A stretch of 64,000 nucleotides of DNA from the NCBI GenBank assembly GCA_964016885.1, contig OZ024741.1:240126001-240190000 (forward strand), in the 5' to 3' direction. Origin of the DNA: Eledone cirrhosa. Its lineage: Eukaryota. Below are positions 1 to 64,000 of the stretch, one piece after another; position 1 is the stretch's first letter, and each line of letters starts with the position of its first letter. The position numbers and the translations under genes were made by a program. The notes beneath the pieces were generated by a model. That model ran no database searches and was not told the origin of the DNA. It saw nothing but the letters and a program-made list of their open reading frames with translations.

Positions 1-917
1 GAATATTTACTTAAGAAAATGTTTCCACTGGTTTCATTTAACTGAAAATAACTTTTTGTTAGATCTGATGTTTTGGGGCTAAAATGGAAAGTAATTTTAC
101 CATTTTCACCAGAATCAGAATCTGTTACAGATAAAACAATGATAGGTTTAGATTTGTGATGTGTACTTTGTATGGATATATTATATAGAGGTTTAGAAAA
201 TACTGGTGGGTTGTCATTCACATCTATTATAGAGATATTTATATTTAAAATACCTTGTTTAGATGGTGAACCTCCATCTTTAGCTATGACTTGTAGTAAA
301 TATGTATCTTTGATTTCTCTATCTAATGATTCTTTTAAAACTATTTTAAGTGAAGAAATACCATCTGCTCTTTTAGAGACAGACAGAGAGAATGGTTCTC
401 CATTCTTGGATTTTAATTTATATTGTATTAATGAGTTCTGAAAACCTACATCTTTGTCTATGGCATTTGGTAGCGATCTCTTTGAACCTTTGCGATCATC
501 TTCACCAAATTGTATGTTGACATTCTTTATAGGAAACTCTGGTTGATGGTCATTGATGTCTTCTATTACTATTTTGACTTTTAATATTTTTGTAAAAGTT
601 TCCACTTTCTTTATAATAATTTTCACAGTTCTAGAACATTCTTTGTTGAAAGAACAAAGTTTCTCTGCATCCAGTGTCTGAGCAGTGTACAGTTTACCTG
701 TTTTCGTGATATTAAATAACTGTGCCACCTTTCGTTTAAATTGACTGAATGTTATCAATTGTTGGTCAGATGGTTTAACATTGTCTAAAAGTTTAGAATC
801 AGCAGCAATGTCTGCTACATATGTTCCTGGACTTCTTTCTTCTTCCACATGGTAGGTAAGGTCTATGGTCAGAACACAGTGTACCATTGATAATACAATA
901 GACAATGACAGTAACAT
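1..917 (-). CDS. Pcdh: Protocadherin A, 5' part of large exon (signal peptide, EC1, EC2, part of EC3); runs off window edge
   Basis: ATG at 917 reads MLLSLSIVLSMVHCVLTIDLTY... like the paralogs; acceptor tttcag|att with exon start 980. Not in the ORF track because no stop lies in the window. Confidence 0.93.
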   Translation of the reverse strand, partial: MLLSLSIVLSMVHCVLTIDLTYHVEEERSPGTYVADIAADSKLLDNVKPSDQQLITFSQFKRKVAQLFNITKTGKLYTAQTLDAEKLCSFNKECSRTVKIIIKKVETFTKILKVKIVIEDINDHQPEFPIKNVNIQFGEDDRKGSKRSLPNAIDKDVGFQNSLIQYKLKSKNGEPFSLSVSKRADGISSLKIVLKESLDREIKDTYLLQVIAKDGGSPSKQGILNINISIIDVNDNPPVFSKPLYNISIQSTHHKSKPIIVLSVTDSDSGENGKITFHFSPKTSDLTKSYFQLNETSGNIFLSKY

Positions 918-2002
918 ATTGTTGTAGTTGTTGTTGTGTTGGTACTGGTTAAAGATGTCCAGATATGCTGAGGATTGAATCTGAAACAGATATACATTTC
1001 ATCAATTATCATATTTTGACAGATTATAAGCAATCTATAGCATAAGAGATTTAACTTCAATACAGCAATCTCACAAAACTTTCATCCTGTTATGTCTATA
1101 TAATTTTGAAGGCTTCATTAACTATTTTATTCACTATATTTCAATGTGTTTCATAAGTGAAAAAAAATGAATTAATACATTTAGACCCCAAACATGAATG
1201 ATGTTATTTGTGGTGGAGTCAACAGTTGATATGAGAGAAAATAGCCAATTTTCTGAGTTACAAGAATTAATAGATACATTAGGAAGAGGCAATTACAGAA
1301 ACATCAAATTATGGGATCAGATTATGAAGGTTACCCATTATATAATAGACAGATTTTATCTTTTGCAAGAGAAACAATTGGGCTGGCTTGTTTATTTGAT
1401 GCTGAAGGAAAGTTTTATGAATTTAGTACCAAGCATTTGAAGTAGATAGAAGCTGTGGAAAAGAGAGACCAAGAAAGACATGAGATGAAGTTCTGAAAAA
1501 TGATCCCAAGAAACAGAGCCTCATGAAGAAGATGACCCAGGATTGTGATGACTGGCAATTTGTTGTACTAAAATAGACCCATCCACTCAGACAAGAATTG
1601 CAAAGTTAAAAGTAAATGTAATGAAAGATTGGAGACTGCATGGAGTAGAAAGCACCTATAGTGGATGAGACAACTTCTCTCAGTGGAGAAACATACTCAG
1701 TCAATGTAAGGTAGAGAGTACCTTTTGGTCCTGCTGAGGACTTGGCAATCTTTCCAGTGTTGCTAACATGATAAAAGATGCCCAGTACATCCTGCAATAT
1801 AGTTGACATCGAATGGAGATAATATAAAGTGGGGAGAACTCTTCAATCTTGCTAAATACATGACAACCTCTCTCATGCTGGGAACACAATAAAATACACC
1901 CAGCACATGCTGTAAAAGTGCTAGAGCTCATGAAACAATACATTGCATCCGATACACTCTGTAAAGTGGTAGTGATGATGCCATGATAACATTCCCCCAT
2001 CA

Positions 2003-3032
2003 TCTATATATATAAAATTGAAGATGTCTGTCTGTGAGTGTGTGAGTTCGAATCCCTAAAACTCGAGAACCACCCAACCGACTGTTTTAAAACTTTACAC
2101 ATGTAATACTTGTTTCGGGGAGTGTTCTGAGCAAACTAAATTTCAAATTTTCTAGGCCCTAGGGACTGCATTAGACGATTTAGCGATCTCTCTCTATAAT
2201 TCTTAGTTTTTCTCTTTTTAGATAGATACATACATATAACGTCGCGCCCTTATAATTGTTTCTACTTTTAGCACAAGGCAAGCAATTATCCCAGTGCATT
2301 ACTGGCACTTTATTTTATCGACCCCGTAAGGATGAAAGGCAAAGTTAACCTCGGCGGGATTTGAACTCAGATCATAAAGGGAGGTAACTCTATGCTTCAA
2401 AGCATGGCGTCCGACCCTTACCGATACTGCCAATCCACCATGCCCTTATAATATCTGTCTGTATTACGTCACTTCCCTGAGAATGTCTGTCTGTGAATTT
2501 GAATTCCTAAAACTCGAGAAATACCCAACCGACTTTTTTCAAACTTTACATGTGTATTACTTATATTTCAGGGAGTGTTATGCACATACAAAATTCAACT
2601 TTTTTATCTCCTACATTAGGTGAAAAACTGCGTTTTAAAACATTTTTACGGGTTTTTTGTGGCGTTACGTCAGACCGATTTCCCGTCTCTTCTTCATACC
2701 GTAAGCAAAGAAAATCCAACTTTCTTATGGCCTAGGGCCTGCATTAGGTGAAAAACTTCATTTTTTCAGCTTCTTAGGGCATTTTGGAGGCGTTACATCT
2801 AGCTGATTTTCCCGAAATTTCAAGGCATATTATGCACATAAAAAAAATTCATTTTCTTGATCCCATTTTTCCTGCTTCATCGAGGAAAATCTTAAAGATT
2901 ATCCAGCCATCAGAGTATTCGGTTTATTTTCTTTACATATTGTCCAGGCATGCAGTTTTTCCACGATTAGGTCTGTTGGCGGCCCGTGTTCCAAAATACA
3001 TTATCCCGTGCAACGCCGGGTACCACTGCTAG
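2003..3032 (+). mobile_element. Non-autonomous Helitron-like element with nested SINE
   Basis: A|TCTATATATATAAAA 5' end; 3' GC-rich hairpin cccgtgcaacgccggg then CTAG|T; internal ~110-bp duplication (about 2026 and 2484). Confidence 0.75.
2255..2445 (-). mobile_element. tRNA-derived SINE, near full length
   Basis: Reverse complement of the 24433-24614 element; A-box and B-box like motifs; flanked by direct repeat gcccttataat (2246, 2442). Confidence 0.85.
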
Positions 3033-4087
3033 TAATCTATAAAGTGGTTGACATTAGGAAGGTCATCCAGCTGTAGAAACCACCCAACATATGGAATGTA
3101 AAAATAAAAAAATGGTTCTATGACCCACCTAGTCTCAAAATGTTTTGAAATGTCTCATCCAGTCAAGCATGGAAAATCAGCATAAAATAATGGTCATTAA
3201 TTCTAGATTCTGTAGTGTCAAGTGGACGAAAGACACATCTTCTATATTACAGAGTGATCTGATGTAGATAATTTTCCCCATAGGAAGAATTGAATGCAGC
3301 TCTGTTAGCCAACCAATATTTCACCTCTTTGATATTATTACCTATTGTAGTGAGTAGTGAGTTAGATCAATTAAACCTAGGCAGGCTTAGCTGATAAGTT
3401 ATACAGACCTCTTAGTTTGTTGTTTAGAACCTAATGAACATGATCATGTACTTTAACAGAAGTAATTAAGGAGAGGGGGTATAAATTCAAAGTAATTAAG
3501 CAACATGTTTCTTAATTAACAATTCATTGCTTCTAAAAGTTCTTTAAACTAACATTTTTACTTTCTAGTCAATCTTTAAAATAAGAAATAAAACTTTCAC
3601 AACATTTTTTATAAATTCCTCATCTTTATTACATCACTTTGTTGCTAATATGTAAATTTCTTCTTCCTAAGAACTACACTGCTCTAGAAATTACTCACTA
3701 GCTACGCCTGTTAGTATTTAACAAAGTTATAATTCTTCAAAGATAATATCAACTACATCAGATTCATAGAAATTCTCATTTATGAAAATCAACAAAGTTT
3801 TAAAAAATGAGTAGTGCATTCTTTTTTTAAAATAATATTAATATTTTTAAATATTATTTCTGAAAAGCTTTTTAACAGAGATAAAACTGATCTGCTTTAT
3901 TTCACATCTACAATTAATCTCTCACCCTTGTTTATTTCCTCATGCCATAGATCATTAAATTCCTCAGGTTTTAAAGATGTTTTAAGGAATATTCACCAAA
4001 GGAGTTACTTAAAAGAAAGTTTTATGTAAAAGGGAAAATTGTAAACACTTCTAGAAAGTTCTATCCAGAGGTAGACTTTATCAATCA

Positions 4088-5203
4088 CTAGCAGTAAAGC
4101 CCGGCGTTGCTCGGGGTCGCTCAGTAGCTGTGTTAAAGTTACAATGTTAAGTTTCTTTCTTGGCTTAAAAACTGTAGTGTCTACTGTGCAGACTTGCATG
4201 TGGTGTTTTTGATTAATATTCCCTCAACCAACAATATGCCTTATGAAGTTAAGAAAACATAACGATAACCCGAATGTTATAACAAAAGAGGAGGGCATCC
4301 AACTGTAGAAAACCCGCCAGACAGTCCTATGCGAGCAAGACAACCACTCTTGTCTCAAGTGGGAAAACCCCCGTCCAAACCCATGCAAGCGTGGAACACG
4401 GACGCTAAACCTGATGATGATGATGATGATGATGATGCTGGGGATAGAAACTGCACTGGTTATTTATTAACAAAGATCGAAAATGTAAACACTGCAACGC
4501 AGAGAAAAACATTAGCGTAACCAAATTATCAGTTATGTCTGTCTGCACGCCTATATCACCTCTCTGCACGACTGTCTGTCTGCACGCCTATATCACCTCT
4601 CTGCACGACTGTCTGTCTGCACGCCTATATCACCTCTCTGCACGACTGTCTGTCTGCACGCCTATATCACCTCTCTGCACGACTGTCTGTCTGCACGCCT
4701 ATATCACCTCTCTGCACGACTGTCTGTCTGCACGCGTATATCACCTCTCTGCACGACTGTCTGTCTGCACGCCTAACGACGAAATATTTGCTTGTTTTAC
4801 GTAGTCTTTAAATAGACTTGTTTTCAAGTAAAAATATTGTTTTAAAATGCTTTTAAATGGAAATGAAGCAAAACGGAAGCTTAGTGTTCGAACTGATGAA
4901 TTTTGCAGGTCAATATTTTGCTGGCTCGACAACTGTTAAAGCCAGCGTAATTTTTTACGTAAGACGCTCAATGTAAACAGAACAAAGGGAAATAACTGAT
5001 AACTTACGCTCAAAAATCGATACATTATATTCGATTTCGTCACATAGGGTGGGTCAATTTGAAATTTTTTTTTTTCCGATGTCTTCGCTAGGGCTCAATG
5101 TACAAGTATAGCAATTTCGGTGCAATTCCGTGAGAGATTCTAAGAGGAGATGTGTGCCAAAAATCGATAGACAGACAGACAACCACAGTTTTATATATAT
5201 AGA
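4088..5203 (-). mobile_element. Non-autonomous Helitron-like element
   Basis: Minus strand starts A|TCTATATATATAAAA at 5203 and ends cccgagcaacgccgggctttactgCTAG|T at 4088. Confidence 0.75.
4536..4775. repeat. 37-bp minisatellite, about 6.4 near-perfect copies, inside the Helitron-like element
   Basis: Unit gtctgtctgcacgcctatatcacctctctgcacgact, no spacers. Confidence 0.95.
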
Positions 5204-6492
5204 TTAGTTCAATAATGCCAAATACTTTGTAGTTCTATTGAAGTTTATTTTACTATCTAAACTTACAATTCTGAGATTTAGACATATCTATATGATATTC
5301 CACTGGTTGAACTAAACAATGCCAGTGACATTTGTTATAAGCAGTAAACTGTTTAAAGAAGCAAAAGAGAAAAAAATAACCTCTGTACAGAAACTAAGGA
5401 CCCATATTATAGAGCATGAGGAAACTACATATATTTATAAACTGTTATCAAGTCTATCTTTATGAACACTTATAACATCAGTGTTATTTACTAGGAGTAT
5501 AATGTATATAGGAACTCCTCAAATTATAAACCAAGGAAAGAACAAGTGAAAAGTGAATGTTTCAAAATATTACTAAGAATCAGAGACATATGTAATATTT
5601 AGCTTAAAGTGGTGGCTCAGAGAGGCCAGGATGTTTTGAAGAACAGAGATCATTAATAGCAGTTAATATAAATTTATCAAAAACATACATAGAGAATATA
5701 TAAAAAAAGAGTTAAAGAAATAGATTTCTAGTTCTGAATTTAACTTTTGTATATCATATACATTTAAAACTAATTTAATCATTCAGATAAAAATAATAGA
5801 AGTATGTAAAATATAGATAAATATAGTTTTAAATTTGTTAAAATTAAATTAAAGAAAAAATGTTTATAAAGAAATAAAGTAGGAAGTTGAAAAAAATTAT
5901 ATTTTACTATGATTATTACAAAGAAACGTTAGAAACAAATACACAGAATTTAAAATGTTTATAATTTAACATGAAATAGGGCTAGTTTTTATTTTAAGGT
6001 CTTCTATAACGTACCACATTGTTTCTATTCTCTTGCTGACAGCTGTAAATCGTAATATGTCCGCCATTATCCCTAACCAAAATCTGTAACACACAACTAT
6101 CTCATTGCTAACAATGTACATGCTTTAATCACATTTAAGCACATTGTAAAATATGTATATCTATTTTATACCAAATATCTTAACATACCCTTCATATATT
6201 CTCTATATACAGACACAACATTAAATAGACTGTTTTCTATTGTTACTGTTCTGTATACGTAACAAATATTATATAGATACAGATAATATAGTTTCAATGC
6301 AATAAAACCTAAATATTAAACATTTTCACCAACATCATCCGAGTGTGATATAAAACAATATGGACAATACTAATGTAAAATATGTGAATTATTATTTAAT
6401 ATCTTTGTTCTCAGGTTAATATTAAATATGTTAGAATATCTTACAGATTTACTAAGATTTAGTATATAAAATTAGATTAAATAGAAACTTAC

Positions 6493-6930
6493 CTCTTTAA
6501 TATTTATATCATTGGTTATGCAGTGAGAATAGAAAGATGTATTGTTATAGAAAGCTCCATTGTAAGTGCTGCTGTAATGGTGTGTGACAATGGCTGTATG
6601 TTGATGGAGTAGTGTAGCACGTCAGGCAGATAGTCTGCTGCTAGGATAGGGTTGTGTGTGTTATTGGAGTTCTATGCTTGTGACAGTACCTCTCTCTAAT
6701 ATTGTATATGTATTTATCCTTAAAGATGATGTTTGTTTACTATTATCAATAACTATTTACATATATATAGATATATATGTTTAAATAGCTACAATATTCT
6801 ATAGTTAAACATAACATAAATGTTTAGTTTAATAACATCAGTAATGTGAATATTTCTCTTTGTTAGTGATTTCTATCTATGTTTTAGTGAGAATCTGATT
6901 GGTCAAATGACCTAAACCGAAGACCAATGA
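6493..6930 (-). promoter_or_regulatory. Conserved promoter / non-coding exon 1 cassette of gene A
   Basis: Donor GAG|GTAAGT at 6493; ATTGG 6898 and CCAAT 6924; CACGTCA; repeated once per gene unit. TSS not determinable. Confidence 0.75.
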
Positions 6931-7395
6931 CAGATGTTCTCTTTAATATTGATTAATGTTAGTGAAGCAGACATCTCATATTTATAGGAAAAGAGATGCT
7001 GTGATGATTATGCCTTTCTCATATCAATATATATTAAGAAACAATCAATATTTTTTATGATATTGCTCCTAAAATATAAAAGAAATCTTACTCTATTTTC
7101 ACGCCACCCACTATAATTTAATACATACAACCTTTAAAGAACATGGAAAATTATATAAAATATCAAATATTATGCTACATAATAGAGAGTTATAATTTAT
7201 TTACTGTAACATATTTAAAACTATTTTTCAATTAAAGGAAACTTACCTAAATTTAAATATATCAATGATTCACTTTTTCAGATGGACTAGAGTTAAAAAC
7301 GAATGTGTATATTAGTATGTGTGTTTGATTTACGAGTATGGTACAGTCTATATATTCATATTGGAAAATTGAGCTATGCCACATCAATAACATAA

Positions 7396-7472
7396 TTACA
7401 CATGTTTCACTGGTGTTTCTTCACTGGAATCCTTTGATGTAGATGTATCATTATTTTTGTATATATTTTGAT
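7396..7472 (-). CDS. Pcdh: Protocadherin B last coding exon (DQNIYKNNDTSTSKDSSEETPVKHV*)
   Basis: tttcag acceptor, phase matches upstream exon, TAA at 7396-7398, conserved in 7 copies. Confidence 0.85.
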
Positions 7473-7700
7473 CTGAAATTTAAACATGAAACACATTTTA
7501 CATCATTATGGACCATTTTGTTATTTAGTAAACAATATGAAAAGAAATAAAAAAGATATAATTCTGAGTTTGTTATCAGACAGAAGAGAAACATTCCTAT
7601 TTAATGGGTGAATGGTTAATAAATATCTATAAACAGTTGTTAATAACTAAATAAATGTGAGATGATATCAAAATATAATATAAGTAAAGTAGATATTAAC

Positions 7701-7866
7701 CTGATATTCCTGGTAATTCTTCATAATGTTTCATATCACCTTCATTCAATACACGTCTACTACTTCTCTTAGATGACATTGTATCTGATGTATAGTTACA
7801 AACTATAGGAGGATTATCTTCCACAGCATCATCACTTGATGTCACTACAACAGGTTGACAGTATTT
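7701..7866 (-). CDS. Pcdh: Protocadherin B cytoplasmic exon 3 (166 nt, KYCQP...YEELPGIS)
   Basis: Pyrimidine tract plus caacag acceptor, CAG|GTTAAT donor, in frame. Confidence 0.88.
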
Positions 7867-8049
7867 CTGTTGACAAATAAACCAAGAGAAATGTGAGGAG
7901 ACATCAAACAATCCAAGTCACAATAAACATGTAGTTTACAATTAAATATTGGACTATATTATTGAAGATAAAACATCGTTAAAATAATCTTATTGTTTAT
8001 CTTTTACATATAAAGTAAAGATAGAAAATATTTTAATCTTTTCACTTAC

Positions 8050-10425
8050 TGGGGTAGGTTTTGGTAAAGTTCTTGACTGAACTGAAGCTTCATATTTATT
8101 CTGTAGCTGACCTTCTGAATAACATTCACTCTTTGATCTCTCAGAATATATATTTCTTTTTATCATCTCTTCTGTATTCCTTGACATAGCAACAGGATTG
8201 TTAGACTGATACAACAATTGTTTCATCTCTGTTCTACCTTGGTATGCTGTAGTCTTTGTTGTAGTAGCTGTGTTATCTCTGTGTTTAATACATTTCATTA
8301 TACACAGTGTTATAGAAACAACAATAGCCACTGATACTATTACTGCTGATGATACAATGATAATAACCCATGTCATATGGACTCTACCTGAAGATTGTAT
8401 AGGTACACTTTTCAACATTGGTGATGTCTCATTACTAACAGCCAATACCAAAGTCACACTAGTTGTTGATGACTGAACTGGACTACCACTGTCTTTTACA
8501 ACAAACTTTAGTTCATAACTTCCAGCATCATTTAGATAAACTTGTCTGGAGAAGGATAAAGCACCACTGTGTGAGTTCATAGTAAACAACTGTTTATTAT
8601 TTCCTTGTATGATTTCATATGTGAGGAAAGCATTGTTTCCACTGTCACCATCAGATGCTCTGAAAACTGTGATGTCACTTTTACTCTGGGGATGGTAGTG
8701 GACATTTAGGGTATAAGGGTCAACACTAGGAAAGGTGAAATATGGAATATTGTCATTTTGATCTAAAATCTCAACAACAACGTTGGCCGTGTCATTCAGA
8801 GATGGACTTCCATTATCTTTGACAAAAACTTCAAATTTATACACATCTTGTTTCTCTCTGTCTAATGACATGGTGGCTGAAATAAAGCCATAACTTGTGA
8901 TCAGAAATGGTAGATTTGATTTTTCTTTATGTATCAGAGAATATGTGAGTTGTCCAGCAGATCCAAGGTCAGGGTCAGTGGCATTGACAAAACCAATAGG
9001 GAAGTCTTTATCTTTGTTTTCATAGGTCAGGAATTGGAATGTATCTTTGGTAAACTGTGGTTGTACATCATTGATATCAGTCACTTGGATAGAGAGAGTT
9101 TTAACACTTTTAAGAGGTGGTAATCCTTTATCTTGACATGAAACAGGAATGTTATAGTGTCCTTGTGTTTCTCTGTCTACTGGTTTGTTTAGAACTATTT
9201 TATATTCTTTAGATCCCATTGACTGTAGTTTGAATGTATCATGTTTGATATCACAGCTGACCTCTCCATTTTGTCCAACATCATTGTCAGTGACCATCAC
9301 ATAAGCAATGAAACTCCCAGCTTTGATATCTTCAGAAATGGTAGCTGTGTTGTCATTGATAGCAGAAACATAATCTATATCAATAGATGGAGGGTTGTTG
9401 TGTTGGTTGATAACATTTACCAGAACTGTTGCTATAGAATTAAGAGGGGGGTTACCCCCATCTCTAGCTTCTATAAACAATTCATAGGTTTTCCTTTTTC
9501 CTAAACTTGAATATTTATTTAAGAAAATGTTTCCACTAGTTTCATTTAATTGGAAATTGCTCTTAGCAAGATCTGATGTCTTTGGACTGAAATGGAAAGT
9601 AATTTTACCATTTTCACCAGAATCAGAATCTGTTACAGATAAAACAATGATAGGTTTAGATTTGTGATGTGTACTTTGAATAGATATATTATATAGAGGT
9701 TTAGAAAATACTGGTGGGTTGTCATTCACATCTATTATAGAGATATTTATATTTAAAATACCTTGTTTTGATGGTGAACCTCCATCTTTAGCTATGACTT
9801 GTAGTATATATGTATCTTTGATTTCTCTGTCTAATGATTCTTTTAAAACTATTCTAAGAGAAGAAATACCATCAGCTCTTTTAGAGACAGACAGGGAGAA
9901 TGGTTCGCCATTCTCGGATTTTAATTTATATTGTATTAATGAGTTCTGAAAACCTACATCTTTGTCTATGGCATTAGGTATTGACCTTTTGGCACTTTTA
10001 CCAATATCCTCATCAAACTGTATATTAACATTCTTCAGAGGAAACTCAGGTATATGATCATTGATGTCTTCTATTACTATTTTAATTTTTAATATTTTAG
10101 TAACACTTCTTCCTTTGTTAACAACAACCTTCACAGTTCTAGAACATTCTTTGTTGAATGTACAGAGCTTCTCTGCATCCAGTGTCTGAGCAGTGTACAG
10201 TTTACCTGTTTTCGTGATATTAAATAACTGTGCCACCTTTCGTTTAAATTGACTGAATGTTATCAATTGTTGGTCAGATGGTTTAACATTGTCTAAAAGT
10301 TTAGAATCAGCAGCAATGTCTGCTACATATGTTCCTGGACTTCTCTCTTCTTCCACATGGTAGGTAAGGTCTATGGTCAGAACACAGTGGACCATTGATA
10401 ATACAATAGACAATGACAGTAACAT
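8050..10425 (-). CDS. Pcdh: Protocadherin B large exon (SP, 6 EC, TM, proximal tail; 792 codons)
   Basis: DxNDxxP, LDRE and AxDxG cadherin motifs, EC1 Cys-X5-Cys, hydrophobic TM; donor CCA|GTAAGT at 8050; 5'UTR acceptor at 10486. Confidence 0.97.
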
Positions 10426-12015
10426 ATTGTTGTAGTTGCGTTGGTAGTGATTGGTTAAAGATGTTCAGTTTTGTCGAAGATTGAACCTGAAATTGGAATA
10501 TTTACAGGACAATGAATAATGTTTAAAATGCATCTGCATAAATGACTAGTATAGTGTAAAGGGGAACCTCTTACTTCTGCCAGACAGTGTCTCAGATAAC
10601 ATTTCAGTTACAACACAATCAAAGATATTCCTCTGAAAAACTAGGTATGAAAGAGGAGCTACTAGGCTATGTATAAAAGTGCCTATCATAGTACTTAGTG
10701 CCATAGAGACATCAACAATATCTGACTGTCCACAAGAACTATTATTGAGGCAACACTTTATATATCCACAGGTCTTCACTATTTTCTAGCCATAATATTA
10801 GAGGGGATACTAAGCTATCACTCTATAAAACAGTGTACCATACCAGGCAATTCTCATATCTAGTAGTCTATATTGCTGCTATGAACCCCTAGATAGCTAC
10901 CCTTCCCTTTTTTGATCAAGCCTAACATGTTAATGTATGAACAATAAGAATAGTAACTAAAACCGTGACAAGGCACACTTTAACCCTAACTGATGCAAAG
11001 AGGAAGAGGCTCTTTAGCACAATCACAGACAAACCCGGACACATTTTTCACACCTAGTTATATGGAAAAGAAAGGATCAGTCAACAAACACAGTACAAGG
11101 AGGAATGGAATCTCTTTTGTCTTTCTGAGGATCAAGGCAACCTCATTGGTGCCAATGAATGAACAAAGACAAAATAAGGTAAAGATGATGTCTAAGCCTT
11201 AAAAGAGATGAGACAAAACAATAACAAAATGCAGCCAGCAAACTCTAGCATGTGAGGTAGTAGTAAGAGTATCCAGCTAAAGAAAGCATAAAAAAATGGA
11301 ATGGATGAACAAGTCATAGCCCCCTCTTCCCCTGTCTAGGTAGTTAGTACGTCAGAATTAACTCAGACCATGACAAGCGCTGTCTAATGGCAGTGCAGAA
11401 ACCAGATGTAAAATGAAGATGATTAAAATAGAGATTAATTTAACATATCAGCTGACTTATTATTAGGAGTAACTACTTTAGTTGAAGATATGAAAAAAAA
11501 AAATTACAGTACGTTTTATACATGCAAGTTACGTCCCTTAGACCAATATACAAATATTGATAGGAATAAGGTTTAGTTTAACAGCAGTTATTCACATCTG
11601 TGCACCAAAGAATACTCATTACATTCTACACCAAGAATTCTTCTCTATAAGCCTGACTTTTTCTTTTCACATATATTACACAAAGTATCTTTATGTGTGT
11701 GTGTAGGTAGAGAGAGAGAGAGAGGGAGAAAGATAATATGGAGTAAAAGAGGTGGCACAGAGGAAGAATAGTCATTGAGGAGGTAAAAATAAAAGGTTGA
11801 TGAAAGAACTTTGAAAATTAAATGACAATTAAATAACTACCCGGTTACTAAACTAATCAAGGAATGGATTAGTTAGTAAACTAATAATAAAACTGAAGGG
11901 AAACTCAACTGGTGCAAGCATTTTTATAGGCAACATGGCTCCCCAAATTATAACAATGTGTGTGTGTGTTTGTATATACACACAAACACAGAGGTCATCA
12001 TCATCATTATTATTA

Positions 12016-12170
12016 TAGGGTCGGACGCCATGCTTTCTAGCATAGTTACGTCCCGAGTTCAAATCCCACCGAGGTTAACTTTGTCTTTCATCCTTACGGG
12101 GTCGATAAAATAAAGTACCAGTAATGCACTGGGTAATTGCTGGCCTTGTGCCAAAAGTAGAAACAATTAT
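12016..12170 (+). mobile_element. tRNA-derived SINE, 5'-truncated
   Basis: B box gagttcaaatcc plus ctttcatcc...ggggtcgataaaataaagtaccag and agtagaaacaatt tail shared with 24433-24614. Confidence 0.85.
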
Positions 12171-12569
12171 TATTTAACATCTCAGGCTGTCATGTTCTGA
12201 GGCTAGATGGGTCAGGTAACCATGTCCTGCTGATACATTCCGTTTATACCTTTGTTTCTATGGTTGGATACTCTTTCCAATGCCAACCACTTAACAGCAT
12301 AAACTGGAGTATTTTTCATGGTACCAGCACTACTACTTTACAGAGTGGACTGGGTGCTTTTTGTTGTGGCACCAACACTACCACTTCACAGTGTGTGTTT
12401 GTGTGTGTGACTTCAAGAATCCCATACTAAACATAAAACATAGACAATCATCATTTTAGTAATTCAATGATACTACCAATCAAATAGGTTCCTATAATTC
12501 TGAGATTGAAGATTACCTCTTTATTTTGAAGTTGTTTGACTCAAGTTTGGAAAGATAAATCAATAAAGA

Positions 12570-13060
12570 TATGATTAGCACCAAATTTATGTTAGGTATT
12601 AACAGCCCCAGATCTAATTAAAATATGATTAGCCCCAAATCTAATGAAGATGTAACTAGCACAAAATTTAATTAAGATATGACTAGTTTCCAGATATAAT
12701 CAAGGTATGAACAGCACCAGGTGTAATGAAGAAATGATTAGTGCCAGATCTAATGAAGGTATGACCAGACCAGACCAGATCCAAACATAATTAAGATATT
12801 ACCAGCGCCTTGTCTAATTAAGGTATGAGTAAGACTAAGTCTAATTAAAAAATGACTAGCACCAGATCTTATGGAGATATGATTGGTATTAGGTCTAATG
12901 AAGATATGACTAGCACCACGTCTAATGAAGTTATGACTAACACCAGGTCTAACAAAAATATGATAAGCACCATGTTTAATGATGATATGACTAGTATCAG
13001 GCCTAAATTAAAGATATCACTAGCATCAAGTCTAAGTCGGAATCATTTTAAGAATAATAA
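12570..13060. repeat. Degenerate 27-bp minisatellite in gene B intron 1
   Basis: Consensus close to gatatgactagcaccaggtctaatgaa; paralogous array at 28710-29030. Confidence 0.85.
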
Positions 13061-14243
13061 CAAAAGTTAAGTCTTTAGGAAAGACAATCAATAAATAAAT
13101 TGTTGAATCCAATCTAGTTTAAGGTAGTTTAAGGTATGTTTACAATGGCTATTCATTATGAGTGATTATATCATTGTTTCTGAAATGTAGGATTGTAAAT
13201 TACTGAGGAATCTAGGATTAGAAGAATGGTGAAAGAATAAGTTGCATGAGATTGCTAAAATGAAGTCTGAAATATTTGTGAATGTGACAGAGATACAGAC
13301 CAGAATGAAAATTCTGATGACTACAAATTCTTGAAAAGAGTTTATGTGACTAATACAAAAACGTATATAAACATAATAAAACACAGATTACTATTTTGAG
13401 ATAATGATGAATTCTTTTATTTTAATCAGTAAATTTAAATTATACATAAAATACAATCCTACTAAAAATTATGTAATATATTAGCTTTAAAAATGTTATT
13501 AAAATCTACAAACAAAAATTCCCTAACTAAATATAGGAAAATAAAGTGTAAAATAGGATAGAAAATTTACACTGAATTTATAAAATTAAATCATAAAAGC
13601 AGCAAGAAGGAAGATATACAAAATAAATTACATTTTATTTGGATTTAATTACAACTTTGACATATAAGTAAACATATATAATATAAATGATAGTGTCTAT
13701 ATTTTATCAACACCAAGTGGGGCTGGTACTTCTATTGCCTTCTACAACATGCCACAAATTTTCTATTCAGTAAATATCAACATGTCTGCCATTATCCTCA
13801 ACCAAAATCTGTAACCCACCATTACTACTTAGAGTCTATAAACTATAACCAGATTTTAACAAATAGAATATTTCGTCTATACTAAACATTTGAATAAATC
13901 TTTCATATATTACATTACATTTAACAAAACAAAATCAAAACAAATAAGAAACATGAGTATTATATATTGTATACATTGCTTTCTATTGTTACTGATAAAT
14001 ATATATAACAAATATTACAGACACACACAAAATTGTTTTGATAGAATAAAATCTAAATATTAAACATTTTAACCAACATCAGCTACTTAATTCTGATATA
14101 AAACAATATGGACAACATTACGGAAAAATGTGTGAATTATTGTTCAATCTCTTTGTTCTCATGTTAATATTAAATATGTTAGAAACTTATCTTATAGATT
14201 TACTGAGATTTAGTATATAAAATAAGATTAAATAGAAACTTAC

Positions 14244-14684
14244 CTCTTTAATAATTATATCATTGGTTATTCAGTGAGAATAGAAAGATGTATTGTTGTA
14301 GAAAGCTCCATTGTAAGTGCTGCTGTAATGGTGTGTGACAATGGCTGTATGTTGATGGAGTAGTGTAGCACGTCAGGCAGATAGTCTGCTGCTAGGATAG
14401 GGTTGTGTGTGTTATTGAAGTTGTATGTTCGTGGCAGTACATCTCTCTAATAATATTGTGGATGTATTTATCCATAATTATGATGTTTGTTTACTGTTAT
14501 CAATAACTATTTACATATTTATATAGATATATATTTAAATAGCTACAATATTCTATAGTTAAACATAACATAAATGTTTGGTTAAATAACATCAGTAATG
14601 TGAATGTTTCTCTTTGTTAGTGATTTCTGTCTATGTTTTGGTGAGAATCTGATTGGTTGAATGACCTAAACAGAAGACCAATGA
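14244..14684 (-). promoter_or_regulatory. Conserved promoter / non-coding exon 1 cassette of gene B
   Basis: Donor at 14244; ATTGG 14652 and CCAAT 14678. Confidence 0.75.
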
Positions 14685-15247
14685 CACTGTTCTCTTTAAT
14701 ATTGATTTGTGTTGATGATGCAGAAAGTCCTATATTTCAAGTGAACAGGGAAAACAATGTGGTGAACATCATACATTCCTCAAAACCAGTAATATCATTA
14801 ACATGTTACAATAATTTTCTATATTATTATATTTACAATAATTTTCTATATTATTATTCCTAAAATATCAAGAAATTTATTCTCATTAATATAAACCATT
14901 TTACATTCACCTTAATTAAAATTACATAAATCCTTTAAACAGGGTTCACAATACAAAATGTCCCCAAATATTATGAAATCATAACAGTGGATTGTGTGTT
15001 ATATAGGGTAATAATTAATTTATTGTAATATATATATACAATGATTTTTCAGGAGAAACTTAACTAATCTTAACAGATCTATAGTCGCTTATAGTAAACT
15101 TTTCCCATTTATAAGACGTTTGATTAATATATGTTGCCACAGAGTATAGTTAACATTCAATGTATATCTTTCTGTGTGTATTCATATGTACAGCAAATAT
15201 TTCATATTTACATGGACAATGGTAGTTATGTCACTTCAATAATGTCA

Positions 15248-15324
15248 TTATACATGTTTCACTGGTGTTTCTTCACTGGAAGCTTTTGATGTAGATGTAT
15301 CATTATTTTTATATATATTTTGAT
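15248..15324 (-). CDS. Pcdh: Protocadherin C last coding exon
   Basis: ttccag acceptor; ...SKASSEETPVKHV*. Confidence 0.85.
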
Positions 15325-15752
15325 CTGGAATTTAGGAAAAAAATGACATTTTACAAAATTAGAGGAGGGAACATTTCCTTTATAAATAATGTTCAAAGAC
15401 AGGAAAGGCATAATGATTAAATACTCAAAGTAGTGGATGAAAAAATAAAAAAACTAAATTTCTATACACAAATAGTATTATATAGTAAAATATCATTAGA
15501 AAAAGAAAAGTACTTCTACATTCAAGATGTGATTAAAGACTTTTGTGGGCATCCTTTTGGTATTAAATTATGTAATGAAAAGAGAGAAAAAAGATATTTT
15601 TATAAAATGTACATATTGTAGGATGTGAAGGATCAGATGAGTAAAAATAAAACAAAATGAATTCTTATTTAATGACAGATGTGTTAAATATAGTTGTTAA
15701 AAATTCAATGTTGATGATATTGAAATATAATATAACCAATATAGTTATTAAC

Positions 15753-15918
15753 CTGATATTCCTGGTATTTCTTCATAATGTTTCATATCACCTTCATTCA
15801 ATACACGTCTACTACTTCTCTTAGATGACATTGTATCTGATGTATAGTTACAAACTATAGGAGGATTATCTTCCACAGCATCATCACTTGATGTCACCAC
15901 AACAGGTTGACAATATTT
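15753..15918 (-). CDS. Pcdh: Protocadherin C cytoplasmic exon 3
   Basis: 166 nt, AG/GT bounded, paralogous to 7701-7866. Confidence 0.88.
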
Positions 15919-16101
15919 CTGTTGACAAACAAACCAAGAGAAATGTGAGGAGACATCAAACAATCATAGTTACAATAAACATGTAGTTTACAATTTAATA
16001 TTGGACTATATTATTGAAGATAAAACATTGTTAAAATAATCTTATTGTTTATCTTTTACATATAAAGTGAAGATAGAAAATATTTTAATCTTTTCACTTA
16101 C

Positions 16102-18477
16102 TGGGGTAGGTTTTGGTAAAGTTCTTGACTGAACTGAAGCTTCATATTTATTCTGTAGCTGACCTTCTGAATAACATTCACTCTTTGATCTCTCAGAATA
16201 TATATTTCTTTTTATCATCTCTTCTGTATTCCTTGACATAGCAACAGGATTGTTAGACTGATACAACAATTGTTTCATCTCTGTTCTACCTTGGTATGCT
16301 GTAGTCTTTGTTGTAGTAGCTGTGTTATCTCTGTGTTTAATACATTTCATTATACACAGTGTTATAGAAACAACAATAGCCACTGATACTATTACTGCTG
16401 ATGATACAATGATAATAACCCATGTCATATGGACTCTACCTGAAGATTGTAAAGGTACACTTTTCAACATTGGTGATGTCTCATTACTAACAGCCAATAC
16501 CAAAGTCACACTAGTTGTTGATGACTGAACTGGACTACCACTGTCTTTTACAACAAATTTTAGTTCATAACTTCCAGCATCATTTAGATAAACTTGTCTG
16601 GAGAATGATAAAGCACCACTGTGTGAGTTCATAGTAAACAACTGTTTATTATTTCCTTGTATGATTTCATATGTGAGGAAAGCATTGTTTCCACTGTCAC
16701 CATCAGATGCTCTCAAAACTGTGATGTCACTTTTACTCTGGGGATGGTAGTGGACATTTAGGGTGTAAGGGTTAACACTAGGAAAGGTGAAATAGGGAAC
16801 ATTGTCATTTTGATCTAAAATCTCAACAACAACATTAGCTGTGTCATTTAGAGATGGACTTCCATTATCTTTGACAAAAACTTCAAATTTATACACATCT
16901 TGTTTCTCTCTGTCTAATGACATGGTGGCTGAAATAAAGCCATAACTTGTGATCAGAAATGGTAGATTTGATTTTTCTTTATGTATCAGAGAATATGTGA
17001 GTTGTCCAGCAGATCCAAGGTCAGGGTCAGTGGCATTGACAAAACCAATAGGGAAGTCTTTATCTTTGTTTTCATAGGTCAGGAATTGGAATGTATCTTT
17101 GGTAAACTGTGGTTGTACATCATTGATATCAGTCACTTGGATAGAGAGAGTTTTAACACTTTTAAGAGGTGGTAATCCTTTATCTTGACATGAGACAGGA
17201 ATGTTATAGTGTCCTTGTGTTTCTCTGTCTACTGGTTTATTTAGAACTATTTTATATTCTTTAGATCCCATTGACTGTAGTTTGAATGTATCATGTTTGA
17301 TATCACAGCTGATCTCTCCATTTTGTCCAACATCATTGTCAGTGACCATCACATAAGCAATGAAACTACCAACTTTGATCTTCTCAGAAATGGTAGCTGT
17401 GTGGTCATTGATAGCAGAAACATAATCTATATCAATAGATGGAGGGTTGTTGGGTTGATTGACAATATTTATCAAAACTGTTGCTATGGAACTAAAGGGA
17501 GGGTTGCCTCCATCTCTAGCCTCGATAAACAGTTCATAGGTTTTCTTTTTTCCTAAACTTGAATATTTATTTAAGAAAATATTTCCACTGGTTTCATTTA
17601 ATTGGAAATAGCGTTTTGCAAGATCTGATGTCTTTGGACTGAAATGGAAAGTAATTTTACCATTTTCACCAAAATCAGCATCTGTTACAGATAAAATAAT
17701 GATAGGTTTAGATTTGTGATGTGTACTTTGTATGGATATATTGAATAGAGGTTTAGAAAATACTGGTGGGTTGTCATTCACATCTATTATAGAGATATTT
17801 ATATTTAAAATACCTTCTTTTGCTGGTGAACCTCCATCTTTAGCTATGACCTGGAGTAAATATGTATCTTTGATTTCTCTGTCTAATGATTCTTTCAAAA
17901 TTATGTTAAGAGAAGAAATACCATCTGCTCTTTTAGCAACTGACAGTAAGAATGGTTCTCCATTCTTGGATTTTAATTTATATTGTATTAATGAGTTCTG
18001 AAAACCTACATCTTTGTCTATGGCATTTGGTACTGATTGTTTGGCACCTTTACCAATATTTTCATATAATTGTATGTTGACATTCTTTGTAGGAAACTCA
18101 GGTTGATGGTCATTGATGTCTTCTATTACTATTTTGATTTTTAATATCTTTGTAACACTTATTCCTTTATTGACAACAACTTTCACTGTTCTAGAACATT
18201 CTTTGTTGAATGTACAGAGCTTCTCTGCATCCAGTGTCTGAGCAGTGTACAGTTTACCTGTTTTGGTGATATTAAATAACTGTGCCACCTTTCGTTTAAA
18301 TTGACTGAATGTTATCAATTGTTGGTCAGATGGTTGAACATTGTCTAAAAGTTTAGAATCAGCAGCAATGTCTGCTACATATGTTCCTGGACTTCTCTCT
18401 TCTTCCACATGGTAGGTAAGGTCTATGGTTAGAACACAGTGGACCATTGATATTACAATAGACAATAGGAGTAACAT
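16102..18477 (-). CDS. Pcdh: Protocadherin C large exon
   Basis: Intact ORF with 6 cadherin repeats and TM; donor at 16102; acceptor at 18535. Confidence 0.97.
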
Positions 18478-18634
18478 ATTGTTGTTGTTGTGTTGGTACT
18501 GGGTTAAAGATGTCCAGATATGTTGAAGATTGAACCTGAAATAGAAGTTTAAATTACAAAATTGTCACTAAAACATTTGAAAAACATAAAGCTATTATTT
18601 TACAACAGAACTTTTATAGATCAAAATACAATTT

Positions 18635-19020
18635 AATAAACCGTAAGTTTACAATGAAATTGAGCAAGTTATAAAATTTGAAATTTGTGTCTTTTTTTTC
18701 TTGTAAAGCCACGACAATTCATTTATTTATAAAATCGTCAAATGGAACTGGAAAAAGTTGGACAGAGATGCTTGCAGGAATCAAACCATATATCTTCTGT
18801 ATGCTGGATGGTTGTGACAGCCAATAGACTAAAGTGTCTTGGTCAATCTTTCACCGTCGTCAACTGTATCTAATATTTCCTGTTTTCAAGATGAATTAAT
18901 CTGACCTATTTGACCATTTAATAATAAATAAATGAACAGTAGCAGCTTTTTTCAACAAAAAACAAGTACATTTCAAATTTTCACACCTGCTTAATTTCTT
19001 TGTAAACTTCACAGTTTAAT
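18635..19020. mobile_element. MITE-like element with about 75-bp imperfect terminal inverted repeats
   Basis: taaaccgtaagtttacaatgaaattgagcaag... mirrors ...ctgcttaatttctttgtaaacttcacagttta. Confidence 0.6.
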
Positions 19021-20876
19021 TTACATTTCAAATCTACTGCTAGTGAAATATTGACCATGGTGTTTTAGTGTTATAGCAATTGCAGACTGTAGTTTCTCTA
19101 CTTTTTCCACCTATAAAAGTAATTTACCCAACTTATTTGATTATTTTATAGTTAATATATGAATTATGCTAGCTTTTCACAACAAAAGAAAATAAATTTT
19201 AGATATACAAGTTAACAGCTGATGTCTTATCATATCTACAGAATTGATTTTAAAAAAAAAAAAAACTACTAGGTAGTTTGTGAAATTTTGTTTTATTTGC
19301 CAAACTGGTATTAGTGACTATATTGAAATATTTTCATAAATATTTAAAAAATTATTCATCCCTTCTCAAAAATGGTACACCTAACAATATGTAAAGTATT
19401 TCTAAATTTCTACATCAGATTAGAGAATTGAGAGTTTATTTCATTATTTTAATATCAATGTTGAATTTCAATCTATTATCTTGATGCAATTTACTAACAG
19501 ATATCAGATGTAACTAATCACGTATCTAACAAAGTGAATACTCTACCAAAGAGATACTCTACCAGGTCAGTCTCTAAGTATATATAATCCAATATAGAAA
19601 CACACAGAAGTGGGTTCAGTAGTAGAGACTACACTGACTCAGACAACAGTTTACTTATCACATGCCTAACATTTTAAAGATGATTTTAATATAATCATGT
19701 ATGTTGACTCCAACTTTACAAACTCATATATCTTTCCATATTAACTCATCAGCAATGTTTTTTTGCTGAGCCAAATTTATTGCAGACCCTCTCTTCTCTT
19801 TCAGATATTAAAGATCTCATATTGACAGTTGCATACTTTGATATCAGCAAAACTTTCAACTGTTTTGCAAAGGAACTAATAGGAAACATTGACGTCTAAA
19901 CCCATGCTAGCGTGGAAGATAGACATTAAACGATGATGATGATGATATCTCAAGTGTGTCAATGAGACAACAAAGGAGGCACTATGTGTTTGTTGAACCT
20001 GCTAAAAATAGCAGTCAAATTTCCTTTATATTAAACACTGTTGTGTATTTTAGAAGCAATATAAATTCGTTACATTTTAAGTATGGTATATAAATTGAAA
20101 TCTAGCCATATGTATTAATGAGTTACGTCCCTTAGAAGAACACCCTACATCACTTATGAGAAAAGTGGGTAAGCTAAAAGAGTTAACCTTTGAGCTGATT
20201 ATCTGGTTCCCTCTAGACCCAGCCTTTTATTTTGTTTATTTCCTTATCCTCACTATACTACTTTCTTAGTAATATACAGATTATTTCTTTCCAAAACCAA
20301 CTCTGCTTTATAAATGTCTACCTGTGTCTTTTGGTCTGCTAAAAAGTTCCAATTTTTCATACCAATTTCCACTCATGAAAATCAATAGAGCTTCAGAAAA
20401 TGACAAATTTAGTGCTCTCCTTGAGTAAACATCTTATTTTTGTGATGTTGTTTTGCATACTTATCATTTGTTTTACTTTACCCTTTCCAATAATCCTTCA
20501 TACTTTCTTTATTTCCTCATTCCATAGCCATTTTAATTCCTCAAGTTTCAAAAAAATTCTAAGGAACATTTGTTGAAAGTTCTTAAAAGCTGAATTTAAT
20601 GTAGAAGGAAAACTATTATACTTCCCTCTCAGTAAATCTAATAGGACAGTTCTATTTCTAGAAATGTCTATCCAATGGTAGCTTCTGTACCAATTAAGAC
20701 ACTTATGTTCTTGCTGATCTATTGAAGTTTAGTATCTAAACATATAATTTTGAAATTTAAATCTAGCTACCACTGATTGAGGTAAAGAATGCAAGTCATA
20801 TCTGTAAAACTTCTTTATTCTATACAAAAATTGAAGAACTATATTAGAGGACACGAGGAAACTTCATGTATTATGT

Positions 20877-21101
20877 TTAACCCATTACCATTTACATTAC
20901 TCTATATTTACTATTGTATTTTTGTGGTAAAGGCTTTATCTTACATAATTATCTCACATATTGAATCTATGAGATTTTAATGCTATTTATTTTGAGACCA
21001 AAACCGTAACGTCTGTATGAGCGGCGAGTTATGGCCGGTTTGAACTGAAAGAGGTGAGAGATCTCTGGCCGGATACGGCTGGTTTAAATGCTAAAGGGTT
21101 A
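20877..21101 (+). mobile_element. piggyBac-like MITE
   Basis: TTAA-CCC...aaatgctaaaGGG-TTA termini; second copy inverted at 21824-22023. Confidence 0.7.
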
Positions 21102-21823
21102 TGTCATTGCATCTGTGGCATAAAAAAATTTGTCCAATTGGATAGGAGATGGTAAGAGTATGTGTGTGAAAGAAAGAAGAGAACAGTGGTGGAGGAAAGG
21201 AAATGGTATGAGTGTAAGAAAAAGAGAAGAAAGCGATGATGGTCGAAAGGAGATGGTAAGAGTGTGTGTCCAAAAAAAGAGAAGAGCAGTGGTGGCAGTA
21301 GCAAACCAGAAATTTTTAATTTTTTAAACTCATGCCTCTATGGAAAGATGGTGGTCAGAGTGTTAGAGAGAGAGACAGAAAGAGAATAAAAACAATTACA
21401 TTAATACTTTGTGGTTGTTTCTTATTAACATGTAGACCTTCCATTGGGCCAGCTTCTATTAATTTAAAGCTGTTGCATCTATCGCATTAAAAGTCTGTCG
21501 TGCAGGAAAGGGGGTGGTAAGAGTGTGTGTGAAAGAGAAAGAGGTGACATTGGAAAGGGGCTAGTAGGAGTGTGGCAAGAGAGAATTACTTAATACTTGG
21601 TAGTTGCCAACTAAACCGGAAAATTTCCATGGTGCTAGCTATCATATTTTTTAAGTGTTATCAAGTCACCCTATGTGAAACATTTATAACATCAGTTATT
21701 TAGTAGGACTGCACTGTGTATTTAATATAGGAACCTCTCAAATTAGCTGGATGGGAAAGTAATAAGTGGAAAGATGGTGTTTTAAAGTGTTGATAAGAAA
21801 CAGAAATAAATGTCATATTTAGG

Positions 21824-22023
21824 TTAATCCCTTTAGCATTGAAATTCTCTTACCTCTTCCTGTCCAAACTGGCCATTCATACTGATGTTAAGATATTGTT
21901 CTCAAAATAAATAATATCAAGATCTCATAGATTTGATATTATGTGAGATAATTATGTAAGATAAAGCCTTTACTGAGAAAATACAATAGTAAATATAGAG
22001 CAATGCAAATGCTAAAGGGTTAA
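21824..22023 (-). mobile_element. piggyBac-like MITE, inverted copy
   Basis: TIR ccctttagcatt...aatgctaaaggg between two TTAA; empty site (atttagcttaaagtggtgg) visible in gene A intron near 5600. Confidence 0.75.
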
Positions 22024-23050
22024 AGTAGTGGACAAAGAAGCAGGCAGGTTTTGAAGAACAGACATCAGTAATAGTTGCAGTTAATATAAATTTATCAAAA
22101 ATATAGATACAGAATATCACAAAATATAGAGAGTTAAAGAGGTAGACAATTAGTTCACATTTTAACTTTTACATATCATATTGATTTAAAATTAATTAAA
22201 TAAGGCAGTTAAAAAATATTGATTTAAAATTAATTAAATAAGGCAGTCAAAAAAGTAGTAAAAGTATATAAATAATGGAAATCAAAGAAAAATTGTCAAT
22301 GAAATATTGATGAAAATAGTATGAAATATGGTTGAAATAATAGAGTGAACTTATAGAAAAATTTATAGAAAGAAATGAAGTAGGAAGATGTTGAAAAAGT
22401 TTATATTTCACTATGACTAACACAAATTAACTTTAGAAACAAATATACAGAATTTAAAACGTTTATAATTTAACATGTGTTTAACAGTGCTAGCCTTTAT
22501 AATGTCTTCTACAACATGCCATCATGTTTCTCTTCACTTACTGACAGCTGTAAATCCTAATATGTCTGCCATTATCCCTAACCAAAATCTATAACACACC
22601 ACTATCTCATTGCTAACAATGTACATGCTATAATCACATTATAATACATTGTAAAATATCTATTTCATATGAAACATCTTTAAAAAATCTTTCAGTTATT
22701 CTCTATATAAAAACACAAGCTTACATCTTACAAACAAAAACAAACATACATTACAACACTCACTATATAGACTGTTTTCTATGGTTAGTGTTCAGTATAC
22801 GTAATAAATATTATATACACACAGATCATACGGTTTCTTTGAAATAAAGTCTAAATATTAAAGATGTTCACTAATATTATCCAATTGTGATATAAAACAA
22901 TACAGACAACATTACTGAAAAACGTCTGAATTATAGTTCAATATCTTTGTTCTCATGGAATTATTAAATATGTTAGAACAATATCTTACAGATTTACTGA
23001 GATTTAGTATATAAAATGAGATTATAAAATGAGATTAAACAGAAACTTAC

Positions 23051-23487
23051 CTCTTTAATAATTATATCATTGGTTATTCAGTGAGAACAGAAAGATGTAT
23101 TGTTGTAGAAAGCTCCATTGTAAGTGCGGCTGTAATGGTGTGTGACAATGGCTGTATGTTGATGGAGTAGTGTAGCACGTCAGGCAGATAGTCTGCTGCT
23201 AGGATAGGGTTGTGTGTGTTATTGGAGTTGTATGATTGTGACAGTACATTTCTCTAATAATATTGTGTATGTATTTATCCTTAACTATGATGCTTGTTTA
23301 CTGTTATCAATAACTATTTACATATATATAGCTATATATATTTAAATAGCTACAATATTCTATAGTTAAACATAACATGTTTGGTTTAATAACATCAGTA
23401 ATGAGAATGTTTCTCTTTGTTAGTGATTTCCGTCTATGTTTTAGTGAGAATCTGATTGGTTGAATGACCTAAACAGAAGACCAATGA
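23051..23487 (-). promoter_or_regulatory. Conserved promoter / non-coding exon 1 cassette of gene C
   Basis: Donor at 23051; ATTGG 23455 and CCAAT 23481. Confidence 0.75.
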
Positions 23488-23858
23488 CAATGTTCTCTTT
23501 AATATTGATTTCTGTAGGTAAAGCAGACATCTCATTTATAGGAAAAGAGATGCTGTGATGGTCATGCCTTACCAAAATCTATATATACTGTTAATATGAA
23601 ATATTACGCTTCAGAACACAGTAAATAAATTTGTATAGATAGTTATAATTTATTTATGGAAATATATAAAATTATTTTTCAATTAAGGGAATCTTACCTA
23701 AAGTTAAATATATCAATAGATATTTAAAGAATTCACTATTTCAGTTGGAGTATAGTTAAAAACTAATGTGTATATTAGTATGTGTGTTTGATTTATAAGT
23801 ACAGTCGATATTATATATTCATATAGAAAAATTGAGCTATGCCACATCAATAAGATAG

Positions 23859-23935
23859 TTACACATGTTTCACTGGTGTTTCTTCACTGGAATCCTTTGA
23901 TGTAGATGTATCATTATTTTTGTATATATTTTGAT
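23859..23935 (-). CDS. Pcdh: Protocadherin D last coding exon
   Basis: AG acceptor, ...EETPVKHV* with TAA at 23859. Confidence 0.85.
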
Positions 23936-24160
23936 CTGGAATTTAAACACAAAACTCATTTTACATCATTATGGACCATTCTGTTATTTAGTAAACAATA
24001 TGAAAAGAAAGAAAAAAGATATAATTCTGAGTTTGTTATCAGAAAGAGAAACATTCCTATTTAATGGGTGAATTGTTAATAAATATCTATAAACAGTTGT
24101 TAATAACTGAATAAATGTGAGATGATATCAAAATATAATATAAGCAAAGTAGATGTTAAC

Positions 24161-24326
24161 CTGATATTCCTGGTATTTCTTCATAATGTTTCATATCACC
24201 TTCATTCAATACACGTCTACTACTTCTCTTAGATGACATTGTATCTGATGTATAGTTACAAACTATAGGAGGATTATCTTCCACAGCATCATCACTTGAT
24301 GTCACCACAACAGGTTGACAATATTT
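24161..24326 (-). CDS. Pcdh: Protocadherin D cytoplasmic exon 3
   Basis: 166 nt, AG/GT bounded. Confidence 0.88.
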
Positions 24327-24432
24327 CTGTTGACAAACAAACCAAGAGAAATGTGAGGAGATATCAAACAATCCTAGTTACAATAAACATGTAGTTTACA
24401 ATTAAATATTAGACTATATTATTGAAGATAAA

Positions 24433-24614
24433 GGGCGGTGAATTGGCAGTATCGGTAGAGTCTCGGACATGCTTTCCAGCATAGTTACGTCCCTTTATGA
24501 TCTGAGTTCAAATCCCGCCGAGGTTAACTTTGCCTTTCATCCATACGGGGTCGATAAAATAAAGTACCAGTAATGTACTGGGTATTTGCTGGCCTTGTGC
24601 CAAAAGTAGAAACA
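24433..24614 (+). mobile_element. Full-length tRNA-derived SINE with 15-bp target-site duplication, in gene D intron 2
   Basis: A box tggcagtatcgg, B box gagttcaaatccc; TSD attattgaagataaa at 24418-24432 and 24615-24629; absent from the paralogous introns. Confidence 0.92.
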
Positions 24615-24689
24615 ATTATTGAAGATAAAACATTGTATATCTTTTACATATAAAGTGAAGAAAGAAAATATTTTAATCTTTTCACTTAC

Positions 24690-27065
24690 TGGGGTAGGTT
24701 TTGGTAAAGTCCTTGACTGAACTGAAGCTTCATATTTATTCTGTAGCTGACCTTCTGAATAACATTCACTCTTTGATCTCTCAGAATATATATTTCTTTT
24801 TATCATCTCTTCTGTATTCCTTGACATAGCAACAGGATTGTTAGACTGATACAACAATTGTTTCATCTCTGTTCTACCTTGGTATGCTGTAGTCTTTGTT
24901 GTAGTAGCTGTGTTATCTCTGTGTTTAATACATTTCATTATACACAGTGTTATAGAAACAACAATAGCCACTGATACTATTACTGCTGATGATACAATGA
25001 TAATAACCCATGTCATATGGACTCTACCGGAAGATTGTATAGGTACACTTTTCAACATTGGTGATGTCTCATTACTAACAGCCAATACCAAAGTCACACT
25101 AGTTGTTGATGACTGAACTGGACTACCACTGTCTTTTACAACAAACTTTAGTTCATAACTTCCAGCATCATTTAGATAAACTTGTCTGGAGAAGGATAAA
25201 GCACCACTGTGTGAGTTCATAGTAAACAACTGTTTATTATTTCCTTGTATGATTCCATATGTGAGGAAAGCATTGTTTCCACTGTCACCATCAGATGCTC
25301 TCAAAACTGTGATGTCACTCTTACTCTGGGGATGGTAGTGGACATTTAGGGTGTAAGGGTTAACACTAGGAAAGGTGAAATATGGAACATTGTCATTTTG
25401 ATCTAAAATCTCAACAACAACATTGGCTGTGTCATTCAGAGATGGATTTCCATTATCTTTGACAAAAACTTCAAATTTATACACATCTTGTTTCTCTCTA
25501 TCTAATGACATGGTGGCTGAAATAAAGCCATAACTGGTGATCTGAAATGGTAGATTTGATTTTTCTTTATGTAGCAGAGAATATGTGAGTTGTCCAGCAG
25601 ATCCAAGGTCAGGGTCAGTGGCATTGACAAAACCAATAGGGAAGTCTTTATCTTTGTTTTCATAGGTCAGGAATTGGAATGTCTCTTTGGTAAACTGTGG
25701 TTGTACATCATTGATATCAGTCACTTGGATAGAGAGAGTTTTAACACTTTTAAGAGGAGGTAATCCTTTATCTTGACATGAGACAGGAATGTTATAATGT
25801 CCTTGTGTTTCTCTGTCTACTGGTTTGTTTAGAACTATTTTATATTCTTTAGATCCCATTGACTGTAGTTTGAATGTATCATGTTTGATATCACAGCTGA
25901 TCTCTCCATTTTGTCCAACATCATTGTCAGTGACCATCACATAAGCAATGAAACTACCAACTTTGATATCTTCAGAAACGGTAGCTGTGTTGTCATTGAT
26001 AGCAGAAACATAATCTATATCAATAGATGGAGGGTTGTTGTGTTGGTTGATAACATTTACTAAAACTGTTGCTATGGAACTAAATGGAGGCTTACCACCA
26101 TCTCTAGCCTCTATAAACAATTCATAAGTTTTCTTTTTTCCCAAACTTGAATATTTATTTAAGAAAATGTTTCCACTGGTTTCATTTAATTGGAAATAAC
26201 CTTTTGTTAGGTCTGATGTCTTTGGGCTGAAATGGAAAGTAATTTTACCATTTTCCCCAGAATCAGCATCTGTTACAGATAACACAATGATAGGTTTAGA
26301 CTTATGATATGTACTTTGTATTGATATATTGTACAGAGGTTTAGAAAACTCTGGTGGGTTGTCATTCACATCTATTATAGAGATATTTATATTTAAAATA
26401 CCTTGTTTTGATGGTGAACCTCCATCTTTAGCTATGACCTGGAGTAAATATGTATCTTTGATTTCTCTGTCTAATGATTCTTTTAAAATTATGTTAAGAG
26501 AAGAAATACCATCTGCTCTTTTAGAGACTGACAGAGAGAATGGTTCACCATTCTTGGATTTTAATTTATACTGTATTAATGAATTTTGAAATCCAACATC
26601 TTTGTCTATGGCATTTGGAAGTGATACTTTAGATCCTTTGCTATCATTTTCATCAAACTGTATGTTGACTTGGTTCATAGGAAACTCAGGTTTATGATCA
26701 TTGATGTCTTCTATTACTATTTTGATTTTTAGTATTTTTGTAACACTTGTTCCTTTATTAACAACAACCTTCACAGTTCTAGAACATTCTTTATTGAAAG
26801 AACAAAGTTTCTCTGCATCCAGTGTCTGAGCAGTGTACAGTTTACCTGTTTTCGTGATATTAAATAACTGTGCCACCTTTCGTTTAAATTGACTGAATGT
26901 TATCAATTGTTGGTCAGATGGTTTAACATTGTCTAAAAGTTTAGAATCAGCAGCAATGTCTGCTACATATGTTCCTGGACTTCTCTCTTCTTCCACATGG
27001 TAGGTAAGGTCTATGGTCAGAACACAGTGAACCATTGATAATACAATAGACAATGACAGTAACAT
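24690..27065 (-). CDS. Pcdh: Protocadherin D large exon
   Basis: Intact ORF; donor at 24690; acceptor at 27134. The 842-aa ORF call runs on into the intronic SINE. Confidence 0.97.
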
Positions 27066-28709
27066 ATTGTTGTAGTTGTAGCTGTAGTTGTGTTGGTACT
27101 GGTTAAAGATGTCCAGATCAGTTGAGTGTTGAACCTAAAATGGAAATACATTGTGAACAATTATAAGAAATGAGTTGGTTTAAAATACACAGTGAAACAA
27201 AAATACATGCATGTATTATTTACAACAGAACATTTAAAGATTAAAGCACAAGGTAATAACTTAATTTCAACATATTTATAGAATTGAAAAATAAAATAAA
27301 ACAATAAATAAATATATAAAACCTGGTACTCTATGGAATATCTGATTTACCAAATAGATGACAATAGTGAAAAATAATTAATATGATACAAACTTTCACA
27401 TTTAAAACCATTAAAAAATGTTCCAGAAATTAGCTATAGTTTATACTTAGTTCTTATATGTAACAGCACACAACATATAATTTATTTTCTTAATCAGATT
27501 AAATTTTTGGCTGATATAAGTTTAGAGTGCCACTTATTTTGATATTAAAACATTTATCTGAATGTAATGTAGTCTTTGTGATATTATTTGAATATATGCT
27601 ACATGCTACTCATCATTAATGAGAAGAAAAAAAATCAACATTTCTAGACTGCTCCCCATATGATAAATCTATGTATATCTGAGACAAAAGTATAGTCAGG
27701 GACAGAGACTTTACATCTGAAGCAGGAGGTTTATAAATCAAACCTAGTCATTTGACTCACTCCTAAAAAATACAGGAATGTCGAGTCAGAGCTGACCTTA
27801 GAGATAAACAAACAAAAACCTCATGAATCATATTATATATCTCAATTCTAGATGAGACCAGTTATCTTAGAATTCTTCCATAAAAATGTAATAAACATTA
27901 ATTGCCTGAAATATCCACTTCTCAGTGATGTTATGGCAGATCTGAAGCTGTCCCTCAACTATGTTTTCACTACTTCAGTAACCTTTCTAGAAATCCTATA
28001 ATTTCATTCATAATCACAGACCACAAACATGTAGTTAATCTCTAAAGCTGTCTCCATTCTTGTCTGTAGACTTTCTTTGCTCCATTCATATTTCTTAATA
28101 TCTCATATTGATAAACTAAAATATTAATAATAATGATTAAATATAATATATTTTTAATAAAATACAACCACTTAAGAATATTAAAATATTATATATAAAC
28201 AAGAGCAAAGAATTTATGATTGATTAATTTAACATACCATTTAAGTGACTTATTACATCAGCCTTGGTTGAATATGAGAAATTTGATCAGTTCCAATACA
28301 TTAATTTTAAATACATATGGATTACAACCTTACATCAACAAATCTAAATTGTTTGTTATATATATATCTGGAGGTATGATGTTTACTTTTACTACAGTGT
28401 ACTTGTGACACATTTGTGCAACAAAGAATTCTTGTTACATTCTGTAAGGATCATTCTTGCTCTATAATCCAATATTTTTCCCATTTAATTACTTAAAGCA
28501 AACTATTTTACACATATGAAACATTCTTTACGTGTATTTTTTCAAAAGTAATTTCTATCAATTCCTATAAACCTCTATAAGATGTAAGATTCATTCATTC
28601 ATTCATTCATTTAGATCAAGGGAGCTCATTGAATTCTGAGATTAAAGATTAACTCTTCATTTTGTAATTACTTGTATTATCAATGATTGTTTGAAGAAAC
28701 AAGTCAGTG

Positions 28710-29030
28710 ATAAAGATATGACCAGCAGCAGGTTTACTGAAGATATGACTAGCACAAGAAGATCTAGTAAAGATATGACTGGCTCTAGGTCTAATGAAGG
28801 TATGACTAGCACTAAAGCTAATGAAGATGTGAACAGCACCTTGTTTAATGACGATAAGACCAGCACCAGGTCTAACAAAAACATGACTAACACCAGGCCT
28901 AATGAAGATATGATTAGCATTAGATATAATTAAGATATAACTAGCACCTGATCTAATGAAGATATGATTAGCACCAGGTCTGATAAAGATGTAACTAGCA
29001 CTAAATCTGATAAAGATATAGTCATTTTAA
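28710..29030. repeat. Degenerate 27-bp minisatellite in gene D intron 1
   Basis: Same consensus as 12570-13060. Confidence 0.85.
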
Positions 29031-30216
29031 GAATCACAATAAATCATCAATCATCATCATCATCATCATCCAGTTTTTGATTATGCAGGACACAATATAA
29101 CTTTCCGTGTAGTTTAAAGCATTTTTACAGTGGCTACTTCAAATATAAGTGTATCTGAGAGGCACGAGTGCCAATTATCTTAATATGACGATCAAACATT
29201 TTATGAAAAAATGAAGACTAAAATGCAACAGTTTAAGTAGAGTATCAGGAAAGTGAACAAAATTGTGATGATTAGAGATTATTAACAATAACATATAGGC
29301 ATAGAGAACATTACAAATCATAATTGATAATACAAAGATGGTGATGATGATTGTAAATTATTTTCAATTTAATCAGTAAATCTAACACATATTTAAAATA
29401 CAACTCAACTTTGATCTCCATCAAAAATATCAAAAATATTATAAAAATCTACAAACAAGAATTCATAACTAAATATAGCAAAATATAGTGTAAAATACAA
29501 TGGAAACTTTACAGTGAATTTATACAGCAGTTGTGTAGGAAAATGTTTAAAAAGTTATATTTTATTATAACTTACTCACAAACGTGATTTAATGGTAAAT
29601 ATATACAATATATATGGTGTTGACCTTATTTTTTCAGTTCCATAGCTAGACATTCTTCTTGTATTGTAATCCTGTATGCCACCATATTTCTATTCACTTC
29701 TTAATTGCTATAAATCCTACTATTTTTATCGTTATCCCTAACCAAAATCTATAACCACCATTAGCTCATCACTGATAATAATCTACACATTAATACCATA
29801 TTTAAACACATTAGAGCAAATTTATTCATATCTTAATATATTTTTCAAATAACATCTACCATATAGACAGAAATTACATCTTATGTACAAAAAAAAAAAA
29901 GAAAACAGGAATTAAACACAAACACACATTACACCACTATGTTATACAAACAGTTCTCTATCATTATTGAACTATATATGTAATACATATTATATAGACA
30001 AAGATAAGGTTGTTTTAATGGAATACAGTTCAAATATTAAATATCTTAAGCAACATAAAACAACACAGGCAACATTACTGAAAAATACGTGTGAATTATT
30101 GTTCAATCTCTTTGTTCACATCTTAAATATTAAATATGTTAGAACAATATCTTATAGATTTACTAAGATTTAGTATATAAAATAAGATTATAAAATGAGA
30201 TTTAATAGAAACTTAC

Positions 30217-30636
30217 CTCTTTAATAATTATATCCTTGGTTATTCAGTGAGAATAGAAATATGTATTGTTGTAGAAAGCTCCATTGTAAGTGCTGCTGTA
30301 ATGGTGTGTGACAATGGCTGTATGTTGATGGAGTAGTGTAGCACGTCAGGCAGATAGTCTGCTGCGTGTTATTGGAGTTGTATGATTGTGACAGTACATT
30401 TCTCTAATAATATTGTGTATGTATTTATCCTTAAATATGATGTTTGTTTACTGTTATCAATAACTATTTACATATATATAGATATATATATTAAATAGCT
30501 ACAATATTCTATAGTTAAACATAACATGTTTGGTTTAATAACATCAGTAATGTGAACGTTTCTCTTTGTTAGTGATTTCTGTCTATGTTTTAGTGAGAAT
30601 CTGATTGGTTGAATGACCTAAACAGAAGACCAATGA
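30217..30636 (-). promoter_or_regulatory. Conserved promoter / non-coding exon 1 cassette of gene D (16-bp internal deletion)
   Basis: Donor at 30217; ATTGG 30604 and CCAAT 30630; lacks taggatagggttgtgt. Confidence 0.73.
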
Positions 30637-31299
30637 TAACATTCTTTTATATTGATTTCAATTGGCAAAATACCTTTGATTCATACAAGAACATGAGATT
30701 ATGTGATGTTCATGAGGATTGCTTGCATTAATAAATAATATTTATGTTCAATCAAATTATTCCTAAAATCCAACGTTAGTATTCTCATTTAAATCTATTT
30801 TTTAATTAGAATAATTCCATATTGACACAGGAAAATGTGACATTTTGATTTTGATTAACATTTGCTGTTAGAAACTATACTTAGTTATATTTATGAATGA
30901 TTATTATACTATCTTCAGGTAAAAATAAAAAAAAAAAATAATAATAATGACAGATGTTTATCGACTTTACCTGCCCAGATCTGAAAGAGGCAGAGGTTTA
31001 ATTCAATTGGAACTGTCCTACAACAACAATTGGCCTGCACCAATATCTTGAAGCAACCAATGACTGGATGATGCAGGTAGTAAAACCCCATGAAACCAGC
31101 AAAAAGCTTCACTCTGTGATAAAAGAAAGCACCAAAAATAAATAGGAAATAAATCTGAACACAGCTGTGACACATGAAACTACTCTATCACCAATAGTGG
31201 CAGCAAAGGCCACAAAATTAGGAATAAAGGAAGCAAACCTTCAGCAGATGAAGACAAAATGGCAAAATACACCTCTACATATCTGACTTGAACCATGCA

Positions 31300-31870
31300 A
31301 GCTGATGTAAAAGAAAACCCTGACCTGTCAGAAGGTTTTTCATACTGGCTGCACAACACCAACGCCTTGCCACAAAAAATTATCAGGCAAACGTATTGGG
31401 AAAATATAATGATTATAAACACGGGTTCTGTGACAAATACTAAAACAGTGGCTCGCCTAATATCTGGCTGCACCACCTTAGCACCATCTGAATATAGAAA
31501 CATACATGACAGAGTAGGGCAGTACATCCAGTGGAAAATAAGTAAATTCTATGGAAAAGAAACAATGAAAACCTGCTATCGACACCATCCAGATCCAATA
31601 ACAGAAACTGGTAAAGTCATGATACGGTGAGATTTCACAATACACTTTGAGATACACTGACAGTAAGATCAAAGCAATAGACCAGATATCATAATAAAAG
31701 ATTAAAAAAACAAAATGTGCTTCATGATAGCCATGACAGTACCTGCTGATTTCAATGGGCTTTTTAAGATATTTGAAAATATTTCAAATTACAAGGATCT
31801 TGAAATAGAGATTAAGACCTGGTTGGATGTATGTGAATGCAGAGATATCTAAGGAAACAATAATAATAAT
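31300..31870 (+). mobile_element. Decayed 3' fragment of an RLE-type (R4/Dong-like) non-LTR retrotransposon
   Basis: ISGCTTLAPSEYRNIHDRVGQYIQW followed by disrupted RPDIIIKD and YKDLEIEI motifs; (TAA)n tail. Confidence 0.7.
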
Positions 31871-32261
31871 TTCTAATTTAAATACAATACAAGCAATTTT
31901 AAGGGAACAGGAGGATCAATGATAGCAACATCAATACATATAATATTTTATGTCTCAGAATAAATTAAGGTAAAATTCAACCTCAGCAGGATTTGAACAC
32001 CGAACTTGAGTAGACAATATATATTTCTAGAATATAATAAAACATGTTTACAGTAATAAAACATACATTGACTAAAAAGAAGTCCAGCTAATCTAAAGAA
32101 AGTAATGTTTATTTATCAAAAGAACAACTGATTGACACTTCAGGTTTTACATATATACACTGCTATATAGAATATAATAAAGAATGTGAATTTTTGAGAC
32201 ATGGTCAAGTTTATATAATATTTACATAGAGAAAGTTAAGTATGTCACTTCAATAATATAA

Positions 32262-32338
32262 TTATACATGTTTTACTGGTGTTTCTTCACTGGAATCTTT
32301 TGATGTAGATGTATCATTGTTTTTATATATATTTTGAT
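32262..32338 (-). CDS. Pcdh: Protocadherin E last coding exon
   Basis: ttgcag acceptor, ...PVKHV*. Confidence 0.85.
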
Positions 32339-32576
32339 CTGCAATTTAGGAAAAAATGATATTTTACAAAATTAAAGCAGGGAACATTCCCATATTAAAT
32401 AGTGTATAAAGACAGAAAAAGCAGAGTGATCAAATGCTTAAAGTAGTGGACAGGTAAATAGATACATTCTTCACTTTCTTATACAGTATTTTATATAGTT
32501 AAATATTGTTAGAAATATATGTGCATCTGAATGTGAGATTATATCTAAGTACAATATAGCAAAAGTAGTTGTTAAC

Positions 32577-32742
32577 CTGATATTCCTGGTAATTCTTCAT
32601 AATGTTTCATATCACCTTCATTCAATACACGTCTACTACTTCTCTTAGATGACATTGTATCTGATGTATAGTTACAAACTATAGGAGGATTATCTTCCAC
32701 AGCATCATCACTGGATGTCACCACAACAGGTTGACAATACTT
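32577..32742 (-). CDS. Pcdh: Protocadherin E cytoplasmic exon 3
   Basis: 166 nt, AG/GT bounded. Confidence 0.88.
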
Positions 32743-33124
32743 CTGTTGACAAACAAACCAAGAGAAATGTGAGGAGACATCAAACAATCCTAGTTACAAT
32801 AAACATGTAGTTTACAATTTAATATTGGACTATATTATTGAAGATAAAGCATTTTAAAAATAATCTTATTGTTTATAAGTATGTATACGTACATACGTAT
32901 ATGTATACAGACGTACAGTAGTATGTATATACATACATACATGCACACATATATATATATGGGTTTACTGAACATTTATTATAATGTTCGGTTTGTTTGT
33001 AAACAAACAGCCCGAATTAAGGCATACAGTGTTCGGCAACCATCGTTGCCCTTTTGTTCAACACTTAATGTTTATCTTTTGCATATAGAGTGAAGATAGA
33101 AAATATGTTAATCTTTTCACTTAC

Positions 33125-35497
33125 TGGGGTAGGTTTTGGTAAAGTTCTTGACTGAACTGAAGCTTCATATTTATTCTGTAGCTGACCTTCTGAATAACAT
33201 TCACTCTTTGATCTCTCAGAATATATATTTCTTTTTATCATCTCTTCTGTATTCCTTGACATAGCAACAGGATTGTTAGACTGATACAACAATTGTTTCA
33301 TCTCTGTTCTACCTTGGTATGCTGTAGTCTTTGTTGTAGTAGCTGTGTTATCTCTGTGTTTAATACATTTCATTATACACAGTGTTATAGAAACAACAAT
33401 AGCCACTGATACTATTACTGCTGATGATACAATGATAATAACCCATGTCATATGGACTCTACCTGAAGATTGTATAGGTACACTTTTCAACATTGGTGAT
33501 GTCTCATTACTAACAGCCAATACCAAAGTCACACTAGTTGTTGATGACTGAACTGGACTACCACTGTCTTTTACAACAAACTTTAGTTCATAACTTCCAG
33601 CATCATTTAGATAAACCTGTCTGGAGAATGATAAAGCACCACTGTGTGAGTTCATAGTAAACAACTGTTTATTATTTCCTTGTATGATTCCATATGTGAG
33701 GAAAGCATTGTTTCCACTGTCACCATCAGATGCTCTCAAAACTGTGATGTCACTCTTACTCTGGGGATGGTAGTGGACATTTAGGGTGTAAGGGTTAACA
33801 CTAGGAAAGGTGAAATATGGAACATTGTCATTTTGATCTAAAATCTCAACAACAACATTAGCTGTGTCATTCAGAGATGGACTTCCATTATCTTTGACAA
33901 AAACCTCAAATTTATACACATCTAGTTTCTCTCTGTCTAATGACATGGTGGCTGAAATAAAGCCATAACTTGTGATCAGAAATGGTAGATTTGATTTTTC
34001 TTTATGTATCAGAGAATATGTGAGTTGTCCAGCAGATCCAAGGTCAGGGTCAGTGGCATTGACAAAACCAATAGGGAAGTCTTTATCTTTGTTTTCATAG
34101 GTCAGGAATTGGAATGTATCTTTGGTAAACTGTGGTTGTACATCATTGATATCAGTCACTTGGATAGAGAGAGTTTTAACACTTTTAAGAGGAGGTAATC
34201 CTTTATCTTGACAGGAGACAGGAATGTTATAGTGTCCTTGTGTTTCTCTGTCTACTGGTTTGTTTAGAATTATTTTATATTCTTTAGATCCCATTGACTG
34301 TAGTTTGAATGTATCATGTTTGATATCACAGCTGACCTCTCCATTTTGTCCAACATCATTGTCAGTGACCATCACATAAGCAATGAAACTACCAACTTTG
34401 ATTTTTTCAGAAATGGTAGCTGTGTTGTCATTGATAGCAGAAACATAATCTATATCAATAGATGGGGGGTTGTTGTGTTGGTTTATAACATTTACCAGAA
34501 CTGTTGCAATGGAACTGAATGGAGGACTGCCTCCATCTCTGGCTTCTATAAATAATTCAAAAGATGTTTTTTCATTTAGACTAGAAATTCTCGACAAAAA
34601 TATTTTGCCATCTTTTCTATTTAATTCAAAATATTTCTGTGCTAGAGCTGAAGTTTTGGGGCTGAAATGGAAAGTAATTTTACTGTTGGGTCCTAAATCT
34701 TTGTCTGTCACTGATAAATTAAGAATAGGTTTGGTTTTGTCATGAGTGGTTCTAATGGAAATATTATAAAGTGGTTTTGAAAATACAGGTGGATTATCAT
34801 TCTCATCTTCTACAATAATCAGAACATTTAATACACACTGTTTAGATGGGGAGCCTCCATCTTTAGCAATAACTTCTAAATTGTATTTCTCTTTTATCTC
34901 TCTATCTAATTTATCTTTTAAAACTATATTTAAAGAGGAAATACCATCAGCTCTTTTAGAAACTGACAGAGAAAATAAATCATTAGACTTTTTAAGTTTA
35001 TATTCAATAAAAGAATTTTGGTAACTAATATCTTTGTCTATGGCGTTAGGAATTGATTTCTTCATACCTCTTCCCCCTATTTCCCAAAAATGTAAAGTGA
35101 TTTGTTTTTCTGGAAACTCTGGTTCATGGTCGTTAATGTCTTCTATTACTATTTTGATTTTTATGATTTTTGTAAAAGTTTCCACTTTCTTCATTATAAT
35201 TTTCACAGTTCTAGAACATTCTTTGTTGAATGTACAGAGCTTCTCTGCATCCAGTGTCTGAGCAGTGTACAGTTTACCTGTTTTAGTGATATTAAATAAC
35301 TGTGCCACCTTTCGTTTAAATTGACTGAATGTTATCAATTGTTGGTCAGATGGTTGAACATTGTCTAAAAGTTTAGAATCAGCAGCAATGTCTGCTACAT
35401 ATGTTCCTGGACTTCTCTCTTCTTCCACATGGTAGGTAAGGTCTATGGTCAGAACACAGTGGACCATTGATAATACAATAGACAATGACAGTAACAT
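33125..35497 (-). CDS. Pcdh: Protocadherin E large exon (subfamily II EC2-EC3)
   Basis: Intact ORF of 791 codons; donor at 33125; acceptor at 35574. Confidence 0.97.
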
Positions 35498-36449
35498 GTT
35501 GTGTTGGTAATGGTTAAAGATGTCCCGATATGTTGGTATTAGATAAAGATATCCAGATGTGTTGAGGACTGAACCTAAAATAGATATACATTTCCTCAGT
35601 TAACATTATTTAATTTGAACATACATTAAAATATATAGGAATAATTATAATGCCTCCTCTTCCTACCAATATTCACCTTCCCCACTTCTTGTCCATACCT
35701 CATCAGTCTTCCCCTCACATTACTGATCCTACACTCATTACTGTCTAAGTCTTTCCCAACCTAAGTCTCTCATACTTAGTACCCACTAGGAGATATCTTG
35801 GGTTCTCTGGGAGCCCTTCCATCCACTGATATACATTCAAACACCCAATACTTATTGGATGATGCTGTCCACACATAAAGAGAAATATCATGTATATTTC
35901 TGCAAATCGTATGAAACTACTCCTTTCCCACTACACCTAACAATGACCTACTTGTCATCATTCTCCCTTTCTCGTAGGCCACCACCACATCAACAACCCA
36001 ACACTTGCCCTCACTCCATCTCCTTCCCCATTGACAGGCAGCATGTAGCTGCCATTACAACCCACAGTTGTCATGCCACTCCCATCACTGCTTCTCTCTG
36101 TCTGGCTGAGCACATGATCACCCTAGTGTTTGTGCCACAATAAAATGCATAGAGTAGTATAAAGTAGTAATGCTGGTGTCATGATAAAACTCACCTAGTA
36201 CACTCTGTGAAGTGGTGGTGCTGGTGTAACAAGAAAATGCATCAAGCACATTCAGTCAAGGGGATCAAGCTATAAAAACCATACCAAAATGAAATCTATG
36301 AGCAAGACATGCTCATCTGGTCATTTCATCTATCTAGTCTAAGAAAGTGACAACCTGTCCATCTCACGCCACCATGAAAAACAAATATAAAACAATGAGG
36401 ATGACGATAGCTTAAAAATGAACCTAGAAATAAGCTATCTTTTCTTTTT

Positions 36450-38795
36450 ATAATAATAATGAAATTATTGTGTAAAGTGCTCAGGTGCACTACAACTCGT
36501 CAATATAGTACATAGAATAATACACAAATGCCAGGGAAGTACATGTTTGTATGTGTTAGCCGTAGTGTTGGCGGATCTCGGGAAGCATGGAGGCCTTAAA
36601 GGATGCAGTGTCTCGACAGCTAACAACTGATGCAGGTAGTTTGTTCCATGCTTCAGCAACTCTGAGCGTGAAAAAATGTTTCCGAAAGTCATGGGAACTG
36701 TGCTGTTTTCTTACTTTGTGGGCATGTCCACGTGTGTTAGACACATGGAAATCGAAAAGGCACTCAGGGTTGTTGTTGGCAACATGGTTAACAATTTTGT
36801 GGGTGTTTACCAAGTCAGTTGCCAGGCGTCGGAGCTTCAATGAATCCATGCCCAGGGAAGCAAGGCGCTCAGAGTATGGTAGATGCCTGATGGAGGGTAT
36901 TCGCTTGGTTGCACGTCTCTGAACAGTTTCCAGGCGGTCAATGTCCTGAGCAAGATAGGGGTTCCAGACTGGTGATGCAAATTCTAAGTGTGGTCGCACC
37001 ATAGCTGTATACAGCCTTAAATAGATATCTGGAGAGCGGCTGACAAAAGTCTTGCTGAGTGATGCTAAGACACCCTCGGCCCTCTTGACAATTTTAGAGA
37101 CGTGCCTCGTCCAACGCAAATCGCTGCTGACCGTAATGCCCAGGTCACGTTCACAGGAAGACTTCTTGATATTAGTGCTGTGGAGGGAGTATGTGGACGC
37201 TGGGTTTTTACTCCCAAAATGCATGGTGGTGCACTTGTCCACAGCTAGCTTGAGTTGCCAGTTTGAGATCCACTGTTGCATTGTGTCCAGGTCAGACTGC
37301 AAGCAAGATCTATAGTGTTCAGGATCTGTCCTTTTTATCTCAAGGTACAGCTTGATGTCGTCTGCGTACTTTAGTACTGTGGCATTCCTTAAGTTGGCAT
37401 CTATGTCATTAATATATGCCACAAACAAAAGGGGGCCAAGAACAGATCCCTGAGGTACACCAGATGACATCTCATATGGTGAGGAATGCTGTCCCAGAAC
37501 CGTGACTACCTCTCTTCGACTGAGAATGAAGGACTTCAACCAGTTAAAAAGATCATCCTTCACACCCATTGCAGAGAGTTTTGCCATAAGCCTTTTGTGT
37601 GGCACAGAATTGAAGGCCTTCGCAAAGTCAAGGTAAACAACATCCACCCATGAGCCGCCATCAGTGATCCGGGTGATGTCCTCAAGAAACTCTATAAGTT
37701 GATCACAGCAGCTGGAGTTGGGGATAAATCCAAATTGCGAGGGCCGGATAAGACTGTGAGAGTTCCAGAAGTTCCAAAGTGTTTCTCTGACACAGGATTC
37801 CATCAGTTTGGCGATGCAACTAGTAAGACTGACTGGACGATAGTTCACAGGTGATGTGCGGTCACCCTTTTTGAACAGAGGAATTACACTGGCAGTTTTC
37901 CACTGTTCTGGAGTAGCACTGTTGTTCAGACAGAATTGGAAGAAGCGTGATAACTGGTGTAGAAAGAAGTACCCACCACGTTTAAGAAGCAGGTACGTAA
38001 CACCATCAAGACCAGGAGAGGCATGGTTGCGTTTATTTTTTAGGTGACGTCGCAGCATTGCAGGTGTAAATTCCATGGTTGTAATAGAGTCCGGTGTCAT
38101 AGGTGGTGGAGATGGTACATTCTGGTCTTCAATGGTGAAAATGCCTGCATAGCATTCAGCAATGAGCTCTGCGCATTCCTTGGGGTCGTCAGTAACCTGG
38201 CTTGTGTGGGGATTGCGAAGAGGACCAACTGGAGAGTGAGGCCTCTGTTTTGAGTGAACATACTTCCAGAACACCTTACTGTCAGGGCTGGTTGCTATGC
38301 GCTGCTCAAATTGAAGCACTGCCTTTTTTGTCACCTGTTTGAGGTGGTTGGACGATCTATGCTATGCAGGCATTTTCACCATTGAAGACCAGAATGTACC
38401 ATCTCCACCACCTATGACACCGGACTCTATTACAACCATGGAATTTACACCTGCAATGCTGTGACGTCACCTAAAAAATAAACGCAACCATGCCTCTCCT
38501 GGTCTTGATGGTGTTACGTACCTGCTTCTTAAACGTGGTGGGTACTTCCTTCTACACCAGTTATCACGCTTCTTCCAATTCTGTCTGAACAACAGTGCTA
38601 CTCCAGAACAGTGGAAAACTGCCAGTGTAATTCCTCTGTTCAAAAAGGGTGACCGCACATCACCTGTGAACTATCGTCCAGTCAGTCTTACTAGTTGCAT
38701 CGCCAAACTGATGGAATCCTGTGTCAGAGAAACACTTTGGAACTTCTGGAACTCTCACAGTCTTATCCGGCCCTCGCAATTTGGATTTATCCCCA
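36450..38795 (-). mobile_element. 5'-truncated CR1/L2-group LINE with inverted duplication at its 5' end, in gene E intron 1
   Basis: RT ORF, short 3'UTR ending in (ATT)n near 36450; 38359-38795 is the reverse complement of 37719-38155. Confidence 0.92.
36556..38334 (-). CDS. LINE ORF2 reverse transcriptase fragment (endonuclease domain missing)
   Basis: NYRPVSLTS, YLDFAKAF, GVPQGSVLGPLLF, YADD and CR1-type C-terminal motifs (VRPHLEFASPVWNP, FFTLRVAEAWNKLP); uninterrupted. Confidence 0.9.
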   Translation of the reverse strand: MTKKAVLQFEQRIATSPDSKVFWKYVHSKQRPHSPVGPLRNPHTSQVTDDPKECAELIAECYAGIFTIEDQNVPSPPPMTPDSITTMEFTPAMLRRHLKNKRNHASPGLDGVTYLLLKRGGYFFLHQLSRFFQFCLNNSATPEQWKTASVIPLFKKGDRTSPVNYRPVSLTSCIAKLMESCVRETLWNFWNSHSLIRPSQFGFIPNSSCCDQLIEFLEDITRITDGGSWVDVVYLDFAKAFNSVPHKRLMAKLSAMGVKDDLFNWLKSFILSRREVVTVLGQHSSPYEMSSGVPQGSVLGPLLFVAYINDIDANLRNATVLKYADDIKLYLEIKRTDPEHYRSCLQSDLDTMQQWISNWQLKLAVDKCTTMHFGSKNPASTYSLHSTNIKKSSCERDLGITVSSDLRWTRHVSKIVKRAEGVLASLSKTFVSRSPDIYLRLYTAMVRPHLEFASPVWNPYLAQDIDRLETVQRRATKRIPSIRHLPYSERLASLGMDSLKLRRLATDLVNTHKIVNHVANNNPECLFDFHVSNTRGHAHKVRKQHSSHDFRKHFFTLRVAEAWNKLPASVVSCRDTASFKASMLPEIRQHYG

Positions 38796-39889
38796 GTTTT
38801 CGCTCAAGTAGAAGGAACGTTAGAAAGAAGAAAACCAAATAAGACAGAAGAAGTAAGAAGGTTGATTTCAAAATGTTAAATGTCATGAAGGAGATGTTAA
38901 GGGGCTGCAATATATGGCAAGACATTGCACTAGAGAAGACCCCACAAACCTATACAAGCATTGAAAAACTGGCATCAATTGAGAAAGTAGCTAAAGAACT
39001 GAGGGAGGAACAGCTATGTACCTAAATATGATTTACTAAATTGGGATGGCAAGAATCATGAACTGAATATAAGAGAATTTGTTACAAGATCTAGAATTTG
39101 AAATTTTTCAAACATCATCTTTAACTAGTACAGTGAGTTGGTATAGGTTAAAGGTGTCCAGATCTGCTGGTGATTGAACAGAAATATATGTCCATTAAAT
39201 ATATTTTATCAGATATTTTAATAGATTGTAACACAAAATATTACATTAAGCAGGATTTCAGAACCTTGTAAAAAAAAATAAAATATTAATAATTCATTCT
39301 TGAAACTTATAATTTATCCAATTTAAACATTTTGAAATTCATCAAGGCATGTGAATAATTTGTGAGAAAAAATCCTAAATTGCTTCTTGAACATGTCATA
39401 ATATCAATAATCTGCCAAATTCTCACTGAATGCCTACTGAGAGTTATCTCTATAAGAAACCAAATGTAATGATAAATGTCTTGTAATCCCTTACCCTGCA
39501 TAATTGGCATTTTTACCTGCAGCTTTGAACTTTTAAGGGCTAATTGCTAGGAAACAACAAATCAAATAGACCTGAACTCCTAAGAATGTTTTAAAGTGAT
39601 TGACCCTCCCAGAAAAATATTATTAGTTTCCCCAAATTTCTTTTCCCCCAATAATACATAAGGTGACATTATTACAACTTAGTATTTGGCCTACACCAAC
39701 TTTTCAATTGTCTTAAGCAAAAGATAATTTTAAATGTTCACCAACACATCTAAAGTGTGTCTGGATACAGTATTTTCATGTATCCTGTATTTACCACTGA
39801 CATATGGCTATAACAATTTTCATGAACTTGTACAGTTAGTCGTCCATATGTCCAGAATGGAAATTATAATGGTGAAAAACATATATTGC

Positions 39890-39975
39890 AAATATAGTAA
39901 ATATAAAACTAAAATATAGTAAATATAGTAAATATAAAACTAAAATATAGTAAATATAGTAAATATAAAACTAGA
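39890..39975. repeat. Short 31-bp tandem repeat, about 2.7 copies
   Basis: aaatatagtaaatataaaactaaaatatagt repeated. Confidence 0.75.
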
Positions 39976-41696
39976 ATTAAAAGATAAGGAACTATTTTCA
40001 TCAAGATTACCATATTTCTAATGAAACACTGCTAACGATTTTCAAACCATTTTGAAACTAATAAAAAGTTTGGAAAGATTAAGTAATGTAACTAACTTAC
40101 TCATTTTTAAGCTAGTGTTTGGAACATAACTTAAAAGTTCTTACATCATATTTTCATGGATGGTTTTTAGATAAATATTAACACTTTTACATAAACAGCT
40201 TTGTATTGGATAAACTAGGGTGGTTTCAGGCAGTTTGGTAACAAATGAGCTAAGGTTAGTAGTGGAATTAGGTGTGGGCAGATATGGCATTTGGCAGGAT
40301 TTGAACCAATGAAATATATTTTATTTCCAGAAGTTAAGGTTTTATTAAGAGGTTTCAACAGTCTGCTTCAGTTTTAAAATGTTGATAATTTTAATCACAA
40401 TAAGATGTTAAATATGTTAACTTATTACCAATAAGATTTCTTTCTTATAGCATCTATATATATTAGAAAAGGGAAGTAAGGTTCGATACAAAACAGTGGA
40501 TATAGAGAAAAGGTGAAGTTGGAAATAGCATAGAAAATATATTTTAGGGTCTGTTTTTCTTTTTTTTTTATCCTTTCTTTGATTCATCAAAGTGACATTA
40601 TTGAAAAGTTAAAATTATTGGAAAAATAAGAGGGACAATTCTTTTAAAAAAAGTTTTATCCAAAGTATTTAGCTTCAATACAAACAACAGCTAATATATG
40701 AATACCTCCATTTATTTCTAAAGCCTCTTCATATAAACACGTTTTATATTATCAGACCTGAAGAGATGGACATTGTTTACTGCCTATGGAGTAATGGGGA
40801 TTGTATTAAAAAGATGAAGATGAATAATATAATGTAGATGTTGGGGAATCTAAGAAACAGATGTAAATGTAATAGTTCAATTCAAGTGAACATTTAAAGT
40901 AACAAAACTGATTAATGTAAACAGCAAATATGAAAATAATTACAAACAAACAATAACTTCCAATTTAAAATTTAATTTAAATATATATAATAAATATTTG
41001 AAATTAAATTCATATAATAGTAATAAAATATAAAAAATAGAATTATATACAACACAAATTTTCCAAGATGAATTAGAATACTGGAAAATAAGACAGGAAA
41101 AAATCAGACTAAAATTATACAAATACATAAATTATTCTCTACAACATGCTTCCATTTCTGTTCACTTTTTGACAGCCGTAGATTCTAATATGTCCGCCAT
41201 TATTTCTAACCTAAAACTATAACACACCTGGAGCCATCTACTGCTAACAATCTACTGCTAACAATCTACACACTATTTAAATATACTGGAGCATATTTAT
41301 TAATATTTCATACAAAAACATCTTAAAATATCTTTCATGTATATAAACTACAAAACAGATAGTGTTACATTTAAATTACAATGAAAAACAAACATATACT
41401 AAAACACTACATTATATAAACTGTTCTCTATTGTTACTGTTCAATATATGTAACACATATTATATAGATACAGATAATATAGTTTCTATTAAGTCTAAAT
41501 ATTAAACATTTTAACCAGCAACATGCAATTAGTTGTGAAATAAAACAATATGGACAACATTATTGAAAAATGTGAGAATTATTGGTCAATCTCTTTGTTC
41601 TTCTCGTTAATATTAAATATATTAGAACAATATCTTACAGATTTACTAAGATTTAGTAGGTAAAATGAGATTATAAAAGATTAAATAAAAACTTAC

Positions 41697-42117
41697 CTCT
41701 TTAATAATTATATCATTGGTTATTCAGTTAGAATAGAAAGATGTATTGTTGTAGAAAGCTCCATTGTAAGTGCTGCTGTAACGTGTGTGACAATGGCTGT
41801 ATGTTGATGGAGTAGTGTAGCACGTCAGGCAGATAGTCTGCTGCTCGGGTTGTGTGTGTTATTGAAGTTGTATGTTTGTGACAGTACATCCCTCTAATAA
41901 TATTGTGTATGTATTTATCCTTAAAGATGATGTTTCTTTACTGTTATCAATAACTATTTACATATATTTAAATAGCTACAATATTCTATAGTTAAACATA
42001 ACATAAATGTTTGGTTAAATAACATCAGTAATGTGAATGTTTCTCTTTGTTAGTGATTTCTGACTATGTTTTAGTGAGAATCTGATTGGTTGAATGACCG
42101 AAACAGAAGACCAATGA
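41697..42117 (-). promoter_or_regulatory. Conserved promoter / non-coding exon 1 cassette of gene E
   Basis: Donor at 41697; ATTGG 42085 and CCAAT 42111. Confidence 0.75.
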
Positions 42118-42579
42118 CATTGTTCCCTTTAACATTGATTAGTTTTGATACAGACCTTGGATGTTTATATGGAAAAAAAAAGTCTCAGATTTATAGAGAT
42201 TATGGAAAGAGATGTTGTGACCATCATGCCTTTCCAAAAACAATAAATATGATTAATTCCATATTTTTATTATTACACGTAAAACGCGAGAAACAGTCGT
42301 CTCATTAACATACAAAAGCATTTCTTTTGGTATTTTTCCACCCACCATAAATTGAAATATATAAAACCTTTAAAGAACATAGTAAATCTAACAAAATGTC
42401 TCCAATTATTACACTCCACCACACATAGTAAATTCTGTGATATAGAGTTATAATTTATCTATTGCTATCGATATAAAACTATTTTTCAGAAAGAGTACAG
42501 TTAATAAAAAAAATGTGTATGTTGATGTGTGCACTGAATTTACATAGAGAAAGGTAGTTATGTCACTTCAGTAATAAAA

Positions 42580-42656
42580 TTATACATGTTTCACTGGTGT
42601 TTCTTCACCGGAATCTTTTGATGTAGATGTATCATTGTTTTTATATATATTTTGAT
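42580..42656 (-). CDS. Pcdh: Protocadherin F last coding exon
   Basis: AG acceptor, ...SKDSGEETPVKHV*. Confidence 0.85.
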
Positions 42657-42689
42657 CTGGAATGTAATAGAAAATACATTATAATAAAT

Positions 42690-42930
42690 AATAATGAAAA
42701 TGATTGTGTAGTGTGCTCAGGTGCACTACAACTCATCAAAGGTGCATGTATAGTACATAAAATTATGTACAAGTGTCAGGAACAGTGTATAAGTCTTGAG
42801 ATACATGCGTGCATGAGTATGGAGGAGGAATATCAGGTGTAGTGTTGGTGAATTTCGGGAAGTATGGAAGTTTTGAAGGATGCAGTGTCCCGACAGCTAA
42901 CAACTGATGCTATTAGTTTGTTCCATGACA
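42690..42930 (-). mobile_element. Old 3' fragment of the CR1-type LINE family, gene F intron 3
   Basis: Matches 36450-36650 (gtgctcaggtgcactacaac...gacagctaacaactgatgc); same insertion present in gene G. Confidence 0.85.
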
Positions 42931-43085
42931 TGATTAGATGAATATATTGAAAACAAAGAATCAATTGAGCAATTGAGTAAAATATTTCTTATTCACACAA
43001 TCTTATATATATTGTTAGATGTAGATGTTAAAAAATATTGATGTTGAAGATATCAAAGTAAAATATAGCCAATGTAATTATTAAC

Positions 43086-43251
43086 CTGATATTCCTGGTA
43101 ATTCTTCATAATGTTTCATATCACCTTCATTCAATACACGTCTACTACTTCTCTTAGATGACATTGTATCTGATGTATAGTTACAAACTATAGGAGGATT
43201 ATCTTCCACAGCATCATCACTTGATGTCACCACAACAGGTTGACAATATTT
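43086..43251 (-). CDS. Pcdh: Protocadherin F cytoplasmic exon 3
   Basis: 166 nt, AG/GT bounded. Confidence 0.88.
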
Positions 43252-43434
43252 CTGTTGACAAACAAACCAAGAGAAATGTGAGGAGACATCAAACAATCCT
43301 AGTTACAATAAACATGTAGTTTACAATTTAATATTGGACTATATTATTGAAGATAAAATATTGTTAAAATAATCTTATTGTATATCTTTTACATATAGAG
43401 TGAAGATAGAAAATATTTTAATCTTTTCACTTAC

Positions 43435-45807
43435 TGGGGTAGGTTTTGGTAAAGTTCTTGACTGAACTGAAGCTTCATATTTATTCTGTAGCTGACCTTC
43501 TGAATAACATTCACTCTTTGATCTCTCAGAATATATATTTCTTTTTATCATCTCTTCTGTATTCCTTGACATAGCAACAGGATTGTTAGACTGATACAAC
43601 AATTGTTTCATCTCTGTTCTACCTTGGTATGCTGTAGTCTTTGTTGTAGTAGCTGTGTTATCTCTGTGTTTAATACATTTCATTATACACAGTGTTATAG
43701 AAACAACAATAGCCACTGATACTATTACTGCTGATGATACAATGATAATAACCCATGTCATATGGACTCTACCTGAAGATTGTATAGGTACACTTTTCAA
43801 CATTGGTGATGTCTCATTACTAACAGCCAATACCAAAGTCACACTAGTTGTTGATGACTGAACTGGACTACCACTGTCTTTTACAACAAACTTTAGTTCA
43901 TAACTTCCAGCATCATTTAGATAAACTTGTCTGGAGAATGATAAAGCACCACTGTGTGAGTTCATAGTAAACAACTGTTTATTATTTCCTTGTATGATTC
44001 CATATGTAAGGAAAGCATTGTTTCCACTGTCACCATCAGATGCTCTCAAAACTGTGATGTCACTCTTACTCTGGGGATGGTAGTGGACATTTAGGGTGTA
44101 AGGGTTAACACTAGGAAAAGTGAAATATGGAACATTGTCATTTTGATCTAAAATCTCAACAACAACATTAGCTGTGTCATTCAGAGATGGACTTCCATTA
44201 TCTTTGACAAAAACCTCAAATTTATACACATCTTGTTTCTCTCTGTCTAATGACATGGTGGCTGAAATAAAGCCATAACTGGTGATCAGAAATGGTAGAT
44301 TTGATTTTTCTTTATGTATCAGAGAATATGTGAGTTGTCCAGCAGATCCAAGGTCGGGGTCAGTGGCATTGACAAAACCAATAGGGAAGTCTTTATCTTT
44401 GTTTTCATAGGTCAGGAATTGGAATGTATCTTTGGTAAATTGTGGTTGTACATCATTAATATCAGTCACTTGGATAGAGAGAGTTTTAACACTTTTAAGA
44501 GGAGGTAATCCTTTATCTTGACATGAGACAGGAATGTTATAGTGTCCTTGTGTTTCTCTGTCTACTGGTTTGTTTAGAACTATTTTATATTCTTTAGATC
44601 CCATTGACTGTAGTTTGAATGTATCATGTTTGATATCACAGCTGACCTCTCCATTCTGTCCAACATCATTGTCAGTGACCATCACATAAGCAATGAAACT
44701 ACCAACTTTGATATTTTCAGAAATGGTAGCTGTGTTGTCATTGATAGCAGAAACATAATCTATATCAATAGATGGGGGGTTGTTGTGTTGGTTGATAACA
44801 TTTATCAGAACTGTTGCAATGGAACTGAATGGAGGGTTACCGCCGTCTCTGGCTTCTATAAATAATTCAAAAGAAGTTTTTTCATTTAAGCTAGAAATTC
44901 TGGACAAAAATATTTTGCCATCTTTTTTATTTAATTCAAAATATTTCTTTGCTTGATCAGAAGTTTTGGGACTGAAATGGAAAGTAATTTTACTGTTGGG
45001 TCCTAAATCTTTGTCTGTCACTGACAAATTAAGAATAGGTTTGGTTATCTCATGAGTGGTTCTAATGGAAATATTATAAAGTGGTTTTGAAAATACAGGT
45101 GGATTATCATTCGCATCTTCCACAATAATCAGAACATTTAACACACACTGTTTAGATGGGGAGCCTCCATCTTTCGCAATAACTTCCACATTGTATTTCT
45201 CTTTTATCTCTCTATCTAATTTATCTTTTAAAAGAATATTTAATGAGGAAATACCATCAGCTCTTTTAGAAACTGACAGCGAAAATGAATCAATAGATTT
45301 TTTAAGTTTATACTCAATAAAAGAATTTTGGTAACTAATGTCATTGTCTATGGCATTTGGGATTGACTTTTTCATTCCTTTTCCATCTCCTTCTCCAAAA
45401 TGTAGAGTGATTTGTTTTTCTGGAAACTCTGGTTCATGGTCGTTAATGTCTTCTATTACTATTTTGATTTTTATGATTTTTGTAAAAGTTTCCACTTTCT
45501 TCATTATAATTTTCACAGTTCTAGAACATTCTTTGTTGAATGTACAGAGCTTCTCTGCATCCAGTGTCTGAGCAGTGTACAGTTTACCTGTTTTGGTGAT
45601 ATTAAATAACTGTGCCACCTTTCGTTTAAATTGACTGAATGTTATCAATTGTTGGTCAGATGGTTTAACATTGTCTAAAAGTTTAGAATCAGCAGCAATG
45701 TCTGCTACATATGTTCCTGGACTTCTCTCTTCTTCCACATGGTAGGTAAGGTCTATGGTCAGAACACAGTGGACCATTGATAATACAATAGACAATGGCA
45801 GTAACAT
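43435..45807 (-). CDS. Pcdh: Protocadherin F large exon
   Basis: Intact ORF; donor at 43435; acceptor at 45893. Confidence 0.97.
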
Positions 45808-47474
45808 ATTGTTGCTGATGTGTTGGTACTGGTTAAAATTGTCCTGATATGTTGATATTAGTTAAAGATATCCAGATGTGTTGCGGATTGCACCTAAAAC
45901 AGATATATATTTCCTCAGTTACCATTATTTAATTTGAACATACATGAAAATATATATAAGAATAATTATAAGGCTCCCCCTCCTTTCAATATTTACCTTC
46001 CCCTGCTTGGCCATAACCCGTCTTCTCCATTTTAGTCTGCCTCCCCTTACAACATTGATCTGACACTTTTAAAATCTAAATCATACCATAATTTCACTGC
46101 CCTAACTTTACTCACCCACTCTTCCACCCAAACCCTTCAACAATATATATGGTTCTGAACATAATTTAAGAATTTCTTTAGGAACTGCAGTGGGTATCCC
46201 AAACCATTCTTTATCCAGTTTCTTCATTATTTTTTGGCTTTCAGTAATTTCATTTTCCTTTTGTTTTATAACTTGGTGTCTGGTTTTCTTATGGTAGATG
46301 TGTTCTATAATTTATTTTAGACTTACTATTTATTTTCGTTATTTTGTTGGGGCACCTTCTTTAAAGGTGTTTTTGTTAATCATATTGACACTAATACTTA
46401 TTTTATTGATCTATACTTGTCAAATTCCTAAATTAGTTCTTGACATAACACTGGTTTTAAACATAAATACACACATAAAAGTCTGCAAAATTACAGGCTG
46501 AAGACAATAGAAGCCATTGCCTAAGGTGTTACATAGTAAGAAAGAACTTGGGAGTTACATAGTTGTAAAGTTAAATGCTTAACCATAAGGCTGTATCATC
46601 ATCATCATTATCGTTTAACGTCTATCTTCCACACTAGCATGGGTTAGACGGCTGTATGTATATATATATATACTCGAATATAAGTTGACCCCTATTTTAT
46701 GTTTGAGAAATGGGCAAAAATCCAAATCCTGTTTATAAGCCAAGGCAGCTAATCAACACATTATGGCACAGTTTCGAAATTTTAATGAGTGAAGAAAATA
46801 TTTAAGAAGTTTTAATATTTTGATATTTAAAATGTTTTAAGTATTGTTTAAAGTATAGTTTCACAAATCCACTACAAAATGAAGATATATTTTTTAGTTT
46901 AGGGTATTATTTTAAAAAAAAACAGATTTTCTTTAACTGTTATGGAGATCATTAAAAACACTAGGGGAATATTGAAATGAATAGGGAATAGTTGAAAGAG
47001 ATCAACTTAGAGAACACTGTTTGAGGGTCCAAAGTAGAAAGGGAAGAAGAAACAGCAAGCAATTGAGAGGAGGGACAGAGCACGAAAAAGAGAAGGTCAG
47101 GAACCTGTGCACTTACGTAGGGTCTCACATTCCATCAAGTGCTCAAGAGAGCTTGTCATGCCTTTGACACAACTGAGGGTCCTCTCAACCCTTTGTTTGG
47201 CAAGATTTCTATGGCTGGATGCCCTTCCTATCACCAGACACCTTACAGTGTGTAGTGGGTGCCTTTATTGTGTACATTACCAACACTAGCGAATTTGACA
47301 TGCCCTCGACATAACTGGAGGGTCTTCCTGACCCTTTGTTTGTTTGCTTGGCAAGATCTCCATGGCTGGAAGCCCTTCCTATCACCAACCACTTCACAGG
47401 GAGGTGTAGCTGCCAGGAATGTATAGAGGGGTTGTGAAGTTGAGAATAACTGTTAGGGAGTGCTACTGGAAGGG

Positions 47475-47481
47475 GTGTGTG

Positions 47482-47569
<88 letters not shown>

Positions 47570-47630
47570 AGAGAGAGAGAGGGGAGAGAGAGAGAGGGGG
47601 AGAGAGAGAGGGGAGAGAGAGAGAGGGGGG
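47475..47630. repeat. Compound (TA)n/(GA)n microsatellite
   Basis: Direct inspection. Confidence 0.95.
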
Positions 47631-47634
47631 AATT

Positions 47635-49385
47635 GGAAATAGCACAGAAAATGATAAACAACATTAACAATAATATACAATTCACAATGGAATCCAACTC
47701 CAAGGAATTAGCCTTCTTGGATATCCTTATTTTAAAAACAGATGGGAAAATAGAAACAGACATCTTTTATAAACCCACAGACTCCAAACAGCTTCACATC
47801 AAGTCACCCAAAACACATAAAACTTAACATTCCTTTTAACTTAGATAAATGTATATGCACCATAGTATCAGACCCAACTAAACGGGAACAAAGACTAAAT
47901 GAACTAAAAAACACACTTACCTGAAGAGCCCTCCCACTTGACATAATTAATAATAGAATAGACAGAGCAAGACACGCACATTTTCATCAACTTAACAAAG
48001 CACAGAAACATGAACAATTTTCAACCACCTGCATAAAAGCTTCCCCATTCTATTTAAAGATGAAAAAATGAAAAAAATCCTAGAAACACACAAGATCATT
48101 AAAAGTAAAAGGCAACCCAAATCACTAAAACACATTCTCAATGAAACAAATATACACAAACCAATCTCCAACCTTACGGTAACAAAATGCGGAAGAACAA
48201 ACTGTGGCACATGCCTATACTTAATGAAGGACAAAAATTCACATTTAAAGATGGCCAAACTTTTACAGTTAAAAACTTCACTTGCAACTCAGAGAACCTG
48301 ATCTACGTAATCACATGTGGTGGTTGTCGACATAACTACATAGGACAGACAGGTGCGTCATTATGCAAAAGAATGACCATCCATCACCAACAAATCCGAG
48401 ACGTAAACACAAGAAAAATCCCCTTAAGTAGCTACATTGTAGATTGTGCAGGAATGACCCTACCCAACTTTAAAATGTTCCCCCTTTATAAGTGCTCAGA
48501 TTCTTTCATACAACAACAAAGAATAAATAAAGAAAAACTACACACACACACACCCACAAAATAAAAAAGAAATTGTTCATACACATATTTTCCAAAAATT
48601 CCTGATTGAAAGCCATCACTGATGCTTTGCTCTGTTTTTTTAATTTCCCACCACAAAAAGACCTGTGACAAACAAACTAAAGCACACAAACACACACACC
48701 GCACAACAAAAACAAACAAATATATATATATATATGCATACACATGTGTCCCCAAAAATATTTCTTAGTTTTGATCCCTTCACACTTACAATAAGACACA
48801 CACACAAATATGTTTATATACACACTCATACTCTCTAAAACCATATTTCTAAAATAGAATTTTTTTGACAATCCCATTTATCTCTCTCCCCTATAGCAAT
48901 TGTCTCTAGTTTACATTTCCCCACTTTGCCACCCCCATCTGAACTTTTGACCAATCCTTTAACACTTTAACAATCCTTTAAAAATAATTTTGTTCAGTGA
49001 AAAACACAACTACCAACACTACTTCTGCTACTACTACTACTATGACTACCTCTCTCTCTATATATATATTAGGCTCCATTTTAGGCCGTCTTCACAACAA
49101 GAAAGATGAGCAGACCTTTTCAACACTTAATTTTAAATTGTTTATTCTTTTTAATTGTAATATTCAACATTTGATAAGATGGTTCACACTGATACATCGA
49201 AACCAGTTATAGTTTATATACATTATAAAACTCCTCTTTTGTAAAAGAATTGTCCCTCTCATTTTTTCAATAATGTCACTTTGACGAATCAAAGAAGAAA
49301 AAAAGAAAAACAGATCCTTAAATATATTTTCCATGCTATTTTCAATCCCACCTTTTCTCTATAACCCCTGTTTTGTATAGAAGTT
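47635..49385 (+). mobile_element. Decayed Penelope-like retroelement (RT C-terminus, GIY-YIG endonuclease, probable 3' region)
   Basis: IQFTME...LAFLDILI...IETDIFYKPTD and FTCNSENLIYVITCGGCRHNYIGQTG...R...H motifs split by frameshifts and stops; right boundary uncertain. Confidence 0.8.
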
Positions 49386-50813
49386 TACTCCCTTTTCATA
49401 TATATATATATATATATATAGTGTGTGTATACATACACACACACACATTTCTCTATGCATAAAGTTTTATGCAGCATTTGTACCGGCTTTCTACATTCTA
49501 AGCTCAAATGCTGCCAAGGCCAAATTTGCCTTTCAACCTTCCAGGGCCGATAAAATAAAGTACCAGTCAAGCACTAGGGTTGATATAATTGACTTTCCCA
49601 TACCTACAAATTGCAGACCTTATGCCTAAATTATTAATTTGGATGCTTGCAGCTAGCTATAAAGATTCTAAGATTTAGACATTCACTTCTTTATTTTAGA
49701 ATTGTACAGAGTATTTAATAATTGGTAGATGAAGCAGGTAATTCATGTATAACAAGCTCTTCATCTTAATGGCTAAATATTTTAAGAAATAGTTTTCCAA
49801 AGTATTTAGCTTCAATACAAACAACAGCTAATATATGAATATGAATACCTCCATGTATTTCTAAAGCCTCTTCATATAAATACGTTTTATATTATCAGAC
49901 CTGAAGAGAAGGACGTTGTTTACTGCCTATGGAGTAATGGGGATTATATTAGAGAGATGAAGATGAATAATATAATGTAGATGTTGGGGAATCTGAGAAA
50001 CAGATGTAAATATAATAGTTCAGTTCAAGTGAACATTTAAAGTAACAAAATGTAAACAGCAAATATGCAAACAAACTATAACTTCCAATTTAAAATTTAA
50101 TTTAAATATATATAATAAATATTTGAAATTAAATTCATATAATAGTAATAAAATATAAAAAATAGAATTATATACAACACAAATTTTCCAAGATGAATTA
50201 GAATATTGGAAAATAAGATAGGAAAAAATCAGACTAAAATTATACAAAGACATAAATTATTCTCTACAACATGCTTCCATTTCTGTTCACTTCTTGACAG
50301 CTGTAGATTCTAATATGTCTGCCATTATTTCTAACGTAAAACTATAACACACCTGGAGCCATCTACTGCTAACAATCTACACACTATTTACATATACTGG
50401 AGCATATTTATTAATATTTCATACAAAAGCATCTTAAAATATCTTTCATGTATATAAACTACAAAACAGATACAGTGTTATTTTAAAATTACAATAAAAA
50501 ACAAACATATACTAAAACGCTACATTATATAGACTGTTCTCTATTGTTACTGTTCAATATGTGTAACAAATATTATATAGATACAGATAATATAGTTTCT
50601 ATGGATTAAAGTCTAAAAATTAAACATTTTAACCAGCAACATGCAATTAGTTGTGAAATAAAACAATATGGACAACATAATTGAAAAATGTGAGAATTAT
50701 TGTTCAATCTCTTTGTTCTTAAGTTAATATTAAATATATTAGAACAATATTTTACAGATTTACTAAGATTTAGTAGGTAAAATGAGATTATAAAAGATTA
50801 AATTGAAACTTAC

Positions 50814-51241
50814 CTCTTTAATAATTATATCATTGGTTATTCAGTTAGAATAGAAAGTTGTATTGTTGTAGAAAGCTCCATTGTAAGTGCTGCTGTAATG
50901 GTGTGTGACAATGGCTGTATGTTGATGGAGTAGTGTAACACGTCAGGCAGATAGTCTGCTGCTAGGATAGGGTTGTGTGTGTTATTGAAGTTGTATGTTT
51001 GTGACAGTACATCCCTCTAATAATATTGTGTATGTATTTATCCTTAAATATGATGTTTATTTACTGTTATCAAAAACTATTTACATATATTTAAATAGCT
51101 ATGATATTCTATAGTTAAACATAACATAACATGTTTGGTTAAATAACATCAGTAATGTGAATGTTTCTCTTTGTTAGTGATTTCTGGCTATGTTTTAGTG
51201 AGAATCTGATTGGTTGAATGACCTAAACAGAAGACCAATGG
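50814..51241 (-). promoter_or_regulatory. Conserved promoter / non-coding exon 1 cassette of gene F
   Basis: Donor at 50814; ATTGG 51209 and CCAAT 51235. Confidence 0.75.
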
Positions 51242-51682
51242 CAGATGTTCCCTTTAATATTGATTAGTTTTGATACAGACGCTGGATGTTTATAGGGAAA
51301 AGAAAAGGTCTCGTATTGATAGAGAAAAAGGAAAGAGATAATGTGACCATCATGCCTTTCCAAAGACAATAAATATGATTAATTCCTTATTTTTATTATT
51401 ACACCTAAAACGCGAGAAACGGTCGTCTCATTAACATACAAAAGCATTTCTTTTGGTATTTTTCCACCCACCATAAAGTGAAATATATAAAACCTTTAAA
51501 GAACATAGTAAACCAAACAAAATGTCCCCAATTATTACACTCCATTACACATAGTAAATTGTGTGATGTAGAGTTATAATTTATCTCAGAAAGAGTACAG
51601 TTAATAAAAAAAATGTGTAATGTGTGTGTTGGTGTACTGAATTTACATAGAGAAAGATAGTTATATAGCTTCAGTAATATAA

Positions 51683-51759
51683 TTATACATGTTTCACTGG
51701 TGTTTCTTCACTGGAATCTTTTGATGTAGATGTATCATTGTTTTTATATATATTTTGAT
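51683..51759 (-). CDS. Pcdh: Protocadherin G last coding exon
   Basis: AG acceptor, ...PVKHV*. Confidence 0.85.
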
Positions 51760-51794
51760 CTGGAATGTAATACAAAAGACATTATAACAATAAT

Positions 51795-51985
51795 AATTGT
51801 TTCTACTTTTGGCACAAGGCCAGCAATTAACCAGTGCATTACTGGTACTTTATTTTATCGACCCCATAAGGATGAAAGGCAAAGTTAACCTCGGCGGGAT
51901 TTGAACTCAGTCCGTAAAGGGACGGAACTCTATGCTGGAAAGCATGGCGTCTGACCCTCTACCGATACTGCCAATCCACCGCACT
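51795..51985 (-). mobile_element. Full-length tRNA-derived SINE in gene G intron 3
   Basis: Reverse complement of 24433-24614; absent at the matching site in gene F (about 42690). Confidence 0.9.
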
Positions 51986-52225
51986 ATAATGAAAATTATT
52001 GAGTACCGTGCTCAGGTGCACTACAACGCAACAAAGGTGCATGTATAGTACATAAACTAATGTACAACTGTCAGGAAAGTGAACAGTGTATGACTCTTGA
52101 TATACACAGTTACATGCATGCATGAGTATGGAGGAGGAATATCGGGTGTAGTGTTGGCGAATTTCGGGAAGAATGGCAGTGTCCCGACAGCTAACAACTG
52201 ATGCTAGTAGTTTATTCCATGACAT
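51986..52225 (-). mobile_element. Old 3' fragment of CR1-type LINE, gene G intron 3
   Basis: Paralog of 42690-42930 with the same junction sequence. Confidence 0.85.
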
Positions 52226-52379
52226 CATTAGATGAATATATTGAAAACAAAGAATCAATTAGGCACATGAGTAAAATATTTCTTATTCACACAATCTTAT
52301 ATATATTGTTAGATGTAGATGTTAAAAAATATTGATGTTGAAGATATCAAAGTAAAATATAACCAAAGCAGTTATTAAC

Positions 52380-52545
52380 CTGATATTCCTGGTAATTCTT
52401 CATAATGTTTCATATCACCTTCGTTCAATACACGTCTACTACTTCTCTTAGATGACATTGTATCTGATGTATAGTTACAAACTATAGGAGGATTATCTTC
52501 CACAGCATCATCACTTGATGTCACCACAACAGGTTGACAGTATTT
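52380..52545 (-). CDS. Pcdh: Protocadherin G cytoplasmic exon 3
   Basis: 166 nt, AG/GT bounded; not in ORF track only because no upstream start codon. Confidence 0.88.
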
Positions 52546-52728
52546 CTGTTGACAAACAAACCAAAAGAAATGTGAGGAGACATGAAACTAACCTAGTTAC
52601 AATAAACATGTAGTTTACAATTTAATATTGGACTATATTATTGAAGATAAAACATTGTTAAAATAATCTTATTGTTTATCTTTTATGTTTAAAGTAAAGA
52701 TAGAAAATATTTTAATCTTTTCACTTAC

Positions 52729-55098
52729 TGGGGTAGGTTTTGGTAAAGTTCTTGACTGAACTGAAGCTTCATATTTATTCTGTAGCTGACCTTCTGAATA
52801 ACATTCACTCTTTGATCTCTCAGAATATATATTTCTTTTTATCATCTCTTCTGTATTCCTTGACATAGCACCAGGATTGTTAGACTGATACAACAATTGT
52901 TTCATCTCTGTTCTACCTTGGTATGCTGTAGTCTTTGTTGTAGTAGCTGTGTTATCTCTGTGTTTAATACATTTCATTATACACAGTGTTATAGAAACAA
53001 CAATAGCCACTGATACTATTACTGCTGATGATACAATGATAATAACCCATGTCATATGGACTCTACCTGAAGATTGTATAGGTACACTTTTTAACATTGG
53101 TGATGTCTCATTACTAACAGCCAATACCAAAGTCACACTAGTTGTTGATGACTGAACTGGACTACCACTGTCTTTTACAACAAACTTTAGTTCATAACTT
53201 CCAGCATCATTTAGATAAACTTGTCTGGAGAATGATAAAGCACCACTGTGTGAGTTCATAGTAAACAACTGTTTATTATTTCCTTGTATGATTTCATATG
53301 TGAGGAAAGCATTGTTTCCACTGTCACCATCAGATGCTCTCAAAACTGTGATGTCACTCTTACTCTGGGGATGGTAGTGGACATTTAGGGTGTAAGGGTT
53401 AACACTGGGAAAGGTGAAATATGGAATATTGTCATTTTGATCTAAAATCTCAACAACAACATTAGCTGTGTCATTCAGAGATGGACTTCCATTATCTTTG
53501 ACAAAAACTTCAAATTTATACACATCTTGTTTCTCTCTGTCTAATGACATGGTGGCTGAAATAAAGCCATAACTGGTGATCAGAAATGGTAGATTTGATT
53601 TTTCTTTATGAATCAGAGAATATGTGAGTTGTCCAGCAGATCGAAGGTCGGGGTCAGTGGCATTGACAAAACCAATAGGGAAGTCTTTATCTTTGTTTTC
53701 ATAGGTCAGGAATTGGAATGTATCTTTGGTAAACTGTGGTTGTACATCATTGATATCAGTCACTTGGATAGAGAGAGTTTTAACACTTTTAAGAGGAGGT
53801 AATCCTTTATCTTGACAGGAGACAGGAATGTTATAGTGTCCTTGTGTTTCTCTGTCTACTGGTTTATTTAGAACTATTTTATATTCTTTAGATCCCATTG
53901 AATGTAGTTTGAATGTATCATGTTTGATATCACAGCTGACCTCTCCATTTTGTCCAACATCATTGTCAGTGACCATCACATAAGCAATGAAACTACCAAC
54001 TTTGATCTTCTCAGAAATGGTAGCTGTGTTGTCATTGATAGCAGAAACATAATCTATATCAATAGATGGGGGGTTGTTGTGTTGGTTGATAACATTTACT
54101 AAAACTGTTGCTATGGAATTGAGTGGAGGGTTACCTCCATCTCTGGCTTCTATAAATAATTCAAAAGATGTTTTCTCATTTAAACTAGAAATTCTGGACA
54201 AAAATATTTTACCATCTTTTTTATTTAATTCAAAATATTTCTTTGCTTGATCAGAAGTTTTGGGGCTGAAATAGAAAGTAATTTTACTGTTGGCTCCTAA
54301 ATCTTTGTCTGTTACTGACAAATTAAGAATAGGTTTGGTTATCTCATGAGTGGTTCTAATGGAAATATTATATAGTGGTTTTGAAAATACAGGTGGATTA
54401 TCATTCGCATCTTCCACAATAATCAGAACATTTAACACACACTGTTTAGATGGGGAGCCTCCATCTTTAGCAATAACTTCTAAATTGTATTTCTCTGCTA
54501 TCTCTCTATCTAATTTATCTTTTAAAACAATCTTTAATGAGGAAATACCATCAGCTCTTTTAGAAACTGACAGCGAAAATGAATCAATAGATTTTTTAAG
54601 TTTATACTCAATAAAAGAATTTTGGTAACTAATGTCATTGTCTATCGCATTTGGGATTGACTTTTTCATTCCTTTTCCATCTCCTTCTCCAAATTGTAGA
54701 GTAATTTGTTTTTCTGGAAACTCTGGTTCATGGTCGTTAATGTCTTCTATTACTATTTTGATTTTTATGATTTTTGTAAAAGTTTCCACTTTCTTCATTA
54801 TAATTTTCACAGTTCTAGAACATTCTTTGTTGAATGTACAGAGCTTCTCTGCATCGAGTGTCTGAGCAGTGTACAGTTTACCTGTTTCAGTGATATTAAA
54901 TAACTGTGCCACCTTTCGTTTAAATTGACTGAATGTTATCAATTGTTGGTCAGATGGTTTAACATTGTCTAAAAGTTTAGAATCAGCAGCAATGTCTGCT
55001 ACATATGTTCCTGGACTTCTCTCTTCTTCCACATGGTAGGTAAGGTCTATGGTCAGAACACAGTGGACCATTGATAATACAATAGACGACAGTAACAT
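52729..55098 (-). CDS. Pcdh: Protocadherin G large exon
   Basis: Intact ORF of 790 codons; donor at 52729; acceptor at 55158. Confidence 0.97.
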
Positions 55099-55914
55099 AT
55101 TGGTGTAGTAATTGTGTTGGTACTGGTTACAGATGTCCTGATTAGGTAAGGAGTGAATCTAAAACAGAAATATATTTTATCAGTTATCATCATCCGACAT
55201 CAACATAAATCAGACTTTAAAGCTATATTATCTTTATAAAGATACTATTACAGAAATAATTATCATAAAAGTAAACTGAAAAATATGTTATTTCTTTATA
55301 TGAATTTCGCATAAAAAAAGGGCAGAAGAGACAATCTTTTGGTTTAAGTTGAAGCAAGGTTATGGAGAAACTTAAGAAAGAAAAGGGAAGATGTGTGTAG
55401 GCTGGTCTCAGAATATTTAATATTAGGAGGAAAATAATATTAGGAAGAAAATAAGAAAACATGTGGCAAGTTGTGTTGGAGAATTACTGTTTCCAACCTA
55501 AAGAAGGAAGGGAGTACTAATGGAAAATATAGAAGTAGTTAAAGGATTATGTTCCTAATGAAATATAACATACTAAACTGGATCGGAAAAAATCATATCC
55601 TTTAAATTCTTAAAGATCTGGTTGAAGATCTAGAATCTGAAATTGCTCAAACAACATACTAGAGAGACTAATAACTCCATTGCTGTTGTTGTTTAGCTCC
55701 ATTGGTTCCAACAATTGGTTCCAACAATGAGTGTTGCATTTGTTTGGACTTTGAAACAGTATCCCTAAAAAAGATTTCAGGAAGATTCAGCATTCACAGT
55801 GTGTGACAAAGCTGTCCCTTTCAAATACAGGTGCAACTAATTTTTGCCGGGATTTTTGATTGATACAATTGTTTCATCTCTGTTCTACCTAGGATGTATT
55901 CTATATTGCAGTAG

Positions 55915-56140
55915 CCATCATCATCATCATCATCATTATCATCATTTCATTTTACGTCCGTTTTTCCCTGCTTGCAAGGGTGGGACGGGAACTGATTCTG
56001 GCTTGATTTCTACAGCTGGATGCCCTTCCTAACACCAACCTCATGCTGGGTGCTTTTTTTCCGTGGCGCCTATACGTCCACTTTACAGTGTGGGCTGGGT
56101 GCTTTTTTGCTGTGGCACCTCCACGACCACTTTGCAGTGG
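55915..56140 (-). repeat. Fragment of an abundant interspersed repeat with (GAT)n tail; related pieces near 1760-1990, 3040-3190, 4290-4440, 12250-12390, 36160-36400, 47150-47400
   Basis: Shared motifs ggctggatgcccttcct and cactttacag.gtg..ctgggtgctttt; family not identified. Confidence 0.65.
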
Positions 56141-56159
56141 AATGATAGGGACCCCAGTC

Positions 56160-56305
56160 TTATTATCTCATTTCTACAGCTGAGTAAACTGGAGCAATCT
56201 GAAATAAAGTGTCTGGCTCAAAGAAACAACACATCACCCAGTCTGAGAATTGAACTCACAACCTTTCGATTGCAAAGCCAATGCTCTAACCACTAAGCCA
56301 TATGC
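56160..56305 (-). mobile_element. tRNA-derived SINE of a second family (CORE-like), decayed
   Basis: Minus strand tggcttagtggttagagc...gagttcaattc head followed by an aagtgtct.gctcaa.g.aacaac core-like segment. Confidence 0.6.
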
Positions 56306-59131
56306 CATTCATGAAATTAATAAGTAGGTGGTTGAGTATTCCACAGACACATGTACCTTTTATGGGTAGTCTTACAGTTGACTGCTCCTGTGCACCTATC
56401 ATCTGAAGTTTATCATCGTTATCAGCCTATCTGTGATCTTACTACATCTCCTGTGCATCAATTGTATGAACTGGTAACAGAATTCCATCTTGTTTCCTAC
56501 TTATGAAAACTTTACTCTTTGCTAATGTTTACTTTGAAGCTCTTCAATTCTAGATTTTGTTTCTATATCTGGAGGTTCTTCACAAGTTCTTTTACAGTTT
56601 CATTTTCAGGGCTAGATTGTCAATATACAGTAACCCCCATAGACAACCAGTGATGAATTTCTCTGTAATGACTTGGAGGACAATAATAAACTGGAAGGAG
56701 TTGATAACTGAACCCTAATTGATTCCCACCTTCACTCTAAATTTGTTACTATACTCATCACCATTTCTCACCTTGTTGGGTCCACTGTGATGGAGGGAAT
56801 TAATTGGTTTCTCCCATCATTGAATGGATATAGATTGCCTCAGATAATTCAACATGTGTTGCAACAATGAAACTATAACATCCATATAAAACTTGAAATA
56901 AGATTATATAAATATGTATATAGGAATGTATGTACGATGGCCCCATAACTCCAGGTGGAGTCGTAATGTGGCTGTATTGACATACAGCGTTTCTTGGACA
57001 ATTTTTAAGCCTGGCAGAGTCCATCTCATCTCCAGATCTGAATACAGCAAATTTCTTCCGGAGAAGGTTAGAAAATGAGAGGGGGGGGGGGGATAGAGGA
57101 AGAATCAGCCTCAAACTGATAAACGACAAATTTGATCCTCAAGAGGGTTTGAACTCAGTGAGTAGAGAACCAGAATGAATACTGGAAGGCATTCTGTCCG
57201 GTGTTCTAATTCACAACCTATATAGGTATATACGAGTTATGTTCGTTCCTTAGTTCAATATATTTGTGTATGGTAAAGAATGGCAGGAGTAGGGCTCAAT
57301 TTAACAGTGTACCTATTGCATATTTGTGTACCAAAAATACCTTTTTTGAAGTCTGTCTATCCTAAAATACAGTCCTAATGTTTGTCAAACTGACACAATG
57401 TTTTTGTTAGGATTCTTAACAACAGATATACAAATAATTGACTGCAGTGGATTATTTTTAATCATTACATAATATGAATGTTGTCTTCCACTATGTTATG
57501 TATTATAGAGGAAATATATCAGAGTTGGTAGAATGAAGAGTTTATATTTATATTACAATATGTAACTGGTAATTGTCCCAATTTAGATGACATTAAAAGA
57601 AAAGAGAACTCTTTCCATGGGCATTGATAATTTTGTTCTCTTGGCTCATTTGTAGATATAGAAACCTTCACTGCCTCATTATGTTTCATATGACTAGTAC
57701 TACTATATCACTTTCTAACCAATATTTACAACAATATATCCACAGAATTATATTACATGAGAATTTACTCTTCACTTGTGTTTATTACAGCTATATTACC
57801 ATGTATCTTTTTCTTATTAAATGACTCCAAAGACACAATCATCATAATCATTTAATGTCTGTTTTTCATGCTACTGGTCACAAACTGGGTCAGTATTAAG
57901 GCAGAGGTCAGCCTGAGGCTTTAGTACGTACCAGACAGCGGGTTCAGATTGAACCCCAAACCATGTGGTTGAAAAGCAAACGTTTTAACAACACATCCAT
58001 GCCTGTGTGTTTGTATTACTATTTCTGAGAAGTAAGACTATCAATATATGATAATTTAAAATTGGAACTCCATACCTTGCTAGCAGGGAAAGTGGATGTT
58101 AAATAATGATGATGAACATCTTACAAGAAACAAAAACTAAAGGATAACAGTTTACATATAGATTCAGAGCAGACATTAAATTTCAATGATTAGAGTAGCA
58201 GTGTATATAATTTTTACAATAAACATATATAGATACAGAATATTGGAAGACATATATGATGATGAACAGCTTTCCATTTAAATAGTAAACACGACTTTAA
58301 TCTCTGCAAATTGTTAATTTAAATCTTATCAAAACACACCAAAGAATTCTTAACCAAATAAAGCAGAATATAGTGTAAAATATAACAGAAAATTTAGACT
58401 GAATTTATACAAATAAATATATTCTGAAAGCAGCAAGAGAAGGAAGATATGTTTAAAAAGAAATTACATATTACAATAACTTTCAAATTTTCTTAAGAAG
58501 TAAATACACACACAAAGTAAATTGTATTTTTTAAATATTTTGTGAACACCAAAAAAAATCTAACTCTTCTCATTTTACCGTCTGTCATACCATGCCACCA
58601 TTACCATTCACATACTGACTGCTACAAATCTTAACATGTCCGCCATTATCCTAAACCCAAATTTCTAACACACTGTTACCTCATCACTGCTAAAAAACTA
58701 CATATTATGACTAAAATAGAGAATATTTATTCATACTTTTATACCAAACATCTTAAAATATCTTTCATATAACTATCTACTATATAAACATACTACATTT
58801 TACTTACTACAAAAACATACATACACTGCAACACTACATTATATAGACTGTTCTGTATTGTTACTGTTCAATATAATGTTAACAAATATTATTTACACAC
58901 AAATAATATTGTTTCTATGAAATATAGTCTCAATGTTAAACATTTTAAACATCATCATGTAATCAGTTGTAATATTAAACAATCAGCATATTATTCAAAA
59001 ATATATGTAAATTATTGTTCAATCTCTTTGTTCTGAAGTTAATATTAAAAATGTTAAAACAATATCTGACAGATTTACTAAGATTTAGTATATAAAATGA
59101 GATTATAAAATGGGATTAAATAGAAACTTAC

Positions 59132-59565
59132 CTCTTTAATAATTATATCATTGGTTATTCAGTGAGAATAGAAAGATGTATTGGTGTAGAAAGCTCCATT
59201 GTAAGTGCTGCTGTAATGGTGTGTGACAATGGCTGTATGTTGATGGAGTAGTGTAGCACGTCAGGCAGATAGTCTGCTGCTAGGATAGGGTTGTGTGTGT
59301 TATTGAAGTTGTATGTTTGTGGCAGTACATCCCTCTAATATTGTGTATGTATTTATAATTAAAGATGATGTTTGTTTACTGTTATCAATAACTATTTACA
59401 TATATATAGATATATATTAAAATAGCTACAAAATTCTATATAGTTAAACATAACATGTTTGGTTAAATAACATCAGTAATGTCAATGTTTCTCTTTGTTA
59501 ATGAATTCTGTCTATGTTTTAGTGAGAATCTGATTGGCTGAATGACCTAAACAGAAGACCAATGA
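59132..59565 (-). promoter_or_regulatory. Conserved promoter / non-coding exon 1 cassette of gene G
   Basis: Donor at 59132; ATTGG 59533 and CCAAT 59559. Confidence 0.75.
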
Positions 59566-60486
59566 CATTTTCGCTTAAGTATTGATTAGCTTTTGTGAGG
59601 TGGAAGGTCTCGTATTTATTAGGAAAGAGATGGTTTAACAATCATGCCTATCCCCAAACTAATAATACAATTAATAAATTACAATATCTATTTAATAACA
59701 TTAATTAATTACAATATTTTTCCCAATATTATTTACTACTAAATGAGTTCAAATTCTAAGATAAGCTCTGCCTTTCATCCTTACGGGGTTGATAAAATAA
59801 AGTAACAGAAATAAACTGCATTTGATTTAATGGACTTTATCCACTTCCAAAAGTGTTGGCCTTCTGCATGAATCAGAAACCAATGATATAAAGAAATTAT
59901 TTTCTTGTTAAAACATAAAAAATCTACTTTTGGCATTTTTACACTTCACCTTAAGTATAAAATCTTCACCTTAAACATAAAATCTTTAAAGGACGTGGTA
60001 ACCCATTTAAAATACTCCTATTTATTACACTCCATAACCTATAGTCAATTAACTTTATGAATTATTATTGAACCACTGTAAATATTAGTAATTTTAAAAC
60101 ATGAGCATCCAAAACAGTAGATAACTGCAACAATGGTTAATAACTATGAATAATAGCTGAGAAAACTGAGTATATTACCCCTAATGATATTCACATTTTC
60201 CCATTTCTAAGGGTAATTTAGTCAATTTTCTCAAATATTATTTATTGGTTGACTGTTATTACAATTATTTTCTACATTCGTGATGCTGACATTTTCAGAG
60301 TCTCACATAGTAAATTGTTTCAACTACTAATTTAAAGAGATCTATAGTTTCCTTTATTAAGCCTTCTAGTTTTAAATAATGTATGTTGTTACAAAGTGTA
60401 GTTAATATAGAAGGTGTCTGTGTCTGTGATCATGTAATACTGAACAGTATATAACTTCTATTTGCTATGGCAATTCAATGAAGTAA

Positions 60487-60563
60487 TTATACATGTTTCA
60501 CTGGTGTTTCTTCACTGGAATCCTTTGATGTAGATGTATCGTTGTTTTTATATATATTTTGAT
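60487..60563 (-). CDS. Pcdh: Protocadherin H last coding exon
   Basis: AG acceptor, ...PVKHV*. Confidence 0.85.
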
Positions 60564-60784
60564 CTGGAATTTAGATAGAAAATAATATCTTACACAATTA
60601 TAAAGGAGACCATTCTATTATTAAATTAGGCAAGCATTCGTAATGACCATATGTATATAAACATGACAGATTCCCTAATAATCAGATGGGTCAATGAAAG
60701 ATTCACTCTTAACCACAGAGAGTTTTATAAATTTGCTAAATATCAATATAAGGAAAAATGTACATTTTAGATGTTATCAAAATA

Positions 60785-60860
60785 TAATTGTTTCTACTTT
60801 TGCCACAAGGTCAGCACTTACCTTAGTGAATTACTGGTACCTTATTTTATCAACCCCGCA
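60785..60860 (-). mobile_element. SINE 3' fragment in gene H intron 3
   Basis: aattgtttctacttt...ttactggtac.ttattttatcaacccc. Confidence 0.7.
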
Positions 60861-60890
60861 AAATATAATATAGCCAAAGTAGATATTAAC

Positions 60891-61056
60891 CTGATATTCC
60901 TGGTAATTCTTCATAATGTTTCATATCACCTTCATTCAATACACGTCTACTACTTCTCTTAGATGACATTGTATCTGATGTATAGTTACAAACTATAGGA
61001 GGATTATCTTCCACAGCATCATCACTGGATGTCACCACAACAGGTTGACAATATTT
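60891..61056 (-). CDS. Pcdh: Protocadherin H cytoplasmic exon 3
   Basis: 166 nt, AG/GT bounded. Confidence 0.88.
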
Positions 61057-61230
61057 CTGTTGACAAACAAACCAAGAGAAATGTGAGTAGACATCAAACA
61101 ATCCTAGTTACAATAAACATGTAGTTTACAATTTAATATTGGACTATATTATTGAAGATAAAGCATTGTTAAAATAATCTTATAGTTTATGTATAAAGTA
61201 AAGAGAAAATATTTTAATCTTTTCACTTAC

Positions 61231-63600
61231 TGGGGTAGGTTTTGGTAAAGTTCTTGACTGAACTGAAGCTTCATATTTATTCTGTAGCTGACCTTCTGAA
61301 TAACATTCACTCTTTGATCTCTCAGAATATATATTTCTTTTTATCATCTCTTCTGTATTCCTTGACATAGCAACAGGATTGTTAGACTGATACAACAATT
61401 GTTTCATCTCTGTTCTACCTTGGTATGCTGTAGTCTTTGTTGTAGTAGCTGTGTTATCTCTGTGTTTAATACATTTCATTATACACAGTGTTATAGAAAC
61501 AACAATAGCCACTGATACTATTACTGCTGATGATACAATGATAATAACCCATGTCATATGGACTCTACCTGAAGATTGTATAGGTACACTTTTCAACATT
61601 GGTGATGTCTCATTACTAACAGCCAATACCAAAGTCACACTAGTTGTTGATGACTGAACTGGACTACCACTGTCTTTTACAACAAACTTTAGTTCATAAC
61701 TTCCAGCATCATTTAGATAAACTTGTCTGGAGAATGATAAAGCACCACTGTGTGAGTTCATAGTAAACAACTGTTTATTATTTCCTTGTATGATTCCATA
61801 TGTGAGGAAAGCATTGTTTCCACTGTCACCATCAGATGCTCTTAAAACTGTGATGTCACTTTTACTCTGGGGATGGTAGTGGACATTTAGGGTGTAAGGG
61901 TCAACACTAGGAAAGGTGAAATATGGAACATTGTCATTTTGATCTAAAATCTCAACAACAACATTGGCTGTGTCATTCAGAGATGGACTTCCATTATCTT
62001 TGACAAAAACCTCAAATTTATACACATCTTGTTTCTCTCTGTCTAATGACATGGTGGCTGAAATAAAGCCATAACTGGTGATCAGAAATGGTAGATTTGA
62101 TTTTTCTTTATGAATCAGAGAATATGTGAGTTGTCCAGCAGATCGAAGGTCAGGGTCAGTGGCATTGACAAAACCAATAGGGAAGTCTTTATCTTTGTTT
62201 TCATAGGTCAGGAATTGGAATGTATCTTTGGTAAACTGTGGTTGTACATCATTGATATCAGTCACTTGGATAGAGAGAGTTTTAACACTTTTAAGAGGTG
62301 GTAATCCTTTATCTTGACAGGAGACAGGAATGTTATAGTGTCCTTGTGTTTCTCTGTCTACTGGTTTGTTTAGAACTATTTTATATTCTTTAGATCCCAT
62401 TGAATGTAGTTTGAATGTATCATGTTTGATATCACAGCTGACCTCTCCATTTTGTCCAACATCATTGTCAGTGACCATCACATAAGCAATGAAACTACCA
62501 ACTTTGATCTTCTCAGAAATGGTAGCTGTGTTGTCATTGATAGCAGAAACATAATCTATATCAATAGATGGAGGGTTGTTGTGTTGGTTGATAACATTTA
62601 CTAAAACTGTTGCTATGGAATTGAGTGGAGGGTTACCTCCATCTCTGGCTTCTATAAATAATTCAAAAGATGTTTTCTCATTTAAACTAGAAATTCTCGA
62701 CAAAAATATTTTGCCATCTTTTTTATTTAATTCAAAATATTTCTTTGCTTGATCAGATGTTTTGGGACTGAAATGGAAAGTAATTTTACTGTTAGGTCCT
62801 AAATCTTTGTCTGTTACTGACAAATTAAGAATAGGTTTGGTTTTGTCATGAGTGGTTCTAATGGAAATATTATAAAGTGGTTTTGAAAATACAGGTGGAT
62901 TATCATTCTCATCTTCCACAATAATCAGAACATTTAACACACACTGTTTAGATGGGGAGCCTCCATCTTTAGCAATAACTTCTAAATTGTATTTCTCTGC
63001 TATCTCTCTATCTAATTTATCTTTTAAAACAATCTTTAATGAGGAAATACCATCAGCTCTTTTAGAAACTGACAAAGAAAATGCATCATTGGATTTTTTA
63101 AGTTTATATTCAATAAAAGAATTTTGGTAACTAATGTCATTGTCTATGGCATTTGGAATTGACTTTTTCCTTCCTTTTCCATCTCCTTCCCTAAATTGTA
63201 AAGTGATTTGTTTTTCTGGAAACTCTGGTTCATGGTCGTTAATGTCTTCTATTACTATTTTGATTTTTATGATTTTTGTAAAAGTTTCCACTTTCTTCAT
63301 TATAATTTTCACAGTTCTGGAACATTCTTTGTTGAATGTACAGAGATTTTCTGCATCCAGTGTCTGAGCAGTGTACAGTTTACCTGTTTTAGTGATATTA
63401 AATAACTGTGCCACCTTTCGTTTAAATTGGCTGAATGTTATCAATTGTTGGTCAGATGGTTTAACATTGTCTAAAAGTTTAGAATCAGCAGCAATGTCTG
63501 CTACATATGTTCCTGGACTTCTCTCTTCTTCCACATGGTAGGTAAGGTCTATGGTCAGAACACAGTGGACCATTGATAATACAATAGACGACAGTAACAT
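61231..63600 (-). CDS. Pcdh: Protocadherin H large exon
   Basis: Intact ORF; donor at 61231; acceptor at 63660. Confidence 0.97.
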
Positions 63601-64000
63601 ATTGTTGTAGTAGTTGTGTTCGTACTGGTTAAAGATGTCCTGATTAGGTAAGGAGAGAATCTAAAACAGAAATATATTTTATCTGTTATCATCATCCGAC
63701 ATAAATCACACTTTAAAGCTATATTATCTTTATAAAGATACTATTACAGAAATAATTATCATAAAAGTAAACTGAAAAATATGAATTTTGCATAAAAAAA
63801 AGGCAGAAGAGACAATCTTTTGGTTTAAGTTGAAGCAAGGTTATGGAGAAACTTAAGAAAGAAAAGGGAAGATGTGTGTAGGCTGGTCTCAGAATATTTA
63901 ATATTAGGAGGAAAATAATATTAGGAAGAAAATAAGAAAACATGTGGCAAGTTGTGTTGGAGAATTACTGTTTCCAACCTAAAGAAGGAAGGGAGTACTA

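Follow-up and report, generated by a model that had tools for sequence, protein, structure and literature searches.

Gene conversion around a variable EC2-EC3 region in an octopod protocadherin sub-array: a putative isoform-matching adhesion surface

Protocadherin genes of coleoid cephalopods occur in sub-arrays of whole multi-exon genes, placed head to tail on one chromosome and encoding six cadherin repeats, according to the available portions of three accounts (PMC9068888; PMC9795677; PMC6339937), and the locus described here is of the same kind. In the portions available, "homogenization through gene conversion" was already suggested for these arrays (Albertin 2022; PMC9068888), and the coleoid and vertebrate expansions are called independent (PMC9068888, PMC4978886). 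The same portions of the three coleoid accounts contain no per-domain divergence, EC2-EC3 variants spanning lineages, residue coupling or remark on the EC3-EC4 linker, and a literature search, incomplete for key papers, found no domain-level analysis of coleoid arrays.

In vertebrates, the Pcdh-beta genes are whole genes without a shared constant exon, and among the vertebrate clusters they come nearest to the octopod layout. In contrast to the alpha and gamma clusters, each octopod gene has its own tail exons, homogenised by conversion, and no variable exon is spliced to shared constant ones. The vertebrate clustered genes also carry the ectodomain on one large exon, and in both groups gene conversion spares EC2-EC3, although short tracts still enter the octopod region. 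Their dS is highest in EC2/EC3 and lowest in EC5/EC6 (PMC4978886), as in the octopod sub-array. The octopod genes differ from them in a non-coding first exon, in promoter stretches where no CTCF/CSE-like pattern was found, and in a degenerate EC3-EC4 calcium linker. The best sequence and fold matches are the delta-2 protocadherins Pcdh8, 10, 17, 18 and 19 (6vg1, 6vg4, 6vfr, 6vft), which bind through an antiparallel EC1-4 "forearm handshake" (PMC5115871) for which an octopod counterpart is predicted; unlike the octopod array, they are single dispersed genes lacking a repertoire built by conversion. The predicted octopod EC1-4 model matches EC1-4 structures at a TM of about 0.6-0.78. More generally, a local divergence peak within converted duplicates marks sites selected to stay different, for example in the red/green opsins (PMC3924837), whereas the octopod case involves some 30 copies that are reshuffled internally and show coupling over long range.

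The window, a 64-kb stretch of Eledone cirrhosa DNA, contains seven complete protocadherin genes and the start of an eighth, all on the minus strand (Table 1), which represent 8 genes of a 30-gene sub-array. These complete multi-exon genes run head to tail inside a larger cluster, with 150 scored matches genome-wide, mostly on one contig (C2). The encoded proteins comprise a Cadherin_2 and five Cadherin stretches (six repeats with a protocadherin-type EC1), a TM segment and a short tail, and repeat boundaries and fold matches agree. Among the matches listed, the nearest proteins are from Octopus vulgaris (91%) and Argonauta hians (88%), and 119 of 120 are named Octopus or Argonauta proteins, one being unnamed. 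Exons 3 and 4 are separate for each gene in all seven complete genes, with no shared constant exon. For gene B, a contig of run X1 skips the 183-nt intron 2, and contigs of runs X11 and X2 connect about 14244 to 10438 (run types guessed or unknown); none of the runs listed as carrying the locus is recorded as RNA.

Table 1. Protocadherin genes in the window and their coordinates.
Feature	Position	Strand	Remarks
Gene A (g19, subfamily I)	1..917	-	ATG at 917; first 305 codons of the large exon; remainder precedes the window
Gene A promoter and non-coding exon 1	6493..6910	-	donor 6493; 5' limit approximate
Gene B (g20, subfamily I)	7396..10425	-	predicted 872 aa
Gene B exons	coding exon 2 10425-8050, exon 3 7866-7701, exon 4 7472-7396	-	
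Gene B variable region (residues 99-344)	9394..10131	-	
Gene B coupled codon starts	10110 (106), 9855 (191), 9444 (328), 9330 (366)	-	366 lies just outside the variable region
Gene B homogenised promoter and non-coding exon 1	14244..14664	-	donor 14244; 5' limit approximate
Gene C (g21, subfamily I) coding exons	15248..18477	-	variable region 17446-18183; exon-1 donor 23051
Gene D (g22, subfamily I) coding exons	23859..27065	-	variable region 26034-26771; exon-1 donor 30217
Gene E (g23, subfamily II) coding exons	32262..35497	-	variable region 34469-35203; exon-1 donor 41697
Gene F (g24, subfamily II) coding exons	42580..45807	-	variable region 44779-45513; exon-1 donor 50814
Gene G (g25, subfamily II) coding exons	51683..55098	-	variable region 54073-54807; exon-1 donor 59132
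Gene H (g26, subfamily II) coding exons	60487..63600	-	variable region 62575-63309; exon 1 beyond the window

A first-pass annotation had proposed a paralog array with variable EC2-EC3 inside a constant frame, and the pattern proved stronger than it had stated. Among the eight genes (gene A completed with sequence lying outside the window), synonymous p-distance was 0.065 at residues 17-98, 0.34 at 99-124, 0.44 in EC2 and 0.45 in EC3, then 0.12 at 345-367, 0.054 in the rest of EC4, 0.059 in EC5, 0.039 in EC6, 0.014 in the TM segment and 0.005 in the tail; divergence is thus far from uniform along the exon, uniformity having been named beforehand as a refuting outcome. Across the 30-gene sub-array, pS reached 0.42 in EC2 and 0.375 in EC3, against 0.009-0.049 beyond residue 368. 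The constancy claimed from EC4 to the C-terminus begins at residue 368, the first 23 residues of EC4 (345-367) being variable. The variation placed at 99-345 is confirmed, and the block at the end of EC1 (99-112) switches independently of the two subfamilies. The division of EC2-EC3 into subfamilies I and II is real, marked by 34 diagnostic residues within 157-314. Distances in the constant part do not correlate with those in the variable part (rho 0.05), the constant-region distance between I and II (0.0131) equals that within I (0.0137), and divergence does not change systematically with the spacing of genes in the array.

Introns 1 and 3 are mostly diverged, as had been noted: past about +500 in intron 1 and +46 in intron 3 the difference (0.27-0.30) is at the random level of shuffled sequence (0.28-0.31). 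Intron 2 (0.044) and exon 3 (0.013) are homogenised, and the proximal promoters are near-identical (p 0.014-0.087 over 420 bases). The 3' UTRs have diverged, whereas the coding tails have not. The 30 genes carry 30 distinct EC2 sequences, with just 9-13 residue differences in 99-367 between the closest paralogs, and all constant regions differ from one another (by 0.55-2.8%). The dN/dS ratio was 0.13-0.40 in 12 of 12 blocks, with no codon significantly above 1; a positive-selection test by local-tree parsimony gave a ratio above 1 at 8 codons in 99-367, none of them significant.

Among three lineages (the window species, Octopus and Argonauta), residues 368-792 hold 24, 31 and 41 fixed differences and no shared polymorphisms, whereas residues 99-367 hold no fixed differences and 77, 74 and 82 shared polymorphisms. 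Per-domain trees, suggested at the outset, agree: the constant part groups by lineage into three clades (2 label changes, support 96-100), and the variable part, in a quick IQ-TREE tree, mixes lineages with 13 label changes, subfamily II containing genes of all three (support 98-100). Several EC2 cassettes and both subfamilies of the array are shared with Argonauta and Octopus, the constant parts being lineage-specific. The constant/variable pattern also appears in proteins from three other species' records, and the same divergence peak is found in three further sub-arrays, from which 37, 38 and 11 genes were retrieved (EC2/EC3 0.21-0.48, EC5/EC6 0.044-0.056). The variable part is itself made up of short conversion tracts in a patchwork: for 94 of 435 pairs the longest identical run exceeds that in each of 200 permutations. 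A PHI-like test was significant (p 0.002) on the exon as a whole and on its variable region, but not in EC1a, EC4a or the constant region alone, yet 41% of site pairs in the constant region were incompatible. Judged from these comparisons of sequence, the discordance between constant and variable parts is domain-restricted gene conversion, repeated in three other sub-arrays, and ongoing conversion very likely accounts for the near-identity within species of the promoters, of the greater part of EC1 and of the sequence from residue 368 through exon 3. Such conversion among whole genes had been proposed, and domain divergence, intron 2, discordant trees and tracts support it strongly. RNA-templated conversion was rejected as the main route, since the genes retain their introns and homogenisation extends to intron 2 and the promoter.

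EC1 and EC4 are largely but not wholly constant, each bearing a short variable patch, and these patches are coupled to one another (100-108 with 356-368), r2 dropping to 0.02-0.13 between the blocks and rising again to 0.82. In subfamily I the KKV-type EC1 loop goes with Y358 and G361 in 12 of 14 cases, the NKG type in 0 of 40. Residues 106 and 366 are charge-matched, E106 occurring with K or N366 (16/16) and R106 with D366 (6/6), and in the separate sub-array C1 the top long-range pairs join E106 with A366/K368 (9/9) and K or N106 with D366/E368 (14/14); these raw counts are inflated by shared ancestry, and the EC1-EC4 coupling cannot reach significance because just 2 independent pairs fall on supported branches. 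No EC1-EC4 pair is among the top 25 in sub-arrays B and C2, and counterexamples with acidic 106 and D366 occur in 3 of 37 B genes and one Octopus protein. Between EC2 and EC3, N191-F328 (12/12 versus 1/18) ranks first among 2746 distant pairs and is not confined to one subfamily; all 6 independent pairs agree (median p 0.03), and Argonauta proteins combine N191 with F or I328 (12/12) and K191 with L328 (10/10). Both 106-366 and 191-328 remain coupled despite the shuffled DNA between their members. Systematic coupling of the EC2 A-B loop to EC3 was not found (of 700 pairs, none with z>5), one pair of z=137.7 in that scan being disregarded for its tiny mutual information.

In the structural model the coupled residues lie on the EC1 F-G hairpin, EC2 strand E, EC3 F-G loop and EC4 strand-A loop, all listed among shared trans-binding motifs (PMC5115871), and the variable and coupled sites fall on elements of the vertebrate antiparallel trans interface. 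By alignment, residue 106 corresponds to gammaB4 84 and residue 148 to gammaB4 123, the EC1 and EC2 members of the top vertebrate intermolecular pairs 84-338 and 123-300; their partners are off-register, at 106-377 and 148-333 (gammaB3 numbering read on the gammaB4 alignment). Residue 328 corresponds to alpha7 L301, which is among the mutated positions of PMC8901172. An EC1-4 homodimer prediction, in which the alignment was not used, scored 0.09 (mark 0.32), which weighs neither for nor against such a dimer. The EC3-EC4 linker lacks 3 of 5 canonical calcium-binding elements, the strand-A Glu, DRE and DxNDN being replaced in the most frequent variants among 121 genes, and it starts with D in 3 of 114 homologues; a straight four-repeat geometry may therefore not hold. 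The long-range residue coupling lends indirect support to a putative antiparallel recognition surface. The term "convergent", used in the first-pass annotation, suits the expansion and the pattern of conversion. The binding geometry instead probably goes back to ancestral protocadherins, as argued for the vertebrate clustered and delta types (PMC5001838), and would thus represent parallel evolution on a shared scaffold.

It is probable that these whole-gene paralogs are homogenised by conversion while selection shields the segment running from late EC1 into early EC4, because a putative antiparallel isoform-matching adhesion surface lies there. Selection would purge any conversion tract that splits a matched pair or erases the difference between two isoforms, which would leave the divergence peak and the long-range coupling. 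In a single chain EC1 and EC4 lie three repeats from each other, so the coupled residues would touch across the trans dimer, and each isoform would consequently prefer itself, as the protocadherins of vertebrate neuronal identity do. The common membrane-proximal domains and tail might provide one cis and signalling module for all isoforms; in the vertebrate alpha and gamma clusters this is achieved partly via shared exons. Near-identical promoters would make the genes regulatory equals, so that a choice specific to a cell, if there is one, would be stochastic or controlled from afar. A role in neuronal self-recognition would require both self-preference and regulatory equality, and the barcode label would further demand homophilic binding specific to each isoform and a stochastic choice from cell to cell. 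An independent octopod barcode of neuronal self and non-self is a tentative extension, with a chance somewhat short of even: conversion would supply a "virtual constant exon" and equal promoters, short tracts would shuffle ancient specificity cassettes, lock-and-key pairs (106-366/368, 191-328) would be kept matched in each gene, the dimer would hinge at the calcium-poor EC3-EC4 joint, and each neuron would express a random subset.

Rather unlikely, though still to be reckoned with, is a real recognition code that is deterministic (cell-type or target matching, subfamily-level sorting) or heterophilic rather than a random single-neuron barcode. The protocadherins of O. vulgaris include ubiquitous genes and cell-type markers that are specific rather than stochastic, neurons expressing about 21 on average (PMC9712504), and such a code would also fit the closeness of the nearest paralogs, the degenerate EC3-EC4 linker, and 27 promoter/exon-1 stretches (up to 490 bases, some shorter) in which the CTCF-like and CGCT patterns searched for had no match. 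However, near-identical proximal promoters leave little scope for gene-specific control near the start, and matching of partner residues within a gene is what homophilic, not heterophilic, binding predicts; mouse beta6 and beta8 are strictly homophilic at 92% identity (PMC8901172).

A neutral escape is improbable. EC2-EC3 would have diverged early to below pairing identity, the couplings would be leftover ancestral haplotypes, and largely interchangeable isoforms would be kept for dosage. Divergence or insertions do halt conversion (PMC3924837), which on this argument explains introns 1 and 3, and a dN/dS below 1 everywhere, the few independent contrasts for EC1-EC4 coupling and the near-identical promoters, as expected under co-expression, are compatible with it. 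Yet the variable region still converts in short tracts while every EC2 sequence stays distinct, and the small EC4 patch survives next to fully homogenised sequence; the charge-matched coupling skips intervening DNA and reappears at identical positions in a separate sub-array, that of 191-328 crosses the subfamilies, and in four sub-arrays the peak covers the same domains. Recent tandem duplication combined with rapid EC2-EC3 evolution, or an assembly or polishing artefact, in either case without conversion, can practically be dismissed: an octopod burst was dated to 8-14 Ma from whole-gene distances in the available part of PMC9795677, but cassettes and subfamilies are shared across lineages whose constant parts are not, the trees are discordant, introns 1 and 3 are at shuffle level, and an artefact is unlikely because the constant regions are all distinct, the pattern recurs in three other species and read depth is high (in run X8, which covers introns, 366-425 for constant-region contigs versus 15-16 for unique intron contigs), fitting about 25 real copies.

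Relative to the arrays and the hint of conversion already known from the available part of PMC9068888, the per-domain pattern, the lineage-spanning variants and the residue coupling appear to be new. Because of conversion, the burst dates may be biased young, the sub-array and both subfamilies being shared with Argonauta. As the 3' UTRs differ between paralogs whose coding tails do not, existing 3'-end single-cell data could separate them, and with the residues to swap now named, homophilic specificity is directly testable. The available part of Albertin 2022 (PMC9068888) makes no claim on protocadherin function; the question addressed here is that of distinct neuronal surface identities in large-brained cephalopods.

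Seven complete protocadherin genes lie on the minus strand of the window, together with the opening 305 codons of an eighth. Each starts with a non-coding exon 1 and a long intron 1, followed by a coding exon (790-792 codons) for the signal peptide, EC1-EC6, the transmembrane segment (TM) and the beginning of the tail, and by exons 3 and 4. Exon 1-exon 2 splice joins are present in contigs of sequencing runs X11 and X2, and intron 2 is absent from one contig of run X1 (run types guessed or unknown; X1 and X2 from other organisms). The genes belong to a sub-array of 30, with the large exon open in all, and their closest proteins are octopod. They fall within the coleoid clustered protocadherins, for which an organisation in sub-arrays, duplication of full genes and probable gene conversion have been described, with no functional claim in the accessible part of that report (PMC9068888). 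Two expansions have been dated (PMC9795677), and an O. vulgaris neuron expresses about 21 PCDHs, some ubiquitous and some cell-type enriched (PMC9712504). Nothing is known of adhesion specificity according to PMC6339937, and the text consulted of PMC10084454 adds nothing on octopus binding. In the literature search, no study of cephalopod protocadherins at the level of domains or of binding came up, though earlier octopus work and paper supplements could contain part of such an analysis.

Coordinates of features in the window, its sub-array and the array protein (C2 in coordinates, contig OZ024741.1; L0xx, fetched genome stretches)
Feature	Location	Remark
Window	G000:C2:240126001-240190000	3.0-Gb genome
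Sub-array of 30 genes (g01-g30)	239.95-240.23 Mb	includes window
Genes L027 and L028	G000:C2:239.91-239.93 Mb	upstream, beyond array end
Homogenised promoter/exon 1	window 14244-14664	plus six equivalent stretches
LINE-type element	window 36559-38795	intron 1 of gene E
Inverted repeat	window 37719-38155 and 38359-38795	99.5% identity
27-base minisatellite	window 12557-13035, 28713-29019	intron 1 of genes B and D
Long repetitive stretch	L012 6114-7808	upstream of g11; open frames on both strands
EC3-EC4 linker, example with most calcium ligands lost	window 9394-9408	
EC1 F-G hairpin	residues 100-108	predicted model
EC2 strand A, A-B loop, strand B	residues 125-152	predicted model
EC2 strand E	residue 191	predicted model
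End of EC3 F-G loop	residue 328	predicted model
EC4 strand A and A-B loop	residues 356-366	predicted model

Divergence, taken as the uncorrected synonymous difference among the 30 genes, is not uniform along the large exon. It is 0.086 at residues 17-98, in line with the first-pass annotation, which had described residues ~1-98 as near-identical, largely at synonymous sites too, and peaks at 0.419 in residues 99-124, 0.417 in EC2 and 0.375 in EC3. Near-identity had also been claimed from EC4 to the C-terminus; this holds from residue 368 onward (0.045 at 368-451, 0.049 in EC5, 0.030 in EC6, 0.009 in the TM segment, 0.021 in the tail), residues 345-367 being variable (0.164). Non-synonymous difference has the same profile shape, and dN/dS was 0.13-0.40 in all 12 blocks, with no sign of classical positive selection. 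A per-domain dS pattern is also on record for vertebrates (PMC4978886).

In the 24 of 30 genes counted, intron 2 differs by 0.044, exon 3 by 0.013, and intron 3 between +46 and +130 by 0.295 vs 0.301 in shuffles; the exon-4 median (0.051) and the UTR figures are approximate because of this count and because exon 4 lies outside the fetched stretch in up to seven of these genes. Intron 1 attains shuffle-level divergence by +500, so that most of introns 1 and 3 is indeed diverged, as first described. The 420 bases 5' of the exon-1 donor differ by 0.014-0.087 (up to 27 genes; three lack the stretch). These promoter/exon 1 stretches are homogenised as much as the coding tail and contain CCAAT and CRE-like TGACGT motifs. 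Intron 2, elsewhere homogenised at 183 bases, reaches 357-1100 bases through insertions in seven of the 30 genes (g01, g03, g05, g06, g15, g22 and g23); these insertions could serve for dating conversion events. Among repeats, the LINE-type element has an open 601-aa reverse-transcriptase frame (PF00078), and the identity of the inverted copy points to recent insertion or local rearrangement; the stretch upstream of g11 may be the 27-base minisatellite, expanded.

Subfamily II, one of the two classes of linked EC2-EC3 variants, comprises 8 of the 30 genes, scattered among members of subfamily I. The two are separated by 34 diagnostic residues at 157-314, and in the constant region the distance between subfamilies is no greater than within subfamily I.

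The comparison set for the 30 array proteins consisted of 26 Octopus vulgaris/sinensis units plus 22 Argonauta proteins (15 of the 24 members of the largest cluster included, two fused models split, one O. bimaculoides fragment omitted). At residues 368-792 the lineages are separated by 24, 31 and 41 near-fixed differences and share no polymorphism; at residues 99-367 fixed differences are absent and polymorphism is shared at 77, 74 and 82 sites. The constant part gives three lineage clades (support 96-100), whereas in a quick tree of the variable part 13 label changes are required and subfamily II stays one group across lineages. The variable part is itself mosaic: sites close together are less often incompatible (p 0.002), and 94 of 435 gene pairs share an identical run exceeding all 200 permutations, with all 30 EC2 sequences distinct. 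Three other sub-arrays, sampled from search hits (37, 38 and 11 genes, one broken gene left out), show this divergence peak again, each with a constant part of its own. Domain-restricted gene conversion among array genes, as originally proposed, is thus almost certain. Converted domains mostly have a slightly raised GC3 (EC5/EC6, 0.25-0.34; EC2/EC3, 0.16-0.25), except for the TM segment in the 30-gene array, which would be compatible with biased conversion. A local divergence peak within duplicates that undergo conversion is recognised as a mark of selection for staying different (PMC3924837).

The constant part is also common to the two upstream genes L027 and L028, which differ from the array by 17-31% of nucleotides in EC1-EC3 and 1.3-4.3% in EC4-EC6; the limit of conversion falls between L028 and L029. 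Comparable divergent-EC1 genes occur in O. vulgaris (P0009) and Argonauta (P0012). Sub-array B differs from the 30-gene array at synonymous sites by 0.19 in EC4 (368-451) and 0.40-0.65 elsewhere, which suggests an older EC4 exchange between them. One sub-array C gene has its large frame reduced to 421 aa and one gene adjoining sub-array B lacks most of EC3 (L091, L032); both are probable pseudogenes.

The predicted EC1-4 model (pLDDT 87, pTM 0.58) matches vertebrate protocadherin EC1-4 structures, and the elements bearing variable or coupled sites are among the shared trans-binding motifs listed in PMC5115871. Residues 191 and 328 rank first of 2746 distant pairs: F328 accompanies N191 in 12/12 genes and other residues in 1/18, across both subfamilies. 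The coupling is upheld in six of six independent pairs (median p 0.03) and recurs in Argonauta (N-F/I or K-L in 22/22) and, with a looser fit, in Octopus (N-F/I in 4/5, K-L in 19/20).

Two variable patches outside EC2-EC3, the EC1 hairpin and a patch in EC4, also co-vary. With two duplicates and one gapped model omitted, Y358 and G361 accompany the KKV-type hairpin of subfamily I in 7/8 array, 4/5 Octopus and 1/1 Argonauta genes, and the NKG-type in 0/40. Linkage from the EC1 patch is low through EC2-EC3 (mean r2 0.02-0.13) and returns to 0.82 at 358-361, with z>5 in 36 of 80 residue pairs between the patches. Residue 106 predicts residue 366 in all 30 genes (E-K/N 16/16, R-D 6/6, T-D 5/5, V/I-K 3/3). 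In a coupling scan of sub-arrays B, C1 and C2, the top pairs in C1, ~50% identical in EC4, once more joined 105/106 to 366/368, the charges being opposite in 9/9 and 14/14. Three observations count against the EC1-EC4 coupling: no such pair was among the top pairs of B and C2, it has just two supported independent pairs, and four sequences carry an acidic-acidic 106-366 combination.

EC1 and EC4 are far apart in one chain and the EC2-EC3 linker retains its calcium motifs, so the simplest reading would be an intermolecular antiparallel contact. In vertebrates, the EC1 beta6-beta7 loop is contacted by the EC4 beta1a loop (PMC5001838), and EC1:EC4 is held also to set specificity through charge pairs (PMC5106212), like those of the octopod residues. 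Residues 106 and 148 align to gammaB4 84 and 123, and the pairs 84-338 and 123-300, in gammaB3 numbering, are at the top for intermolecular coevolution (bioRxiv 493106); residue 328 aligns to alpha7 L301, a listed mutant (PMC8901172). The partners are out of register with the vertebrate pairs (377 and 333 expected, gammaB3 numbering on the gammaB4 alignment), and the contact would therefore be similar to the vertebrate one, not identical.

Unlike that of vertebrate protocadherins, the octopod EC3-EC4 linker lacks most calcium ligands. The strand-A Glu, DRE and DxNDN are missing in the four sub-arrays and most homologues, leaving only DxD and the top Asp, and the first Asp is missing in 111 of 114 aligned homologues. 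By the rules of cadherin calcium sites, its sequence is likely to bind at most one calcium, and the linker may flex; a pliable, calcium-poor joint is possibly characteristic of these octopod proteins.

A selected antiparallel, isoform-matching surface is fairly probable; a stochastic neuronal barcode is a more tentative proposition, leaning towards the doubtful. The octopod genes fall outside the vertebrate clustered protocadherin family, but they are proposed by analogy to work alike.

What the first reader, a model, noticed from the sequence alone, without database searches (positions are those of the whole stretch)
6493..6930. One near-invariant promoter / first-exon cassette per gene, with a fixed-geometry inverted CCAAT pair
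Seen: seven copies (6493, 14244, 23051, 30217, 41697, 50814, 59132) are far better conserved than the flanks. Each has ATTGG and CCAAT starting exactly 26 bp apart around a TGACC core, an AT-rich TATA-like stretch, CACGTCA (CRE/ATF-like), the inverted repeat GCAGA-tag-TCTGC and a strong donor that pairs with an acceptor about 55-90 nt upstream of each ATG. Established: vertebrate clustered Pcdh promoters share a conserved element (CTCF-bound CSE) used for stochastic choice. Inference: an independently evolved equivalent, equal promoters that could compete for a shared enhancer. I see no clear CTCF consensus.
Basis: partly seen in the sequence, partly recalled or inferred. Interest (0 to 1): 0.75.

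Follow-up and report, generated by a model that had tools for sequence, protein, structure and literature searches.

The report
Shared promoter cassette of octopod protocadherins
In this tandem array of octopod nerve-cell adhesion (protocadherin) genes, each gap between neighbouring genes holds a near-identical 440-base non-coding block that looks like the next gene's promoter and first untranslated exon, which gives a concrete target for asking how a neuron chooses which genes to express.

Summary
The element is real: 7 copies on the minus strand, one in each gap between 8 tandem octopod protocadherin genes, 95.5% identical against 49-65% in most non-coding flanks. It most likely is a promoter plus non-coding first exon. 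Both CCAAT boxes match the extended NF-Y consensus in 7 of 7 copies (0 of 20,000 shuffles). The block ends in AG|GTAAGT, and all 8 large exons start at a splice acceptor with no conserved sequence upstream. Much of the near-invariance is gene conversion: synonymous sites outside EC2-EC3 are just as similar and group by species. Selection also acts: the core around the palindrome and CRE-like site is almost unchanged in three O. bimaculoides database entries. Corrections: the TATA-like stretch is missing in 2 of 7 copies, the fixed 26-bp spacing is not independent evidence, and there is a third CCAAT box and a conserved upstream ORF. It is not a vertebrate CSE (no CGCT, no CTCF match, 3-6 kb from the ATG). 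No transcript, chromatin or expression data were available, so splicing is inferred and stochastic choice or enhancer competition is untested. My literature searches did not find the element described.

The parts
6487..6930 (-). Cassette c1 (putative promoter + non-coding exon 1 of gene G0, ATG at 917)
14238..14684 (-). Cassette c2 (for gene G1, ATG 10425)
23045..23487 (-). Cassette c3 (for gene G2, ATG 18477)
30211..30636 (-). Cassette c4 (for gene G3, ATG 27065); third CCAAT box lost; 16-nt deletion before the palindrome
41691..42117 (-). Cassette c5 (for gene G4, ATG 35497); (TA)n tract shortened, no TATAWAWR
50808..51241 (-). Cassette c6 (for gene G5, ATG 45807); (TA)n tract shortened, no TATAWAWR
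59126..59565 (-). Cassette c7 (for gene G6, ATG 55098)
6896..6930 (.). Back-to-back pair of extended NF-Y-type boxes (RRCCAATSR on each strand, 17 nt between the 9-mers) at the upstream edge of c1; same in 7 of 7
   Evidence: 7 matches; 0 in 100 whole-window shuffles
6753..6788 (.). Inverted pair CTATTT(A/T)A ...
6626..6638 (.). Palindrome GCAGA-CTA-TCTGC, invariant in 7 of 7; start of the most conserved core
6618..6624 (-). CRE/ATF-like TGACGTG with one CpG, invariant in 7 of 7
6516..6560 (-). 14-codon upstream ORF (MELS...) in the putative leader, present in 7 of 7; a 2-codon uORF follows in 6 of 7
6509..6517 (-).
6487..6494 (-). Splice donor AG|GTAAGT (exon ends at 6493), invariant in 7 of 7
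917..980 (-). G0: acceptor (exon starts at 980), untranslated part of the large exon, and ATG; predicted partner of the c1 donor
8050..10486 (-). G1 large exon: acceptor, 61-nt UTR, signal peptide, six cadherin repeats, TM, proximal tail; ends at donor CCA|GTAAGT
7701..7866 (-). G1 166-nt coding exon (KYCQPVVV...); 166 nt in 7 of 7 genes
7396..7472 (-). G1 last coding exon (DQNIYK...VKHV stop); stop lies 470 nt before cassette c1
15248..18535 (-). Protocadherin G2 (acceptor to stop)
23859..27134 (-). Protocadherin G3 (acceptor to stop)
32262..35574 (-). Protocadherin G4 (acceptor to stop)
42580..45893 (-). Protocadherin G5 (acceptor to stop)
51683..55158 (-). Protocadherin G6 (acceptor to stop)
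60487..63660 (-). Protocadherin G7 (acceptor to stop); its own cassette would lie beyond the window end

Best explanation
Each cassette is the promoter and non-coding first exon of the next protocadherin gene. SHOWN in sequence: the motifs, the donor, the acceptor, one cassette per gene gap in one orientation, homogenisation across copies, and conservation of the core in another octopus. INFERRED: NF-Y binds the back-to-back CCAAT pair at the upstream edge, and a CREB/ATF-type factor and dimeric factors bind the CRE-like site and the two dyads. Pol II starts somewhere between the CCAAT pair and the core. Exon 1 is spliced from AG|GTAAGT over a 3-6 kb intron to the acceptor 58-86 nt before the ATG, giving a leader with a short uORF. 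The copies stay about 95% alike because gene conversion homogenises every constrained part of the repeat unit (cassette, EC1, EC4-EC6, TM, tail) while EC2-EC3 escape, and purifying selection holds the core fixed between species. The result is a row of nearly interchangeable promoters driving receptors that differ mainly in EC2-EC3. How a cell chooses among them is not addressed by these data.
For: Both boxes fit RRCCAATSR in 7 of 7; two such boxes within 40 bp occurred in 0 of 20,000 dinucleotide shuffles of c1; only 5 of 120 CCAAT pentamers outside the cassettes fit the extended consensus. One box is on each strand, which suits a double-stranded DNA element. The spacing leaves room for two NF-Y trimers, going by the contacts (-7 to +17) given in PMC4982600 (passages; the fit to this back-to-back geometry is my inference). 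AGGTAAGT arises in 0.6% of shuffles and only 3 times outside cassettes. It is top or tied top among 264-407 GT sites in 6 of 7 intervals and the only strong donor at a homologous place in all 7. Large exons begin at an acceptor in 8 of 8, with 0.795 identity on the exon side and 0.489 on the intron side, so no shared promoter sits next to the ATG. The core is C-rich (C 0.27) like the UTR after the acceptor (0.29) and unlike post-stop or intron sequence (0.07-0.17). Three O. bimaculoides UniRef entries are translations of the same core, needing 0, 0 and 1 minimal base changes over 60 nt against 5-14 over the 54 nt upstream. Conversion: c3-c4 differ by 2.6% in the cassette but 29.1% in intron 1; EC4-tail proteins group by species while EC2-EC3 form two cross-species classes.
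Against: No spliced read, CAGE, ATAC or ChIP datum was seen. The start site is unknown, and the CCAAT pair lies about 300 nt from the CRE-like site and 430 nt from the donor. No conserved TATA box. The cassette is much closer to the previous gene's stop (376-1630 nt) than to the next ATG (3.2-6.2 kb). ATTAAA sits just before the donor and a TGTAAATA (Pumilio-type, recalled) motif occurs in 7 of 7. Motifs were picked after seeing the sequence, and the 7 copies count as roughly one observation. One interval holds a stronger, non-conserved donor (47920). The core is not significantly more conserved across species than the coding tail (Fisher p 0.11). The genomic positions of the O. bimaculoides entries were not available.
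Confidence: 0.75

Rival explanations
1. The block is an internal non-coding exon plus enhancer-like element. Transcription starts further upstream, or reads through from the previous gene, and the cassette is spliced in or acts at a distance.
For: TCTTCTGTTTAG|G inside the CCAAT spacer looks like an acceptor. Read-through transcripts fusing PCDH genes are mentioned for Octopus in PMC9712504 (methods section). RefSeq isoform pairs of O. sinensis appear to join exons of different units.
Against: That AG is lost in c5 (6 of 7), and its likeness to the real acceptors is weak (p 0.04-0.61 over 8 comparisons). No conserved block lies between the previous stop and the cassette to serve as another promoter.
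Confidence: 0.1
2. The block is the conserved distal 3' UTR and polyadenylation region of the upstream gene.
For: It lies only 376-1630 nt after the stop. ATTAAA followed by T-rich sequence and a TGTAAATA motif are present in 7 of 7. The most recent duplicate pair (c5/c6) shares gene end and cassette as one block.
Against: AATAAA/ATTAAA arises in 62% of shuffles and TGTAHATA in 12%, against 0.6% for the donor and 0 of 20,000 for the NF-Y pair. Every gene already has an AATAAA 131-311 nt after its stop (7 of 7). One CCAAT box is on the non-transcribed strand. The core has no RNA structure (z 0.09). This reading leaves the acceptor before each ATG without a shared donor.
Confidence: 0.08
3. The block has no special function; it is similar only because of recent tandem duplication and gene conversion.
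For: Intron 2 (0.912) and four-fold sites outside EC2-EC3 (0.89-1.00) are as similar as the cassette. Conversion is evident.
Against: Conversion does not hold sequence fixed between species: the homogenised TM and proximal tail differ 12-13% from other octopods, while the core is almost unchanged in O. bimaculoides and its upstream neighbour is not (Fisher p 2.4e-5 for c2 against P0148). Other intergenic sequence has decayed to 49-65%.
Confidence: 0.04
4. The block is a transposon- or SINE-derived repeat, or a small RNA / micropeptide gene, carried in each unit.
For: At least three copies exist in O. bimaculoides and were annotated as small ORFs. An AT-rich hairpin folds in the middle (z -1.0 to -3.6).
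Against: Exactly one copy per unit in one orientation and no further copy in the window, unlike the SINE-like repeat found at 7 scattered places in both orientations. No Pol III B-box, no Rfam match, no tRNA. The reading frame shifts between species and in c5, and the start codon is absent here. The hairpin is shortened by 14 nt in 2 of 7 copies.
Confidence: 0.03

Closest known systems
Vertebrate clustered protocadherin promoters with the conserved sequence element (CSE, CGCT box, CTCF/cohesin)
   Same: One conserved element per tandem, co-oriented protocadherin unit. EC2-EC3 escape gene conversion while other ectodomains are homogenised (PMC4978886 passages; seen here). A methylatable CpG lies in the conserved motif.
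   Different: No CGCT and no CTCF-like match. The element is 3-6 kb from the ATG behind an intron, not about 200 bp upstream. It is about 440 nt long and includes a spliced non-coding exon. Each gene carries its own small 3' exons rather than shared constant exons. No enhancer, looping or stochastic expression is shown.
Coleoid protocadherin clusters (full-gene tandem duplicates; PMC9068888, PMC6339937, PMC9795677)
   Same: The genes are ordinary members: multi-exon, head-to-tail, about 90% identical in the C-terminal region searched to O. sinensis / O. vulgaris and 85-87% to Argonauta hians proteins. Homogenisation by gene conversion was already suggested.
   Different: The passages I read describe no promoter, shared upstream element or non-coding first exon. 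The authors' reply in the PMC9712504 review file calls the large exon the first exon; here it starts at an acceptor.
Chelicerate sDscam tandem 5' cassettes (PMC4835542)
   Same: An invertebrate neuronal receptor array in which each repeat has its own promoter.
   Different: Different protein family; variable cassettes splice to shared constant exons; promoter activity was tested there, not here.
NF-Y double-CCAAT promoters (PMC4982600)
   Same: Two consensus CCAAT boxes close together; an inverted pair is cited there for human TOP2B.
   Different: The common arrangement there is a direct repeat about 31 bp apart; here the pair is back-to-back, 26 bp start to start. NF-Y binding in octopus is untested.

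Membership tests
Vertebrate cPcdh CSE promoter | CGCT box | tested here: not met
   0 of 7 cassettes contain CGCT on either strand; definition from PMC7811963 passages
Vertebrate cPcdh CSE promoter | CTCF-binding motif, one per gene, same orientation | tested here: not met
   Best match 5-6 mismatches, no better than shuffles; whole window 4 matches at 2 mismatches against 2.19 expected, none once per unit. Consensus strings were recalled.
Vertebrate cPcdh CSE promoter | About 200 bp upstream of the start codon, directly before the variable exon | tested here: not met
   Donor-to-ATG 3151-6199 nt; the 150 nt before the acceptor are 0.489 identical
Vertebrate cPcdh CSE promoter | Variable exons spliced to shared constant exons (alpha and gamma clusters) | tested here: not met
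   Each of 7 complete genes has its own two 3' coding exons. Cross-unit splicing is not excluded.
Vertebrate cPcdh CSE promoter | Stochastic per-cell promoter choice through looping to a distal enhancer, with differential methylation | not testable with these tools
   No single-cell, Hi-C or methylation data available
Pol II promoter with non-coding first exon | Proximal promoter motifs beyond chance | tested here: met
   Extended NF-Y pair 7 of 7, 0 of 20,000 shuffles; CRE-like site in 3.9% of shuffles
Pol II promoter with non-coding first exon | 5' splice donor matched by an acceptor before the ATG | tested here: met
   Donor 7 of 7, acceptor 8 of 8; sequence only
Pol II promoter with non-coding first exon | Conserved TATA box or other core element fixing the start site | tested here: inconclusive
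   TATAWAWR in 5 of 7, within a variable (TA)n tract; no DRE
Pol II promoter with non-coding first exon | Capped transcript starts and spliced reads | not testable with these tools
   No RNA data; the annotation file of PMC9712504 was too large to read
Coleoid clustered protocadherin gene (the host genes) | Six cadherin repeats, TM and proximal tail in one large exon; tandem, co-oriented full genes | tested here: met
   Cadherin_2 plus five Cadherin stretches in 7 of 7 complete ORFs; closest hits are octopod protocadherins
SINE / structured RNA / micropeptide gene | Pol III boxes, dispersed copies, Rfam match or conserved reading frame | tested here: not met
   genome-wide dispersal could not be tested

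The most novel reading that the evidence does not exclude
Octopods independently built a neuronal barcode locus without CTCF sites. Gene conversion plus selection keep a row of NF-Y/CRE promoter-exon cassettes equal in strength, so that each neuron activates a stochastic subset (possibly fixed by methylation of the CRE CpG), while only EC2-EC3 are allowed to differ. Near-identical first and last exons may also allow splicing across neighbouring units, mimicking vertebrate variable-to-constant splicing.
Probability: 0.2. Interest if true: 0.85.

Novelty: new variant of a known kind. Interest (0 to 1): 0.52.

Why it matters
How cephalopods regulate their 150-290 protocadherin genes is open; one review expects vertebrate-like stochastic, long-range control but notes that functional data on cohesin are lacking in spiralians (PMC10658181 passage). 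This gives a named, coordinate-level candidate promoter with testable sites (NF-Y pair, CRE-like CpG, donor). It shows the architecture differs from the vertebrate CSE, and that convergence extends to the pattern of sequence evolution (variable EC2-EC3, homogenised remainder). It also warns that short reads from exon 1 or the 3' exons cannot be assigned to single paralogs, which can create chimeric gene models.

Tried and rejected
Cassette as coding exon: all three frames have stops; tblastn of 120 fetched proteins against the cassettes plus 300 nt gave no hit; of 153 proteins only P0148 and P0153 hit; a search for longer proteins containing the P0148 sequence found 0 of 4 candidates, which is weak evidence. 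The C-terminal exons were found upstream of the cassette. Five other hits (36-41% identity over short stretches of long proteins) were set aside as probable composition-driven matches; they did not hit the cassettes. Rfam, tRNA and RNA folding of the core gave nothing. The whole-cassette fold (z -2.81) appears to come mainly from the (TA)n dyad, which varies between copies, so a miRNA precursor was rejected. The bacterial promoter scan is not applicable. CTCF consensus scans were negative. Likeness of the CCAAT spacer to the large-exon acceptor is not convincing. Trees of the cassette are nearly star-like and cannot tie it to the upstream or downstream gene. The Albertin 2015 octopus genome paper was not held, and the Iso-Seq/FLAM-seq annotation of PMC9712504 could not be read; either may already show this exon.

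Full report
Setting. The window (32% GC) holds eight long minus-strand ORFs, seven complete and one cut by the window start. All 7 complete ones carry one Cadherin_2 and five Cadherin stretches. A search with the C-terminal region returned 144 proteins; the 120 listed are all octopod entries, nearly all named protocadherin, led by O. sinensis and O. vulgaris (89-90%) and Argonauta hians (85-87%). The species is therefore an octopod other than those. Homologue tails let me place two further coding exons per gene: a 166-nt exon and a last exon ending VKHV-stop, in 7 of 7; the spliced frames are intact. The cassette lies 376-1630 nt after one gene's stop and 3151-6199 nt before the next gene's ATG.

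Observation. Seven copies exist at the stated places and no further copy in the window. The CCAAT pair, palindrome, CRE-like site and donor are present in 7 of 7, and an acceptor lies 58-86 nt before the ATG in 8 of 8. Identity is 0.955 in the cassette, 0.97-0.99 in the core around the palindrome and CRE-like site, 0.49-0.65 in the upstream flank, post-stop sequence, intron 3 and the end of intron 1, and it decays over about 800 nt after the donor. Two claims weaken: TATAWAWR is absent from c5 and c6 and is common in this DNA, and constant spacing is expected among copies with only 10 gap runs in 452 columns. I add a third CCAAT box about 20 nt before the donor (6 of 7), an inverted CTATTTA / TAAATAG pair around the (TA)n tract (7 of 7) and a 14-codon uORF (7 of 7).

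Is it more than chance? Treating the copies as one observation, I shuffled c1 20,000 times. Two extended NF-Y boxes (RRCCAATSR, consensus recalled; the 3' flank agrees with PMC4982600, passages) within 40 bp: 0. An inverted plain CCAAT pair within 40 bp: 1.0%. AGGTAAGT: 0.6%. A GC-containing 5-3-5 palindrome: 2.7%. TGACGT: 3.9%. In contrast the 3'-end motifs are common: AATAAA/ATTAAA 62%, TGTAHATA 12%. Outside the cassettes only 5 of 120 CCAAT pentamers have the extended flanks.

Why so invariant? Two forces. First, gene conversion. Four-fold sites are 0.89-0.95 identical in the signal peptide and EC1, 0.60-0.71 in codons 101-350 (roughly EC2-EC3) and 0.92-1.00 thereafter; the short intron 2 is 0.912. 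c3 and c4 differ by 2.6% in the cassette but 29.1% in the first 600 nt of intron 1. In trees of 44 proteins (7 from the window; the 19 Octopus and 18 Argonauta close relatives, leaving out a 5410-residue fused model, a 164-residue fragment and cluster members not listed), EC4-EC6+TM+tail group by lineage (window 99/92, Octopus 100/99, Argonauta 100/100; bootstrap not fully settled), whereas EC2-EC3 split into two classes (100/100) each holding all three lineages, with G1-G3 in one and G4-G7 in the other. Vertebrate clusters show the same EC2-EC3 escape (PMC4978886, passages). So equal promoters need no selection for equality.

Second, purifying selection. Searching with an open frame of the cassette found three O. 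bimaculoides UniRef 'uncharacterized proteins' (A0A0L8GLQ6, A0A0L8GYK0, A0A0L8GLM6) that read straight through the core. The match changes frame relative to the window copies, and the start codon is absent here, so it reflects nucleotide and not protein conservation. Minimal base changes are 0, 0 and 1 over 60 nt and 1-4 over the next 33 nt, against 5-14 over the 54 nt upstream in the five copies without a deletion there (c4 and c5 dropped). Fisher p is 2.4e-5 for the one pair tested (c2 against P0148); against the coding tail (11 in 213 nt) the difference is not significant, p 0.11. This measure sees only changes that alter a residue, and I could not see where these entries lie in that genome. 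Homogenised coding sequence (TM and proximal tail) still drifts 12-13% between lineages, so conversion alone does not explain the core.

What it is. The large exon starts at an acceptor with unalignable sequence upstream, so an upstream exon is needed. Among 264-407 GT sites per interval the cassette donor is top or tied top in 6 of 7 and is the only strong one shared by all seven; a 9-of-9 site at 47920 beats it in one interval. The core's C-rich make-up matches the UTR after the acceptor. CCAAT boxes on both strands and three dyad elements point to double-stranded DNA-binding factors. I therefore read the block as promoter plus non-coding exon 1 (0.75). The start site is not determined. If the O. 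bimaculoides models rest on transcripts, which I could not check, exon 1 would begin at least 200 nt before the donor and the palindrome and CRE-like site would lie inside it. Rivals are an internal exon or enhancer reached by read-through (0.10), a distal 3' UTR (0.08), no function (0.04), and a repeat or small gene (0.03).

Comparison. It works like the vertebrate CSE in being one conserved element per tandem protocadherin unit, but it is not one: no CGCT, no CTCF-like match, wrong position, and private 3' exons. Definitions come from PMC7811963 (passages) and PMC4978886. PMC9068888 (passages) states that coleoids diversify by full gene duplication and suggests conversion; the word promoter does not occur in its main text. 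PMC6339937 and PMC9795677 (passages) describe no such element in the passages shown. PMC9712504 (passages, methods section and review-file passages) reports about 21 PCDH per neuron, some broad and some cell-type-enriched, mentions read-through transcripts, and does not use the word stochastic. PMC4835542 (passages) gives the chelicerate parallel. PMC10658181 (passages) only expects vertebrate-like control. Six cephalopod or invertebrate searches plus two background searches showed no description of this cassette. The library lacks most subscription papers, including the 2015 octopus genome paper, and I could not see the annotation supplement of PMC9712504, so an annotated first exon may already exist unremarked.

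Verdict. A real, selected, apparently undescribed regulatory block, best read as a shared promoter and first exon, in a known gene family and by analogy to a known system: new variant of a known kind, interest 0.52. The stochastic-choice reading is allowed but unsupported (0.2; interest 0.85 if true).

Noticed in passing
window G1-G7 large exons, codons about 101-350: Only EC2-EC3 differ between paralogs (two classes, G0-G3 and G4-G7, about 26-30% apart in DNA); the classes are shared with Octopus and Argonauta while the rest of each gene is homogenised within species. G0 looks slightly closer to the G4-G7 class (about 26%), possibly a partial conversion tract.
   Followed up: yes
O. sinensis RefSeq proteins P0125/P0128 and P0132/P0134: Entries labelled isoform X1/X2 with consecutive accessions differ either only in the last exon (3 residues) or only in signal peptide and EC2-EC3 (29 residues), as if exons of different tandem units were joined: real cross-unit splicing or read mis-mapping.
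   Followed up: partly
window 36556-38795: A 601-residue reverse-transcriptase ORF (RVT_1, LINE-type) lies in intron 1 of G4; a 437-bp piece (37719-38155) is repeated in inverted orientation at 38359-38795 with 99.5% identity, suggesting a recent, 5'-rearranged insertion.
   Followed up: no
window about 6058-6095 and 420-490 nt after each donor: A second, weaker conserved island in intron 1 with ATAATGGC(A/G)GAC in 6 of 7 copies (YY1-like from recall, not matching the tested consensus); c5 and c6 also have a 2-mismatch CTCF-like site beside it (41231, 50356), not above chance.
   Followed up: partly
window 2252-2439, 12014-12174, 24429-24620, 49498-49575, 51781-51990, 59744-59818, 60774-60857: A dispersed SINE-like repeat in both orientations, inserted among other places in intron 2 of G3 and intron 3 of G6.
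   Followed up: partly
window 6516-6560 and homologues: A 14-codon uORF whose start and stop are kept in 7 of 7 copies although its internal changes are mostly non-synonymous; possible translational damping.
   Followed up: partly
window 7699-7700 and homologues: The donor after the 166-nt exon is weak (CAG|GTTAAT/C) yet kept in 7 of 7; one Argonauta model (P0005) appears to read through it, giving an alternative C-terminus.
   Followed up: no
window 12496-13064, 28632-29043, 4536-4775: Local tandem repeat arrays inside first introns (seen in the self-comparison).
   Followed up: no
UniRef A0A0L8GLQ6, A0A0L8GYK0, A0A0L8GLM6: These O. bimaculoides 'uncharacterized proteins' are probably spurious translations of this non-coding cassette.
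   Followed up: partly
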